Part shown: piece by piece, positions 1-64,000 of the stretch
How the letters are laid out: the number at the start of each line of letters is the position of its first letter
Position numbering within the stretch: the first letter of the stretch is position 1
Assembly (NCBI RefSeq): GCF_048593235.1
Contig: NC_133623.1
Coordinates: 81,175,752-81,239,751 of the forward strand
Origin: Sminthopsis crassicaudata
Taxonomy: Eukaryota
Length of the DNA: 64,000 nucleotides
Direction: 5' to 3'
The notes under the pieces: model-generated
Database searches by the model: none
What the model saw: the letters and a program-made list of their open reading frames with translations, nothing else
Told to the model about the DNA's origin: nothing
Translations under genes and position numbers: made by a program

Positions 1-202
1 CTGATTGCTTACCATCTCGAGGAGGAGGAAGGGAGAAAGGCATAGAACTTGCAATTCAAAACTTGAAATAAAAATGTGAAAAATTGTCTTTCATGATCTA
101 CATAGTTTCTTTCCCCTGTATCCTAATGCATGGGAGGAACAAGTAAAATCAAACAACTGAAAACCAAAACAAGCATGTGTATGTGTGGGGAGCAGCTATT
201 AC

Positions 203-323
203 CACTTGTGGAACAGAAGAGATGGAGGCAGGATTCCACGTGGTCGATGTGCTTGTCTTCACCTGCCAGTTTGTTCCACCCGTCATTTTCTTTTCAGGAG
301 GCTGATTCCACTGGATGTCAGAT
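203..323 (-). CDS. PICALM-like exon 16
   Basis: [40 protein letters not shown] (cf. DVNWSQPGEKKLTGGSNWQPK); donor GTAATA, alternative in-frame GT 3 nt upstream. Confidence 0.9.
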
Positions 324-479
324 CTAAAATGAGACACATAAGTGAGCCTTTTCACATAGTGGCCCTCATCACAATGAGAAGATGAACTGAGAAGCCAAGC
401 AGTTAGCTATATGAAGCATTTGGGCATGCTAGGCCCTAAGTAAGATGCCACATATAGTTAACAAAGACTATATATGTGT

Positions 480-529
<50 letters not shown>

Positions 530-3500
530 CTCTGTTGAAATTTCTCCTCATCTGTCAGGTCCTTTAAAATCATTTCTCACCTGCTGGCCCAGCTCAGCGC
601 ATCAGAATTTGCTGCTTATTCAGCATGGCACTAGCCTCTGCCTATCGGAATCCTCCTCATCTCCCAAGCCTCAGCTCAGGTATCACTCTCGGCAAGTCTC
701 TCTGATCTACCTTGTTGGACAGTGTTCTGGCCCTTCCCTCAAGGGGTCCTAGAACCCTCAGGCCAGATCTCTCTTTGGCCCCGTCATCCCCCCACCATTT
801 ATTTACTTACCAGTTTGCGTATCCTATATTCCAACCAAAAAAATGGTACTAGTTCCTCAAGGCCAGGGGCTGCTGGATCCTTAACACAGTCCCTTTCCCA
901 GAGTTGGTACTTAAATGCTTGCGTTCTTGAACTGGTCCAGTGTCTCTCTAACCCAGGAGATAGTCTCTGGGAACTGCTCTGCCTATACCTATCACCACTC
1001 ACCCAAAGCCTGCTTCCAAAGAAAGATGTCCTGCCATGACAGCAGCCCCTGAGCTTGCAACCAGGGTACCATCAGCCCCTTCCTTTTTCCAGGGAGAGAA
1101 CCTGCTTCACAACAGCCTCCCAGCAGTCATTTCCACAAATATCGCTAGAGCTAGAACACCTGAGGAGCTATGTGACCTTGACCTGACTCTGAAATATCAT
1201 TTCTTGATAGTTTCATTAAGTGAAGACTCTATGCCATCAGTGGCATCAAATTTTGTGATCTCTATCACTCATTCACAGCCCAAGGTCCCATAATTTGGCC
1301 ACTCTGCTTGATTGAACCCCGGTCCAGCCCAGCCTAGCCAAGGCCTGGGAAGCACCCTCCTCAACCCCCCAGCATCATCTCTGGGACCAAAGTGCTCCTT
1401 GTATTGGGGTTTTACTTAACATCACATGTTTGTGAAGCCCGTGTCAGGTATGCCATACCAGTGTCTAGGTCCCTCGGGAGAGGGGAGACTGTCCCCCTCC
1501 TCCGGGCTAGCTCATTCATGGACTTAGCATGGGAGCATAGGGAGCTCAGAGAGAGGACAATGGGGGAGGGACTGTGTAGGTGGATGATGGAAGGGGGAAA
1601 GCTGGGTTGCCCAAAGCCCATGCGATGATAGGGGCGGTCAGGCTGGGACAAATCACAGACTCCTGGCCAACCGAGCCAAGAATGAGGCTCAAGGGAGTTT
1701 GGCTACAAAATCACAAGAACCCTGCAAGATTATTGTGAAATGATGTTGTTTGGGAGCAATGGTATATAGGATATGGGTAAATGAATGGTGGATAGATTGG
1801 TGGTGACTGGATGGTGGGTGGGTGGGTGATGGTGACTGGATGGTGGGTGGGTGATGGTGACTGGATGGTGGGTGGGTGGGTGGATGGTGAATGGATAGTG
1901 GGTGGGTGGATGGATGGTGGGTGGGTGGATGGTGACTGGATGGGTAGGTGGATGATGGGTGGGTGGGTGGGTGGATGGTGGGTGGATGTTTGGAAAAGCT
2001 TCACTGGAAGAACACTGGTTTGGGAGGTGGCAGCACTGGGTTCAAGTTCCAGCTGGGATCCACCTCTTGGCCTTTATGGGTCTTACATGAAGCCCTCCCC
2101 TATGAGGCCCTTTAAACTGTAGATTGATGGTTATTGGATCATTAAGCGCTCTTCACCTGTGATAAGTTTGAACCTTTCAGATGCCGTCCCACAATCCCAA
2201 CTGCCTACATCACTCCATTTTAACTCCTGGGCAGGCAGCCCTGCTCATGGTAATGTCTTAGAACTAAGCTGAAGACTTTTAATAAGTGATTTTCTGGGAC
2301 TAAACTTGTAACAAGCTTTAAGTTCTTTCATTTGGGCCTCTTCTCCAACACTGGACTAGTAGCAACCCTTTAAAAAAACAACAACAACTTACTTTTTGGG
2401 GCTTGTTCCAAAGTCGAGATCTGTTTTAACAAAACAAAAGAAAATATATCACTTTTCTTTAAAGTGCAAGAAGGTGCCACAATGGGCAGCCACCGAGCAT
2501 TAGGCGTGGAGAAGGAAAACCTGAGTTCAAGTCCAGCCTCAGAAACTTTCTAGCTATGTGACCCTGGCCAAGTCACTTCACTTCTGTCTGCCTCAGTTTC
2601 CTCATCTATAAAAGGAAAATCATAATAGCACCTCCTTCCCTGGGTTGTTGTGAGAACCAAATGAGATTTATAAGTGCTTAAGATAGTGCCTGACGCCTCC
2701 TGGGGGTTATGAAAATAGGTTTAAATTTAAATGGTGAACTGAGCACTTACTTCCCATAAGGTTGGCAAGGGAGGTGTCCAAGTCGTTCCCAAGGATCGAG
2801 CCACTCTGCTGACTGAGGGTAGCCTCCCTCTGTTCTGGAGCAGTTGATGATGACGGGGTGGCAGCACTATCTAAGTCCAGACCTGAAAGCAGACAAGAAT
2901 CAGAAGCAGACCTGGCAGAGTTTGTCTTAAGACAGTGGAGCTGGACTCAGCTCTCTGCTCTGGCTGGGGGAGCCTCATCTTCTTGGCTCGTTGGGGGGCG
3001 GGGTACAGACTTGCCTGGCAGACATGATTTCCAACCCTTTAAAAACAGGTCCATGAACAGCCATTTGTTACTAGTTGGTAAGCCAAAGACTTTCTGGGTT
3101 TCTGTCTTAAGGGTTTTTTTTATTTTTCAAGCTAATATTTTTATAATCCTAAATGGATGATGTCACTTGAGCTTCACAACAACTCTGGGAGGAAGCAGAT
3201 GAGGAAACTGAGGCAAACAGCTGAAGTGACCTGACTAGGGTCCTATAACTAAGCAATATAGAAATCACTCCATGATTGCAAAAGTCTACTACTAATAAAT
3301 AGTCTGGGAGCTGTCTCAAAGCATACTGGGAAGGAATTTAAGGTCCTGAGGTATTTATGTTGGTGTCCATATTTTTCTATGTTTATGAATTATTGGCCCT
3401 AAAGCAGCTCTCCCGACAAGGATTAGATAATTGGCTGCATCCAGACACTAGAGTCTAAATATACCTTGTGAGCAAGCGTCGAGATCATATTCCACCCCCT

Positions 3501-6500
3501 TCCCCCATCCCTGCTCTTTATTGCTCATGTCCAGAAACCACAAAGAAAGGAAGGGGGACCACAGATGCCTCAGACAACATTGGGCTGCCACCTGAGCTGA
3601 GCATCTCGAGTGTAAGAACACCCAAAATGCCTTGCTGCACAGGGTACCACCGTCCTCCCAAGATACCCCCGGGATAGCACATGGGCCTCTGTCAGGATAC
3701 CCCCTGGATGGCACAAAGGCCTCTGAGATTGGGATTCTGGTCATCACCTCAGACCCAATAAAATGTCACGTCTTGTTGATTTCACTTCCAATCTCTCCTC
3801 TCATCCTTCGTCTGTCTGCTTCCATGAGCATCTCTTTTTGCTTCTAATCTGACCCTTCTCCAACACATACTCCATGGAGCTGCCAAAGTGATGTTCTTAC
3901 AGTCCGTCACCAGGTCACTCCTTCCCAGGAAGCCTCCGTGGCTCCCTAATGTCTTGAAAATCAAATTCCTCTCCTTAGCGTCTAAAGCCCTTCACAATCT
4001 AGCCTCAATTCCCACCCTGATTTCACAGTACTCCTCCTCATGGTGCCCATGGCCATTTCCTACTCCAATCAGAACGGCCTGACTGCTATTTCGATATATA
4101 TTCCCCATCTACCACTTGCAGGCCTTTGCAATGGCCGGATCCCCCATGCTGGAAATGCTCTCTCTCCTCACTTCTACCACTGCCATCCTATAAGCCCTAG
4201 GGCTTAGAGCCTGTGTTTTGCAAGGTCTTTCTAGCAGAGCTTCCTATCTCTCCTCATCCTTTTATTTCGCTGTCAGAAATCCTTCTCAGCAAAGGTCACT
4301 GCCTGTCTGTTTCCAAAGTGCAGTCTGCTTAAGTAAGGACTCCCAGACTCCCAGGCCTGGCTTTGAAAGCTGCCGCTCATGGGTTCCATCCCTGGTCTCC
4401 TTTCCAGCTCATTTTCCTACACCTCTGTTTCATGGACTCCCTGGCCCTGGCATGTGCCTGCCAACAGCCCCTCCAACCTCCTTCCTCTTCGCCTGTTGAA
4501 TTCCCACCCATCCTTTAAAGCTCAACTTGATAGGCCCACCCACTTCATACATTCAATTGCCCACAAGACTGAGAGCCCAGCGTGGGAGGCAGGGGTCTCA
4601 TCTCATTTCTTATGGCCTGAAACAACAGGAAACATACAGAAAACTCTCGCCTTTAAGAATAGCAGGTTATCAGCCATCGTGATAGGGATGGGGCCTGTGA
4701 TCTTATTGGTTTAAGAACTTCTAGAGGGGGAAATCCCTCCTTCCAATGAAGGTGCAATTTCTAGTCTGAATTAGGGCTGCCTCAGCCCAGCTTCTTAAAC
4801 TAGGGGTCACAACCCCATACGGGGTTGTACAGCTGAATGTGGCGGTCACAAAATTCTGATTCGTTATCAGTAAACGTTTGATTTATAAGCCTCGTTTATA
4901 TACCTATATACCTGGGATTATATAAGCATTTCTTGGGCAAAAAGAGGTCATAAGTAAAAGAAGTTCAAAAGTCCATGCTTAGAGTGATTGTCACCCCACA
5001 CATGGGTGTTCATTGTGTGTCACCCCACAGTGTGTTCATGTATACATGTGCGTGTGGTCGTATGTGTGTATGTGTGTGTATTAGAGGAGGTCTTCCTGGC
5101 CTCCAGCCCAGCTTTCTGTCTCCTATATGATGTTACCTCTATCATTAATGAAGCTGTAAAAGTCCATATATACACACACACACACACACAAAAAAAAATC
5201 AGAAGGAGGGGCAGCTAGGTGGCGCAGTGGATAGAGCACCAGCCCTGAATTCAGGAGGACCCGAGTTCAAATCTAGTCTCAGACACTTAACACTTCCTAG
5301 CTGTGTGACCCTGGGCAAGTCACTTAACCCCAGCCTCAGAAAAAAGAAATATGAAAAAATCAGAAGGGACCCCAAATGGGGAGATTTTGCTCCTATAGTG
5401 TTTTATTTATGATATATTTTCAAATTATTTTTAAAAATATGTTATATTTGGAGACATAAGAAAAATGTGGGTTTGGGGTTCAAGACCTGGTTCTGATAAC
5501 TTACTGTGGAGGTGGGACGCCAAATACACAGTCAAGATTACATCGGTACCTCGGTTTAGTGGAAAGCTTCCCCTGCCCCCTTTTTCATTCTTTGCTACGA
5601 GGGACAACAGCTCAGGGGTGAGATATACTGGGCAATAAAGATGCCGGTCTAACACAAGAGCAGCAAGATGATTTAAAAACCAAAACCAAAAAGACCATGG
5701 AATAAGAGCTCACCAGAAAGAACAGAGCTGTTACTGGCAACTCTTGGCTGCAGGGGGCTTTCCCACAGCTATTCTCCACCATTGCCTTTGGGAAATCTAC
5801 AGTCAAGCATCTTACAGGCTGGCGTGGAAGCTGTGGAGGAGGCCACAGGCCTCATTATCCCCTGCTCTGTACTTCAATGCCACAATCTGACCTACAGCCG
5901 ACAGACCGTGCCAAGTCTTGCCCTATGAAGAATTGGTTAGCGTGCTTCTTCCTCCCACCCCACCCCTGTTAGACTGTAAGCTCTTTGAGGGCAGGGCCTG
6001 TCTTTTTGTCTCTTTTCTATCCCCAGATTTTAGGCCAATGCCTGGCACAGAGCAGGTGTCTACTAACAGTGTATCGATGGACTGATTGAAAGTTTAGCTC
6101 CCGAGCAGTCTGTGGGAGCAGTTCGATGGCTCAGCAAAGGAAAAATGGCAAATACTTGGAGATGGTGCAGCTTAATTCTTTCTAACAAGAGCAGGAGACA
6201 GCAGGGTCCAGTAGCAAAAGAGCCACTATCAAGCATGGGCAAGTCACTTTTCCTCTGTGCTCTAGGGCAAGAGCAGGGCAGGCCTCACGGGCTTGGGGGG
6301 GCACACCACTGGAGAAGGAAACGAGAGGCCAGTCTGTCCGCCTAATCAAATAGCGACTCGTCCTACACCGTGATATTCGTGAGTGCACAGAGCCTGGGTG
6401 AGGCACCCACCATACCTGGAGCCGAGAAGATCACGCCGTGCAATCGCTTGTGAAGTTCAGCCTCTGTCTCCTCGCCCTCCCACCAGGACGCAGGCAGCGT

Positions 6501-9500
6501 CTCTCTTGGGCACTGGGTTTTCCCGGGTAGACTGGAGGCATCATCCTGAAGAGGCTTTGGCTCAAACTCACCTAGCCCAAGGTGACAGGTGTGATCCATT
6601 CAAAGAACGTGCAAGAGAAAACAAAGAAAACCACAAGGTCAACAAAGAATCTTATTTTCAGTCATTATACAGAATGCAGGGAAAACAGTTTTGAATTCAA
6701 TTTCATTTTAGGTTGCAAATTCTTTCCCTTCCACACTCATAGCCATTGGAAAAAAACAAAGTCCAAGCCAAATGGCAGGGGATGGAGGTGAGAGGAAAGG
6801 GGAAGGGAAGGGAAGGAAGGGGAGGGAAAGAAGAAAGAAAAAAAAAAAGAAATGAGGGAAGAGGGGAAAGTGGATTTGCCCTTGAGTCCATCTCCTCTCT
6901 GGTATGGAGGTAGGAGGCATGTTTCATCAGGAGCCCTTTGAAGCTGTGGTGGCTCACTGTGTCGCTCAGAGTCTCTAAGTCCTCCCAAATTGATCAGTTA
7001 CATTATTGTTGTTGGTATACAAATCATTCTCTTGGTTCTGCTTACTTCACTTTGCATCAGTTCATATAAGTCTGCCCAGCTTTCTCCGAAACCATCCCCT
7101 CTATCATTTCTCACAGCACAATACTAATCGGCAAATAAACATTTATTAAGTGCCTTTATTTCTATTTTTAATCATTATTTATTATGCTCCAAGCACTGTA
7201 TTAAAAGCTACTATTCCATAACCTTCATGTATCCTAAGTTGTTCAGCTATTCCCCAGTTCATGGGCATCTTATTTCCCATTCTTTGCCAACACAAAAAGA
7301 GCCACTCTGAGTATTTTTCTACCCACAGTCCTTTTCCTCTTTGATCTCTTCGGGGTACAGCCCCAGTGTTAGTGTTGCTGGGTTGGAGAGTTAGCATTTT
7401 GGGGCATAATTTCAAAATGCTTTACAGAGAGTCTGGACCAGCTCACAGCTCTACCAACAATGCTTTGGTGTACCTGTTTTTCCACAGTCCCTCCAGTATC
7501 TGTCATTAAGACAAAGTCTTATCACTTTCATACTAACTGAGCCCCATGTGAACTAAGCTACTTGTCCCTTGGATTACCACATGCTGTGGCTAAAATCTTG
7601 ACTTCCTGCTTCCTCAAAGCCATGATTTCATGATCCCAAGCACTCCCTCCACTGGTGTAGATTGCTTTTCCTCTACCACTCAGCGGACAGACTGCCACCA
7701 GCCACTGAGACCAAAATTACCCATGGCCTGGTGGCTGAATACCTGATGATGAGCTTCTTGGGACTCGAAGCCGAGCCTCCAAATCTAGATCGCTCTGGAA
7801 AGCTTGCCAATTCAGCAAGGCCTGCCCTGGTTGGCACTCCACTGGCATTGTTCAAGATCTCACTCGCCCCCAGATCATAAAGAACTTTGGGAAGGTCTTA
7901 GAGGAAGCAAATCAAAACCTGTCTCAATGGGCTGGCCCCATGTGTGCTGAAGGCCGCCAGCAGCACCAATAAGGTCAGTCCCTAAGTGATACCGGCACCT
8001 CGGTCACATGTGGGGCCTCCACCACAAACCGTGGGTCGTAAGTACTGAATGTTCTCAGTGTCAGTGTCTGCTAACAATTGTTGATATCAAGTCAGAGACC
8101 TGCCTGGTGGCCAAAGGATAGGGAGAGAACATTCTGGAGATACCAGCAAGAAGATAAGACTGTTACCATCTGCCACTTGACTCTCTAAATCCAGTGATTT
8201 TGTTCCAAACACAGAGTCGAAATCCATAAGAACTTCTGAAGGAGCAGAGACTGGAACAGCTGGCAGAGGGAGCTCTGAGAAGACAGACACATAAAGGCAC
8301 TGTTACAGGGTGATAGTACAAAAATAAGCTCAAAGTTTCCACCAAGAAACAATCCTCAGCAATCATGGGACACACAGCCATGGATACACAATTAGGGATA
8401 TAATAATCTCCACCCAGATGGCAGCCTTTCTTACACAGAATATGATCAAGAAAAGGAAAGGAAGCAAATCAGCTTCCCAATATCCATGCACTTTAGTCCC
8501 AGGCATGTCCCTCACCGGAAACTCATTTACTCTTATTTTACAAACAGTTCTAACAAACTTAGTAATCTGGTTTTCTAATTCCACAGGAGACCCTGAAAGA
8601 CAGTGCTACGTCAAATAATTATTATTTATATCAATGGTCCTCAAGTATCATTCCTTAACAACAAAGGCTAAATTTCACTTTGTATATATTTGATTTCAAA
8701 AGGCCAAAAAAAAAATTACCCTTTTAAAAAAACTAAAAATGAACATTGCCACATAAAGGGCTGAAAAGGGACGATTTCTTAGCATAACGCCAGTTCCTGA
8801 AGATTTAGCCCCAGTGTCTTAGGCTGGAGTACAAACTCACCATTTTCCCAGGTTTGGCTTGGGGACGTCTTCGAAGTAGTGGCAGTGTTCCGTGAGTTGA
8901 AAACAAAAGCAGGCTGAAGATTAAATAGATCTCCAGAAACCTTGGTCAGACTGGGGTGGGGGACAGAAAAAGAGAGGGTGTGAATGACTCCAAACCACCT
9001 GATGTTGGATTAGGTTCATTTTTCATCCAATGTATAGGTTTAGAGGTAGCATATAATACAGAGAAATTCAGCCCTTGAACACATCAAACTGTGTTCTCCT
9101 TATAAATACATCTTTTGGAATTAGTGGACGTTTGACAAGTACAGTTTTATTAAGGATAAGACCAAATTATAAATAAAAGACAACTGAATTTGGTTCCTGT
9201 AACAGGCCAACTGACTTTGAATTGCAATGGATTGTCCATGGCACTCACATTGATAAACCTGTGGCTACTGTAGAAGGCCAGGGACTTAGCAGAAAAGTAT
9301 CCCAGGTGGACTGGCATCATTAACTGGCAGCTTGGTGGGTGGGTAACCATATGGTGCAGTGCATAGAGCAGGAAGAACTGAGTTCAAAAACAGCCTCAGA
9401 TACTCAACACTTATTATGTGATCCTGGGCAAGTCACTTAATCCCAACCGCCTCGGCAAAAATAAAAATAAATTGGTAATAAATTGGCAGCTTATTCCAGC

Positions 9501-12500
9501 TATAGACTTCACAAACGATTACACCAAGAACTTTTCTGTTTTTACAGAAATCTTCATTCACTTATTTTATATCAAATGTAACACCACTTAATCAGGAGGA
9601 TAATCTGTATCAAAAAATGCTTTAAGATTCTGTATTTTTAGAACATCTGTAAAATGGCAAAATTGTACCACATTAAATATTAATTTTTTGCTTGCTCTCA
9701 GAACAGCTGTTTTTAGTTTAAATGAAGTCCCAATTAACAATTTGAAGAATTTCAGGGAGGATGTGGTCACATTAAAGTTAACAGAATTAAAATACCCTAT
9801 TAGTATCAATTGGAAATTTCTTTTGTTTTTGGAAGTATCAAGAGCTTTTTAAGTATAGAATTTAAAATGCCAAGTGCCATTTCTTATTGACATTATATTT
9901 TACATTTACATGCAAGTGCATTTTGTAAGTTTTCTGTAAGTATAAAGTAGTATTTTCCACTGGAAAGTACTGACTTGGGCCTAAGGCTTAGGCTTTTCCT
10001 GGTTCCCATGATGATGGCTATACTGCTACACTACATTGTTGTACTTTGCTTTGTATCATAAGGCCACGAATTTCCATGTTGTTTGTAAATATAATAATTG
10101 AAAAGCAATAACAATTTTATTGAAAAAAAAAGTGGCTCCACATTTTTAAATATGATCAAACCTTGTTTCAAAATGTACCAAAGTTTCCCAGAGGCTGGCC
10201 TGTAAAAGGGCCCTGGGTTTGACCGGAGGGTTGTAGGTCTGCTGACCCCTGGATTTTATAAGAATGCAATTAATTATTGGGAATATTTCTGCTCTCTGGT
10301 TAAGTAAGGTTCTTCCACGCCATCTCCATGCACTTATGATTATCCTTGATGCCAATTGTCCTTTTTCTTTCTTTTTTTTTTGGGGGGGGGGGTAGTACTG
10401 ACCCTGTCATTTTCTAATATGAAAACTTCCTCTTAAAATCTCAATTGGTGCCAGTTCTGCCACTCATGCTCTAAGAATTGACTGGGTATGGGTCACCCAG
10501 AAAGGCTGGACCTGAAGCCATTGGACCGGGAGCTTCTGGAGAAAAGGGCTGACTTTTTATGGCTTAGTGCTGGGCTGGGCACACAGGAAGTGCTTAAACA
10601 ATGCTAGTTGACTGCCCCAGGTATTCCTGACTCAGAAGCTGGTCTTCTACCTCTTACGGCTCCCTGGCTGTCCCCAGATCCATGGTCGAACTATCGGATG
10701 GATATGAGCGTGGACTGTTGAGCTGCTGAAGTGGAAGTGTGAGGACAGCAAGACGGGCAACGTCTCTCCTGTCCACACTGAAGCCAGCACTTGGCCAACA
10801 GACCCACAGAATAAAATAATGAAAAGGCAATTAGGAAAGGGTGAGCCAGCAAAGACTCCAGCGGGCTGCTCTTTCAGAAACTTAGATGCATGAGTGAAAA
10901 GGAGAAATAAAAGAGGCTTTGAGTTTGACAGATTACTGTGGCAGATGGGGCTAGAGGGGCAACCTCGTCAGGGCCAGAGGAAGGAGTGGTTAAAATTCAG
11001 ACACCTGTGCACTGTGCAGAGCACCACTGGGAGAAAACGCCAAGCTTGTCTCACCTGGCGGATGGAGGCAAGATGGGGGCAAACGTATCAGCAGAGGGAG
11101 AAGCAGCGGTGTTTTTCCCGATCATCCCGGGAGACTCAGATGCAGATGCAGATGCAGAATTAGTCACGGATGGAATTTCTTTTAAACATCTTTCCTAAAA
11201 GAAAATGACAGATTGTCCAGCTGAACCTAAAGGGACCAAGATGGGACGCAGGCCTGCAATGGCTGCAGCAAATCTTGAGTTTGAAGAAGAGACGCTGTAC
11301 TTTCACAAGATCCACAGAAATTCATTTAGAATATTCCATTTTTTAAAAGGGTTTTCAAAAAGATCAAATAGGCAAGTTATAATTTCTCACAATTTTGGTT
11401 TCTTTATATGAAAATGGGGGTAATAATGTCATTGGTAGCTTAGAAAATCTATAGCTATATAGATAGATGAAGCTAGACAGAGCTACAAATATGTATATGC
11501 AGATATACAATCTTTCCATATTTCAAGTTGCACTGCTAACTCGAGAACAAAGATGTAATTTTACCTTTGTGGATTTCAGCTTCCTCATGTGTAAAACTGA
11601 AATAAACAATTTTATTTCCTCTCAGTGGTTGTGAAAAATGCAAGCTTTTACATGGGAAGTGATTCTTCTACCACACATTATATGTGCGCCGTTGGACAAA
11701 ACACTGCTTCCTGACTGAAATTTTTCTTCTATAAAATTAGGCCTGGCTAACGTGATTCAGGCCAATTCCAATAGACCTGGGCATCCACAGAGAGGACCAT
11801 GAGACTCGATGTGGATCATAACGTAGTATTTCTATCTTCATGATTATTGTTTGCTTGCTTGTTTTTTCTTCCTTCTCTCTTTCTGGTCTGAGTTTTCTTG
11901 GGTAGCATGATAAATGTGGAAATACGTTTAGGAGAATTGGCCATGTTTAACCTATACTGGATTGCTTGCTGTCTAGGGGAGGGAGAAAAATTTGGAACAC
12001 AAGGTCTTGCAAGGGTCAATGCTGCAAACTATGTTTGCTTATATTTTTTAAAACATAAAAAGTTATTATAAAAAAGTGTTTTCAGTACCAGACTTGATGT
12101 CACCATTAAGCAGCTAACTCCCGGCAGCCCCTTAAGGTTTTGCTGCAAAGTTCACCTCTTCCATCTTGGAAGAATTCTTTGCTGAGAATTCCGTAGCCGC
12201 CGTCCCACCTCCCCACCCCCCCCTTCCTGGCCATCCCTGCTCACACTTGCTCACAAGTATACTGGCCGAGGGGGAACGACCACCTCAGTGCTCCCCCGTG
12301 GCGAGAGACTGGCAGCAGAGCTAGCACTCCCACGGCTTTCCAGGCCACTTCGCTTACTGTTGCACTGAAAGCTGCCCACTGCTCTCTGTACTTTGAATTA
12401 CTGTTCTTATATTGTTTCCCAATTGGTTAACGTGGGGAATACAATGAATGGGTTCTTCCCACAGCTCACCCTCTGTACATCAGGAGGATACAAAGAAAGA

Positions 12501-15500
12501 AAATAGATTAAGTCCTCTCCAGTCACAGGAGGAAAAAAGTGTTATTCTGTTGTGACGCTGGGACACACCAGAATCTCATCTTATCAAAACTTCCAAGCTC
12601 AGACAGGGCGATCTGGCTGGAACGGGGAGGGTCCTAGAAACGCCCTTCCTGGCCTCCGAAGAGCAAAGCGAAGGCCACTTGCAATTGGAAAGAATTAGAG
12701 CTACGCTTTCACTGGGGTGCCAAGCTCCCTGGCAGTGAAGCTGGGTCTCTACCCCGAGGGGTCCCCAAGGCCAGGGTCCAGAACCAAAGGGGGTGGGGCA
12801 GCCTAGCCTACCTTCAAACATTGCACTTCCACTGGCTCCTCATCCAAAGTCTGTTTCTTCTGCTTCTCAACCACTCCGCTATGAGCCTTCTCGGTGTTGC
12901 TAAGTGTGGATACAGCATTCGACAGGTTGTTTGCTCTGTAAGACAAGTCATCACGAGAAATGTGTTTCCCCAAACAAAAGATAGCTCTCAGCTTCGTAAG
13001 ATGGTGTCCAGTGGAAACGGGCACCAGTGACCAGGCTCTGACAGGACAGCGGATGGGCAGTACAATTTGAGGAACAAAAAATAAAACTCCCAGTACCTGT
13101 CACCAGCCGGGCTGGGGGTGGGGGAAGGGGGCATGGCAGGGGTGCCACCAAGAGCACGTTCCCTATTCAACCTGCCAAGGCTAGGGAAGAGCCAGATTCA
13201 AAAGGGAAGGGAGAGTAAAACCCCAAACACAGACCTGGCCTTGGCCCTGATCCTGCCCAGAGCTACCAACCCATCTTCCTTTCTCTTAGGTTCTCCCCTC
13301 TCTTATTCAGTGTTTCCATGGCTTCTGTGCTGATACACAGACCTGAGCACCTTCTTGCTCTGAAATGAAAAAGGGCTCTGGGAGGTACACTATTCCCAAG
13401 TTGTTCTGTCCCAGAGCATCCCAACCTGGAGTCCCTCTGAACCCTCGGACACTGGGGGCTGGAGAAACAGACACAGACAGAAATGGAGGCAAAAAGNNNN
13501 NNNNNNNNNNNNNNNNNNNNNNNNNNNNNNNNNNNNNNNNNNNNNNNNNNNNNNNNNNNNNNNNNNNNNNNNNNNNNNNNNNNNNNNNNNNNNNNNNNNN
13601 NNNNNNNNNNNNNNNNNNNNNNNNNNNNNNNNNNNNNNNNNNNNNNNNNNNNNNNNNNNNNNNNNNNNNNNNNNNNNNNNNNNNNNNNNNNNNNNNNNNN
13701 NNNNNNNNNNNNNNNNNNNNNNNNNNNNNNNNNNNNNNNNNNNNGAGGATGCTTTTAATCTCTGAAATCTCTAGAAATGCTTCCTGTGCCATCCAGGCTC
13801 CTTGCCAGTTGTGCCTTCACCCCCAACAGGGGAGTCCACAGTACTTGGTGCAATAGCCAGTACTCCAAGGGAAAAATGAAGCATCAGTCAGCCCTCAGGT
13901 CCCCATCCCCAGTGAGAAGGGCAAAATGCTTATCTTAGCTTTGACTTGGCTCCCAGGTGCTATAACGTGATTTCACAAGGTCATAGATTTAAGGGTTGGA
14001 GGGGTTCCAGGGCAGCTTTTTGCACCCCCTTCTGGGCCTAAGGTAGTCAGCGAGAAGGGCAAGAGAGCAGGCATGTGGGGGGAAGCAGATGTGTGGCCAC
14101 TTACCTGTAAGCTGCCAAAAGTTCCTTGGTCTTGCGGCCTTCCAAAGAAGCCACATGTTGTTCCAGTGCTTCAAACAGGCTACTTGGGGCCTAAGGGAGA
14201 GCATGAACGATTGGGGGGGGGGAGATCTAACACGGTCTTCTCCTCCTTCACCCTGACAATTCCTCACAAGTTCACCCAAAGGGGTGCCCCCGAGGCCCTC
14301 TGCCACTGCCCAGCCACCAGTCTGCTCTGTACATGCCCATTTCTGGCACTCAGGAGAATGTGCCAATCAAGGTTGGAAGCCTAGAGATCATCGAGTCCAC
14401 CTGAGCCCGTGAGAATGGCAAGGACTCGATTCGGGTCCCCACAGACATTAAATGTCAAGAACAAAGGTTCAATCTGTTGACTAATAATGAGTGCCAGCAT
14501 TTACAGAGCGATTGAAGGTTTACAAAATTATCTTCCAATTATGATCTCATCTGAGCTGCACAACAACCCTCTCCCCATCTTACAGATGAGGAAATGGAGG
14601 CAGGCAGGGGGTCACAGAGCAAAGGGTGGGAAGTGACCAGATCAGGATCATACATCAAAAAGAGTCTGAGCAATTGTAAAAGGCTTATAATGGAAAATGC
14701 CAGTCCACACCTAGAGAAAACGATGGACTCGGAAAGAGGATCAATGCAGGTGATTTTTTTCTTTCTCCTGCTGCTTCCCTGTAGTTCGGATTTTTCTTTC
14801 ACAATGTGACTAATGTAGAAATATGTTTAACATGATTGCACATGGACAGCCTGTATCAGATTGTTTGCTATTCTGGGGAGGGGGAGGGAAGGAAGAAAAA
14901 TTTGGAACTCAAAATCTTCCAAAAGGGAATGCAGAAAATTATCTTCACTTGTAATTGGAAAAAGTAAAACACATCTCCAACCATTTGACCCAGAAGTGCC
15001 ATTACTGGCTCTGTATCCCAAAGAAATCATAAAGGAAAGAAAAGGACCCACATGAGCACAAATGTTTGTAGCAGCTCTTTTTGGGGTAGCAAAGAAGTGG
15101 GAAATGAGTGGATGCCCATCAACTGGGAAATGGCTGAACAAGCCGTGGTACATGAAGGTCAGGGAATATTAGTGTACAAAAATAAATGATGAACAATCTG
15201 ATTATAGAAAGAAGGCCTGAAAAGATTTACATGAACTGATAATGAACGAAACAAGCAGAACCAGGAATCCATTAGACATAATGACAAGAACGTGTGATCA
15301 TCAACGATGAAAAGCTTGGTTCTTTCTCAGTGATTCAGTGATCCAAAGCAATCCTAATAAACTCTGGACAAAAAATGGCATCTGCATTCAGAAAAAGATC
15401 TAAGGAGACTGAATGGAAATCAACACATGCTAAGTTCATTTCTTTTTTCTGATTTTTGTTTTGTTTTGTTTCTCTCTCATTGTTTTTTTCCATTTTGCTC

Positions 15501-18500
15501 TGATTTTTCTCTCCCAACATGATTCACAAAGCAGTGTGTATTTAAAAATAAACTTAATACAATAAAAAACCCCACTATTAAGTGTGTGTGCGTGTGCGTG
15601 TGTGTGTGTAGTGAGGGGGGGAATGTCTGAGGCCAAATTTGAATTCAGGGCTTCCTAGTCTAGGTCTGGCACTCTGGATCCTGTAGTGCCTGCTGAAGTA
15701 CTGCCCCTCTGAATGCTAGCTAACCAAAAAGCAGCTTTAGCAGCATAAGAATGAGGAAGTCTTCTGACCCCGGCAGCTGGGGGGCAACATCTGAATGTCC
15801 TGGGCAATGCTATCCCATGTTCCCGTGGCCAGGCTGATGGCAAGTTACGGCATCAGAGGGACTTTCACATACCATACACAGGAAATTCCACATACCAAGG
15901 AGAGACTGAAAACAGGTGGTGTTCTCTCTCTCTCTCTCTCACACGCACACACACACACACGCACGCACGCACACACACACATATATAAGAAGCCACTCAC
16001 CTCCTAACTTTGGTCCTTAAGAAATCACTGGAAGCCATCTCATCCCATCCCATGCTGCTCTGCTCCTGCCCCGCCTTCATCCCTCCCCCACCCTACATGC
16101 CACTTTTCCAGCACACAAATGGAATTGATCATTCGGGGACAGTGATACGGACACAAGTCTACAGAAGCAAATGGATCCTCCAAATGGAAGTGATGAGATG
16201 GAGTGATCTATGAAGGGTAGCTGGGGGTAAACCGGCCAAAGCAAGCCCAAGAGGACACTGACCTGAGTAAGATCAGGAATATCAGCCTGGTCAATTCCAA
16301 CTTGCTGAGAGACAGAAAAAAAAGCAGTTAAGACAATCAGCATCGAAGTCCACAGACTGTCCTCCTCGTCTCTGCCCTTTCACCCCCTCCCTGTATCCAG
16401 CCCTCCCTAAGCAACCAAGAGAGGATTTCGAATGCACAGGGTTGCCACTCCTCTGCTCAAGCAGCCCCCATGCTTTCTCACTGGCTGCTGTTAAAATAGA
16501 ATCTCTTTTGTTTGGGTTTCTGAGCCCCTCCAACCTGGCTCTAGCCTCTCTCTCAGGATACTCTAAGAGGTAGCATCATTTGACCAAAGATAGTCAGCCA
16601 GTGTGTGTGAGGAGCAGGGCTGGAACCCCTCAGCTTTGCAGGCCAAGTCAGCCAAGCAGGCCTGCTTGTTGCCCCCAAAAGGATCGTATTATCTGCTCTC
16701 TTGTACTCCTCCTCGGTGCTTTCCCCCTCAGAGGTACAGGCCGTCACCCTTACTCTTTGACTCTGCCCTTTGCAGCTCCCTCCGAGAGTCCTTTCCTGTC
16801 TCCCCAGCCACCATGCATTTTGTAAGAACTCTGGGTAGACTGTGAGCTCTTGTATTTGTGTTCTAGGTTCTAGCACAGCCCTTAAGTCATATTTGGTGAC
16901 TGACTGAAGGGACAGAAGTCACCTCAGACCCCTAGCAATGGTTGTTTCTTTATATTCCGCTAAAAATGCTAAGAAAATTCTTCATTTCTGGCCTGAAATA
17001 ACTACACATGGCTAGAATTCACATATGCATTTCAGTCAAACCCCAGAAGGCTCGGCTCCCGCAGGGAACATGAGAATGAAGCTTATGGAGCAGGAGAGAA
17101 TCTTACCGCTTTTCTGCAACCACAGGATACCGTTCTGATTAGGGAAAAGCCCCTCCGGACCCCATGGATGCAGCACAAAACTATCCCATGTGACCTCTGA
17201 CCTGCTGACCCTCAATACAAGTTGTCTGATCTGTATGAGGACAGTCACCATGCTTTCTTTCTTTTTTTGCTCTTTGTAACTAGGGATGACTCTCTGGGTT
17301 GGGCAGGGGAAGGACCAGATTGGGAAGTGAAGGGGAGGTAAAAAGCCAAGAGTAAGAACGTTTTTCTAAAAGAAAGTAATTCAACAACTAACTAGGGAGA
17401 TATAATACCAACCATGACACCTAGATTGCAAAGCAGAGAAAATCTCATTCTCTCCCCACAACCACTCCAGGGGAGGCAGGCACTATGAAAGCTATTCCTC
17501 CCATTCTAGAGACAAAGTAACTGAGGCTAGAGAGGGAAGGACTTAGTCGGTAAGAGGCAGGGCAGGATTTGAATCCAACTCTGGCCAACACAGGGCTCGG
17601 CACTTTGAGCGGGGCAGCCAGCCGTGGGAACAGGCACAGGGAGAATGGTGACTGGCTCCCACCATGTTACCTCGGCAACTTTCAGGAACTCAGATAATTT
17701 GGCCATTCTTGCCAGGAACTTCTTGTAACTCTCTAGCCCTTCTTTGCATTGGTTCTTCTTCATGTCAAAGTACTTTTCTAAAATAAAGACAAAGATTTCA
17801 AACACCTGGGAAGACCTCAAATGAGTTCCAAGGGGGCTGCTGGTGAGAGGGGCTGCGTGGAAGTGTTTTTCCCTTGCAATGATCATTTTTAAGGGAAGAG
17901 GAGCAAGGAAACCACCCATCCCTGCCCTGCTGTCATCCATGCTCTACCCTGGACATAAGTTTATGGGAGCAAATGGATTTTCTTTTCTTTTTTAGTTTTT
18001 TTTTTATAGCTTTTTATATACAAAACATATGCATGGGTAATTTTTCAGCATTGACCCTTGCAAAAGCTTCTGTTCCGAATTTTCCCCTCCTTCCCCCCAC
18101 CCCCTCCCCTAGCTGGCAGGTAGTCCCATTCATGTTAAATATGTTAAGGTATATCTTAGATACAATATATGTATACATATTTATAGTTATTTAAGCAAAT
18201 GGGTTTTCAAAAAGAAATATCCCCAAGTAGGCCAGTGGCCAAGAAAAGAAGGGCAGATTTATATTCTTTTGAACCCAAATGCTTGCAGGTCTAGTACAGT
18301 GTAGACTGTATCAGAGGCCTGAGTTGACATTAACTTAGCCAGTGGGCATTGGGGACAAGGCTGGAAGCCATTTCTTCCAGCCTCCAAATCTGGTCCTCCA
18401 GCCATTCTGTCTCTCTTCTCTACAAATAAAAACTGGCTCGCACGGCCAAGAGTAAATCCAGAGCATCCCACCCCAGAACTGAAATGCTTGGCCATCTCAG

Positions 18501-21500
18501 GGAGAAAAGCAACTTCTTGGGGTCCCTGAGAAAAAAAGCAAACCATTTCAGCAGTGTGCTGTCACCTGAATGTGATGTCAGAAGCCAGTCTTAAGGCCTT
18601 GCTACAGAGCTCTGGAGAATGGGCATGAGGGGGTCAATGGGACCAAAGAAGCGACGCCTCAGGATTTGGCAAGGGCCATGTTTGTCTATAAGCAATGGCC
18701 TTGGCAGCCACCAGAAAGCTTGGCTTACGCCAAGGAAAAGGGAATGGCTCTCAACAAAGGGGATCCAATGGGAGCTCAAATGAATTCAGAAAGCAAACTG
18801 CCTCCCTCTCTTCTCCCTCCCTCCATGACCTGAGGAAAGTAGCAACATACCAAGCAGGTTAATAATCCCTTCATTGTAGGCTGCAAACAGCCTAATGGAA
18901 TCCTTAAATAGGTGCATGAAGGCCGAACTGATGACACCATTTGTGAGTTCATTGGGATGCGCCTGTGGAGGACAAGAGAATCCATGAGGAGGCAGGGACC
19001 AAACCTCCCGTCATCTTCATCGAAGCAAACAAATAGAAAGATGGCCTGGAAAATGGTCCCGTGGGATCATCTGCCTCGGGTAGGTAAGGAATTCTTAAGC
19101 CACCAAGAGACACAGGCAATTATCAAAGGTAACACGGCAGCTCTTAATTATGTGACATAAAACTTCTGGACAAACAAGCAGGCTGAGGAGAGAAGGAGTA
19201 AATAAGGAGAAAAAAGGTTCTATTGAATTGCTCAGAGGAGGGTTTGGTATCCAAGATATAAAGACAAGAGAAATACCCCAAACAAAAGTTGTGCTCCACT
19301 ACATCAAAGACGAGGAACAAACAGCTGCCAAGAGCAGAATTGTAAACTATTTACAGCCATCTGAAAGGACGGCCCACATTGCTAATACCAAAAGAAAGAA
19401 ATCCCAACCACTCCACGGTTGCCAACTGGCCCACATGACAAAGGACGGGCAGGAGAGACAGGTCCTCCAGTGTGGTGGTGGCCGAGCTGTGAATCGGTAC
19501 AATCATTCAGGAAAGCGACTGGGAATTGGGCAAATTAGAGGCAAAAACATCTCCTCTGTGACCCAGAGTCCATTACCGGGCTCAGATGAGGCCACCGAGA
19601 AAAAACAAGACCTCCTTTACACCCACTAAATTGGGGCAGTCCTTTTGTGGTAGCAAAAAACTGAAGACAAGGCCAGTACCCAGCAATGGCTCAACATGAT
19701 GTGGTCCATGAAATGCAATAGGAGACTACTGGGCAGTAAGAAATGATGCGTGGGATGACTCCGAAGAAGGCTAGAAAGACCTAGGGGAATCGATGCAAAG
19801 GGAAGTCCACAGAGTCAAGGACGACACTCTATACGGTGACTACAACTACGGAAGTAGAAACTACACTTGGCACACAAACCAGAGAACAATCACACATGAA
19901 TTTTGGGAAACTGCCTTAAAGAAGATGCCCCCTCCACAGTCCAGATGGGGGACTGGGCCCATTTTGCCCAATTCTGTTCACTGTGACTTTTTTCTTCTTT
20001 TTCTTTAAAAAACAAAAAAGGTTTGGATTTTTGGGATGGCTCAGGGGGAAGAGTAGGGGCAGAGGGGGAAACTGAGGAAAGGTGAAAACAGAGCAATTCA
20101 AATGTATTTTTAAAAAGAAAATTCTTACATCAAAATCAAGCAGAACATCCAGCTGGTTCTGAATAACTGGGAGGGTTTTCAGGAGCTTGTCAGTACCCAT
20201 GGTCCTCATGACTCCATCAGGCCTGGAAAGACAAATCACAGGTGTATGAGCAGCTAATATGGATATGTGCTAGCATGCACACACACACGCATGGCATATG
20301 TGAACACACACAATACACACTTAAGTATGCGCTTGCGTTGTGAGTGCTCGTGAGCGAATTACAAATGTCTACTCACTACGTCAAAGGGTGGACATTTCAC
20401 TGATGTATGACCTCTCCCCTACACAGGCTGCAAGGTCTATGCGGTTCGGCAGATGCCACAGGAGCCGCCTGACTGTGGTAAATGACATGACGTCTGCCAC
20501 AGGACTGGGCCAAAGCCATCACCCTGCAGTCCAGGTGGTGAGGAGCCTCCACAAACTGAGCAGAACCAGACCTCTGGTGGGGTACCAGGCCAGTACTCGT
20601 CAGCAGGAAGGCTCTGCCCTCCAGGGGTGAGGGCAGCCAGCCTGAAGCCAGAGGTCCCTTCATGCCATGAGGGGGGGTCTGGACCTTTGGAAGAACCACC
20701 AGGGGACACAAATGCGTCCCTCTGGGGTAAGGGCAGCCAACCTGAAAACAGGAGTCCCTGCATGCCATGCTGAGGGGCCGCAATCTGTAGCAAAACCATT
20801 AGGGCACAAACACGGCCCCTCTGGGGTGAGGACGGCTGCTTTGAAGCCAGAGATCCCTGCACGTCACGCCAAAGGGCCCAGATTTTAGCAGAGCTACCAG
20901 GAAACACAATTGTAACTCCCTGGGATGAGGGTGGCCACCCTAAAGTCAAAGATTCTTGCATGTCGTGCCAAAGGGCCCAGATTTTAGCAGAGCTACAAAG
21001 GAACATGCATATGACTCTCCAGGGTAAGGACAGCCACCTTAAAGCCCCAGGTCCCTGCATGACAGGCAGAGGGTCCTGATGGCTCTGGCCCCCCAAGAGA
21101 ACACATATGGCCCCCAGAGGTGAAAGTGGCTATCCTATATTCAGGGGCCCCTACATGCCAGGCAGAGGGCCCTAGTGGTTCCGCCCCCCTGAGGTGAGGC
21201 TAAGCCTACAGGGAACACATATGACCCCCTGAGGTGACGGTGGCCATGCTACAGCCGGGGATCCCTGCGTGCCACGCCTAGGGGCTGGACTTTTAGCAGT
21301 GCCACCAGAGCACACACAAGGCTCTCTCCAGATGGAGTCTCTCCTGTGGAACAGACAACAGGAAGACTCCCAGAAACCAGAATGACAGAGGGAAATCCGT
21401 GCATCCAGGTGGCAACCGCTCCGTTCGGAAAAACTGCAATTCAGCAAGAACCTTCCACAGAACTGCATCTTCTTTTGACAACCTGAAAACGCTTACTAAC

Positions 21501-24500
21501 CCTCTCTTCATTTTGGTGAAGTCAACTGCTACCAGTCTGTAGGAAAGCGCTTTTTCATTCAAGTATCTGCTATATCGCCTGATGAAGGTAGACATATCGT
21601 AACCTAAAAATGAAGACATCTGGGTTATTTCCAATTGCTCACATTTATTCTACATACTAAAGACAAGGTCTCTCCAAGACTGTGTCCCATGTCACAGCCT
21701 GAGGTCCCCCGCTCCTCAAGGAATGCCCTGCTGATCAAGAAGGGCTGGGTGCCTTCAATGCCATCTCTTTCAGCATCTTGGTCGCTTTTTCATTAAGAAA
21801 GAACCACGTTTGAAGCTCTACACAGCCTTGAGAGCCTTCTGAGGTTAAGGGAGCTGGGAGGCAGTGATAGCCATGGAGTCATGAACTGGGTCAAAGGTTA
21901 TGTGGGCCTAGAGAAAGCCCGGTCAACTTGGAATAGGTAGAGCACGCAGGCTGATAGCTGAGCTAAGTCTTAGCGAACTAGCAAGTGATTAGGCCGGGTG
22001 AGAGACTCCTGATTTGCCTGCTTGTTTTACAGAGAAGGGAACTGTTGCGGCCCTGTGGCTGAGCTGCCATGAGGCCTTAGCCTTCCTGGGGAGCCCAGGT
22101 CATTTCTCCGTATTCCACTGGCGGATCTCATCTCTTAGCTGGATTTGCCATCTAGGGGAGGGGATGGGGGGAAAGAGAGGGACACTTGGAACAGAAGGTC
22201 TTGCAAAATTACCCATGCATATGTTTTCTAAATAAGAAGCTATAATAATAAAACAAAGAAAAGAAAAAGCTATTATTTAGCTAATATTTAGCTGTTTTTT
22301 TAAAAAAATTAATTATATATTACATATATAATATACAATAATTTAACCTTTTAAAACTGTTTAAAGACTACTAAAGTATATGATATATATAATATTTTAT
22401 ATGCACATGATAATTTAATAATTATTTAAAATATTTAGCTACTTTTTTTAAAGAAAGAAAAACAAGCTTCAGACACCAGACTTGAGGGTTGCAGGCCCAC
22501 ACGCCTGTGGATGTGCGCTCTGCAAAAAGCTGCCTCACGTGGGACAGGTGCTCAGCACAGGGCTGCTAAAGGCACGAATGGCCACCGTCTGGGCCCTTGC
22601 AAGCAATCTCCTGCCAGTATCTTCTGTGTGGGGCTTCCCTCGGGCTGGGAGGAGTCAAGGTCTCAATATCATTTTTGGCTGTTACTGTTTTTAACCAAAA
22701 CTCCTCTAGTCTCTAATCTCCAAGAGGGGAAAAGTTCTTATCAATCAGAGGCCTTATTTAAAAAGCTCATTAGTCAGGGAATCCCAGAATGAGTTGGAAA
22801 GGACTTTGTCCACATTATACCATCCCTTCTCCAACATGGCTGTGCAGTGGTAGGCCAGCCTGTGCTGGCAGCCCTTCTGTGGGAGGGGAGGGTTCCCCAT
22901 CTCCCTTGGTGGCCCAGCCCTTCCTCTTCCAGGCGGCCTCCCCTCCCATCCAGTTACTCGTCCTCCCTGTGTCCTCAGCCACGTGCTAGTCCTTCAGATA
23001 CCACGATACCATATCCCGTCTCCCGCCCCCCCCCCCCGTCCCAGCCCACAAATTGTCATCTTTAAAGCTGAACCTTCTTTCCCCATTTGGGGAATGTAAG
23101 CATCCAAGATCAGCAGCCCACCCCTCCCCGCTCTCTCACTCTGCTGGGCCAGACTTTGCCTCGACTGTCTGTCTCTCATCCCCACGAGAGCGTCGGTCTT
23201 ACCCTGTATGACGCTTTTATCCAGGAAGTTGCTTAAATTGAACAGACTGTTTCTCGATGCAAGGTACTGCATGAAACGCTGTGGGTCAAAAGGTCAGGAA
23301 GGTTAGGTTTTGTTTCTTGCAAACAGAATGGATTTAGGATAGAGTCTTTGGAGATGCCAAGGTGTCCCCCCCCCCAACTCTTCCTTCAATCTGGTTCAAG
23401 AAAGAACCAATCCACAGGCCCAGATATTCCGCAACTTCCCCTTGGATGCTGGGCAGTGGCCGTGGGCCCTGAGGCTGCCCCAACTCTCCCTCCAGGCTGT
23501 CCCCTGGCCTGCCCACTCACTCATTCTGTTCCTGTAAATTTGGGGAGAAGAAAAAGGTCTGCTCATGTCAGATGGAAAATCACAGGAGGAAGAGGAGGAG
23601 CTCCAACTGTAACCAGTGAAAACTCTAGCCAGATCTGAGTCAGGAGGCAGAAGGAGGAGAAAAAGGAGAAGGGAGAGCAATCCTGGCCTGTGCTATGGAC
23701 AGCCGGAGGTAGGGAAAGCGACTCGTTCCACCTGAGGCGCACCATACGTTACAGCTGGCTGAGAGAGCTGAATTTCCAAACAATTCCAGCACATCCTCCC
23801 TGAAGGACAGAGGGCTCCCCTGGGAGTCGGGAGGATCTGCTTTTGGCACCCGGGAGAAGCCTCTTCCTTCCTGGGAACCCTCAGGCCAGCTTCTCAGCCC
23901 CCAGATTCCGAGCTCGGCCTGACCGGGATTAGGAGAAGTTTCTTCGCTGGAGTTCTCAAACTCAAGGAGAGCGCCAGTCTGGCACCCTCCCTTGCCTCCC
24001 CACCTCAGCGACCGGTGGGACCCATGCTGCCCAAAGGGCCCGGAGCGGCCACCTACCTACCTACCTACCTAGCGCTCCCAGAGACCCCCTCCTGAGAGTC
24101 ACAGCAGGGGGCCGTGGGCTGGTGCCCCCAGGATGAGTTCCAGACGGAACCCTGGGGAGGGGGGACAGCAGTCTGCCTCTTACCTCATTGCCGTACATCA
24201 TGAGATGGTGGGTTGTGATCAGAGCCTTGAAAACAACTATCCAGCTGCTGTTGACGGTGCGTTCCAGAAGTGTGTCGGCCAGCTGCGGTATGCTCATGTT
24301 CAGCTCGTTAGTGCAATGGATCAGGTCTAAGTTCAAAAGAAGCCACGGGACAGATCAAGTCTCAGGCCCAGAGCCAAAGGGACTGTCTTAACCAAATCCT
24401 ATGGAGCCAATCCTTAAAGCCGAGGGTGCCGGTTCCATGTTGTCCCCCCCAGAGAGTCCCCGCCCCGTCCCAAACGGGGTCACCTGTACTCTGCACCCAC

Positions 24501-26295
24501 CCATCGCATCCCATGGCCCCCTGGCTCTCACTGCCCGCCCCCAGCCCAGGCCTGCTATCTCTGAGTGGGCCCGGAAGCGCTCCCGGGAAGCAGTGACGGG
24601 GAGAAGGAGGTGCCATATACCACCCCGGAGCCCCAGAGCACCCCAAAGGACTCATGGGTCAAGGGCGACTCAGAGGAATGGGGCCCTCACTGCGAGTCGG
24701 GCTGGGTCTCACAGCCTCAGAACCTCCAAGTCTGGGAGTCCCAGGATAGGCCGGCTTAGCAAACCCACTACAAGAACTCAAATCCAGCCTCCCCACCCAG
24801 GGGCTCGGACCCAAGCGCCTTTTAAGTCACTGAGGCAAAAGGTCCCCGCTATATTTTGGCACAGAGTGTCTACCTCCTGATGCCTGGGGGGAGGGGAGGG
24901 GGCCAGGGCTGCTTTCAGAAGCACAGAGAACACTTAGTTTGGCTAAGAGTCCAGAGCCTGGAAGTTCATTGTTGGAGGTCCGGCGCCACCCCACCCCCAA
25001 TCCAGGCCACAGCAGCTAGTCCCAAGCTGAGGGCCCCGGGTGGAAGGAGGGGCCGCTGGGATCAAGAAGTCTGGGGAGAGCTTGGAAGCGTGCAAGGAGC
25101 AATGTCACCTGAAAACGTGGACAGCCCTGACTCGGGCCCATGACTAGCTCCTCTGCCCCCCTCCCCCCCATGGAGAGAGGGAAATCTGGCCCGGGAAGCT
25201 CAACTTGCTCCCTCAGGCCGTACTTCCCGGTGGGACAATGGGCTGGGGGCGGGGCACGAGCGGAGAGTTTCCCAGGTCAATTCCCCAACACTAAACTCAT
25301 GTGGATTTCATTGACTCACTCATTCTCTACTCAGAAATCTCCTGAAGAGGCAGCAGGACCCGGGGGAGGAAACTCCCCCTCCCCAAGACTGGGGTCAAGC
25401 TGGCCTCCCACTCTAGCTAGAGGCCGCTGGTAAAATGGGGGGGCTGGACCCCCACGACCCCTAAGGTAGTTCTCCCCTTAATAGCCCACGGCTGCTAGTT
25501 AGGATTAGTCTGAGAGCACAAGGGAAAACACTGACTAAAAAAAGTCGAGGGGGGGGGGGGGGTCTGCCAGCCACTCCCAAGGAAGCTTGCCAAGACTTCA
25601 GGGCATGGAAGGTGGGGCTGGCAGGGGCCGCGGGGCATCGTTCGTGCCAAAGAGGAGACACTTAAGCCCAGGGCGGGAGAGGGGCTCGGCCAAGGTCACC
25701 GGGGGCCAAGCTATCGAGGCTCACTGGGGAGGAGCTAGGGTGGCACCTCGAGGTCTCTCCGTGCGCCCATCCCTGGACCTCAGTTTCCTCCTGTGTCACC
25801 TAAGTGGGGAGGGGGGCCTAGCTCGTGCCCAGCTCGGTCCACGGGCGCCAGCTGCCCAGCCCACCGAACATTCAAACAAGTGGCGCACTGGTCCGGTGGG
25901 GCTTGGCCAGCTCTGCCCGCGAACGGGGCACCTCGCGCCCGGCTGAGCGCAGCGGCCCGAACCCGGCCCGCGCACCCAGCCCGCAGCCCGGCTGCTCCCA
26001 CGATGCTGCTGGCACAGGCGAGGCCGGCCCTGGGGGGGCGAGAGCCGCTCCCGGCACCTCGGAACGGCGCCCGAGGGGGGTCGCGGCGGGAGGTGGGGCG
26101 AGTGGGGGATGGGGGTGCGGGGCGGGAGGAGGGGCTGCGGGAGAGGGGGAGGGGACCCTACTCACAGTCCAGGTGTTTCTGCTTGGGCCCCATCATTTCG
26201 TGGGTGCTCGCCTTGCAGACGGCTTTGGCCACGGCCGACCCCGTGACGCTGTGCTGCGCGGCCGTGATCCGGTCGGTGAAAGACTGGCCCGACAT
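203..26295 (-). CDS. PICALM-like (CALM/AP180-family ANTH clathrin adaptor) gene, 16 coding exons in window, 3' end beyond the left edge
   Basis: Exons in transcription order: 26166-26295, 24184-24326, 23203-23278, 21501-21603, 20129-20222, 18851-18962, 17671-17777, 16263-16304, 14105-14190, 12812-12935, 11055-11194, 8841-8950, 8167-8274, 2751-2882, 2393-2420, 203-323. All are GT-AG and phase-consistent; 1656 nt with no stop. Begins [44 protein letters not shown]. Exon sizes 130/143/76/103/94/112/107/42/86/124 match PICALM as recalled. Confidence 0.93.
482..527. repeat. (CA)n microsatellite
   Basis: About 23 perfect CA units. Confidence 0.98.
1785..1990. repeat. (GGAT/GGGT)n degenerate microsatellite with a repeated TGGTGACTGGATGGTGGGTGGG unit
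   Basis: Direct inspection. Confidence 0.95.
2393..2420 (-). CDS. PICALM-like exon 15 (28 nt)
   Basis: [10 protein letters not shown]; AAACAG/GTAAGT; phase 1 to 2 bridges exons 14 and 16. Confidence 0.85.
2480..2700 (+). mobile_element. MIR/CORE-SINE
   Basis: CTGAGTTCAAGTCCAGCCTC...GCCTCAGTTTCCTCATCTATAAAA...GTTGTGAGA. Similar MIR fragments at about 3160-3260, 11540-11650, 14490-14640, 17470-17600, 27195-27330, 29510-29780, 31420-31570, 33060-33150, 42480-42650, 44520-44650, 58230-58380, 58720-58920, 62085-62240. Confidence 0.7.
2751..2882 (-). CDS. PICALM-like exon 14
   Basis: [44 protein letters not shown] (cf. DDLDSSLANLVG); 132 nt; donor GTAAGT. Confidence 0.9.
3760..4200 (+). mobile_element. 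L2 3' fragment
   Basis: GCTGCCAAAGTGATGTTCTT...TAAAGCCCTTCACAATCTAGCC. Similar L2 pieces at about 5960-6090, 16560-16910, 36400-37300, 37930-38260, 45560-46075, 58380-58640. Confidence 0.6.
4786..4980. mobile_element. Probable hAT MITE
   Basis: CAGCTTCTTAAACTAGGGGTCACAACCCC ... AAGTTCAAAAGTCCATG, degenerate TIR-like ends. Confidence 0.5.
5208..5353 (+). mobile_element. Young tRNA-derived CORE-SINE (marsupial WSINE1-like) with 14-bp TSD
   Basis: GGGGCAGCTAGGTGGCGCAGTGGATAGAGCACC head, B-box GAGTTCAAATC, A-rich tail; TSD AAAAAATCAGAAGG at 5193-5206 and 5354-5367. Confidence 0.88.
6880..7510 (-). mobile_element. L1 ORF2-end/3'UTR fragment
   Basis: Antisense L1 motifs (CTGCTTACTTCACTTTGCATCAGTTCATATAAGTC; ATTCCCCAGTTCATGGGCA). 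Confidence 0.7.
8167..8274 (-). CDS. PICALM-like exon 13
   Basis: [36 protein letters not shown] (cf. VDFESVFGNKS); 108 nt. Confidence 0.87.
8841..8950 (-). CDS. PICALM-like exon 12
   Basis: [36 protein letters not shown] (cf. PICALM SKLPNDLLDLQQPTF...TWG); donor GTGAGT. Confidence 0.85.
9340..9472 (+). mobile_element. CORE-SINE copy
   Basis: GAGTTCAAAAACAGCCTCAGA...GGGCAAGTCACTTAATCCC. Confidence 0.7.
11055..11194 (-). CDS. PICALM-like exon 11
   Basis: [46 protein letters not shown]; TTTTAG/GTGAGA; phase fits neighbours. Confidence 0.82.
11830..12075 (+). mobile_element. L1 3' end
   Basis: GGAGAAAAATTTGGAACACAAGGTCTTGCAAGGGTCAATGCTGCAAACTAT. Confidence 0.75.
12812..12935 (-). CDS. PICALM-like exon 10
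   Basis: [41 protein letters not shown]; 124 nt. Confidence 0.9.
13497..13744. other. Assembly gap (248 N) in PICALM-like intron 9
   Basis: Run of N. Exon 9 to 10 phase is consistent, so no constitutive exon need be hidden in it. Confidence 0.99.
14105..14190 (-). CDS. PICALM-like exon 9
   Basis: [28 protein letters not shown]; 86 nt; donor GTAAGT. Confidence 0.92.
14650..15545 (+). mobile_element. Two adjacent L1 3' fragments (ORF2 C-terminus [16 protein letters not shown]...[12 protein letters not shown])
   Basis: Recognisable L1 ORF2 C-terminal peptide and 3'UTR. Confidence 0.8.
15921..15981. repeat. Compound (TC)n(AC)n microsatellite
   Basis: Direct inspection. Confidence 0.9.
16263..16304 (-). 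CDS. PICALM-like exon 8
   Basis: [14 protein letters not shown]; 42 nt. Confidence 0.93.
17671..17777 (-). CDS. PICALM-like exon 7
   Basis: [36 protein letters not shown]; 107 nt. Confidence 0.95.
17975..18190 (-). mobile_element. L1 3' end, antisense
   Basis: Poly-T then AAAACATATGCATGGGTAATTTTTCAGCATTGACCCTTGCAAAA. Confidence 0.8.
18851..18962 (-). CDS. PICALM-like exon 6
   Basis: [37 protein letters not shown]; 112 nt. Confidence 0.95.
18990..20110 (+). mobile_element. Degenerate L1 ORF2/3'UTR remnant
   Basis: Decayed motifs such as IKDEEQ, HYTP..A, CGGGR..RYNH..GK..G. Confidence 0.6.
20129..20222 (-). CDS. PICALM-like exon 5
   Basis: [31 protein letters not shown]; 94 nt. Confidence 0.95.
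20610..21330. repeat. Degenerate tandem array, about 7 units of about 99 bp
   Basis: Identical 30-mer GCCAAAGGGCCCAGATTTTAGCAGAGCTAC at 20868 and 20967; recurring CCCTCTGGGGT(A/G)AGG and TCCCTGCATG motifs. Confidence 0.85.
21501..21603 (-). CDS. PICALM-like exon 4
   Basis: [35 protein letters not shown]; 103 nt; donor GTTAGT. Confidence 0.93.
23203..23278 (-). CDS. PICALM-like exon 3
   Basis: [25 protein letters not shown]; 76 nt; AG/GTAAG. Confidence 0.95.
24184..24326 (-). CDS. PICALM-like exon 2
   Basis: (Y)[47 protein letters not shown]; AG/GTAAG; 143 nt. Confidence 0.95.
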
Positions 26296-27070
26296 GGTGC
26301 CTTGCTGCCCGGCGCCCGCCCGGGGTGTCCCCCGCTGGGCGGCGGGCCGGGGCCGGGGTTGGGGGCGGGACCAGGGGCGGAGCCGGGAACCAAGGCCGGG
26401 GGCGGGGCCGGGAAGCCGCCGCTGCCGTCGCTGCCACTGCCCGCCAGGCCCCGCCCCCTCTCGCCACTGGCCCCTGCCGGACGCTCGCGCGGACGGACAG
26501 ATGGACTGATGGTCTGCCGGATGGTCTCGCGCCCGGGAGCCGCCTGGGGGCCGATCGATCGCCCGGCTGGTTAGAGCGCGCCCACCTCCCTAAGATGGCG
26601 ACCACCGCCTCCGCCGAGCAGCTGGCTGCGCGTCCTGGAACGCCGGGGGCCGCCGTTGGGGGCCGTCGAGGCGCGGCCGCTGGTTGGTCGAGGGCCTCAA
26701 GCGGTCCCAGGAGCCCGAACGCGCCTCGACGGCCCTCAACGTTCGGAGCGAGGCGGGGAGGGGGTGTGTGTGCGGGGGGACGCGCTGCCGCTCTTAAAGG
26801 GTTAGCGATCCCGAGGGGTGGGGCGCAGGGGGCGGGCCCGGCCGAGAAGGGAAGGCCGTTTTGAGGAGCACTTTCTCGGGGCCGACCCCTCCGCCTGCCG
26901 GGCCCGGCCCGCAGTGTGGCTCAGTTTCCGAGGTGGAATTGCAGACCCTGACGTGAAGAAGCGGCTGGCGCGCTCCCAGCCTTTTCCGCCGCTGGAACTG
27001 GGGGTGGGGGCAGGGGGGCGGAATATTGCCGCTCCTGCCAGACACGCGTGGGTTACTTTTGCCCAAGTGC
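25780..27070. promoter_or_regulatory. CpG island / promoter of the PICALM-like gene
   Basis: Very GC- and CpG-rich, many GGGCGG boxes, YY1-type AAGATGGCG at 26592-26600; overlaps exon 1. Confidence 0.85.
26166..26295 (-). CDS. PICALM-like exon 1 (start codon)
   Basis: [43 protein letters not shown]; donor GTGAGT; 130 nt. Confidence 0.95.
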
Positions 27071-28489
27071 TTTCCTGGCTCCCCCCCCCCTTTTTTTTTT
27101 CATTGTTCCGAGGGATAGTTCCTAGGAAAGAGAAGCCTGAGATAAAGTCCGAAAACAAAGGGTGCCAAACATCTTATTGGAGTTTTATACCTACCCTGGG
27201 AGGGAGGTGGTGTCATTAACCCCATTTCGCAAGTGAGAAAACTGAGGCAGGGAAAGTAAGTGGCCCAGGCTGCCACAGCTAGGAAGTGTCTGAGGCTGGC
27301 TTTGAACCTTGCTTTTCCCGACTCCGAGCCCACCGGGGATTCCCCGGGGGGCTTTGCCGACAAGAGCAGAAGGCCGGTGAAGGCCAACTGCAACAAGGTG
27401 CCAGCCAGATGCCCAGGGAGGGGCGGGGTGTGGAGGCCAGCATTTGCAGCCCAGGGCCAACAAGAAGCCACAAAGAGAAACAAATTGAAGGGCTCGGGCC
27501 TCTTTATGTGGTCCCCGACTGGACCAATTTGGAGGTCTCGGCTGTGGAGGGTTCGGAATGATCCATGGATCCGGACCAGAAGGGGGGTGCGGCCGGCTCT
27601 CTCCTCACCCCCTTCCCCAAATTACCTTTGGAACTTCCCCCGGAGCATCCAGGCCCGATCCTGCCAGGCCTGGCCAGCTTAGGATGGGGAAGTGTCGTTT
27701 CCTAAGCCGGCCCCACCCCCTCCCATCCCCTCCGGGAAAAAACACATGGGGAGAAATGGGCCCGATCTCCTTGGTTCTTGCGGGCGTTCAATCAGTGAGA
27801 GAGGAGGGTCCTTAGGAGTAGGTGGCCTGACTTGAGAGCAGAGACCAGACTGATGTGCCCACTTAGCACATCCGACAGGGGACATCCCAGGCCCATCTCC
27901 ATTATGCAGAGACCCTGTCCTTCACCCACTTCCTGAATCCCCCAAATCCAACACGTTTCCCAGGTGTCCCCTCTTTCTCCAGCAGTGTTCCCTTGTCTTC
28001 TTCCTTCTGTTCGTTATCAGGAGCGGTAGCCCTCCCTGCCATTGCTATGTCCCCCCACCCAATTTTCTCCATCGACCGCCTCCCTTCTGGCTTCAAACAT
28101 TTGGGTGATGTGAGGAAGCGTCTAGGGTGCCTGGGATCCTGCTACCCCTCCAAGCTATTGCCCCCAGCCTCTTCTGACTTCCAAACTGCCTCACCAATCT
28201 GTAACTGCCTAATCGCTCGGTCTTTATCTCTAGCACTTAGCCAAGACTGCCTTCTCCAAGGTTGCCCAACATCCCCAGGCCCACTGCTTTATATCGCCAG
28301 ACCTCCCGTCCACCTTCTTGCCCCTTCTGAAGCGTTTGATGTTGGTCAGGGGTAGGTCACGTCGGAATTCGGAGCTCCTACGTCAGGGTTTGCCTCAGCT
28401 GAAGCCTAGTGGCTGCCCCTCATTTGAATTCTGTTCAACTCTTCACTTCATGATTCTTGGAAACAAAATGTTGGGGGGGGGGGGGGAAC

Positions 28490-28618
28490 AGCAGCTGGAT
28501 GGTGCAGTGGATAGAGCGCCGGCCCTGGAGTCCAAATCTGGCCTCAGACCCTTCACACTGCCTAGCTGTGTGATCCCGGGCAAGTCACTTTGCCAAAAAT
28601 AAATAAATAAATAAAATC
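28490..28618 (+). mobile_element. CORE-SINE copy with (AAAT)n tail
   Basis: CAGCTGGATGGTGCAGTGGATAGAGCG...GGCAAGTCACTT...AAATAAATAAAT. Confidence 0.8.
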
Positions 28619-30234
28619 AATTGACTTCTGCTTTCTAATGCTATCTTTTCCCAGTTCATCCCACAGACACTCAGGGAGAACTGCTGTGTATTTCCCTGTA
28701 TCCTATTCTCTTAATTCCCTTTATGCTTGGCCCTGGAGTTCCAGGCTTGGCATGATAGGCCGTCCTCCTTTTGGGTTACTCCAGGGCCCCAGGGACAGCT
28801 TGGCCCGGGCACTCACAAGGCCTCGGTGCTCCCAAAGCAGTTGGATTCAGGGCTGAGCTCGGTATGTTCCCGTCCCGAGTTTGGATGTGAACAGCACAGC
28901 TGGGGGCCTGCTCCTGCTTGGAATCCTAATAGAACTGCTGGGGCCAGTTACCGTCAGCCAGAAAGCTCGGCTGGTTCAGAGGCACAGAACTCCAGGCTCC
29001 CTTTGGTTGGGGCCTCTGGCCTCCATTATTCTGCTGCAAACCCAAGATGGGAGCTCCTTACTCAACACACAGTAGGTCTCGGGGCCACTCCTCATCCTTC
29101 AGGAACACACACAGACACACGGATACAAACATATACCTCCTCCACTGAGCCTGGATCTCTGCCGTCTGAGTATCAAACAGCCCCTTCGTGGGGTCTAGGC
29201 ACCCTTTCAAGCCCATGCTCCCATCCCCAGGGGGCATCAAGCTTCTGTCTCCCTATGATGACCTGGACTGGGAAAACAGCTGGGATTGCTTTCCTCGGAT
29301 TTCCTGAGCGCAACTTGTTCTAGGCTGTGTTTTAGAGACCTCCGTGGAGATGTGGGTTACAACTCAGCTGTCCTTTCCTAGTCTTGGATCCCCATTAATA
29401 TCACTCGCCCAGGACCTCCCAGATCTGTCTGGACAGGACAAGTCTTCACGGGACCAGTGGAGTCGGAAGAGACGGTCACCAGAGGCTGGTGCTGGAAGAA
29501 AAGCTCTGGATTTGAAGTCAGAACTCAATGCAACCGGGGGATGGCTAACAGTTCTATAGCAAGGCCTAGGTGCCAGGTACTGTGCTAAGCACTCTCCAAT
29601 CGTTAGCTGATAATCCTCACATCTCTGGGAGGTGGAACACCCTCGTCTGAGGGGTGAGGAAACGGAGGCAAACAAGGCTAACGTGACTTGCCCAGGGTCC
29701 CGTAGCTTGGAAGGGTCTAAGGCAGGAATGTGAGTATTTCAGGCCGTAGACCCAGCACCCTGCACTCTCCACTTCACCCCTGGCTGCCCCGACTGAACAC
29801 GGGATTTGCTTAGCATGGCCAAACTTTGTTAGAACTCATCTGTTAAAAGACTGCCACAGACAGCAGGTGACCCCTGGGTCAGAACAGTGGGGATTTCAGG
29901 AACCAAGAACTGTTGAAACATTACTTCTCAATTAAGATAAATGCCACCCAGCTGACAGCACACACTAAAAGCCAACGTTCCGAACTACAGCCATGGCCGT
30001 TTCCTCCTATTCTGGTTGAGGCAGGGCATAGGCCAGGGGCCTGTGGATGATGCTCAGGACTCTCACCATCTGGGTGCAGGACTTGCCTGCGTGCACCTTT
30101 CCTCCCCTCTCCAAGCTGACCTCCCACCATTGCCTGAACTAGAGAAGCTAGGGCTCCAGCCCAATAGGGCCGGCCTATGGCCAGGGCTCAGAGGCAATCT
30201 CTCCTCACACCATTGTCATGAAGTAAATGCACTG

Positions 30235-30240
30235 TTTATT
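30235..30240 (-). terminator. BRCC3: Candidate BRCC3 polyadenylation signal AATAAA
   Basis: TTTATT on + strand, about 20 nt after the stop codon. Confidence 0.55.
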
Positions 30241-30259
30241 TGAGAATAGACAACTGCCT

Positions 30260-30411
30260 TTAATCCAGGCTGTCGAGCTCCTCCTGCAAGGCCATCTTCT
30301 CCCGCTCTAACTGGAGCAGCAGCTTACGATTGTAATCTCGTCTGTCCTCCAGCCACTGCATGAGGGGGCCGCTGATGGCCGACATCTGATTGCAGAGGTT
30401 CTTGGTGAACA
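30260..30411 (-). CDS. BRCC3: BRCC3 exon 8 (stop)
   Basis: VFTKNLCNQMSAISGPLMQWLEDRRDYNRKLLLQLEREKMALQEELDSLD*. Confidence 0.95.
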
Positions 30412-33400
30412 CTTCAAGAGGAAAGAGAGAGAAGATAGCTCGCTACCACCAAGGAGCAGCCCCTCGCCAAATTCCATCTCATTTTGGGGCCCCAAAATGA
30501 GATGGGGCCAAGCCTGCTGAGAAGCAAAGTGCTACCAATGAGCAAGGGCATAGGGGAGCATGAGGGGGTGGGGAAGGGGATCCTCTCAGGCCCCCGGCAC
30601 TCGGCATCCACGGATCCTCAGGAAGCCCAGCCTTTAGGCTCTCCGGCAAGCAGCACCCACAGCCCAGCAGCCACCCTCCTCCGTTCTAAAATGCTGGGCC
30701 TGGAATTTGGGGAACGGGAGCAGAGAAAACGCTTGAGTTCTGTAAGGAAAGTTGCCCCGTGGCTGTGTGAATTCTAAAGGCTCAGGGACAACACAGACCC
30801 AGTCCCTGTCCATGAGGGGGGTAACAGGGGCAGAGAAGGGGCAGCACACATCGTCCCTTTCCTAACCCACTCCCAGTGTCTGCTTTACTCTACGGAACTA
30901 GGAACGTTTTCTGACCAAAACCACATCCATCCCAACCCCAAGGACTTTACCTTAATGTAGACACATCAATGGATGCTTGATCACCGCCGTGTGAGGGTAT
31001 GTGTATGGGGGCAGATATGAGTGGGGGGATCTCTGGGGGCAGGGAGGTACATAGGTATATATAGGGGCTGGGGGAGGTCCCTCCGTTTATAGAGATTATG
31101 CCTGTACCGCTCTAGCTTTCTGAAGAGCAACTTAGAACCATGGCCCAAAGTCACTAAACCATAACCTTTGACTTGGCAATACTACTATTCGGCTTACAGC
31201 TCAAAGACAGCAGGGAAGGCGGGGAAAGCCACATGCACAGATCTCCGTGGCAGCTCTCTTCACTGATGAATGATGGAATATAATCTAGCGATTAGGGAAC
31301 CGAGGCAGAATCGGTGTGACCAGGAGAACAATTTATCTACTCTGTCAACGCTTTGCAAAGACTTAGCGGTCAGCAAAGGCTGCTGAGGAAACAATCTAGC
31401 TACCTCCTGATAAAGGCATCTTAAGCCTTTTCTCTCATTTATCGAGCCTCACAGAACCCTGGTCATTTATCCCCCCTTTCAGAGGAGGAAGCTGAGGCAG
31501 AGGTTAATCAACTCGCTGGGGGTCACAGAGCTCCTAAAGGTCGGAGGCTGGACTGGAATCTACCACCTCGAGTTTATGCAGAAACTTTTCCGTTTCACTT
31601 AACTGAAATTGCCCGTTTTCTCTCCGGTGATAGGCCCAGGATTTTTTTTTTAACCCAATTCATTTAGATTTAAAAGTAATTCTTTCAAAATGCACCTATC
31701 TCCGGCAATGTTTCAGAGGGCAAAAGCCGCTCCCCTAGAAGAGAGTAACTTCCCGCTTTCCTTGCTTCTCTGGGGCCTGGTGGCCCTTGTCAAGTTGGGC
31801 CACCCATCCACACACACTGTTAACGCCCCTACCATCCGTACATGTACACCGCCCCTCTCCCATCCACATACACCTCACACACACCCCACCATCCGTACTT
31901 CCACACACGCAATCCCCCACGTAGCCCCAACCCTCCGACTCCCTAATTTCCCCATCCATGCACACATCCCCATCCACACCCATACAGCAGTCCACACAAA
32001 TCTAAGACCCTCTTTTTTGGCCCCTCTGCCAAAGCCAGGAGTCAAGGGGCAATGCTGTCGATGTCTGAGGGACAGCAAGCAAGCCAGTGGGGCTGCAGAG
32101 CACAGGCAGGGAGGCTGGCAAGACTTTTAAAGGCCAAACAGAGGAAGGAGGATTTGAACGTAAAGATACTGGAGAACTATAGGGACACAGAGAGGGAGGA
32201 GACAGAGACACAGAAAGGGAAGAGACAGAGACACAGAAGAAAGGGGAGAGACACTCTGTCTGAGGGGCCTCCCTGACCCCGGGATCACTCTCCTCTTCCC
32301 CACAGTCCCCAAAAGCATCTTCTCGAGGCACACGTCCCTGCTCGCAAGCCTGCAGTGTCTCCCCACTGCCTGTAGCAGAAGAGAAAGCCCCTTCTATGTT
32401 TGAGGTCCTTCAAGGAGGGGGGACCCTCCCAGGACCTTTCAGCCCCTATTCTTCCTCCCCCTAGCACACTCTGCATTCTAGGGTGTCCCCAGCCCTCACC
32501 TTTTCATTTCTAGCCTCCATGCACTTGGTGTTGCCCACCTGAAGAGCATGCTCATGCGCCCCCACCAGCTTTCTGGGCCCTCCCTCTTGGGACTGCCTGG
32601 CAGGCTTTCTCTGTGCTCGGGGTACTTCTGCCCTCTGCCATCAGGGGACTTGTCTTTACGGGGTCTTCTCGAAGTACTAATTGTAACTCTTTCCAGCCTC
32701 AATTTTTAAATCTGATTTCAAAGGCTGAATTCAAAAGCTCTGCATGCCCGATTCCGTTGCCATTCCCTACAAGCACCGCCTGCCAGTTAAGGGTCTCCCG
32801 GTCACAGGCTCCTTAGCCTGAGCTGTGGGGCCCTCCAAGGTCACCACAGGTGGCAGGTGAGGAATCCACCGTTGGGGCCAGTGACCATTCTGCCAAAAGA
32901 GCCCCAAGAAGTCCGAATCCTTGGGCCCAGCCCCTTGCTTTCCCCAGTCCCTTACCTGAGCCATTGTGGATCTTTGTCACAGCATCCAGGTGGGTAAGGC
33001 TGAAGGAAAGCAGAGTTCAGGTTAACAGGCCTCCCTTGCGCTTCCCAACAACTCTAGGAGGCAGGTGCTATTACTATCCCCATTTACAAATGGGTAAACT
33101 AAGGCAAAGGTGAAGGCTTGCCAAGAAGTCCCACAGCTAGTGACACAGAGTACCGTGGACCTGGTAGGCCCCTGACGAACTGGTGAACTCAATTATATTC
33201 GGGTAGACGTCAGGTAGCGAGCCACTTTCTAATCCCACTCACCATAAAGGCTTATTAGGCTTAATGTCTTCCTCCTCATGGGTGTTTGGATATGAAGAGG
33301 CTACAGGAGAAAGCCAAAGCAATGAGTATCTAATCAAGGGATTCTAGGTGGACACACAGGCCAGTAGAGCAGAGATCTGGGGGGGGGGGGCAGCCTGGCA

Positions 33401-36400
33401 GGCAACCACAGAGCCCGCACCCAAGCTGTTCCCTTTCCCCGGAGCCGTCTTCGGGCAGAACTCGCTCAAGTTCTCTGCAGCGGGGGCCGTTTGCACCGGC
33501 CCAGAACAGTCCCGGCACGCACACACAGCGAGCACGTCCGTACCGTGGGTGACGTTCCCAGAGCGCCCGCTGCCTTGCCCTGGGTGGGATTAAGCAGGCA
33601 AAGCAGCTGAGAAAGAGTTTGCCCAGACCCACCATGTTTTCCCTGGGCTGCTGGGGCTGTCTATTCATCTGAATGAGTGCTGAGGAGGCCCGTCCTCCAG
33701 GCAACCCAGCCAAGGCCCGTCCCCAACATTTCCCACCTTCGGGGGCAACCGGCCAGCGCTCGGCACGCCAGAGCCCGCCCTCCACCTTGCAGATTTCTGT
33801 TTTCCTTTCCGGCTCTGGCGACCCTGAAGGTTTCTCCCCCCGGGGGGCCGAGCCGGTGTTTCTGCGGCCTTTGGCACAGCCCTTGCCTAAAGATGCTGTA
33901 GGGCCTTTGGCATTTATCAGACCAAGGCTTCTGATGTTTAGAAACAAACGGCGAGAACAATTGTTTCCTTGCACACTGTCCACTCCCGATCTGGAGAGTG
34001 GCGTCTCCCATCACACTCATGCTGAAGGTGCCCCTGGGCTCACCAAGCAGTGGTCTAGAGGAAAGGCCCCAGGGCATTCTGGGGCCAGCTTCACTAAGTA
34101 GGATTCCTAATGAGCTCAGTCAGACAGTGGGGAACTTGCAGGCCTGGCTCCTTGGGAAGACATCATCATCTACTGAATCCTGTGGGGTCAGGACTAGGAT
34201 CTGTATGACAGTTTCTCCATGTTAAGTTTCAAACAACAAATGTTTGACTTCAGCAGAGGTCTCAGTGGAACATGTGTGGGTGCCCAAGAGTCCATTAATG
34301 AATACCCCACCCCCAATCCCACAAGAGGGAACTACAGGCTTCAGGCTGACTTGGCCTTTCCACCTGCCCTCCAGATGCCCGTCTCGCCCGCCAGGACACC
34401 CTCAGGATGCCAGGGTCCGGCCACCTGCCTTCCAGAGACATCTCACTATGTGCGCTGTTTGCCCCAGTGAAACCATGTGCTCCTTATAACCGGGGGCTAG
34501 CAATGGCTCTTCCATCCAAACGCTTGTTTATTCCTGCCTGGCCTCCTAAGAGCAAAGCTTCCATTAAGCTTCCGGCCACACTGACTGGGGGAGAGAGCAA
34601 AGCCAAGGCCAGTCCTCCCGCTAACGCAGCAGCCGCCCTGAGCCTTCCCCGGGGCTGAGGATACCACGCGGGAGAGAACCCCAATCTCAGCTCCGGAGGC
34701 CAGCACAGCCTTGTCATCTCACTCCCGACCTCTCTTTACCCTAAGTGGACAGCAAGTACTCAAGACAAGGCTAGAAAGTAGAAGTGTGAGATTCCAATTG
34801 GCCGGACTACGTAGCTCTCGAGGGAGGATAGCAGGCAGAGCACGTGCACAACTTGCGCCCCCAGAATGCAGCACGTTTACAAGTAAAGGGGAGAAATCTG
34901 ATGGAGAGAAGGGATTCGAGATGCCTTGCAGTCGGGGTGAGCAGGGCTAGAGCCTTTCCTGTCCCTGTATCTCATTTTCTAATATGGAGCCTCAAGACCA
35001 CAATGCCTGCCTCTGACCCAACAGAACAGCGAGCTGCTCTTCTACTCCTCAAGAGGGGATGCCGAGCCACACTACAGATATTCCCAGGGTCCCACGGATG
35101 GCGATGACGCCAGTAGTACCTGTGGATTTTTCTGTAGGCATCTTGCTCTTCCTGGCACAGAATCCTGGGCAATTCAATGGCTGCCTCGAGGGATGCTTTC
35201 CCCATGGTGTCTTGAGGCAGGACGTGGAGTGGAATATCAACTCTCTCGTACCTGTAAAAGGCAATTGAGGCAGCCTCAGCTAGAGATCCAGGAACAGCCT
35301 TCTGGCCTGCTGACACTTACGTGAAGGGCCTGTTTCACCTCCTTGTGGCGGGAGGGCACGGAGCCTCACAGCAGGAGGCAGGCAGGGCCAAGAATCAGAA
35401 AAGAAGTCTGAGGTCAGATGAGATCACAGATTTAGTCAGTGTGCAAACGCTCTCCACTGAGACAGATAAGCCACTGCTCTGTAACTCAGCAGTCTGAAGA
35501 GAGCTGGCTGGGAAGAGCGGGCCAAGTGCCCAAGGTCCACAAGATGACAAACTTGGAGGGGTAGCATGGGGCCTGGGTCCCCCAAGTCTCCCAGTCAGGC
35601 ACTGGGCCTGCCACAGGGCCCACTCCCACGTATTCACATGGATACTTAGCAAAGAAAAAGTCCAGCAGGGGAAGCCGACGGGAGCCTGCCAGGCGTGCTA
35701 TGGCCGGGTTGCTTTGAACTAGCTGACAAAAGCCAGCAGGCCTTTCATGGTCACTCCAAAAGCTGAGGCTGAAGTTAATCAAGGATTTCTCCAACTATTC
35801 ATTTCCCCTAGCTCGGTCTGAGGGCTTATATGTGGCTTTAACCAAACCTTAAGTGGGGACTGGGACTCAGCGGTACCACCACCAAACCCGCGGAGTGTGG
35901 CCATCTCCAGAACGGGCGCGCTCTTTCTGGTAGCTTATGCCTCATCCTACAATTGCACAAAGGCAGTCAGCAAGCTGCCTTCCAAAGAGAGAAGAGCCCA
36001 TTCTATAGGCGGACCAGCCACTTGCCTAGCCTAACTAGCTTGGCCTGCCACACCTCCCAGGCCACAAAAAGAGGGGGTAGCGATGGTGCAGCCAGATCTA
36101 AACTTCTAAGAACCTCTCTTTTAATTGCTAATTGCGCGCTTAAGCAAGCTCTTTGATCCCCATTAAAGTCCTCAGGAAATACTAATGGGTCTGAATTGCC
36201 TCCCATTTTACATTTCCCAGTTGAATGGCCCAATACACTTTCCTCAAATTAAAAGCTCAATTTATCAAACACCTTGCATAATTCCCCCAGAAAAGACAAG
36301 ACTAGAGAACACAGGGAAGGAATGGCTTGTTCCCCAGCCTTGCCTCCATCTACCAGAGCCTGGATCTCCTTCCTGGCAGGGCCTCTTCCCCTGATGCTCC

Positions 36401-39400
36401 CCTCACACCTCTCCACCTGGGCTCCTTAGCGGGTTCTGCCTCCAGTTCTCTGGGCCTTGCTCCCACCTATCTGCTCCCAGATCATCTCCTCTATTCTAGG
36501 TGGTGGTCCTCAGACCTCGCTCCGTGGTCCTATTTCACTCCCATCAGCCCCCATAGATAGAATAAGCATGTCTAGAGGTAAGGCTTCTCTTCTCCTGCCC
36601 CACTCTCTCTGCGGACCTCCAATTTCATTTTTCCAGCATGTATCTCTCATCACATTCACCACGGACAAGGCTGGGCTCATCCCCCCTGCCCCAGCCCTTC
36701 CACCATCCGTCTGGTTCCCTGCCTGCCAAAGAGCGGCCTGGCCAGTCCCCTGTCCTCACTGCAGCCCATCCTTCCCTCTGGTGTCAGCGATCTGCCTAAA
36801 AACACAGACCACTCAACAGTCGGTCCCCCCCCCCTAAAAGTTTCTATAAGCTCCTAACACCTCCAGGAATTAAGTGCCAAATTCTAGGGGAGTCCATCCC
36901 AGGCCCCTTCCTACCTTTCCACGAGCCCGCGCCCCTGGCCTCCTCGTCGTTCCTCTGACAAGAAATTCTATCTTCCAACTGCAGCCCATACTCCACGCCT
37001 AGAACGATCCCCTCCTCACCTCGGCCTCTTGGCTTCCTTTGGGACTCAGCTCAAAGTCCTACCTTCTACAGGAAGTCCTACCTTCTACAGGAAGTCCTTC
37101 GTAATCTCCCTGAATGCTAGTAACTTCCCCTGCTGAGTATTTCCAATGGATTCTGCCCATAGCTTGTATACCCGGAGATATTCAGATACAAAAATGTTCA
37201 TCTTCTTGAGTGCAGACACTGGGTTTTGCCTTTCAATGGGCAGCTTAGCAGTGCCTGGCACACAGCAGGTGCTTAATAACAGCTTGCTGACTGTCATCTT
37301 CCACCAACTTCCTATATTACTCCGGATTCCACCTTGAGCTGGGATACAGCAAAGAAATTCAATCCAACCAGGTATCGGAGTGCACAGGACCCTCTGCCGC
37401 CCTAGCCACTCAAAGCATTCTGGGTGTTGTGCTTTCTCCCCAAAGCTCGACTGTCCTGCTCACTGGGGAGGCCTATTTAAAACCTCCTGGAAATATTGGG
37501 AAACGATCTGTTCTCCAACCTTTACCTTTCCTCGTCCTCTTCGGAATGGATTAAGAGTGGTTGCCCAACCTCCCTGTGCCCGTTTTGAGCCTTTTCTTTC
37601 TCATGCCCTGTGGCCCACGTAGGGGCAATGGCATCTGAGGGCTGGCCAGGGAAGAGGAAGAGACTCATTCGGAGCATTTACCTCACACTGTACTGGAACA
37701 TATTCTGGTACTTTCCTTGTTTAAGGTTTCTACAAACGTTACCTCGAATCATTTCAGCAGAGACACGTGAGAGGGCACGGTGGGAGACAAGGACCAGACC
37801 ATGAACAAGTTTAGATGTTTCTCTCTACAGGCTAGAAATACTTGAATTTAGAATAATGCTAAGTTAATACAAAATTGGTTTGGGCACACTTGTCCCTAAA
37901 ACAAAGAGTACATGATGGACTGAAAAAGCTGCCCGGAGCCTCTCCTTCTGCTGTGTTCAGGCTTCCTTCTTTAACTATTTTGCATGACTATTATTTGTGT
38001 GGGTCCAGTTCTCTTCCCGGACTATAAGCTCCTAGAGGACTGTGGATTATCTACCTTTGACTTTTCCCCACCGAGCAGCGCTTGGTACTCACCAGATTCC
38101 TCACAAACCTCCCTAACTTCCTCCACAGTGCAAGCCTAGTGACGTGTGGCCTCTAGTGGCAGGAGTGGGCTGAGCCCAAGACTTTTGCTGCCCAAGCGGT
38201 GGGCGTCTATTAGTTATGCTGTCTGCTCAGCACACAGTAGGCACCTAATATCTACCAAATTAAACATAGGACCAGAGAAAATGAGGAATTCCAAAAATGC
38301 TTTAAAAAGCTGGTCCTTTCCAGATTCCATATTCCAAACCAGATTTCACTGGTGCCAATGTTTCCTGCAGGCTTTCTGAGCCCAAGGTGAAGGAAGGCTT
38401 CTTATCCGGGTTTTACCCAGGGTTCCCCAGAGAGGAGCTGAACAGCACACTGAAGGCCCTCCTTGTTCGTTCCTGTACTAAGGTCACCAGCAGTGACAAA
38501 GGAATCCACACATGTTCAGGCTGGCTGGACTGTTAATGAGAGGAAGCTAAAAAAAAAATCAGCACAAGGAAGCACAAATGAAAAAGGCCCGGCCGCACAG
38601 GCAGGTTATGTTGCTTACTCAGATACTGCTCAGAAATGGTACATCTGACATTCTTACTATCGAAAAACTTGAAGTTTAGCTTTGAAAACCACAGTAACTT
38701 GGTATTTCTCAAGCAACAAAGAGAAGGTTCTCATTCTCTGGGTCTCTATCTCCTCTCTCTTACCCACTGGCCATCTCTCTCTGTGTGTCTGGCTTTCCTC
38801 CCCACTGCTGTCTCTTCCTTTCCCCTTGCTCCTTTCTTTCTTTCTTCTCTCCCTCTTCCCGTCTCCCTTCCCCTTCTCTGTCTCTTCTCTCTCTCCCTCC
38901 TCTCTTTCCCCTCTCCTTTCCCTCTCTTCTTCCCTTCTCTCAATCTGTCTCCCCCTTTGGGTCTCTCTCACTGCTGTCTCTCGGTCTCTCTTCCCCCTCC
39001 TCATCCCCCCATTTATCCAGTCCTTAAGGTCTATAGTTGTAAGCCACTCAGGTACTCTCTGACTGCCAGAGCTAACAACTAGCCGGGCCTTTGTAGCAAT
39101 CTTGCCAAATGACAAAGGAGACTCTATCCCCTATTCTAAAGATGTATAAAGAAATGGAGTTTCTGGAAAGACAGGCACTCCCTGACAGACTGGGTCAGCC
39201 AACAATCATGTGAAGAAGGCAGGCCATTCTCAATAGCAAGTGTCTATTCATCAATAAGCTGACTGAAAGAAATTGGGGTTTTAATACTAGGATTCTGAAA
39301 TCAAGTTTACACCACAGCTGGGCCAGGAGCCAGAAAGGCTGAAGTAATTAAGGGAAAGAGCAAGGTTAATATTATGGGGAGGTTTGGGGTTTGGACTTGT

Positions 39401-42400
39401 GATACCATTGGTACAGGAAACTTTCAGAGTAGAAATTTCCTCCCCGATACCTGTTAGCACATGAGCTATAAAAACCAGGTTCACATGTAGTCCAGGGTCC
39501 CACGATCTACATGCCCCTGTTGATACACAGATCTAAGATTCCAAAGGCCGTGCTTAGCCACTCCGCCAAAATGCCTCTCGAGTTAAATGTTAAGAGTTAA
39601 AAATGAGAAATCCAAAGTTCTATTCTCAGGCTGATTATGGGATCCCAAGCTTCCCTGTGCCTCCCATCAGCAGAAACAGCTAATTCATTCATGCCGCAAA
39701 GGGATGCTTATGGAGAAAGGTAGTCTAAAGCATTCCTTGAGAGGCTTAGCTTGATTTATACCTCTGTGAAAATCCTATAAAATTTGAGGAAAAAATAGAA
39801 TAGAAACCACACTCCCCCCACAGCCCCTCCCCACACGCATGCATACTAAACACACACACACCCCCGGGGATACTTACTCAGAGCCCTTCTGAGCCTGAAT
39901 GGACTGAAAGCAAGTGTAGAGAATGCGGCCAGTCTGTAGAAATCAATACGGACAAAGTGGAATCAAAACAAGGAGGGGAAAAGCTACCCCAATGTCACCT
40001 AGCCTAGACGCCCTGAGAACCCCAAGGAGATCAGTAAGACTTCACAGAGTCTGAGCTGGCAGGGGAAGGAACGAGCAGGCTGGCCGGCCAGCCTGAGGGC
40101 ACTGAGCTAGTGATCTACCTCCAGTCACCTACAGCCAACAAAGGCTCTCAGAGGTCAAGAGGTCCAAGCCTTCATTTTTATGGACAAGTGACACACACAA
40201 GGTCACATGGGCAGGGAGTCACTGAGCCAGGGTCTCCGCCCACCACGCCACACTGCCTTCTGAAATCCAGACCCAAGTAGAAACAAAGCCTGTAAAAAGA
40301 GAGGGTGAGGAGAGGAAGAAGGAAAACAGGCAGCAAGGAAATAATGAAGACGCTCAGAACTAAAACACACCATATGTCACGGGACCCAGTACAACAGAGT
40401 AGAGATCAGCAAATCTAGAGCCAAAGGACTTGACTTCAAATCCTGGGTATCCTGGTTTCCGCCTAGGTAACCTCCTCGGGGTTCAGGGTTGGACATGGGG
40501 GCCTCCGAGGGCCCCGTACGGTCTAGATGGGGGGTGCCTGAGCTTTTGGGTGGGATGCTGGCATGTCACATTATGGCCAGCTTCATGGCCTGCACACAGC
40601 AGGGTGCCCAGGGTCCTGGAAGGGGGGAGGAGAAATCTGAACTATCCCTCCCTTCTCCTCCTTCCAACTCTACTGGGGATTTTTTCCTCTGTTTGTATCC
40701 ACTACATACCTTGGCATTTTTGTCCTCAATGAAACAGGAGAAGATAAGTCCCACAAAGCTCTGATCCATCATCTGATACATGGCCTGGGTGCGAATATCT
40801 ACACGAACAGCAGACACACAAATAAGACATCACTGTCCAGCCACGATCTCTCAGAAAGTTATCGGAGAGGCTCCCTAAGAGGATACAGCACTGCCAGGCT
40901 ACGATACATGCTCAACGGAAGGCTCTCACACAATCGTTTTTCATTTGGATTACTTAAAATATTGCCAAAATGCAACGAGGAAACTTTATCCTCTGTCCTT
41001 CCAAGTAACCTAAATATAAATCAGTACTTTAAAAAGAATGAATGAAAATCCCAAATAATTCAGAAACTGCTATTTAAAGGTAGGCAGATTTTAGTTTAAA
41101 AAAGGGTTCTCACTCTGTGTGTCTCCCTCTCTCTCAACCCCCCATCTCTCCCACCCCCCATCTCCCTCTCTCACCCCCACCTCTCTCCTCTTTGTCTCTG
41201 TCCCTCTCTCCGTCTCTACCCCCCCATCCTCCATTTCTCCTCTTTCTGTCTCTCTCCTCCCTCCTCTTTTTCCTTGACCCAGCTTTTCTGTGTCTTTGTC
41301 CCTTCCCTTCCCTCCTTTCCCCCTCCCCAATCTATCCATCCCTAAGGTCTATAGTTCGAAGCGAGAAGTGATTTCCCTTCTTCCTCAAAGAGAGGCCGCT
41401 GCACAGGCTTTCACCCTAAGTGAACAGCAGTATGTACCAACACCTCCAAAACCACTGGTTCTGGTGACAAAAGGCCCGGGTTCAAATCTGCCACTACCAT
41501 GTGACCCATCAGGCCTCCATGGTCTCTACAGAAGCTTCCATGAACCTCTGATGGAGAGCTGGCCTTTGGGGAGATACTCAGGGGCAGGAGGAGAAATATC
41601 TCCATAGTGGATGTAGCTCTGGCTGCTGAAACCCCACCTCTAAGTAAAAATAAAAACTGGAGGGGCATTTTCGGGTGGTCTGTGTTGCAAATACAAAAGC
41701 AGGCAAAGATGAGATGCCCCCCTGCAGAGCAGTCCTTTGGGCAGGCCAGCTTGGGGCTCAGGAGGCCATTTCTCAATCTCTCCTCCGGCTCGCCCTCCCT
41801 CTTAATCTCCCTCTCCTCCTCTCAATCTCTCTCATCCCCCCTTCTCCCTCTCTCTCTCCTTCTCTGTCACTACTCCTCCCCCTGACCCTGCCCTGCCACT
41901 GCAAACCCCCCCCCCCCCCCCCCCGCCAGGACAAGATAGCTATATTTTGGCTTCATCCAAATCCAATTGCTTTTCAGCAGCTCCAGGAAAACCATCCTCA
42001 CTATTCCTTTATCTGTCATTCAACATGAATCAGCAGAGGCTTTGCCATGGCAACTGGTGACATCAGCTGCCACAAGCCACTACTGCAATCAATCAGTCAA
42101 TGAACATTGATTAAGCACCTACTACATGCAGGGCACTGGGCTAAGCAATACTTACCAACATGAGATGGCCACACAGTGATATGGGGATGAGAATGATACC
42201 ACCCCACAACTCTCATGGGATGGCCAGTCAGTTCAGTCAATCTGTAAAGGACTCTGTTAAGGACTCTTTAAAAGCAGCATTTGGGCGGGGTTGTGTCAGT
42301 GGCAGTTTGAAGATGAACAGGCTCTGGCCCAGTTTCAGGTCAGTTATCTGACTCATCCTGAAGCCCAGTTCCCAAGGCCCCCTGCTGCCCGTGGGGGTCT

Positions 42401-45400
42401 GGCACCTGACTTTCCCTCTCAGACTCAGGCTCCCAGCTCAAAGGCATCCCCTTCTCTTGCCTTCTCCAGTGGGCATTGCACAGCCGGAGTCCGAGCCGGG
42501 TCTCAGACATTTACCAGCTGAATCGCAGTTTCCTTCTTTGTAAAAGAGGCTGATACCGGTAGAACTTCCTTCACATGGCCTCAAGGAGGCTCAAATGAGA
42601 ATGTTTGTAAGGTTTCAAAGACTTAAAGTCCTACAGAAATAAGAGCTAGTAAGAGGATGGAGCCAGCAACCTTGCTCCCTATATCTCTGATAACATGGTC
42701 GCTTCCCACAACCCGGGATGGGAATTTAGCACTGGCTTTTAGAGTGAGAAGAGTAGGTAGCATGACAATATATGAAAGACACACGCCATTATTTCAAACG
42801 GAATCACCGAACATGGATCTGTACAAAGCTGAATCCAATTCACTTAAGTTCGATCCAGCAGGGAGAGAAAAAACACTGACAAATCAGAAGCGTTTTCAGG
42901 GGAAACTAGCCCTACTCCCTTCCCGCCCATCATCAAACCACCTCTCCAAGGGAAGGAAGGTGGCGCATTTCCTCAGGCCTCCTCAGGCCCCTGGCAGGTC
43001 ACTAGGATTACGTCGCCATCCGCTGAATTCTAGTGTTCTTTTAGGAAGTGCATCATTGGAGTCCCTGCATATATTATTTTCTTGCTTCCACTCACTTATA
43101 CAAGTGTCCCCAAATTTCTCGGACAATCTGTTCAACCATTCTGCAACTGATGGGCACTGAGTCTGTTTTCAGTTCTTTGCTACCCCAAATATTTTGGTAT
43201 CCTAAGGCTGTTCAGGAACATGTGTGCCAAGAATTAAATTCTCATTTTTGAATAGAGGAGGCTTGAGAAGCAAAGGCAAAGGGCCCAGCTTTCTAATCTG
43301 CCTCTTAGGCTTCAACAGCATCTGCTTCTAAGACACCAGGTTGCCTGAAAATTAGAACAAGGATTGTACATAACAGAGACTGCGCTAAAGAGGTGAAGCT
43401 GGACAGGCAGCTGGCTCCGGGGAAATTTACAAGCTGGAGCATAGTAGATGACTTTGGCTACAAAAGGTGAGGCTACCCTGGGAAAACCTGGCAAGCCGGG
43501 TACCCCAGTGTGTGCTGGGTGCATCAGGCCACACAAGGTCTCTGGGGGAGAGGAGGGACCAAATGCTAACATCTAAGAGGAGCTCTTTTTTTTCCCCCCT
43601 GAGGCTGGGGTTAAGTGACTTGCCCAGGGTCACACAGCTAGGAAGTGTCTGAGGCCACATTTGAATTCAGGTCCTCCTGAATTCAAGGCTGGTGCTCTAT
43701 CCACTGTGCCCCCTAGCTAACCCTAAGCAGAGCTCATTGAGCTGGAAAGTTTGAATTTGGACCTGCGAGCCTCTTCCCCTTTATCTCTTGTGAGCTTTAA
43801 AATAAAATTGCAATGAATCAAGTTTAGGAAGAAAACCCAGTTTAAGAAGCTGGGCATCATCTCTCTGACATAAGATGAGAAATGTCTGCATGTCTTTATT
43901 AATTTTATTCTCTTTAATGTCATTTCTTAAAATGCTACGTTGGAAATGTAGAGGCTATGCATTGTCCCTAAATCTTAACTTTAAAAAGATAAAAGCCAAG
44001 GAGGAATTATATCAATTCCTACTTAATTTACTATGAAATCACATAGCGATTCCACGTCAACAATGCTCTGTGTGCAAGAGGGCCGTTTGAAAGTTAGGTC
44101 TAGAGCAGTGGAGGTCGTTATCCCTCGCAAGTTGCCACTGTGGTCTTTTCTTTTATTCTGTTGTAATCCATTTCATGTTGTTCTCGGTTTTGTAAAGCGC
44201 GGACTTCCTGGTCTCATTTCATATTGCTTCCTCCCCCTTTCTCCCCAAATTGGATGGCTAGAAGTTCTCTGAATTCAATCAACATTTCTCACCTTTGTGT
44301 ATGCTTGGAACCACTATGCCCAGAATGTACTTTCCATGTCTACCTTTCACAAATGGCGCTCCATTTATCGTATGGAGATTTACTTCATCTTATCTCCTTC
44401 AAATTTTCTTAAACTTCCAACCTAGTTTTCACCTCTAACCCCACCACGTAATTTCTCCTATTATATTAGTATTTAAATAGCACTTTATAGATATTATATC
44501 CCACTTTATCTTCTTAACATCTTTGGGAAGCAGGGGCTATTCCTATGTCCATTTTACAGGTGGGGAAACTAAGGCAGGAAGCATTTCAATAACTTGCCCA
44601 CAGTCACATAGCCAATAAATATCTGAGGCTGGATTAGAATTCAAGGTCAGATTCTATTGATATTTTATATTCTGAGGATCAAAATAAAAAGCTCACCATG
44701 CTGAAAACACCAGAACTCATGGCTCCGCTTTCAAAGATCCGTCCCTCATTTCCTCCAGCTTTTCCATTGGCCACACTAGGTTAATTTAGAACAAAAACTC
44801 AGCTTTTGAGACAGGATATACTCAGAGAGATCCTGTAGTCCAAAGTATATGTCGTCCATACACAGAAACTGAGGCCCAGAGATTCCCCTTCCCAAAATGA
44901 CCTAAGTAAAAGGAGGCCACAAGCTCAGAGTTCAAATCCAAAGCTCTTCTCTGTGCCCACCAAGCCACGGTACACAGAGGACATACTTGTTTGTGATGCA
45001 AATGGAAAAAGAAGATGGGTCACTCAATCCCTGGTACCAGCAGGGGGTCATAGCATGTGCCACTCCATCTGTGTTTCCCTGGCTGTGAAACGGGGAAATT
45101 AGCCTGGATGAGGTCCAGGGACACTTACGATGTGTCCTCCAAGGCCCGCTCCTGGAGCTTCCTTCCAAGTCTGTTCAGTTACCGATGGCTGACATTCTCC
45201 TGGCTCTATCAGAGTTTAATATGTCAGCTGAGCCCCGAAGCCTCAGGTAGCTGGTACCAAGAGCAAGAGGACCATTTTCCAAATTTCCAAGAAACAAAGG
45301 TTCCAAGGTAAAGTGGCTTATCTAGTGTCACCCAGATACCACGTGGCAAATCCGGGAAAGACCCTAACACCCTAGCCAGCTGAGCAGCCAGAAGCTTAGC

Positions 45401-48400
45401 TTCAGTGGCAGTTTTTTATGGAAGAAATCAAAGTTATCAATGGCCATGTGAAAAAAAAAAGTTCAAAATCACTAGTGGTTAGAGAAATGGAAATTCAAGC
45501 AACTCTGGGATTCCACTGGACAGCCCAAGTTCATACCTAAGGCATCAATGACTCCTTAAGGATCCTGTGCCCTGCAGGGCATCTTCTTTCTCCAGCCCAC
45601 CATCTGTATAATCAAATGCATTATCTTACCCCCTCAAACTCATCCATCTCCTCAGTTCTTCATTTCTATCTGTTCTCATCCCAATTCTAGACACTGAGGT
45701 TCACAACATCATCCTCACCTCTTCCTTCTCCCTTGTATTCTAGTCACATTCCCGTTTCCCTGGCTCTGCTCACATGTGGCCCCCATCTAGGTTCAGGTGC
45801 CCAAGAACTCTGGTCCAAACTACTCTACCAGCAGTGAGGACACTGCTTTCCCTGGCTCCAGCACGCCCCCTCCCTCCCCTACAATCTATGCTTTTCCTCA
45901 CAGCTGCTAAAGTGATATTCCCAAAGCACAGGCCTGCCCCTGTCACCCTGCCCTGCTTAGAGAGCTCCAGTTTCACATACAGAATAAAACACAGGCCGGG
46001 CGGTTTGGCATTTAAAGCTCTTTCTAAATTTATTACATATTACTCCCCTTCACACACTCTATGGTTCAGCTAACTGTCCTGTCATTTTTTTTTCCTGAGG
46101 CAATTGGGGTTAAGCGACTTGCCCAAGGTCACACAGCTAAGACGTGTTAAGTCTGAGGCCAGATTTGAACTCAGGTCCTCCTGACTTCAGGGGTGGTGCT
46201 CTACCCACTGCATTACCTAGCTGCCCATGTCTTGTCATTCCTTACAAATGCCAACATTTGGACAGTGCAGAGCCAAGAAGGCAGACTAGTAGGAAGCAAA
46301 GGGGCGAGGGCCCTTCCACACTCCTCTATACATAGATCTAAAACACGCACCAGACTGAAGCCCAATCTTGGCAAAATACAAAAAAAAGGCACAGTAAGTC
46401 CCTTATCTAACCCAGCTCAGCTTAGGGAGACAGGCAGAGAGGGCTTCAGACACTTGGGTCAGGAGTAGGCCAGGAGCACCCTGGGAAAGAACTCCAATGC
46501 CCAGAGAGGGAGGGAATTTCAAACCTGTAGCAGGGCACTGCAGTGGAGATAGTTGCCAAATGGCAGCTTTGACCCCCATTACCCAAGCCTGACTCACAGA
46601 TCCAGGAATCTGTAGAGAGGAATCACTGGGAAGGGAGGCCACAGGCATATATGGAGAAAGGAGGAAATCCAGAAGGCAGCAGCAACAGTGAGGTAACTCA
46701 GGCTTCAGAATCGGCCTTCTAGCATGCAGCCTGCAGACAAATAACCAGTGGGAATTCTAAAGCAAAGGAAAGCCTACAATTCTGTCACTCCAAACCAACA
46801 GTGCTTTCTACCTGCTAAGCCTGCCGGGAAGTCTCCCATTGGTCAGAACTAGGTCAGGAACTTGAAGGCCTCAGACCAGGGGGAGAGCAGTCAGACTTTG
46901 TCCGGAATCAGGCCTTTTGGGGATCACTACAAGCCTGCAGGCCCCTAGTCTGAGCTGGTCCTGAAATCCTGACTCAATAGCCCAAAAGAGCAGCGAGAGG
47001 GCCTGCCTAGATCTTCCCTCCAGAAGTGTTCAGCCAGAAAGTAGGCTGCAGAAATGGAAAATAAAAAGAAGCCCACCTTAACAGATATTATGGTGGCAAG
47101 AGAGCTTAAAGGGCTTCAAAACATCTACAAGCAAAGGCCCAGAAAAAAACCCAACTATTCCTGGAAGAGTTTAAAAGAAAAGAATTTTTAAAAAGTTTTT
47201 ATAAATGAAATGTCAGCACTAGAGGAAAAAGTGGGGAAAAAGTGAGAGCTATGGAAGAATTGGAAAGGGAATTAAGAGCTTTTGATCTAAGAGTATAAAA
47301 CTTGCCCAGGCAACAATGATACTATGAGGCAACAAGAACAATGAAAACAAAAGCAAAAAACAGGAAAAAAGACAATATAAGGTATCTTATAACAAAAATA
47401 GCTGACTTGAAAAATAGACTGACATCCACAACTGTTCTGAAGGATCTATGATGAAAAATCTTATCCATATGCAGAGAAGGAACTGATTTGAGCCTGCCTA
47501 CAGATTGAAGCATTCTCCCTCTCCCTCTAAATTAACTTTTCTTGAAAATGTTTATTATCATTAGGGTGGGAGATCTATGTTTTCTTTCCCAACTTAGCTT
47601 GTGTGGAAATGTTTTCCATAACCTCACATGTGGGTTTCTTAATTGTAGATGAGGACAAGGGAAAGAACCTAGAACTCAAAAATTTTAAAAACAAAAATCT
47701 TTTTAAAAATTGTAACTGGAGAAAATGTTAAATTAAATTAATTTTTTTAAAAAAAAAAGAAAATTATGTCAAGAAAATACAAATAAAAACTGCTAAGATC
47801 TCTTAGAATCAGAAGATGAAATGAAAAAAGAATCCACCAGTCAGCTCCTGAACGAAACCCCAAAATAAAACCCATAGGAATTATAGCTAGAGCTTCCAGG
47901 TCAAAGAAAAAATTACAGCAAGCACCCAGAAAGAATGAGTGCATGTACTAAACAGCCACAGTTAGGATCAGCCACGATTTAGCTCTAAAGGAGCAGAGAA
48001 CTTGGAATATGCTATTCCAAAAAGCCAAGAATAGGGGCTTACAGCCAAGGATCATTTACTTAAACAAACTAAGTGTAATGTTCTGGCAAAGGGGCATAAG
48101 GATGGGGTGGAATGGATCTTTAATGAAGTAGAGAACTTCCAAGCATTCTTGATGAAAAGACCAGAACTGAGGAGAAATTTTGAAATCTAAACACAGAACT
48201 CAAAAGAAGAATATATAAAGGTAACTATGAATGAATAATGCTAAAGGGCTGAACAAGGATAGAGCTGCTTACATTCAAGAATGAGATGATCCATTTGGGA
48301 TTTTCTAGAATCCTGTCATTATTAGGAATTATTATTATTAGGAATTATTATTAGAAATTATTATTATTAGGAATTATTAGAGAAAGAACTCAATGAGACC

Positions 48401-51400
48401 AGGTCCAGGTTATGCTTTGATAATAATTGTGAGGAAAACAGGAATATACAGGAAAAAAGAAGTAAAGAGGATGATTTAGAGGTAGGGAAGACTCAGGGAG
48501 TCCTAAACAAGTCCTAAGTCAGAAATAAAATAAACCCTAAGGATAAACAAAAATATCTGTAGCTCTTTCTAAAGTAGCAGATAAAGCAATCTGAGGGGGT
48601 GCCCATATAAATTGGAGAATAGATGAACCAATGAGGGTAGAAAATGGATGTTGTGCTGAGTGCTTAACTGTAGAATGACCAAGCAGAATTCAGAAGACAA
48701 ATGACCCCCCCCCCAAAAGAGTGCACATCAAGACCACTTTTTGGACTGGTCAATGAAGGGCATGACTGGGCTAAAACTTTTGGTAGGGCAAGGGGAAAAA
48801 AAGGAAGTCATATATTAGCCAATTAAAAATCAAAAATTATAGCATAATATTATTATACATAGTTATTATATAATAATATAGTATTATGAGGTTTTTGTTA
48901 TGATACACTATTAACTATAAATTTATAATGCATAACAAAAACCTCATAATAAACACAAATAACAAATAACAAAATTTTAAAGATATTATTTCCTATCTAC
49001 ATACATCCTTTTACAAAAGCTGTTAGCTATGCCTGGAATGCATTCCTTCCTCACCTCTGCTGGTTCCAATTGAAATTTCCTACCAAGTTCAACTCTTCCC
49101 AATCCTGTCAACTGGTCCTGGCTGCCCACCTGACCCCCAAATCTTGCATTTCATTGTCTGGGCAAATGTTCTATTCCCTTCCCAAAGGAAGATGAGCTCG
49201 TTGAGTCCAGGAATTGTTTTATCTTTGTCTTGGTATCCTTAGAGCTTAGCAAAGTGCCCGGCATGGGATAGCTGCTTTAATAAGTGCTTACTGATGGAAA
49301 ACAATTTGGAATGATGCAAACAAAGGGATTAAAATGTCCATACCCTTGGATTTGGAAAGCCCATGACTAGGCTTCTATCCCAAAGAGGTCACCAACAAAA
49401 AGAATGTCTTCACATACTGCCAAATCTGTACAGCAGCAATTTTTGTACTATCGAAGAACTGGGAAGTAAATGGATCGCTCAAATGGGCACCGACTCCACA
49501 AACTGTGGGACATGAATACCACGGGATAGTCTTGCTATAGGAGAAATAAATATGCTGAATATAGAGAAGCAGGCAAACTGTGACATAAAATCGTGACAGA
49601 GTGATATCCCAAATGAACAATGGTGTAAACATTTTAAATAAAATATCAGCAAAATGAATAATGAGAATAAGCAGACACACAGAAAAAGAAACTAAATGAT
49701 CACTTCTGGTACATATAGTCATCATATGACTATATGTCTATATATGACTATACTTAAGAGTATCCCACAATCCACTAAAACTTAATCAAGATGATAAATT
49801 TAGCAAATGTGAAGGCTATAAAATAAATCCACATAAATTATCAGCATTTCTGTTACCAAAAAATATCCAGTCAGAAGAGACAGAAAGAGAACTTTCATTT
49901 AAAATAATTATCAAATGAATAATTGGGACCTAAGTCAGAATGACACATACCCAGGAACTATTAGAATATAAAACTGTTTAGAGAAATAATGACAGACTTA
50001 AGTATTGGAAAGGCCAAGAGAGTGCAGCTAGGTGGTGCAGTGAGCAGAGCACCAGGTCTGGAGTCAGGAAGATGAGTTCAAGTTTGGCTTCAGATACTTC
50101 CTAGCTGTGTGACCCTGGGTCAGGCACTTCATCCTGTTTGCCTCAGTTTCTTCATCTATAAAATGAGCTGGAGAAGAAAATGGCAAAGCACTCTAGTACT
50201 TCTGCTTAGAAAACCCCAAATGGGGTCTAGGAAGAGTCAGTCATGACAAACAACTGCACAACAAGAGAGCAAACGAATAAAATAATGCGACTACTATCTA
50301 AATGAACTTGTTCACTGCTTTGCAAATAAAACTGAAGAAAAAAAAATAAAAAGGAAATTCATTTGGAGGGACAAAAAGTAAAGTATTTCAAAAGAAATCA
50401 TGACCCAAAAAGTGGGAAGGAAGGGGGCCTAGGAGCAGCAGTCTTACATTACAAAGCAGTAATCATTAAAATAATTGAATAATTAAAGAATGACGGAAGG
50501 GTCCCTAAGTAGAAGAAATTAGCTAGAAAAAAAGAAAGCTGGTAGTTTAGGACTGACTACGAGGGCCTCTGAAATAGAGAGCAGTCTAGCTTGGATCAAT
50601 ATCCCAGGCCATATGATGAGAGAAGCTCTGAATGGATACAAGATAGAAAAGGTATCTGGAAAGAAAAGTTATTTCCAAGAACAAGAACCCCAAAAAAACC
50701 CCTTTCAGGTATAGGGACAGGAGAAGACTTCAGAACCAAATAAAGGAGAGGGGTGATTGCAGAAGGCAAAATGGATTATTTTGATTCAGTAAAATTAAGT
50801 TTTGGCACAAACAAATAAGGTAACCTCAATCGGAATGGAAATATTTGTGTGTAGGGGGAAGAACTTTGAACAAAGGTCTCATTTTCAAGATATAAAAGAA
50901 TCTGACTCAAATTTATAAGAATAAAAGCCATTCTTAGCCCAAGTAATAAATGGGCAAAGAATAGGAATAGGTAGTCTGCAAAGGAAGAAAACTAAGCTAC
51001 TGGGAATGACAGAAGAAAAAAAAAATGGCCCAAATCCCTAATAAGTGGGGAAATACAAATGAAAGTAACTCTGAGGATCTCCCTCACATCCAGCAGACTG
51101 GCAAAGTTAACAAAACCCCAAAGAATGACCAGTTCCAGAAGGGGTGAGTTCCTCCTTCACCCCGCAGCCTGTTCAGGAATTCGGAGAGTCCCTTATGTGC
51201 CCACAATCTATTAGCTTTTCACCTCTCCTGCCTTCCTTTAGCAAACCCTAATTTTGGTCTGAACTGTGACCCTTCATTAGCTTAGGGAGAGCCCGCCCTC
51301 TCCTCTTCTGCCCATTGTCTCCTTCCTAAACAAGGTCAAGTCTAGCCAGGCCTCCCCCTGAGTCCTTCCAGCCTTTATCATACACCCCTGATTACTCCCA

Positions 51401-54400
51401 GCCAAGCTTCAGCCTTGGGTCACTCCCCCACCATTCCTCCCATTCTCTCCTCCAGTCTAGCCTCCGGGAACAAAGGTAGAGAAAACCATGCAGCTGTTCG
51501 GACGGGTCCGCTACAAATGAACTTACCCAACCTCACTTCTCCCCGCCCCCCCCTCCTACACAAGACTCTCTCCAAACCTTCTCAGCCCTCCTCATACCTG
51601 CCAGGCTCTCCTGCCCCCTCTTCCCCCCCTGAGAACTGAATCCTGCCTTCCGGTTCACAAAAACCTGAGACCGTTCCGTGAGCCCTTCTCTTCCCACCTT
51701 CAACTTCAGACACTTAATACTTCCTAGCTGTGCGACCCTGGGCAAGTCACTTAATCCTAATTGCGTCAGCTAGAGAGAGAGGAAAAAACAAGATCAAGTA
51801 ACAAGGGGTAGCAGGATGGCCACTGGGCCATCCATCCATAGAGTACCGGATCTGGAGTCAGGAGGACCTGACATCAAATCCAGCCTCAGACGCTGGACGC
51901 TTCTTAGCTGCACTGGACTCTGGGAAAGTCACTTAACCTCAACTGCCTTGCAAAAATAAAAAAAAAATAGCACTTCTACCCATTCCTCTCTTTCACTTTT
52001 TTGGTTTAAAAAAAAATAGCACTTCTACCCATTCCTCTCTTTCACTTTTTGGGCTTTAAAAAAAAAAATAGCACTTCTACCCATTCCTCTCTTTCACTTT
52101 TTGGGCTTTAAAAAAAAAAATAGCACTTCTACCCATTCCTCTCTTTCACTTTTTTGGTTTAAAAAAAAATAGCACTTCTATCCATTCCTCTCTTTCACTT
52201 TTTTGGTTTAAAAAAAAAAATAGCACTTCTACCCATTCCTCTCTTTCACTTTTTTGGCTTTAAAAAAAAAAAATAGCACTTCTACCCATTCCTCTTTCAC
52301 TTTTTTGGTTTAAAAAAAAATAGCACTTCTACCCATTCCTCTCTTTCACTTTTTTGGTTTAAAAAAAAAATAGCACTTCTACCCATTCCTCTTTCACTTT
52401 TTTGGTTTAAAAAAAAATAGCACTTCTACCCATTCCTCTCTTTCACTTTTTGGGCTTTAAAAAAAAAAAAATAGCACTTCTACCCATTCCTCTCTTTCAC
52501 TTTTTTGGTTTAAAAAAAAATAGCACTTCTACCCATTCCTCTCTTTCACTTTTTGGGCTTTAAAAAAAAAAAAAATAGCACTTCTACCCATTCCTCTCTT
52601 TCACTTTTTTGGTTTAAAAAAAAAATAGCACTTCTACCCATTTCTCTCTTTCACTTTTTTGGCTTTTAACTAGACTTGGGATTTCACTTGGTCAGGAAGC
52701 TCCCTAGGAGGCCCTCTATCAATATGGGCAGCATGGAGCCCCTATCAAAGGCATTGCCTATTTTACTCTTATGGCAACATAATTTTTTTTGCTTTTTCCT
52801 AAAACTCAAAGGGGAGAATCCAATAGAGTAATCTAGGACAATCTGAGCAGAGAGGGAATTTTCAGATATAGGTATGTATACGTTACGTTGTGTACGGAGA
52901 TAATACACATAATAATCCATTTTTATGCTCTTAAATTAACCTCAGATGTGTATTTTAAAAGTACTTAATATTTTAATGTGTCCCCCAAATTGTCGTTTTT
53001 CCATTAAAAAACGAATTTTCCCTTCCAGCTCGCCAGCCATTTCTAGTTGTAATTGGCAATATTGTGGTCCCTTTTCCCCTCATTTTCGCCCTTCCCCTTT
53101 GCCTCTTCCTCTGGAGTCCGATTTCTTAAATTGGGACTGAATAACTGAGGGGGGGGGGAGGTGTCGCCAAATTCTGACTTAGCATCAGTAAATGTTTGAG
53201 TTCTTTGCCTGTTTTATCTCCCAACACACCCCAGGTCACCAGGATCGGTCAGGTGAAAAAGGATCGGGAGTAAAATCGTTTAAAAAGTAAGAAGCTGGGG
53301 CTGGAGCCGGGCCCGCTGCTTGTTGCCATGGATTCTTTAGAAATGCCCAAGCCCACTTCAAGGCTCCCAGCTGCCCCAGCCGGCGGGCTCGCTCGGGGAA
53401 TGTACCCAGGTGCCCCCTCCAAGTTTCCCGGAGAGCGCCGGCGGGCTCCCTCCCCGGCCCCGCTCAAACAGCGTGGGGAGGGGGAGGGAGGAGATTAGCT
53501 GAGCTTCCTCGCCATGACCCTGGGATTTTCAGACTTTGCAAAACATGCTGCCCCCTGCCCCCCGGGCTCTAGCTGCCCCCCAAAGGATATTTCTGCTTCC
53601 AGAGAAGCAGCAGAAAGCTGCTCAGGAGAAATCTCCACTCGATCCTTCCTCTTATCTGAACGTCTCAGCACGATGACAGAATAGATGTAGACAATCTTGC
53701 TGGCTTCCACCTAGAGAAAAGCCCCCAAAAGCCATGAGTCCCCTTACTTCCAAAGCCAAAATTCCGTCTTTTGCTCTCAGAAGAAAAACAAATATCGAGC
53801 CCATTCAGATAGAGAATCAAGCTCTTTGGAAACATTTACCAACGTTTAACAAATCTGAGCCTCGGAGCGCTTCGGGAGGAAGAAGAGGGCTTTGCTTAAG
53901 GGAACTTAAAATGCCCGAGTCTAGGCGGGTCACCGACGGGAAAAACACGTGGAGGCAATTGGAAGGGGCGGGGGCTTGCACCTCGGAGTGGTGAAATGGC
54001 CTGGGGCCTGGGGCAGCCCTTCCCCGCTTTTTAAACACTTCGGATTAGGAAAAATCAATTCTACTGAAATAATCGTGCAATTTTTTCTTACATCCAACCA
54101 TTTTTTTTTTTTTTTTCTTTTCTGAAAACAAGTTCCCTGATGGTGGTTAAGAATCCCTGCCACAGAATAAACATTGTGGAGAATTCGGAAGGCACAGAAC
54201 CTTAGGGCGAGGGCTGAGCCCCAAGGAGCGGGAGAGTGGCGCGGGGGTGGGCCGCCCAGGAAGAAGCCTGGGGCGAAATTCAGTGGGGGGCCAAAGAACG
54301 CGTCTGGGGAGTGGTAAAGCATTGAATTAGGGAAATCAGGGGAAATGGGTTAAAGGTGGTGGTGAAGGCCAGACGGCGAGGGCCTCAAATATCAAGCTAA

Positions 54401-55792
54401 GGAAAGGGACGAAGCCGAAGATCGGGGTTTTTAAATGAAGGGCTGATAGTGGTATCCAGCACTCTAATCTCCATTCTACAGGTATGGATAAGCACACTCC
54501 GACGGGGGCGGGGCTCTGACCGACCAGGGCTTTAAGGTCTGTAGGTCTCACTTCGGCATTTCGTATTCAAAGTAGAAACTTACTGAGTGATTGCTAAAGA
54601 GAACCAAAAATGTTTTTTAAATAACATCAATAAACGTTTTAAAAAAGGAAAAACCATATATTATTTATTGTTCGTCTTCTTTATTTTCCTCATGCGCGTA
54701 CTTGGGAAGATTTAATCGAACCACAAAAGCTTAGCTAGACCTCCTGAGCAGCCATCGCTGGGGGGGAGGGGGGAGGGGGGAAGATGGGGGGGGGATGCGG
54801 GGGAGGGGGAATGAGTGAATGCGAGGGGAGAGAGAATTGGGGTGGGAAGCGGTGTGGGGGGGAAGATGCAGAGCACGAGCAGAATGTGGAGGACCAGAGA
54901 GGGGAGGGGGAGAGCGCGAGGCGAGGGGAGGGGAAGAGCAGAGAGAGCGGGAGGAGGGGGCTCGGAGGCCGGCAGCTCCCACCGCACCACGCAAGGCTGG
55001 CCTAGGTCTGGGGCTCAGTGAGAGCTGTGAGTATGGGGGTGCTGCCCCCCGCTCCCTGCAGCAAAAAAGGGCTCGGCCCCCCCCCGCGTCCCATCCAGAA
55101 GCGGCACCGCCCCCCCTCCGGCCGGACCTCCCCGGCTCAGCCGGATGAGGGCAGGGGGGCCCAAGGGCCCGGGGCCGCCCCCACCCTAAGGCGGCCTGAT
55201 CTAAGGTCGCCCTGGCTCCCAGGTCCGGGCGCCCCACCCCGTGGAAGGTGGGGGCGGGGAGAAACGGCCCGGTCCGGCGGGGGGGTCGGAGTCAGCCGAC
55301 CCAAGCTTCGCCGCCCCCACCCGGCCCCACTCCCTCCGGACGGACCTACACGCGCCACGCGCCCCCCGCCCCGTCTGGGCCTCTGCAGGTTACCCTACTG
55401 CGCCTCAGCCGCAGGGGAGGGTGGGGCGGCCGAAGGTTCCACCGGCCCACACCGTCCCCCCCGCCCCCACTGGACGCGTCTTCGGCTACCCCAGCCCCGC
55501 CCCCGTCGGAGACCCCCCCCCACTCCACCCCACCCCCATCGGCAGCCCCCCTTCACCTTCTCTACCCCTCCCCCCGTTCGGTCGGGCCGCCCCACCCCGG
55601 TATGGGGGGGGTGGCCACAAGCAGCCGGAGGAACTAAGAGTTAGCCATATAGCCCCCCGGCGCCGCCCCAAGTTCCGAACCCCTCACCTCGCCGAGGCAG
55701 AGCCCCATGACCTCCTCCTTTTCAGTGCTGAGGGCATGGTTGAGGGCCACCAAGAAGGCGTCCGAATGGAGGTGCACCGCCAGCACGGCCAT
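30260..55792 (-). CDS. BRCC3: BRCC3 (BRCC36) Lys-63-specific JAMM deubiquitinase, 8 coding exons, 261 aa
   Basis: Exons 55688-55792, 53591-53710, 42156-42243, 40710-40798, 39878-39933, 35120-35251, 32956-32999, 30260-30411 total 786 nt. JAMM motif WYHSHPHITVWPSHVD and EKEEVMG are intact. Ends ...EKMALQEELDSLD*. Confidence 0.97.
32956..32999 (-). CDS. BRCC3: BRCC3 exon 7
   Basis: (S)LTHLDAVTKIHNGS; 44 nt. Confidence 0.95.
35120..35251 (-). CDS. BRCC3: BRCC3 exon 6
   Basis: YERVDIPLHVLPQDTMGKASLEAAIELPRILCQEEQDAYRKIH; 132 nt. Confidence 0.96.
39878..39933 (-). CDS. BRCC3: BRCC3 exon 5
   Basis: TGRILYTCFQSIQAQKGSE; 56 nt. Confidence 0.96.
40710..40798 (-). CDS. BRCC3: BRCC3 exon 4
   Basis: DIRTQAMYQMMDQSFVGLIFSCFIEDKNAK; 89 nt. 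Confidence 0.96.
42156..42243 (-). CDS. BRCC3: BRCC3 exon 3 (JAMM HxH)
   Basis: RLTELTGHPMRVVGWYHSHPHITVWPSHV; preceded by AC acceptor. Confidence 0.96.
43586..43722 (-). mobile_element. Same SINE family, antisense copy
   Basis: Reverse complement nearly identical to 5208-5345; imperfect TSD CTAAG..GAGCTC. Confidence 0.85.
46086..46225 (-). mobile_element. CORE-SINE copy
   Basis: GGGCAGCTAGGTAATGCAGTGGGTAGAGCACC...GAGTTCAAATCTGGCCTCAGAC on - strand. Confidence 0.8.
48321..48378. repeat. (ATT)n-AGGA short tandem repeat
   Basis: ATTATTAGGAATT units. Confidence 0.85.
50030..50265 (+). mobile_element. Mar1-like CORE-SINE with RTE-type tail, inserted in L1 remnant
   Basis: tRNA head, CORE, then GAGAAGAAAATGGCAAAGCACTCTAGTA...AAAACCCCAAATGGGG tail. 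Confidence 0.7.
51807..51965 (+). mobile_element. CORE-SINE whose A-tail runs into the 50-bp minisatellite
   Basis: GGAGTCAGGAGGACCTGACATCAAATCCAGCCTCAGA...AAAGTCACTTAACCTCAACTGCCTTGC-A tail. Confidence 0.75.
51962..52668. repeat. Minisatellite, 14 copies of about 50 bp, (A)8-13 TAGCACTTCTACCCATTCCTCTCTTTCAC(T)5-6 GG(G/C)TTT
   Basis: TAGCACTTC at 51968, 52017, 52069, 52121, 52170, 52221, 52274, 52321, 52371, 52418, 52472, 52521, 52576, 52626. Confidence 0.98.
53591..53710 (-). CDS. BRCC3: BRCC3 exon 2
   Basis: VEASKIVYIYSVIVLRRSDKRKDRVEISPEQLSAASLEAE; followed by U12 donor ATATCCTTT. Confidence 0.96.
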
Positions 55793-56760
55793 CTTGGATT
55801 GGCCCCGGCGCGCGCCGGTAGCCCGCCCCCTTTATTACTGAGGCGCTCGCGTGCCCAACCCGCCACTCGCCCCCGAGTGCCAGAGCAGCCGGTCGTGACC
55901 CGCAGAGCTCTCTCTCTCTCGGCAGAGCGGCAGCGCTGCGAGCGTGACCGTGCGGCTGTGTCGGCCCTTAGCGACCCGCTTCGGCTTCCCTCTCTTCTTC
56001 CCGTGTGTCGGCCCGGATCGGCGGCGCAGCCAGCCACCCAACGGGTCCGTGCGAGCCCCGGGGGGGGAGGCAGTCGGGATGTCCGGGGTGGTGGTGGTGG
56101 GGGGGGGTTCGGGGACGCCTCGGAGGCGGGCCCGGGGGAGGAGAGAGGGTTGGCGGAGGCGGACCGTGGGGCCGGGCGGGCGGTGGGAGCAGGGGGACGA
56201 AAGTGGGGGGGGGGCGGCAGCCAGCGGCGGCGGGGTCAGGGGGGAGGACGCGGAGGGGGGGCGGCGGCCGGCGGCCGGCGGCCTGGTGGGAGGCGGGCCG
56301 CGGGGTGGGGACTTGAGGCGGAGGCGAGGCCCGGGGACAGACGAGGCCCGAGGTGGGCGGGCGGGGTAGGAGGCCCTAAGGTGTGCTTGGTGAACTTTGA
56401 GGCTCCAGCGGAGCTGGGCATTTTAGAAAGGGAGGCGGCCGGGCGCCTGGCGCCAGGCCGCCCTGGTTGCCTAGACTCAGACTAGGCGAGGTGGGTTCTA
56501 GAACTTTCCTTTCTCCTCAGCACCCGCTGACGTTCCCTCCCCCTCGGAAGCCCTTCCCGCGCTTTTACGTTCGGCCTCGTGCGGCCTCGCGGGCCTCCGC
56601 CCCTCCCCCTCCCTCAGGCCTGGAATGTTGCGCGCGGCCCCGTTCCCGGCCCCCAGGCGCGCGTGCGCGCGAGCCCCCGGCCCCCACCTCCCCATTCCCA
56701 CCCCCCCCTTGCTGAGGGGCGCGGACCCCTTTCTTTTCTAAGAGATTAGTCAGGCTCGGG
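54700..56760. promoter_or_regulatory. Bidirectional CpG-island promoter of BRCC3 (-) and MTCP1/CMC4 (+)
   Basis: CpG-rich, GC boxes, AAGATGGCC YY1-like motif spanning the BRCC3 ATG; same head-to-head arrangement as human. The shared non-coding first exon of MTCP1/CMC4 is expected at about 55900-56400 but I could not fix its boundaries. Confidence 0.8.
55688..55792 (-). CDS. BRCC3: BRCC3 exon 1
   Basis: MAVLAVHLHSDAFLVALNHALSTEKEEVMGLCLGE; donor GTGAGG. Confidence 0.96.
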
Positions 56761-59606
56761 GTTCAAGGCTTGTCCCCTCCCCCCAAGATTGTCACTTCGA
56801 GTTATGAGGGGAGAGAGGAGCCATTCTATCAGGTTTCTTTTGGCCCGGTTAACCGAGAAACAGGTGGCATTTATTAAAGAATCTCCTTGTTGTGTCTTGG
56901 GGAGGGGAAGAGGAGGAAAAGGGAGTGGCCCGGGGTGTGAGGGATCACATCGAACTTGGGGACCTTTTCCTCAGGATGTTTGGCTTGAGGGGTCCCCACC
57001 ACCCCTCCCCTCTTGATTCAAGAAGTCTGGAAGGTGCTTCTGAATCTGAGTGTAGCTTTGGAAATGGGCCCTTGGGGTCTAGAGTCTAGGGACAGGTGAG
57101 GATTTTAGCACAACGCCCCGATTCATCTCATTTTCTTCTTAGATCTTGGAGGTCAGGTAGGTTCTACAGTATTGGGAAGGATGAGATAAAGGAAGAGCTT
57201 CCCAGTTTGCTGGTAGTCTTTCTTCTTTTCTCCAAGTCGGTTTCAAATCAGATTTCTATTCTCCCTTTGGACTTGGGGCAAGAAACGTCCTTTTGGTTTT
57301 CTGAAAAGATCAAGATTCTTGGCACACGAGCTTATTAAAGATCCCATGGCACTTTGTTCAGGATTTGAGGACATCAGTGGTAACAGCAGTTGAACCCCCA
57401 AAGTGTGTCTCTGCAGGGGGCCACCTAAATTTCCTCTCAGGTTCCCCATCTAAAACAACTGTGCCAACTCTTCTATGAATGTAAGAGGTGACTACTTTTG
57501 GGTCGTGGATAATTTTACTTTGTAAAATGTTTAGATATATTCAGGATGAGAATATAATTATTAATTAGTTTATAACTATAATTAATATATTAGCATATAA
57601 TTAATAGGTTTTATATATATATATATATATAAATAGTCTACTACAGTCCATTTTTATTCCAAAATTATATTCAGTAACTTTCAATGCATGTATATAATGT
57701 GGTTTTTCTCAACTTGAATTATTTATGTATTGTACAATCATAAAATTGTCTGGTGGTTAAGATTCAATAATCAATTCAGTTGGACCAATTTAATAATGAT
57801 TCGATTCAATAAAAGTATTTTAATTATTTATTCTTCAAAGAAAATAAGTATATTTGACTGTTAAACATTAGTAATTGTAGCTAAAATTTTGCAAATTTAA
57901 AGTAGCTTTTTAATTGTAAAACAACAACAACCAAAAAAAAAAAAAAAATCAAATGAATTGTAGAGAGGAAAGGAAGCCTTTACCTAAGTCATTTAAGTTT
58001 AACTAACACAAGATTTGAAACAAATACTAGATGTCAGACAGAAGAGCAGTGTGTCTTATCTAACACCTTCTTTGATGTCCCCTCAAGCAGTTAGGGATTT
58101 CCCTATACATCCCCACTTTGTTTTAGTGATTCATTATGAATATGAAATATCCTTGAATTTATCTAACTTCTTCTTGAATCTCTTTGTCTTAATCCTCTAC
58201 TTGGAGAAGCAGCATAACATGACGGAATAGCAGTTGTCTGGCAATCAGGAGGCCTGGCCCTCTAGTCCTGTCACTAGATATTGAACCTTAGGCAAGTCAT
58301 GTTATCTCATAGACCCCAGTTTCCTCATCCATCAAATGTGATAGAGTAGGACAAGAGGGCGGCTCTGAGGTCTCTTCCAGTTTGAACATTTTCTGATTCT
58401 ATTTCTCCAGATAGCATTCCTTCCTCTCTGCTTCCTTCTCTGGCTGTGGAACACTGTTCCACACTGTTCTGGCCCTTTTCTTCCTTTATTTTCATTCTTA
58501 GGGCCACAAGCATCATCTCACTGTGCACAATTCCCAAATCTCTAGCTCCAGTTCATAGCTTTTCTGACTTCCAGTATCTTGTCTCCAGTTCTCTTTTAAC
58601 ACACTGGATACCCCATCAGACCCTCAAACTCAACTTGTTGAACAGCTTGGCATGACTTTTGATAGCAGATTACATACCTGTGGAACTAATTGAGCCTGCT
58701 CAGTCACAGGATCCAGTCATGGAGTGAGAAGCTGTTTGCTGTGGTGAAGAGTGCTGTGCTTAAGAAAGGCTCCATTAAAATCTCACTTTGTGACCATAAG
58801 CCATCATCTCCTTGTAAAATGGGAATCTTTATACCCATTGGATTTACCTTGAAATAGAAGTAATAGTTGTAGATATCAGGTGAGATAATGTAGGTAAAGT
58901 GCTGTATAAACATTAGCTGTTACTCTATTGGAGTCTTTCTAGCTTGAGATCTGTCAGAGCTTGATGGAGTTCTGCTTGTATGGTTTTGGGGATTTCAGTG
59001 TAAGGTGTCTTTTGCTCTTAAAAAAGAAAAATAGAAAGGCCATTCACACTGTCGGCCTGTCAGAATAGTAGCACTTTAGGATTTACGAAGTGGGATTTTT
59101 TTTGTGTGTGTGTGTGTGTGTGCCCCTGAATGAGGAAACAGCATCAGAGAAGCCTGCTAGTGTGCTCCAGGTTGTGAGGGTTAGGAGATGGAAATTCTCT
59201 AGTTCTGAAACCCAGGTTTCCTAATTTCATGTCTAGAGCTTGCGCCATTGTACTGTGCTGCTTTTCTAAGAAAGTCAGGAAAACAAGCTTATCATCTGTC
59301 CTTTAGAATGCCAGACTTGGCGGTTATAGAATGGTCCTCTCCTCCCCCACCTCCAGTAACTACAAGTATTGGTCACAAGTGGGAGGTATTTAGGGGCAGA
59401 CTCTAATCCCCAGAGCTGTTTGTCAGAGAACCGATTTGGCCACAGCCCACCTTCCCTTGCACATTTCCCAAGCTGCGCCGTCGCCGCCATTACCTGAGAA
59501 TGGGAGTGGTTGGTCTGCTAGAACAGTTGGTTTTCAGTGGGCTTCTAGTTTTCATTGTTGAATTTTAGGCTTCGCAAACAGGTATGACTTTAGCCGGCTC
59601 CTAGGT

Positions 59607-59803
59607 GAGGGGTTCTTAACCTTTATCATGGACCTCTTGGGCATTCTGGTGAAATCTTCTAGATCCCTCCCCAGCATCTTGTTTTTGGAATGCATAATAT
59701 AAGGATTACCAAGGAATTCAATTATATTGAAATCCAGTTATCAAAATAATAATAATTAATAATAAAAGAAGGCCAAGTTCAGATTCTTGGTTAAGAACCC
59801 CTG
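59607..59803. mobile_element. hAT (Charlie-type) MITE
   Basis: 15-bp TIRs GAGGGGTTCTTAACC / GGTTAAGAACCCCTG; 8-bp TSD TCCTAGGT / CCCTAGGT. Confidence 0.85.
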
Positions 59804-59959
59804 CCCTAGGTGATCTCTAGCGCCAGGTGTTGGTTTTCAGGTCTAATAGCTCACTCATAAATTCATTCAGACCCCAGAAATCACACTTGTGTCCTGGGCA
59901 TGGGTGCTGCAGACTTAGGTGGCCAAAAGCAATCTTAGAATTGGAACCCAAAGCCCAGA

Positions 59960-60476
59960 ATGGCAGAAGGGGACGTTGTGGGAGCCCCACCTGATCACCT
60001 CTGGGTACACCAGGAAGGTGTCTACCGGGATGAATACCAGCGAACATGGATTGCATTTGTGGAAGAGGTAACGCTTGATTTTCTATTAACTTGGTTTCTA
60101 TCCATTTTCAGTCTTTGGGGAGGGTATGGTTTCAGTGTTTACAATTATTTCCCCATAGGAGACCAGTTTCATTAGGGCTCGAGTGCAGCAGGTACAGGTA
60201 CCCCTAAGTGATGCAGTCAGGCCCAGTCATCTCCCTCCCTCACAGCTACCACTAATGTGGCAGCTGTACCCCGAAGAGCACTACCTGGATAACAGCTCTA
60301 GGATATGGGAGATAGAGCACCACTTAATGGTATGTATTATGGCTAATTGTTCCCAATTTGATTTAGCCCCCTCCAGGAGAGAGGGGGAGAGAGAGAGCGC
60401 TCTATTCTTTTTTCTCTTTGTTTAACAGGTCAGGGGAGTTGAGGAGCTGTTGCTTAAGCTCTTGCCTGACGATTAA
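59960..60476 (+). CDS. MTCP1: MTCP1 p13 (TCL1 family), 3 coding exons 59960-60067, 60159-60329, 60429-60476; 108 aa
   Basis: MAEGDVVGAPPDHLWVHQEGVYRDEYQRTWIAFVEEETSFIRARVQQVQVPLSDAVRPSHLPPSQLPLMWQLYPEEHYLDNSSRIWEIEHHLMVRGVEELLLKLLPDD*; GT-AG introns of 91 and 99 nt. Confidence 0.96.
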
Positions 60477-60599
60477 TCTGGTAAATACTGATATTCTCTC
60501 TTTAGCCTTTCTTTACTTTTTATGCTTACACTTGGTTATGGAGTTTTAATGACAACATTTGTTTTCCAGGTGCTGGGATTCTAGGAAGATATGTCCATT

Positions 60600-60950
60600 T
60601 GTTGTGTACATTATATGGGAATCACTTCACCCAGCACTGAAGTGCATCTACCTTTGGGGGGAAAAGTGAAAACTGTTCAAGAACACAGCACAACAGTTTA
60701 GGAAGGAAAGTGAAGAATACTGTAAAACCGCAGGGGGAATGTTAGGTAGATACAAGGCAAGTCCAGAGGTGGTCACTGAGTCAGGACACCTAGCTTAAAA
60801 CCTCTGACTCTTGGAAAGTGCCATGGAATCTTTAATGGACATCGTCGGTCAGAACCTCCGTTTGACATCCTCACACAAAAAGCAGCACCTCCAGAAAAGA
60901 TGCCCTGATCACCAAGGACTTGGTACTGACTTAGAAGGGAGCCTTCAGCA
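60600..60950 (+). mobile_element. Ancient amniote repeat with Deu-domain-like core (AmnSINE/MamRep605-like)
   Basis: AAGTGCCATGGAATCTTTAATG...GGTCAGAACCTCCGTTTGACATC...AAGCAGCACCTCCAG resembles the recalled consensus; family name unverified. Confidence 0.5.
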
Positions 60951-61732
60951 GTCAACATGTTTTGTTTTGTTTTGTTTTTTTCCCCTCTCACCCTTCCCCG
61001 AACTTTGCATTCCTCTTTCTCCCTTCATAAAAACATCCTAGTTTTTGCTTGCATGTCTTCCATTCCAGCACTGATATACTTGGATCTACTGAAAATTTAG
61101 GAGTTCTGAGAAAGGGCACCACCCAGGTTGGCTGCAGTCTTCAAGGACCTTTCCCCTTTCAGAAATGCCACATGTCTTCAAAGTCTCAGGGAGTTTTAAA
61201 ATTCAATCTGTTTATCATATTTTATCTTTAAATAATGAACCTACTTTCTTGGAAAATTCCAAAGATATTCTTTAGGTGTTCATAGGTACTTTTGCCCAGG
61301 TAATAGCACTTCAATTGTTGTCATTTCCCAGGGATGCATTTGATTGCCCTGGTAAAGAGCTTCCTGAGATAAAGCCTAAATAGTGGGGATAGTTCAATTA
61401 CCTTCGAAATGAAGGGAAAGCCTGGGGGATGAAGGATCTTCTTGCTTTTTGGAAAGCCTTTCAATACTACTATTGTTAACAGTTCTGAAAGTAAATATAA
61501 ACTAATGTTTTCCCTAATTGAGTGAGGTTGGTACTATAAATACAGTCTGCTGATCTTGTAAAATGGCCAGAGGGTTTTGTAATTACTCTAGTGTGACTAC
61601 TTTCCAGTGATGAAGGGGTACCAAGTAATAACCTTAGATAAAAATCCCTAAGTCTCAGTATGGTTAAGAGTAGAAATTAGAGCAAAAGTAGAGCCTATGA
61701 GCCAGAAAAAAAGTTTTTTTATGAGAAAGCAA

Positions 61733-61738
61733 AATAAA
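61733..61738 (+). terminator. MTCP1: Candidate MTCP1 polyadenylation signal AATAAA
   Basis: AATAAA 33 nt upstream of the CMC4 exon acceptor. Confidence 0.4.
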
Positions 61739-61782
61739 CACTCTATAATCATATTTTTTTTCTTGTTTTAGTTTTAATGGAT

Positions 61783-61840
61783 ATGTCCCAGAAGGATCCC
61801 TGCCAGAAACAAGCCTGTGAAATACAGAAATGCTTGCAAG
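61783..61840 (+). CDS. CMC4: CMC4 (p8 MTCP1NB, twin CX9C mitochondrial protein) first coding exon; remainder not found in window
   Basis: MSQKDPCQKQACEIQKCLQ; acceptor at 61771/61772, donor GTACTT at 61841; in-frame upstream ATG at 61777. Confidence 0.93.
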
Positions 61841-63111
61841 GTACTTAACATATGGTGCTTTATTCTAGTGATTTTTTTTTTCCATTTTGTGTATGAGCTT
61901 CAAGAGTCAGACCATCCATCTGCAAGTTAACATTTAACTTGTCTCATAGTAATATCTAGTCTCTGCACTTTTTCTTTCGCTGGCTTTATTACCAGTGTAA
62001 ACTAAGGATGATTCTCTTTATGGCTCAAAAAATAGTGACAAGTTGTACTTTTTTTCAACTACATTTTATAAAGCATGATGTTAGTGGGAAAAGCACTGGA
62101 TTTAGAGTCAGAGGGCCCGAGTTCAAATTCTGGCCCTACGGCTTCCTAACTAAAAGGCATTAGACAAGATGCCTAACTACCGCTGGCAACAGTAAAACAA
62201 AGGCTTTTATTAGATGAGCCCTAAGGTCCCATCCAGTTTAGCTTTTACCCTTTGGTGTTAAAGGGGGAGAGTTGATTTTAAATGGGTCACAGACTGTGCT
62301 TGATAAATCACTTGAATGTAGGTGGAAGGGGTTCCTGTAGAAAGCTTAGAGTTCTAGATACCTACCTCAGCTGCTGCGGAAAGGTAATAATATCACTGTC
62401 CAACTGCTAAAGAATGTTCATAGCAGGGAATTCTAGCCATGAAGCTGAACTGAAAGAAGGCCCTTTAAAGAGTTTGCTTGCCTTCTTGGGCCTGATTCTC
62501 ATCCCCTCTGAACTCAAACTGCCTTTTCTTATGTGGGAAACTACTTATGATATTGGAATCCCATCACAAGTACAAAGCAGATGAGAATCGGTATAGAAGT
62601 TTTATTTTTGTTAAATTATTTAAGTCTTAAGCTATTTTTCTGAAATCTGACATGAAGTGTGTAAGACTTTTAAAAGAATTCATTTTATTAACCCTTTAGG
62701 ACAAATTTTAAGCCCTTATTTATTTACTTACCCCCTTGCCCCTCAATTTTGAGAAGGTAAGAAAATGGTTTTCCCCACATTTTAAAACTCTCTAACATGA
62801 ATGTATCTGTATACATGTACATATGATATATGCATGTCCATGTGTGCATACACATGAAAGTGTGTGTGTGTTTAATGTATAAATATACACACTTTGAAAT
62901 AATAATCACATGACCAGGACAGGTAGACCAAGAATTAAAGCAGTATTGACTCCTATTCCTGGCTGGGGTGAAGGGCAGGGAAGTGGGGGAGAAGAAAAAT
63001 GGAGAGCTAGTCATCATCCCTGTAGCTACCTACCCTTTACTGCCCTTTAATATATAAGGGAGCTAGAAAGAGCCAGTAGAGCTGCAGCAGCTTCTAATCC
63101 TTTCTCTAGAG

Positions 63112-63272
63112 CAGAAGAATGTTCTGGTCACTTCCATAATAATTGGGGGGGGGGAGTTAACTTTCAGTTAGAGGTTGGTGAAGATAAAGATGTAATTTTT
63201 TTTCTCATTGAATTTCATGGGCCCCTTGAAATCTACATAACTCCAAGGGGTTCCCTAGATTAAGAACCCCTT
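63112..63272. mobile_element. hAT MITE, degenerate left TIR
   Basis: Right end GATTAAGAACCCCTT; TSD CTCTAGAG / CTCTAGAA. Confidence 0.65.
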
Positions 63273-64000
63273 CTCTAGAACAAAGGTATACTTAATTCAA
63301 GACTTAGATCTAAGACTTGAAAGGAAGTAATACTAAGTGGTATTTTACTAATACCAAAATACTGTCTTTCAGTCATTTTGTAAGTCATATTTTCTCCTTT
63401 TTAATTCACTTACCAAGGACTGTAAAAATGCTGAAGGGATAAATGTTAGGCAGTCCCATTTAATAATACATTTAATTTTTGTGAAGTTCTGAATAAGTTG
63501 CGGGTTTTTAGTAAATAGAGGTGAGAATCTCATGTTCAAGAAAACTGAAATTCAAGCCTGTCAATAAATACAGTATTTCCTGAAAAAGAAAAAACTTGAG
63601 ATTTTACTGCCCCACCCCCTCCCCCAGATATATAGATAAATTAAATAACAAAACAGTAAATGGAGGAGGATTAATTTATATTGTCCAAGGTACCTTGAAG
63701 AGTTAATAAATGACTATCTAGGTAGCTCAATACTAGTAGGCGGTGAAAATTTTGCCTCTTTTTCTTACAGATTTTAGTTTCAATTATTTATGAGCTAAAT
63801 CTGATATAGGCTATAGAAATAACTAGTCTAGCTTAGAACCTTCCCCTAGATTAGATTCCTCCCTCATTTCCTCTTCCATTCCTCCTGCTTCATATTTTAA
63901 AGGGCCCAAACTCTCCCCTACTAATTTTAGTCAGTGGGCATGGGGAAAAAACCTCCCTTTCCCTTTACTATTTCTAATGGGTTATGCTAGCTCTCTAAGT

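Follow-up and report, generated by a model that had tools for sequence, protein, structure and literature searches.

PICALM ranks among the major risk genes for Alzheimer's disease and takes part in leukaemia fusions, AP180 serves synaptic vesicles as a core adaptor, and textbooks count only the PICALM/SNAP91 pair in vertebrates. The literature likewise treats vertebrates as having a CALM/AP180 pair, and evolutionary surveys count these two genes only (PMC4824007). The window analysed here, a stretch of 64,000 nucleotides, carries a gene of this family next to BRCC3, which raises the question of whether it is PICALM, SNAP91 or a further paralogue, and whether it is still functional. We consider it very probable that this gene, labelled L3 here as a third member of the CALM/AP180 (PICALM/SNAP91) family, is a functional and transcribed one, orthologous to the 'PICALM-like' genes found upstream of VBP1 in birds and turtles and derived from a duplication older than the divergence of ray-finned fish and tetrapods.

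Gene model and transcripts

An earlier note on this DNA had described an open gene of 552 codons in 16 GT-AG exons, with its own CpG-island promoter, directly downstream of BRCC3. An independent rebuild recovered the same 16 exons on the minus strand, between positions 203 and 26295 (Table 1), with a coding total of 1656 nt and zero stops. All internal acceptors are AG after a pyrimidine tract and all donors are GT, leaving 30 splice signals intact. About 4 kb separate the BRCC3 stop codon from the coding start, which sits downstream of it in a CpG island, and BRCC3 exons were found upstream on the same strand within the window, in agreement with that description; the ANTH-domain substitutions listed in the note are all present in the model. 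Taken singly, exons 2, 4 and 7 each pass the Pfam ANTH cut-off (E 5e-9 for exon 2), and exon 2 matches the CALM ANTH structures 3zyl and 1hf8 with an E value of 5e-22.

Table 1. Positions of the L3 and BRCC3 features in the window.
Feature	Position	Strand	Evidence or remark
CpG island with promoter and 5' UTR of L3	26001..27000		GC 0.74, CpG o/e 0.87
L3 exon 1, coding part	26166..26295	-	ATG at 26295; ends KQKHLD + 1 base; donor gtgagt; 91% match to bird orthologue (Ficedula P0042)
L3 exon 2 (LIHCTNE...YGNE)	24184..24326	-	Pfam ANTH, CALM ANTH structures, splice sites
L3 exon 3 (...KSVIQ)	23203..23278	-	loose RNA contig end at 21604 reads exon 3 sequence
L3 exon 4 (...KMKRG)	21501..21603	-	spliced contigs, 4 runs, 0 mismatches; joint to exon 5 GT..AG
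L3 exon 5 (...LLDFD)	20129..20222	-	spliced contigs
L3 exon 6 (...GIINLL)	18851..18962	-	spliced contigs
L3 exon 7, helices 9-10 / SNARE groove	17671..17777	-	spliced contigs, Pfam ANTH
L3 exon 8	16263..16304	-	spliced contigs; loose end runs on into exon 9 sequence
L3 exon 9 (ends + AG)	14105..14190	-	homology and splice signals
Assembly gap, 248 N, in intron 9, left unfilled	13497..13744		
L3 exon 10 (...VQCLK)	12812..12935	-	homology and splice signals
L3 exon 11 (...ILPPSA)	11055..11194	-	tblastn with P0042, P0240, P0261; splice sites
L3 exon 12 (...SQTWEN), with one retained DLF motif	8841..8950	-	homology and splice sites
L3 exon 13	8167..8274	-	homology and splice sites
L3 exon 14	2751..2882	-	homology and splice sites
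L3 exon 15, 28-nt microexon, predicted	2393..2420	-	homology and splice signals
L3 exon 16, predicted donor gtaata; gene runs past window	203..323	-	homology and splice sites; 65-71% identical to sauropsid orthologues
BRCC3 exon 1	near 55.8 kb	-	
BRCC3 JAMM exon	near 42.2 kb	-	
BRCC3 exon	near 35.1 kb	-	matches BRCC36 in PDB, E 2e-16
BRCC3 last exon	ends near 30.26 kb	-	

The assembly gap in intron 9 is the sole run of N in the window. It hides no coding sequence: the exons on either side, 9 and 10, are joined without a frame shift (AG + A = Arg), and in the bird orthologue their counterparts follow each other directly, in the same order. The microexon was chosen as the only in-frame AG...GT candidate resembling NLGFGGTPSKK of the orthologue. 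At the window edge the reading frame is still open. Judged by its orthologues, the protein continues for about 50 C-terminal residues past position 1, and the window includes neither the stop codon nor the C-terminal NPF region nor the 3' end of the gene.

Spliced transcripts, which the earlier note had proposed looking for, are present in four public runs from four studies (three runs from one organism and one from a second), each of which yielded one spliced L3 contig of 3.0-3.2 kb. These contigs span exons 4-8 without a single mismatch, leave the introns uncovered and display GT..AG at all four joints, which shows that L3 is expressed. They carry approximately 2160 nt 3' of exon 8 and, judging by their lengths, reach about 209 nt 5' of the ATG. 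The model of exons 1-3 and 9-16 is based on homology and splice signals rather than on RNA read coverage. A candidate donor for exon 4, TTA/gtaagc, was rejected because it does not keep the frame into exon 5; the donor seen in the RNA contigs, AGA GG/gttagt, is in frame and brings no insertion.

Orthology, age and gene order

In an ANTH-domain tree, built without mammalian PICALM and with invertebrate LAP / UNC-11 type homologues as the outgroup, the window gene joins the sauropsid and ray-finned-fish 'PICALM-like' proteins with a support of 100/99 (13 L3 sequences). PICALM (93/90) is the sister clade of this group, and SNAP91 forms its own (100/100). Constraining the window gene into the PICALM clade was rejected (AU p 0.022, at a cost of 23.6 log-likelihood units), as was placing it within SNAP91 (AU p 0.003). 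The tree thus supports it as an ortholog of the unnamed 'PICALM-like' genes that birds, reptiles and fish possess, and not of PICALM or SNAP91, against whose orthology the earlier note had argued. Residues and tail blocks specific to L3 are also common to the window protein and its orthologues. In turtle and bird species (Chelonia, Eudromia, Anser and others) both L3 and PICALM are present on different chromosomes, in contigs of ~20 Mb and 190-350 Mb, respectively, and Oryzias carries L3 together with picalmb. The best 120 matches listed for each word search comprised sauropsid L3, sauropsid PICALM and teleost picalmb, with no mammalian L3 or PICALM and no further SNAP91 among them.

Given that the L3 clade has both sauropsid and ray-finned-fish members, the paralogue predates the split of ray-finned fish and tetrapods, in keeping with the proposal of an old vertebrate paralogue. 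The gene is not new to databases: annotations of its orthologues exist for many birds, reptiles and fish, some under the name 'PICALM-like' and others under the wrong name 'prefoldin subunit 3 isoform'. Literature searches that included PICALM-like, picalml, picalma/b and ohnolog names found no named third CALM/AP180 paralogue.

The 'PICALM-like' genes of birds, tuatara, turtles, crocodilians and ray-finned fish (for example Ficedula P0042, Sphenodon P0240, Chelonia P0249 and Oryzias P0032) have exons colinear with those of the window gene. PICALM/CALM shares with the window protein an ANTH domain (82% identity) with its N-terminal helix, a disordered tail, the Kx9KxKH lipid motif, the VAMP-binding residues described below and the C-terminal blocks DLDSSLANL and W..P.EKK.TGG.NW, but its tail is only ~38% identical, it belongs to a separate orthology group, and the true PICALM of sauropsids lies on other chromosomes, whereas the window gene adjoins BRCC3. 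SNAP91/AP180 is matched rather than CALM at AVA[KR]AVCKA, ADTL and VFKAL; its long Ala/Pro/Thr-rich neuronal tail, in contrast, is absent here. The invertebrate single-copy homologues share the ANTH fold and the adaptor architecture, with an ANTH identity of only 59-66%, and predate the vertebrate duplications.

In Turdus (thrush) and Chelonia (turtle) L3 lies directly upstream of VBP1, followed by a RAB39B-like gene, and BRCC3 was not found within 10 kb upstream of L3 in either of them. The window shows BRCC3 and then L3, with VBP1 falling outside. The sauropsid adjacency and the neighbour seen in the window fit a predicted order BRCC3 - L3 - VBP1. The published human gene order is FUNDC2, MTCP1, BRCC3, VBP1, RAB39B, CLIC2 (PMC8229372), which, like the literature view of a vertebrate CALM/AP180 pair (PMC4824007), is only consistent with an absence of L3 from eutherians. 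Synteny of the fish genes is not simple. As weak hints, a Rab32/38-like gene lies upstream of L3 in turbot, and in Tetraodon L3 is flanked by a CAT-type amino-acid permease gene on one side and an SH2-domain gene on the other.

This third paralogue is ancient and well conserved; fish, reptiles and birds have it, as does this mammal-like genome, whereas eutherians appear to lack it. What knock-out and redundancy experiments show in mouse and human cells may therefore not carry over to zebrafish, chicken or marsupial models, in which L3 could compensate.

Constraint and predicted function

The ANTH domain of the window protein is 88% identical to those of sauropsid L3 proteins, which are 98.5% identical among themselves, and the tail is 52-54% identical as opposed to 86-90% among sauropsids. 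The terminal branch of the window gene in the ANTH tree (0.13) is longer than those of the almost frozen sauropsid proteins (0-0.01). Compared with the thrush coding sequence, dN/dS is ~0.04 for the ANTH domain and ~0.13 for the tail, and 89% of the lineage-specific ANTH changes are conservative. Ten substitutions fall at sites invariant in 16 other vertebrate family members, among them K39Q, next to the lipid-binding motif, and I236S, in helix 10. By these measures, taken from one species of its lineage, the gene is evolving unusually fast while apparently still under constraint, though a recent loss of constraint might have occurred. The modelled tail is rich in Ser/Thr/Pro/Ala, lacks one exon of ~49 residues present in birds and keeps one of three D[LI]F motifs (DLF at residue 393). 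Of the motifs by which tails in this family contact clathrin, AP2 and EH domains (D[LI][LF], DPF, NPF), neither DPF nor NPF occurs in the part seen, the NPF of orthologues falling in the C-terminal part beyond the window. Because the protein has evolved far faster than in sauropsids and the modelled isoform is left with a single D[LI]F motif, its coat-binding strength or its tissue role has probably shifted. The contrast between a near-frozen L3 in sauropsids, a rapidly changing one in this lineage and a probably lost one in eutherians offers a natural experiment.

The PtdIns(4,5)P2-binding motif, reportedly defined by Ford and colleagues in 2001 as Kx9Kx(K/R)(H/Y), is present in the model as K28, K38, K40 and H41, with K39 replaced by Q at the 'x' position. 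The residues of the R-SNARE groove in CALM are L219, F240, M244, I247 and L251, from helices 9 and 10 (Miller 2011, PMC3267021); L219, F240, M244 and L251 are identical in the window protein, I247L is common to all L3 proteins, and the nearby I236S is specific to this lineage. Judging from these conserved residues, the N-terminal ANTH domain would bind plasma-membrane PtdIns(4,5)P2 via K28, K38, K40 and H41, and the groove between helices 9 and 10 would capture small R-SNAREs of the VAMP2/3/8 type. The disordered Ser/Thr/Pro-rich tail would provide the link to clathrin and AP2. With these three proposed contacts, L3 may act as a cargo-selective adaptor for clathrin-coat assembly. After relaxation on the therian stem it might instead have taken on a new role as a regulator of SNAREs or lipids outside the canonical coat, maybe tissue-restricted or co-transcribed with VBP1, having kept PtdIns(4,5)P2 and R-SNARE binding and shed most clathrin/AP2 motifs; we regard this as unlikely.

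Competing explanations

The same divergence could be read as the decay of a gene that is still transcribed: relaxation on the therian stem would have led to outright loss in eutherians and to an open but functionally eroding copy here. The ANTH domain has changed more than 10 times as much as in the sauropsid orthologues, the tail is poorly conserved, D[LI]F motifs and one exon have been lost, and the C-terminus falls outside the window. An eroding copy is nevertheless very unlikely, considering that 552 codons stay open and none of the 30 splice signals is broken, that dN/dS remains at 0.04-0.13, that the changes are mostly conservative and spare key lipid and SNARE residues, and that spliced mRNA assembles in four studies. 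A relocated PICALM orthologue, or a recent lineage-specific PICALM duplicate that diverged rapidly, would agree with PICALM being the sister clade and with solved CALM structures being the best PDB matches, and a long branch could mislead the tree. The 100/99 grouping with sauropsid and fish L3, the cost of the PICALM constraint and the shared L3-specific residues and tail blocks all point away from such an origin. So does the location of sauropsid L3 in the VBP1/RAB39B block, which adjoins BRCC3 in human and fits the neighbour of the window gene. We therefore find a PICALM origin exceedingly improbable.

As to the form of the transcript, read-through could make a conjoined L3-VBP1 RNA the main product, in place of a stand-alone adaptor that has a 3' UTR of its own. 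Many bird and turtle models do combine an ANTH with a Prefoldin domain in one protein of 770-850 aa or bear the prefoldin name, and the sequence that the contigs carry 3' of exon 8 would fit an own UTR of ~1.2 kb or VBP1 exons plus UTR alike. Most sauropsid models, however, end in ...NPFAPVS.TQIQFM, like PICALM, and the fused ones may be annotation merges, which makes a read-through main product distinctly unlikely. The finding also points to a widespread annotation error: gene models that join L3 to VBP1 and give it the name 'prefoldin subunit 3'.

Gene model and genomic setting of L3

The ANTH-domain gene of the window (L3, a name used here also for its 'PICALM-like' orthologues) was rebuilt, on the basis of the raw sequence and a list of its ORFs, as 16 exons on the minus strand, running from 26295 to 203 and numbered from the ATG. 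Joined, the exons comprise 1656 nt, or 552 stop-free codons, and this independent rebuild matches exactly the tally of the earlier note (16 exons, 552 open codons). All internal acceptors are AG preceded by a pyrimidine tract, and all donors are GT. The window contains two CpG islands, one at the first exon of BRCC3 and one at the start of L3 (26001-27000; GC 0.74, CpG o/e 0.87); the ATG at 26295 lies inside the latter, in agreement with the previous proposal that the gene has its own CpG-island promoter. The stop codon is not reached within the window and, because the orthologues run about 50 residues longer, the 3' end is placed beyond it. Exons 1-3 and 9-16 are supported by homology and splice signals rather than by transcript contigs.

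The sole N run of the window (13497-13744) lies in the intron that separates exon 9 (14190-14105) from exon 10 (12935-12812). The AG that closes exon 9 and the A that opens exon 10 form an in-frame Arg across this intron, and the peptide over this joint is colinear with that of the bird orthologue (...KTKEVSAAS-R-ASALSSAV...), where it is encoded by consecutive exons. Judged by this continuity, the assembly gap need not conceal any coding sequence. In intron 15, a low-complexity tandem stretch rich in Pro, Thr and His (1711-2073; PPTHPPTIH...) has several open frames on both strands, and nothing suggests that it is coding.

Exons of BRCC3 were found upstream on the same strand. Given the end of its last exon and the position of the L3 ATG, L3 begins approximately 4 kb past the BRCC3 stop, and hence directly downstream of BRCC3, as had been claimed.

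Features of the BRCC3 gene in the window
Feature	Position	Strand	Remarks
BRCC3 (BRCC36) gene	30263-55831	minus	same strand as L3, upstream of L3
BRCC3 exon 1	near 55.8 kb	minus	in second CpG island, 55-57 kb
BRCC3 JAMM-motif exon (GWYHSHPHITVWPSHV)	near 42.2 kb	minus
BRCC3 exon	near 35.1 kb	minus	matches BRCC36 structures, E 2e-16
BRCC3 last exon	ends near 30.26 kb	minus	...EELDSLD*

Placement of L3 within the CALM/AP180 family

Single L3 exons match the Pfam ANTH family and solved CALM ANTH domains, the latter with better scores than Drosophila LAP. Since family scans do not separate paralogues and the claim depends on which relatives exist, an exhaustive search was run with exon 2, whose best long matches were the flycatcher protein P0042, one thrush protein and one medaka protein. 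A word search with P0042 recovered at least 120 proteins from sauropsids, namely birds, tuatara, green turtle and alligator, and the sauropsid L3 proteins among the matches listed carry the name 'PICALM-like' or the erroneous 'prefoldin subunit 3 isoform'. Among the matches listed for rattlesnake PICALM, true PICALM occurs in the same species as L3, on other, much larger chromosomes (348 vs 23 Mb in Chelonia, 190 vs 20 Mb in Eudromia and 213 vs 22 Mb in Anser), and those listed for protein P0066 include teleost 'picalmb', that of medaka among them.

In a tree of 36 ANTH domains (294 columns), built without mammalian PICALM and with AP180 from two species only, the window protein clusters with eight sauropsid and five ray-finned-fish sequences with a support of 100/99, while PICALM plus picalmb and AP180 are recovered at 93/90 and 100/100, respectively. 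Forcing the window protein into the PICALM clade lowers the log-likelihood by 23.6 units (AU p 0.022), and the constraint to the AP180 clade is likewise rejected (AU p 0.003). The clade and the AU tests therefore identify L3 as a third paralogue that predates the divergence between ray-finned fish and tetrapods, which upholds the earlier view of an old vertebrate paralogue orthologous to neither PICALM nor SNAP91.

The L3 orthologues are already in databases, without a name or misnamed. Our literature search found no published recognition of a third CALM/AP180 group, and a survey of endocytic gene evolution gives only the CALM/AP180 pair (PMC4824007). The teleost 'picalmb' proteins (P0426-P0544) cluster with tetrapod PICALM, and the teleost L3 genes (P0032 of medaka, P0027 and P0271) bear generic names only. 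If L3 corresponds to zebrafish picalma, the a/b names would mask an ancient paralogy and not a teleost duplication.

Gene neighbourhood and fused gene models

In Turdus and Chelonia the VBP1 exons come after those of L3 on the same strand, followed by a Ras-family gene of 213-218 residues on the opposite strand; human RAB39B is likewise on the opposite strand. The order in the human segment is FUNDC2, MTCP1, BRCC3, VBP1, RAB39B, CLIC2 (PMC8229372). These arrangements fit an ancestral order BRCC3-L3-VBP1-RAB39B; in the BRCC3-VBP1 comparison proposed in the earlier note, the BRCC3-L3 adjacency is seen only in the window and L3-VBP1 only in Turdus and Chelonia.

L3 and VBP1 are merged into one public gene model in both the thrush Turdus rufiventris (L001, 10001-50623) and the green turtle Chelonia mydas (L002, 10001-93330), several sauropsid models of 770-850 aa combine ANTH and Prefoldin domains, and in many RefSeq bird entries the PICALM-like protein goes under 'prefoldin subunit 3 isoform X'. 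Such models reflect either a widespread annotation merge or genuine read-through splicing into VBP1 exon 2.

Neighbourhoods in fish are rearranged and serve as hints only: in turbot (L003, 1314-5082) a Rab32/38-like GTPase gene lies upstream of L3, and in Tetraodon (L004, 1-1114 and 29156-29588) L3 is flanked by genes for a CAT-type amino-acid permease and an SH2-domain protein. Family relatives of these neighbours are RAB38, close to PICALM, and SLC7A3 and SH2D1A on the human X; a shared paralogy block would fit such positions.

Constraint, predicted role and expression

The window protein is 88.1% identical to sauropsid L3 in the ANTH domain and 52-54% in the tail, versus 98.5% and 86-90% among sauropsids themselves, and its terminal branch in the ANTH tree is 0.13 compared with 0-0.01 for sauropsids. 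At ANTH positions where six sauropsids do not vary, the window protein has 28 changes, 89% of them conservative; ten of the 28, including K39Q and I236S, affect positions that are constant across the 16 vertebrate family members compared. The dN/dS against the thrush coding sequence, with synonymous sites saturated, is about 0.04 for the ANTH domain and 0.13 for the alignable tail. These values, the open frame and the intact splice sites agree with purifying selection that probably continues on the window gene, weaker than in sauropsids.

The PtdIns(4,5)P2-site residues K28, K38, K40 and H41 are retained. Mutation of five CALM residues abolishes VAMP8 binding (PMC3267021); L219, F240, M244 and L251 are retained in the window protein, and all L3 proteins have Leu at the I247 position. 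In the tail, DLF393 is retained, DTF stands in place of one orthologue DLF, and the exon that bears DIF in birds is missing. From these residues, L3 would most likely act as a clathrin adaptor that depends on PtdIns(4,5)P2 and sorts R-SNAREs, with an altered affinity for the coat.

Of the words drawn from 16250-26249, ten public sequencing runs contain about 5%, approximately the exonic share of that interval. Four of the runs, from three organism A studies and one organism B study (both coded labels), were compared with 16050-22000, and each yielded one contig of 3.0-3.2 kb covering 21500-21604, 20128-20221, 18851-18961, 17671-17777 and 16262-16304 (exons 4-8) with zero mismatches and no coverage of the introns. 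Read on the minus strand, each of the four joints is GT..AG, the exon 4/5 junction reads AGA GG/gttagt (KMKRG/PDGVM, in frame), and the loose contig ends reach back into the last part of exon 3 and forward into the first part of exon 9. The four runs were taken as RNA by guess; with intron-free contigs and the introns absent from the assemblies, they can hardly be anything else. Spliced L3 transcripts, on which the previous reading had been made to depend, are hence found in all four runs over exons 4-8. Within 16262-21604, run X14 (organism B) has this same spliced transcript, with 0 mismatches over 459 exonic bases; its source would be a very close relative, or else the labels differ.

A repeated element occupies 17841-18238 in intron 6, with similar pieces near 11898-12071, 14823-14954 and 22014-22235 that have the translated block GEG..G.KFGT..LA.VNA... 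in common. Because the summed contig depth of the intron 6 copy is very high in all four runs (158-716), it is regarded as an abundant, transcribed interspersed repeat.
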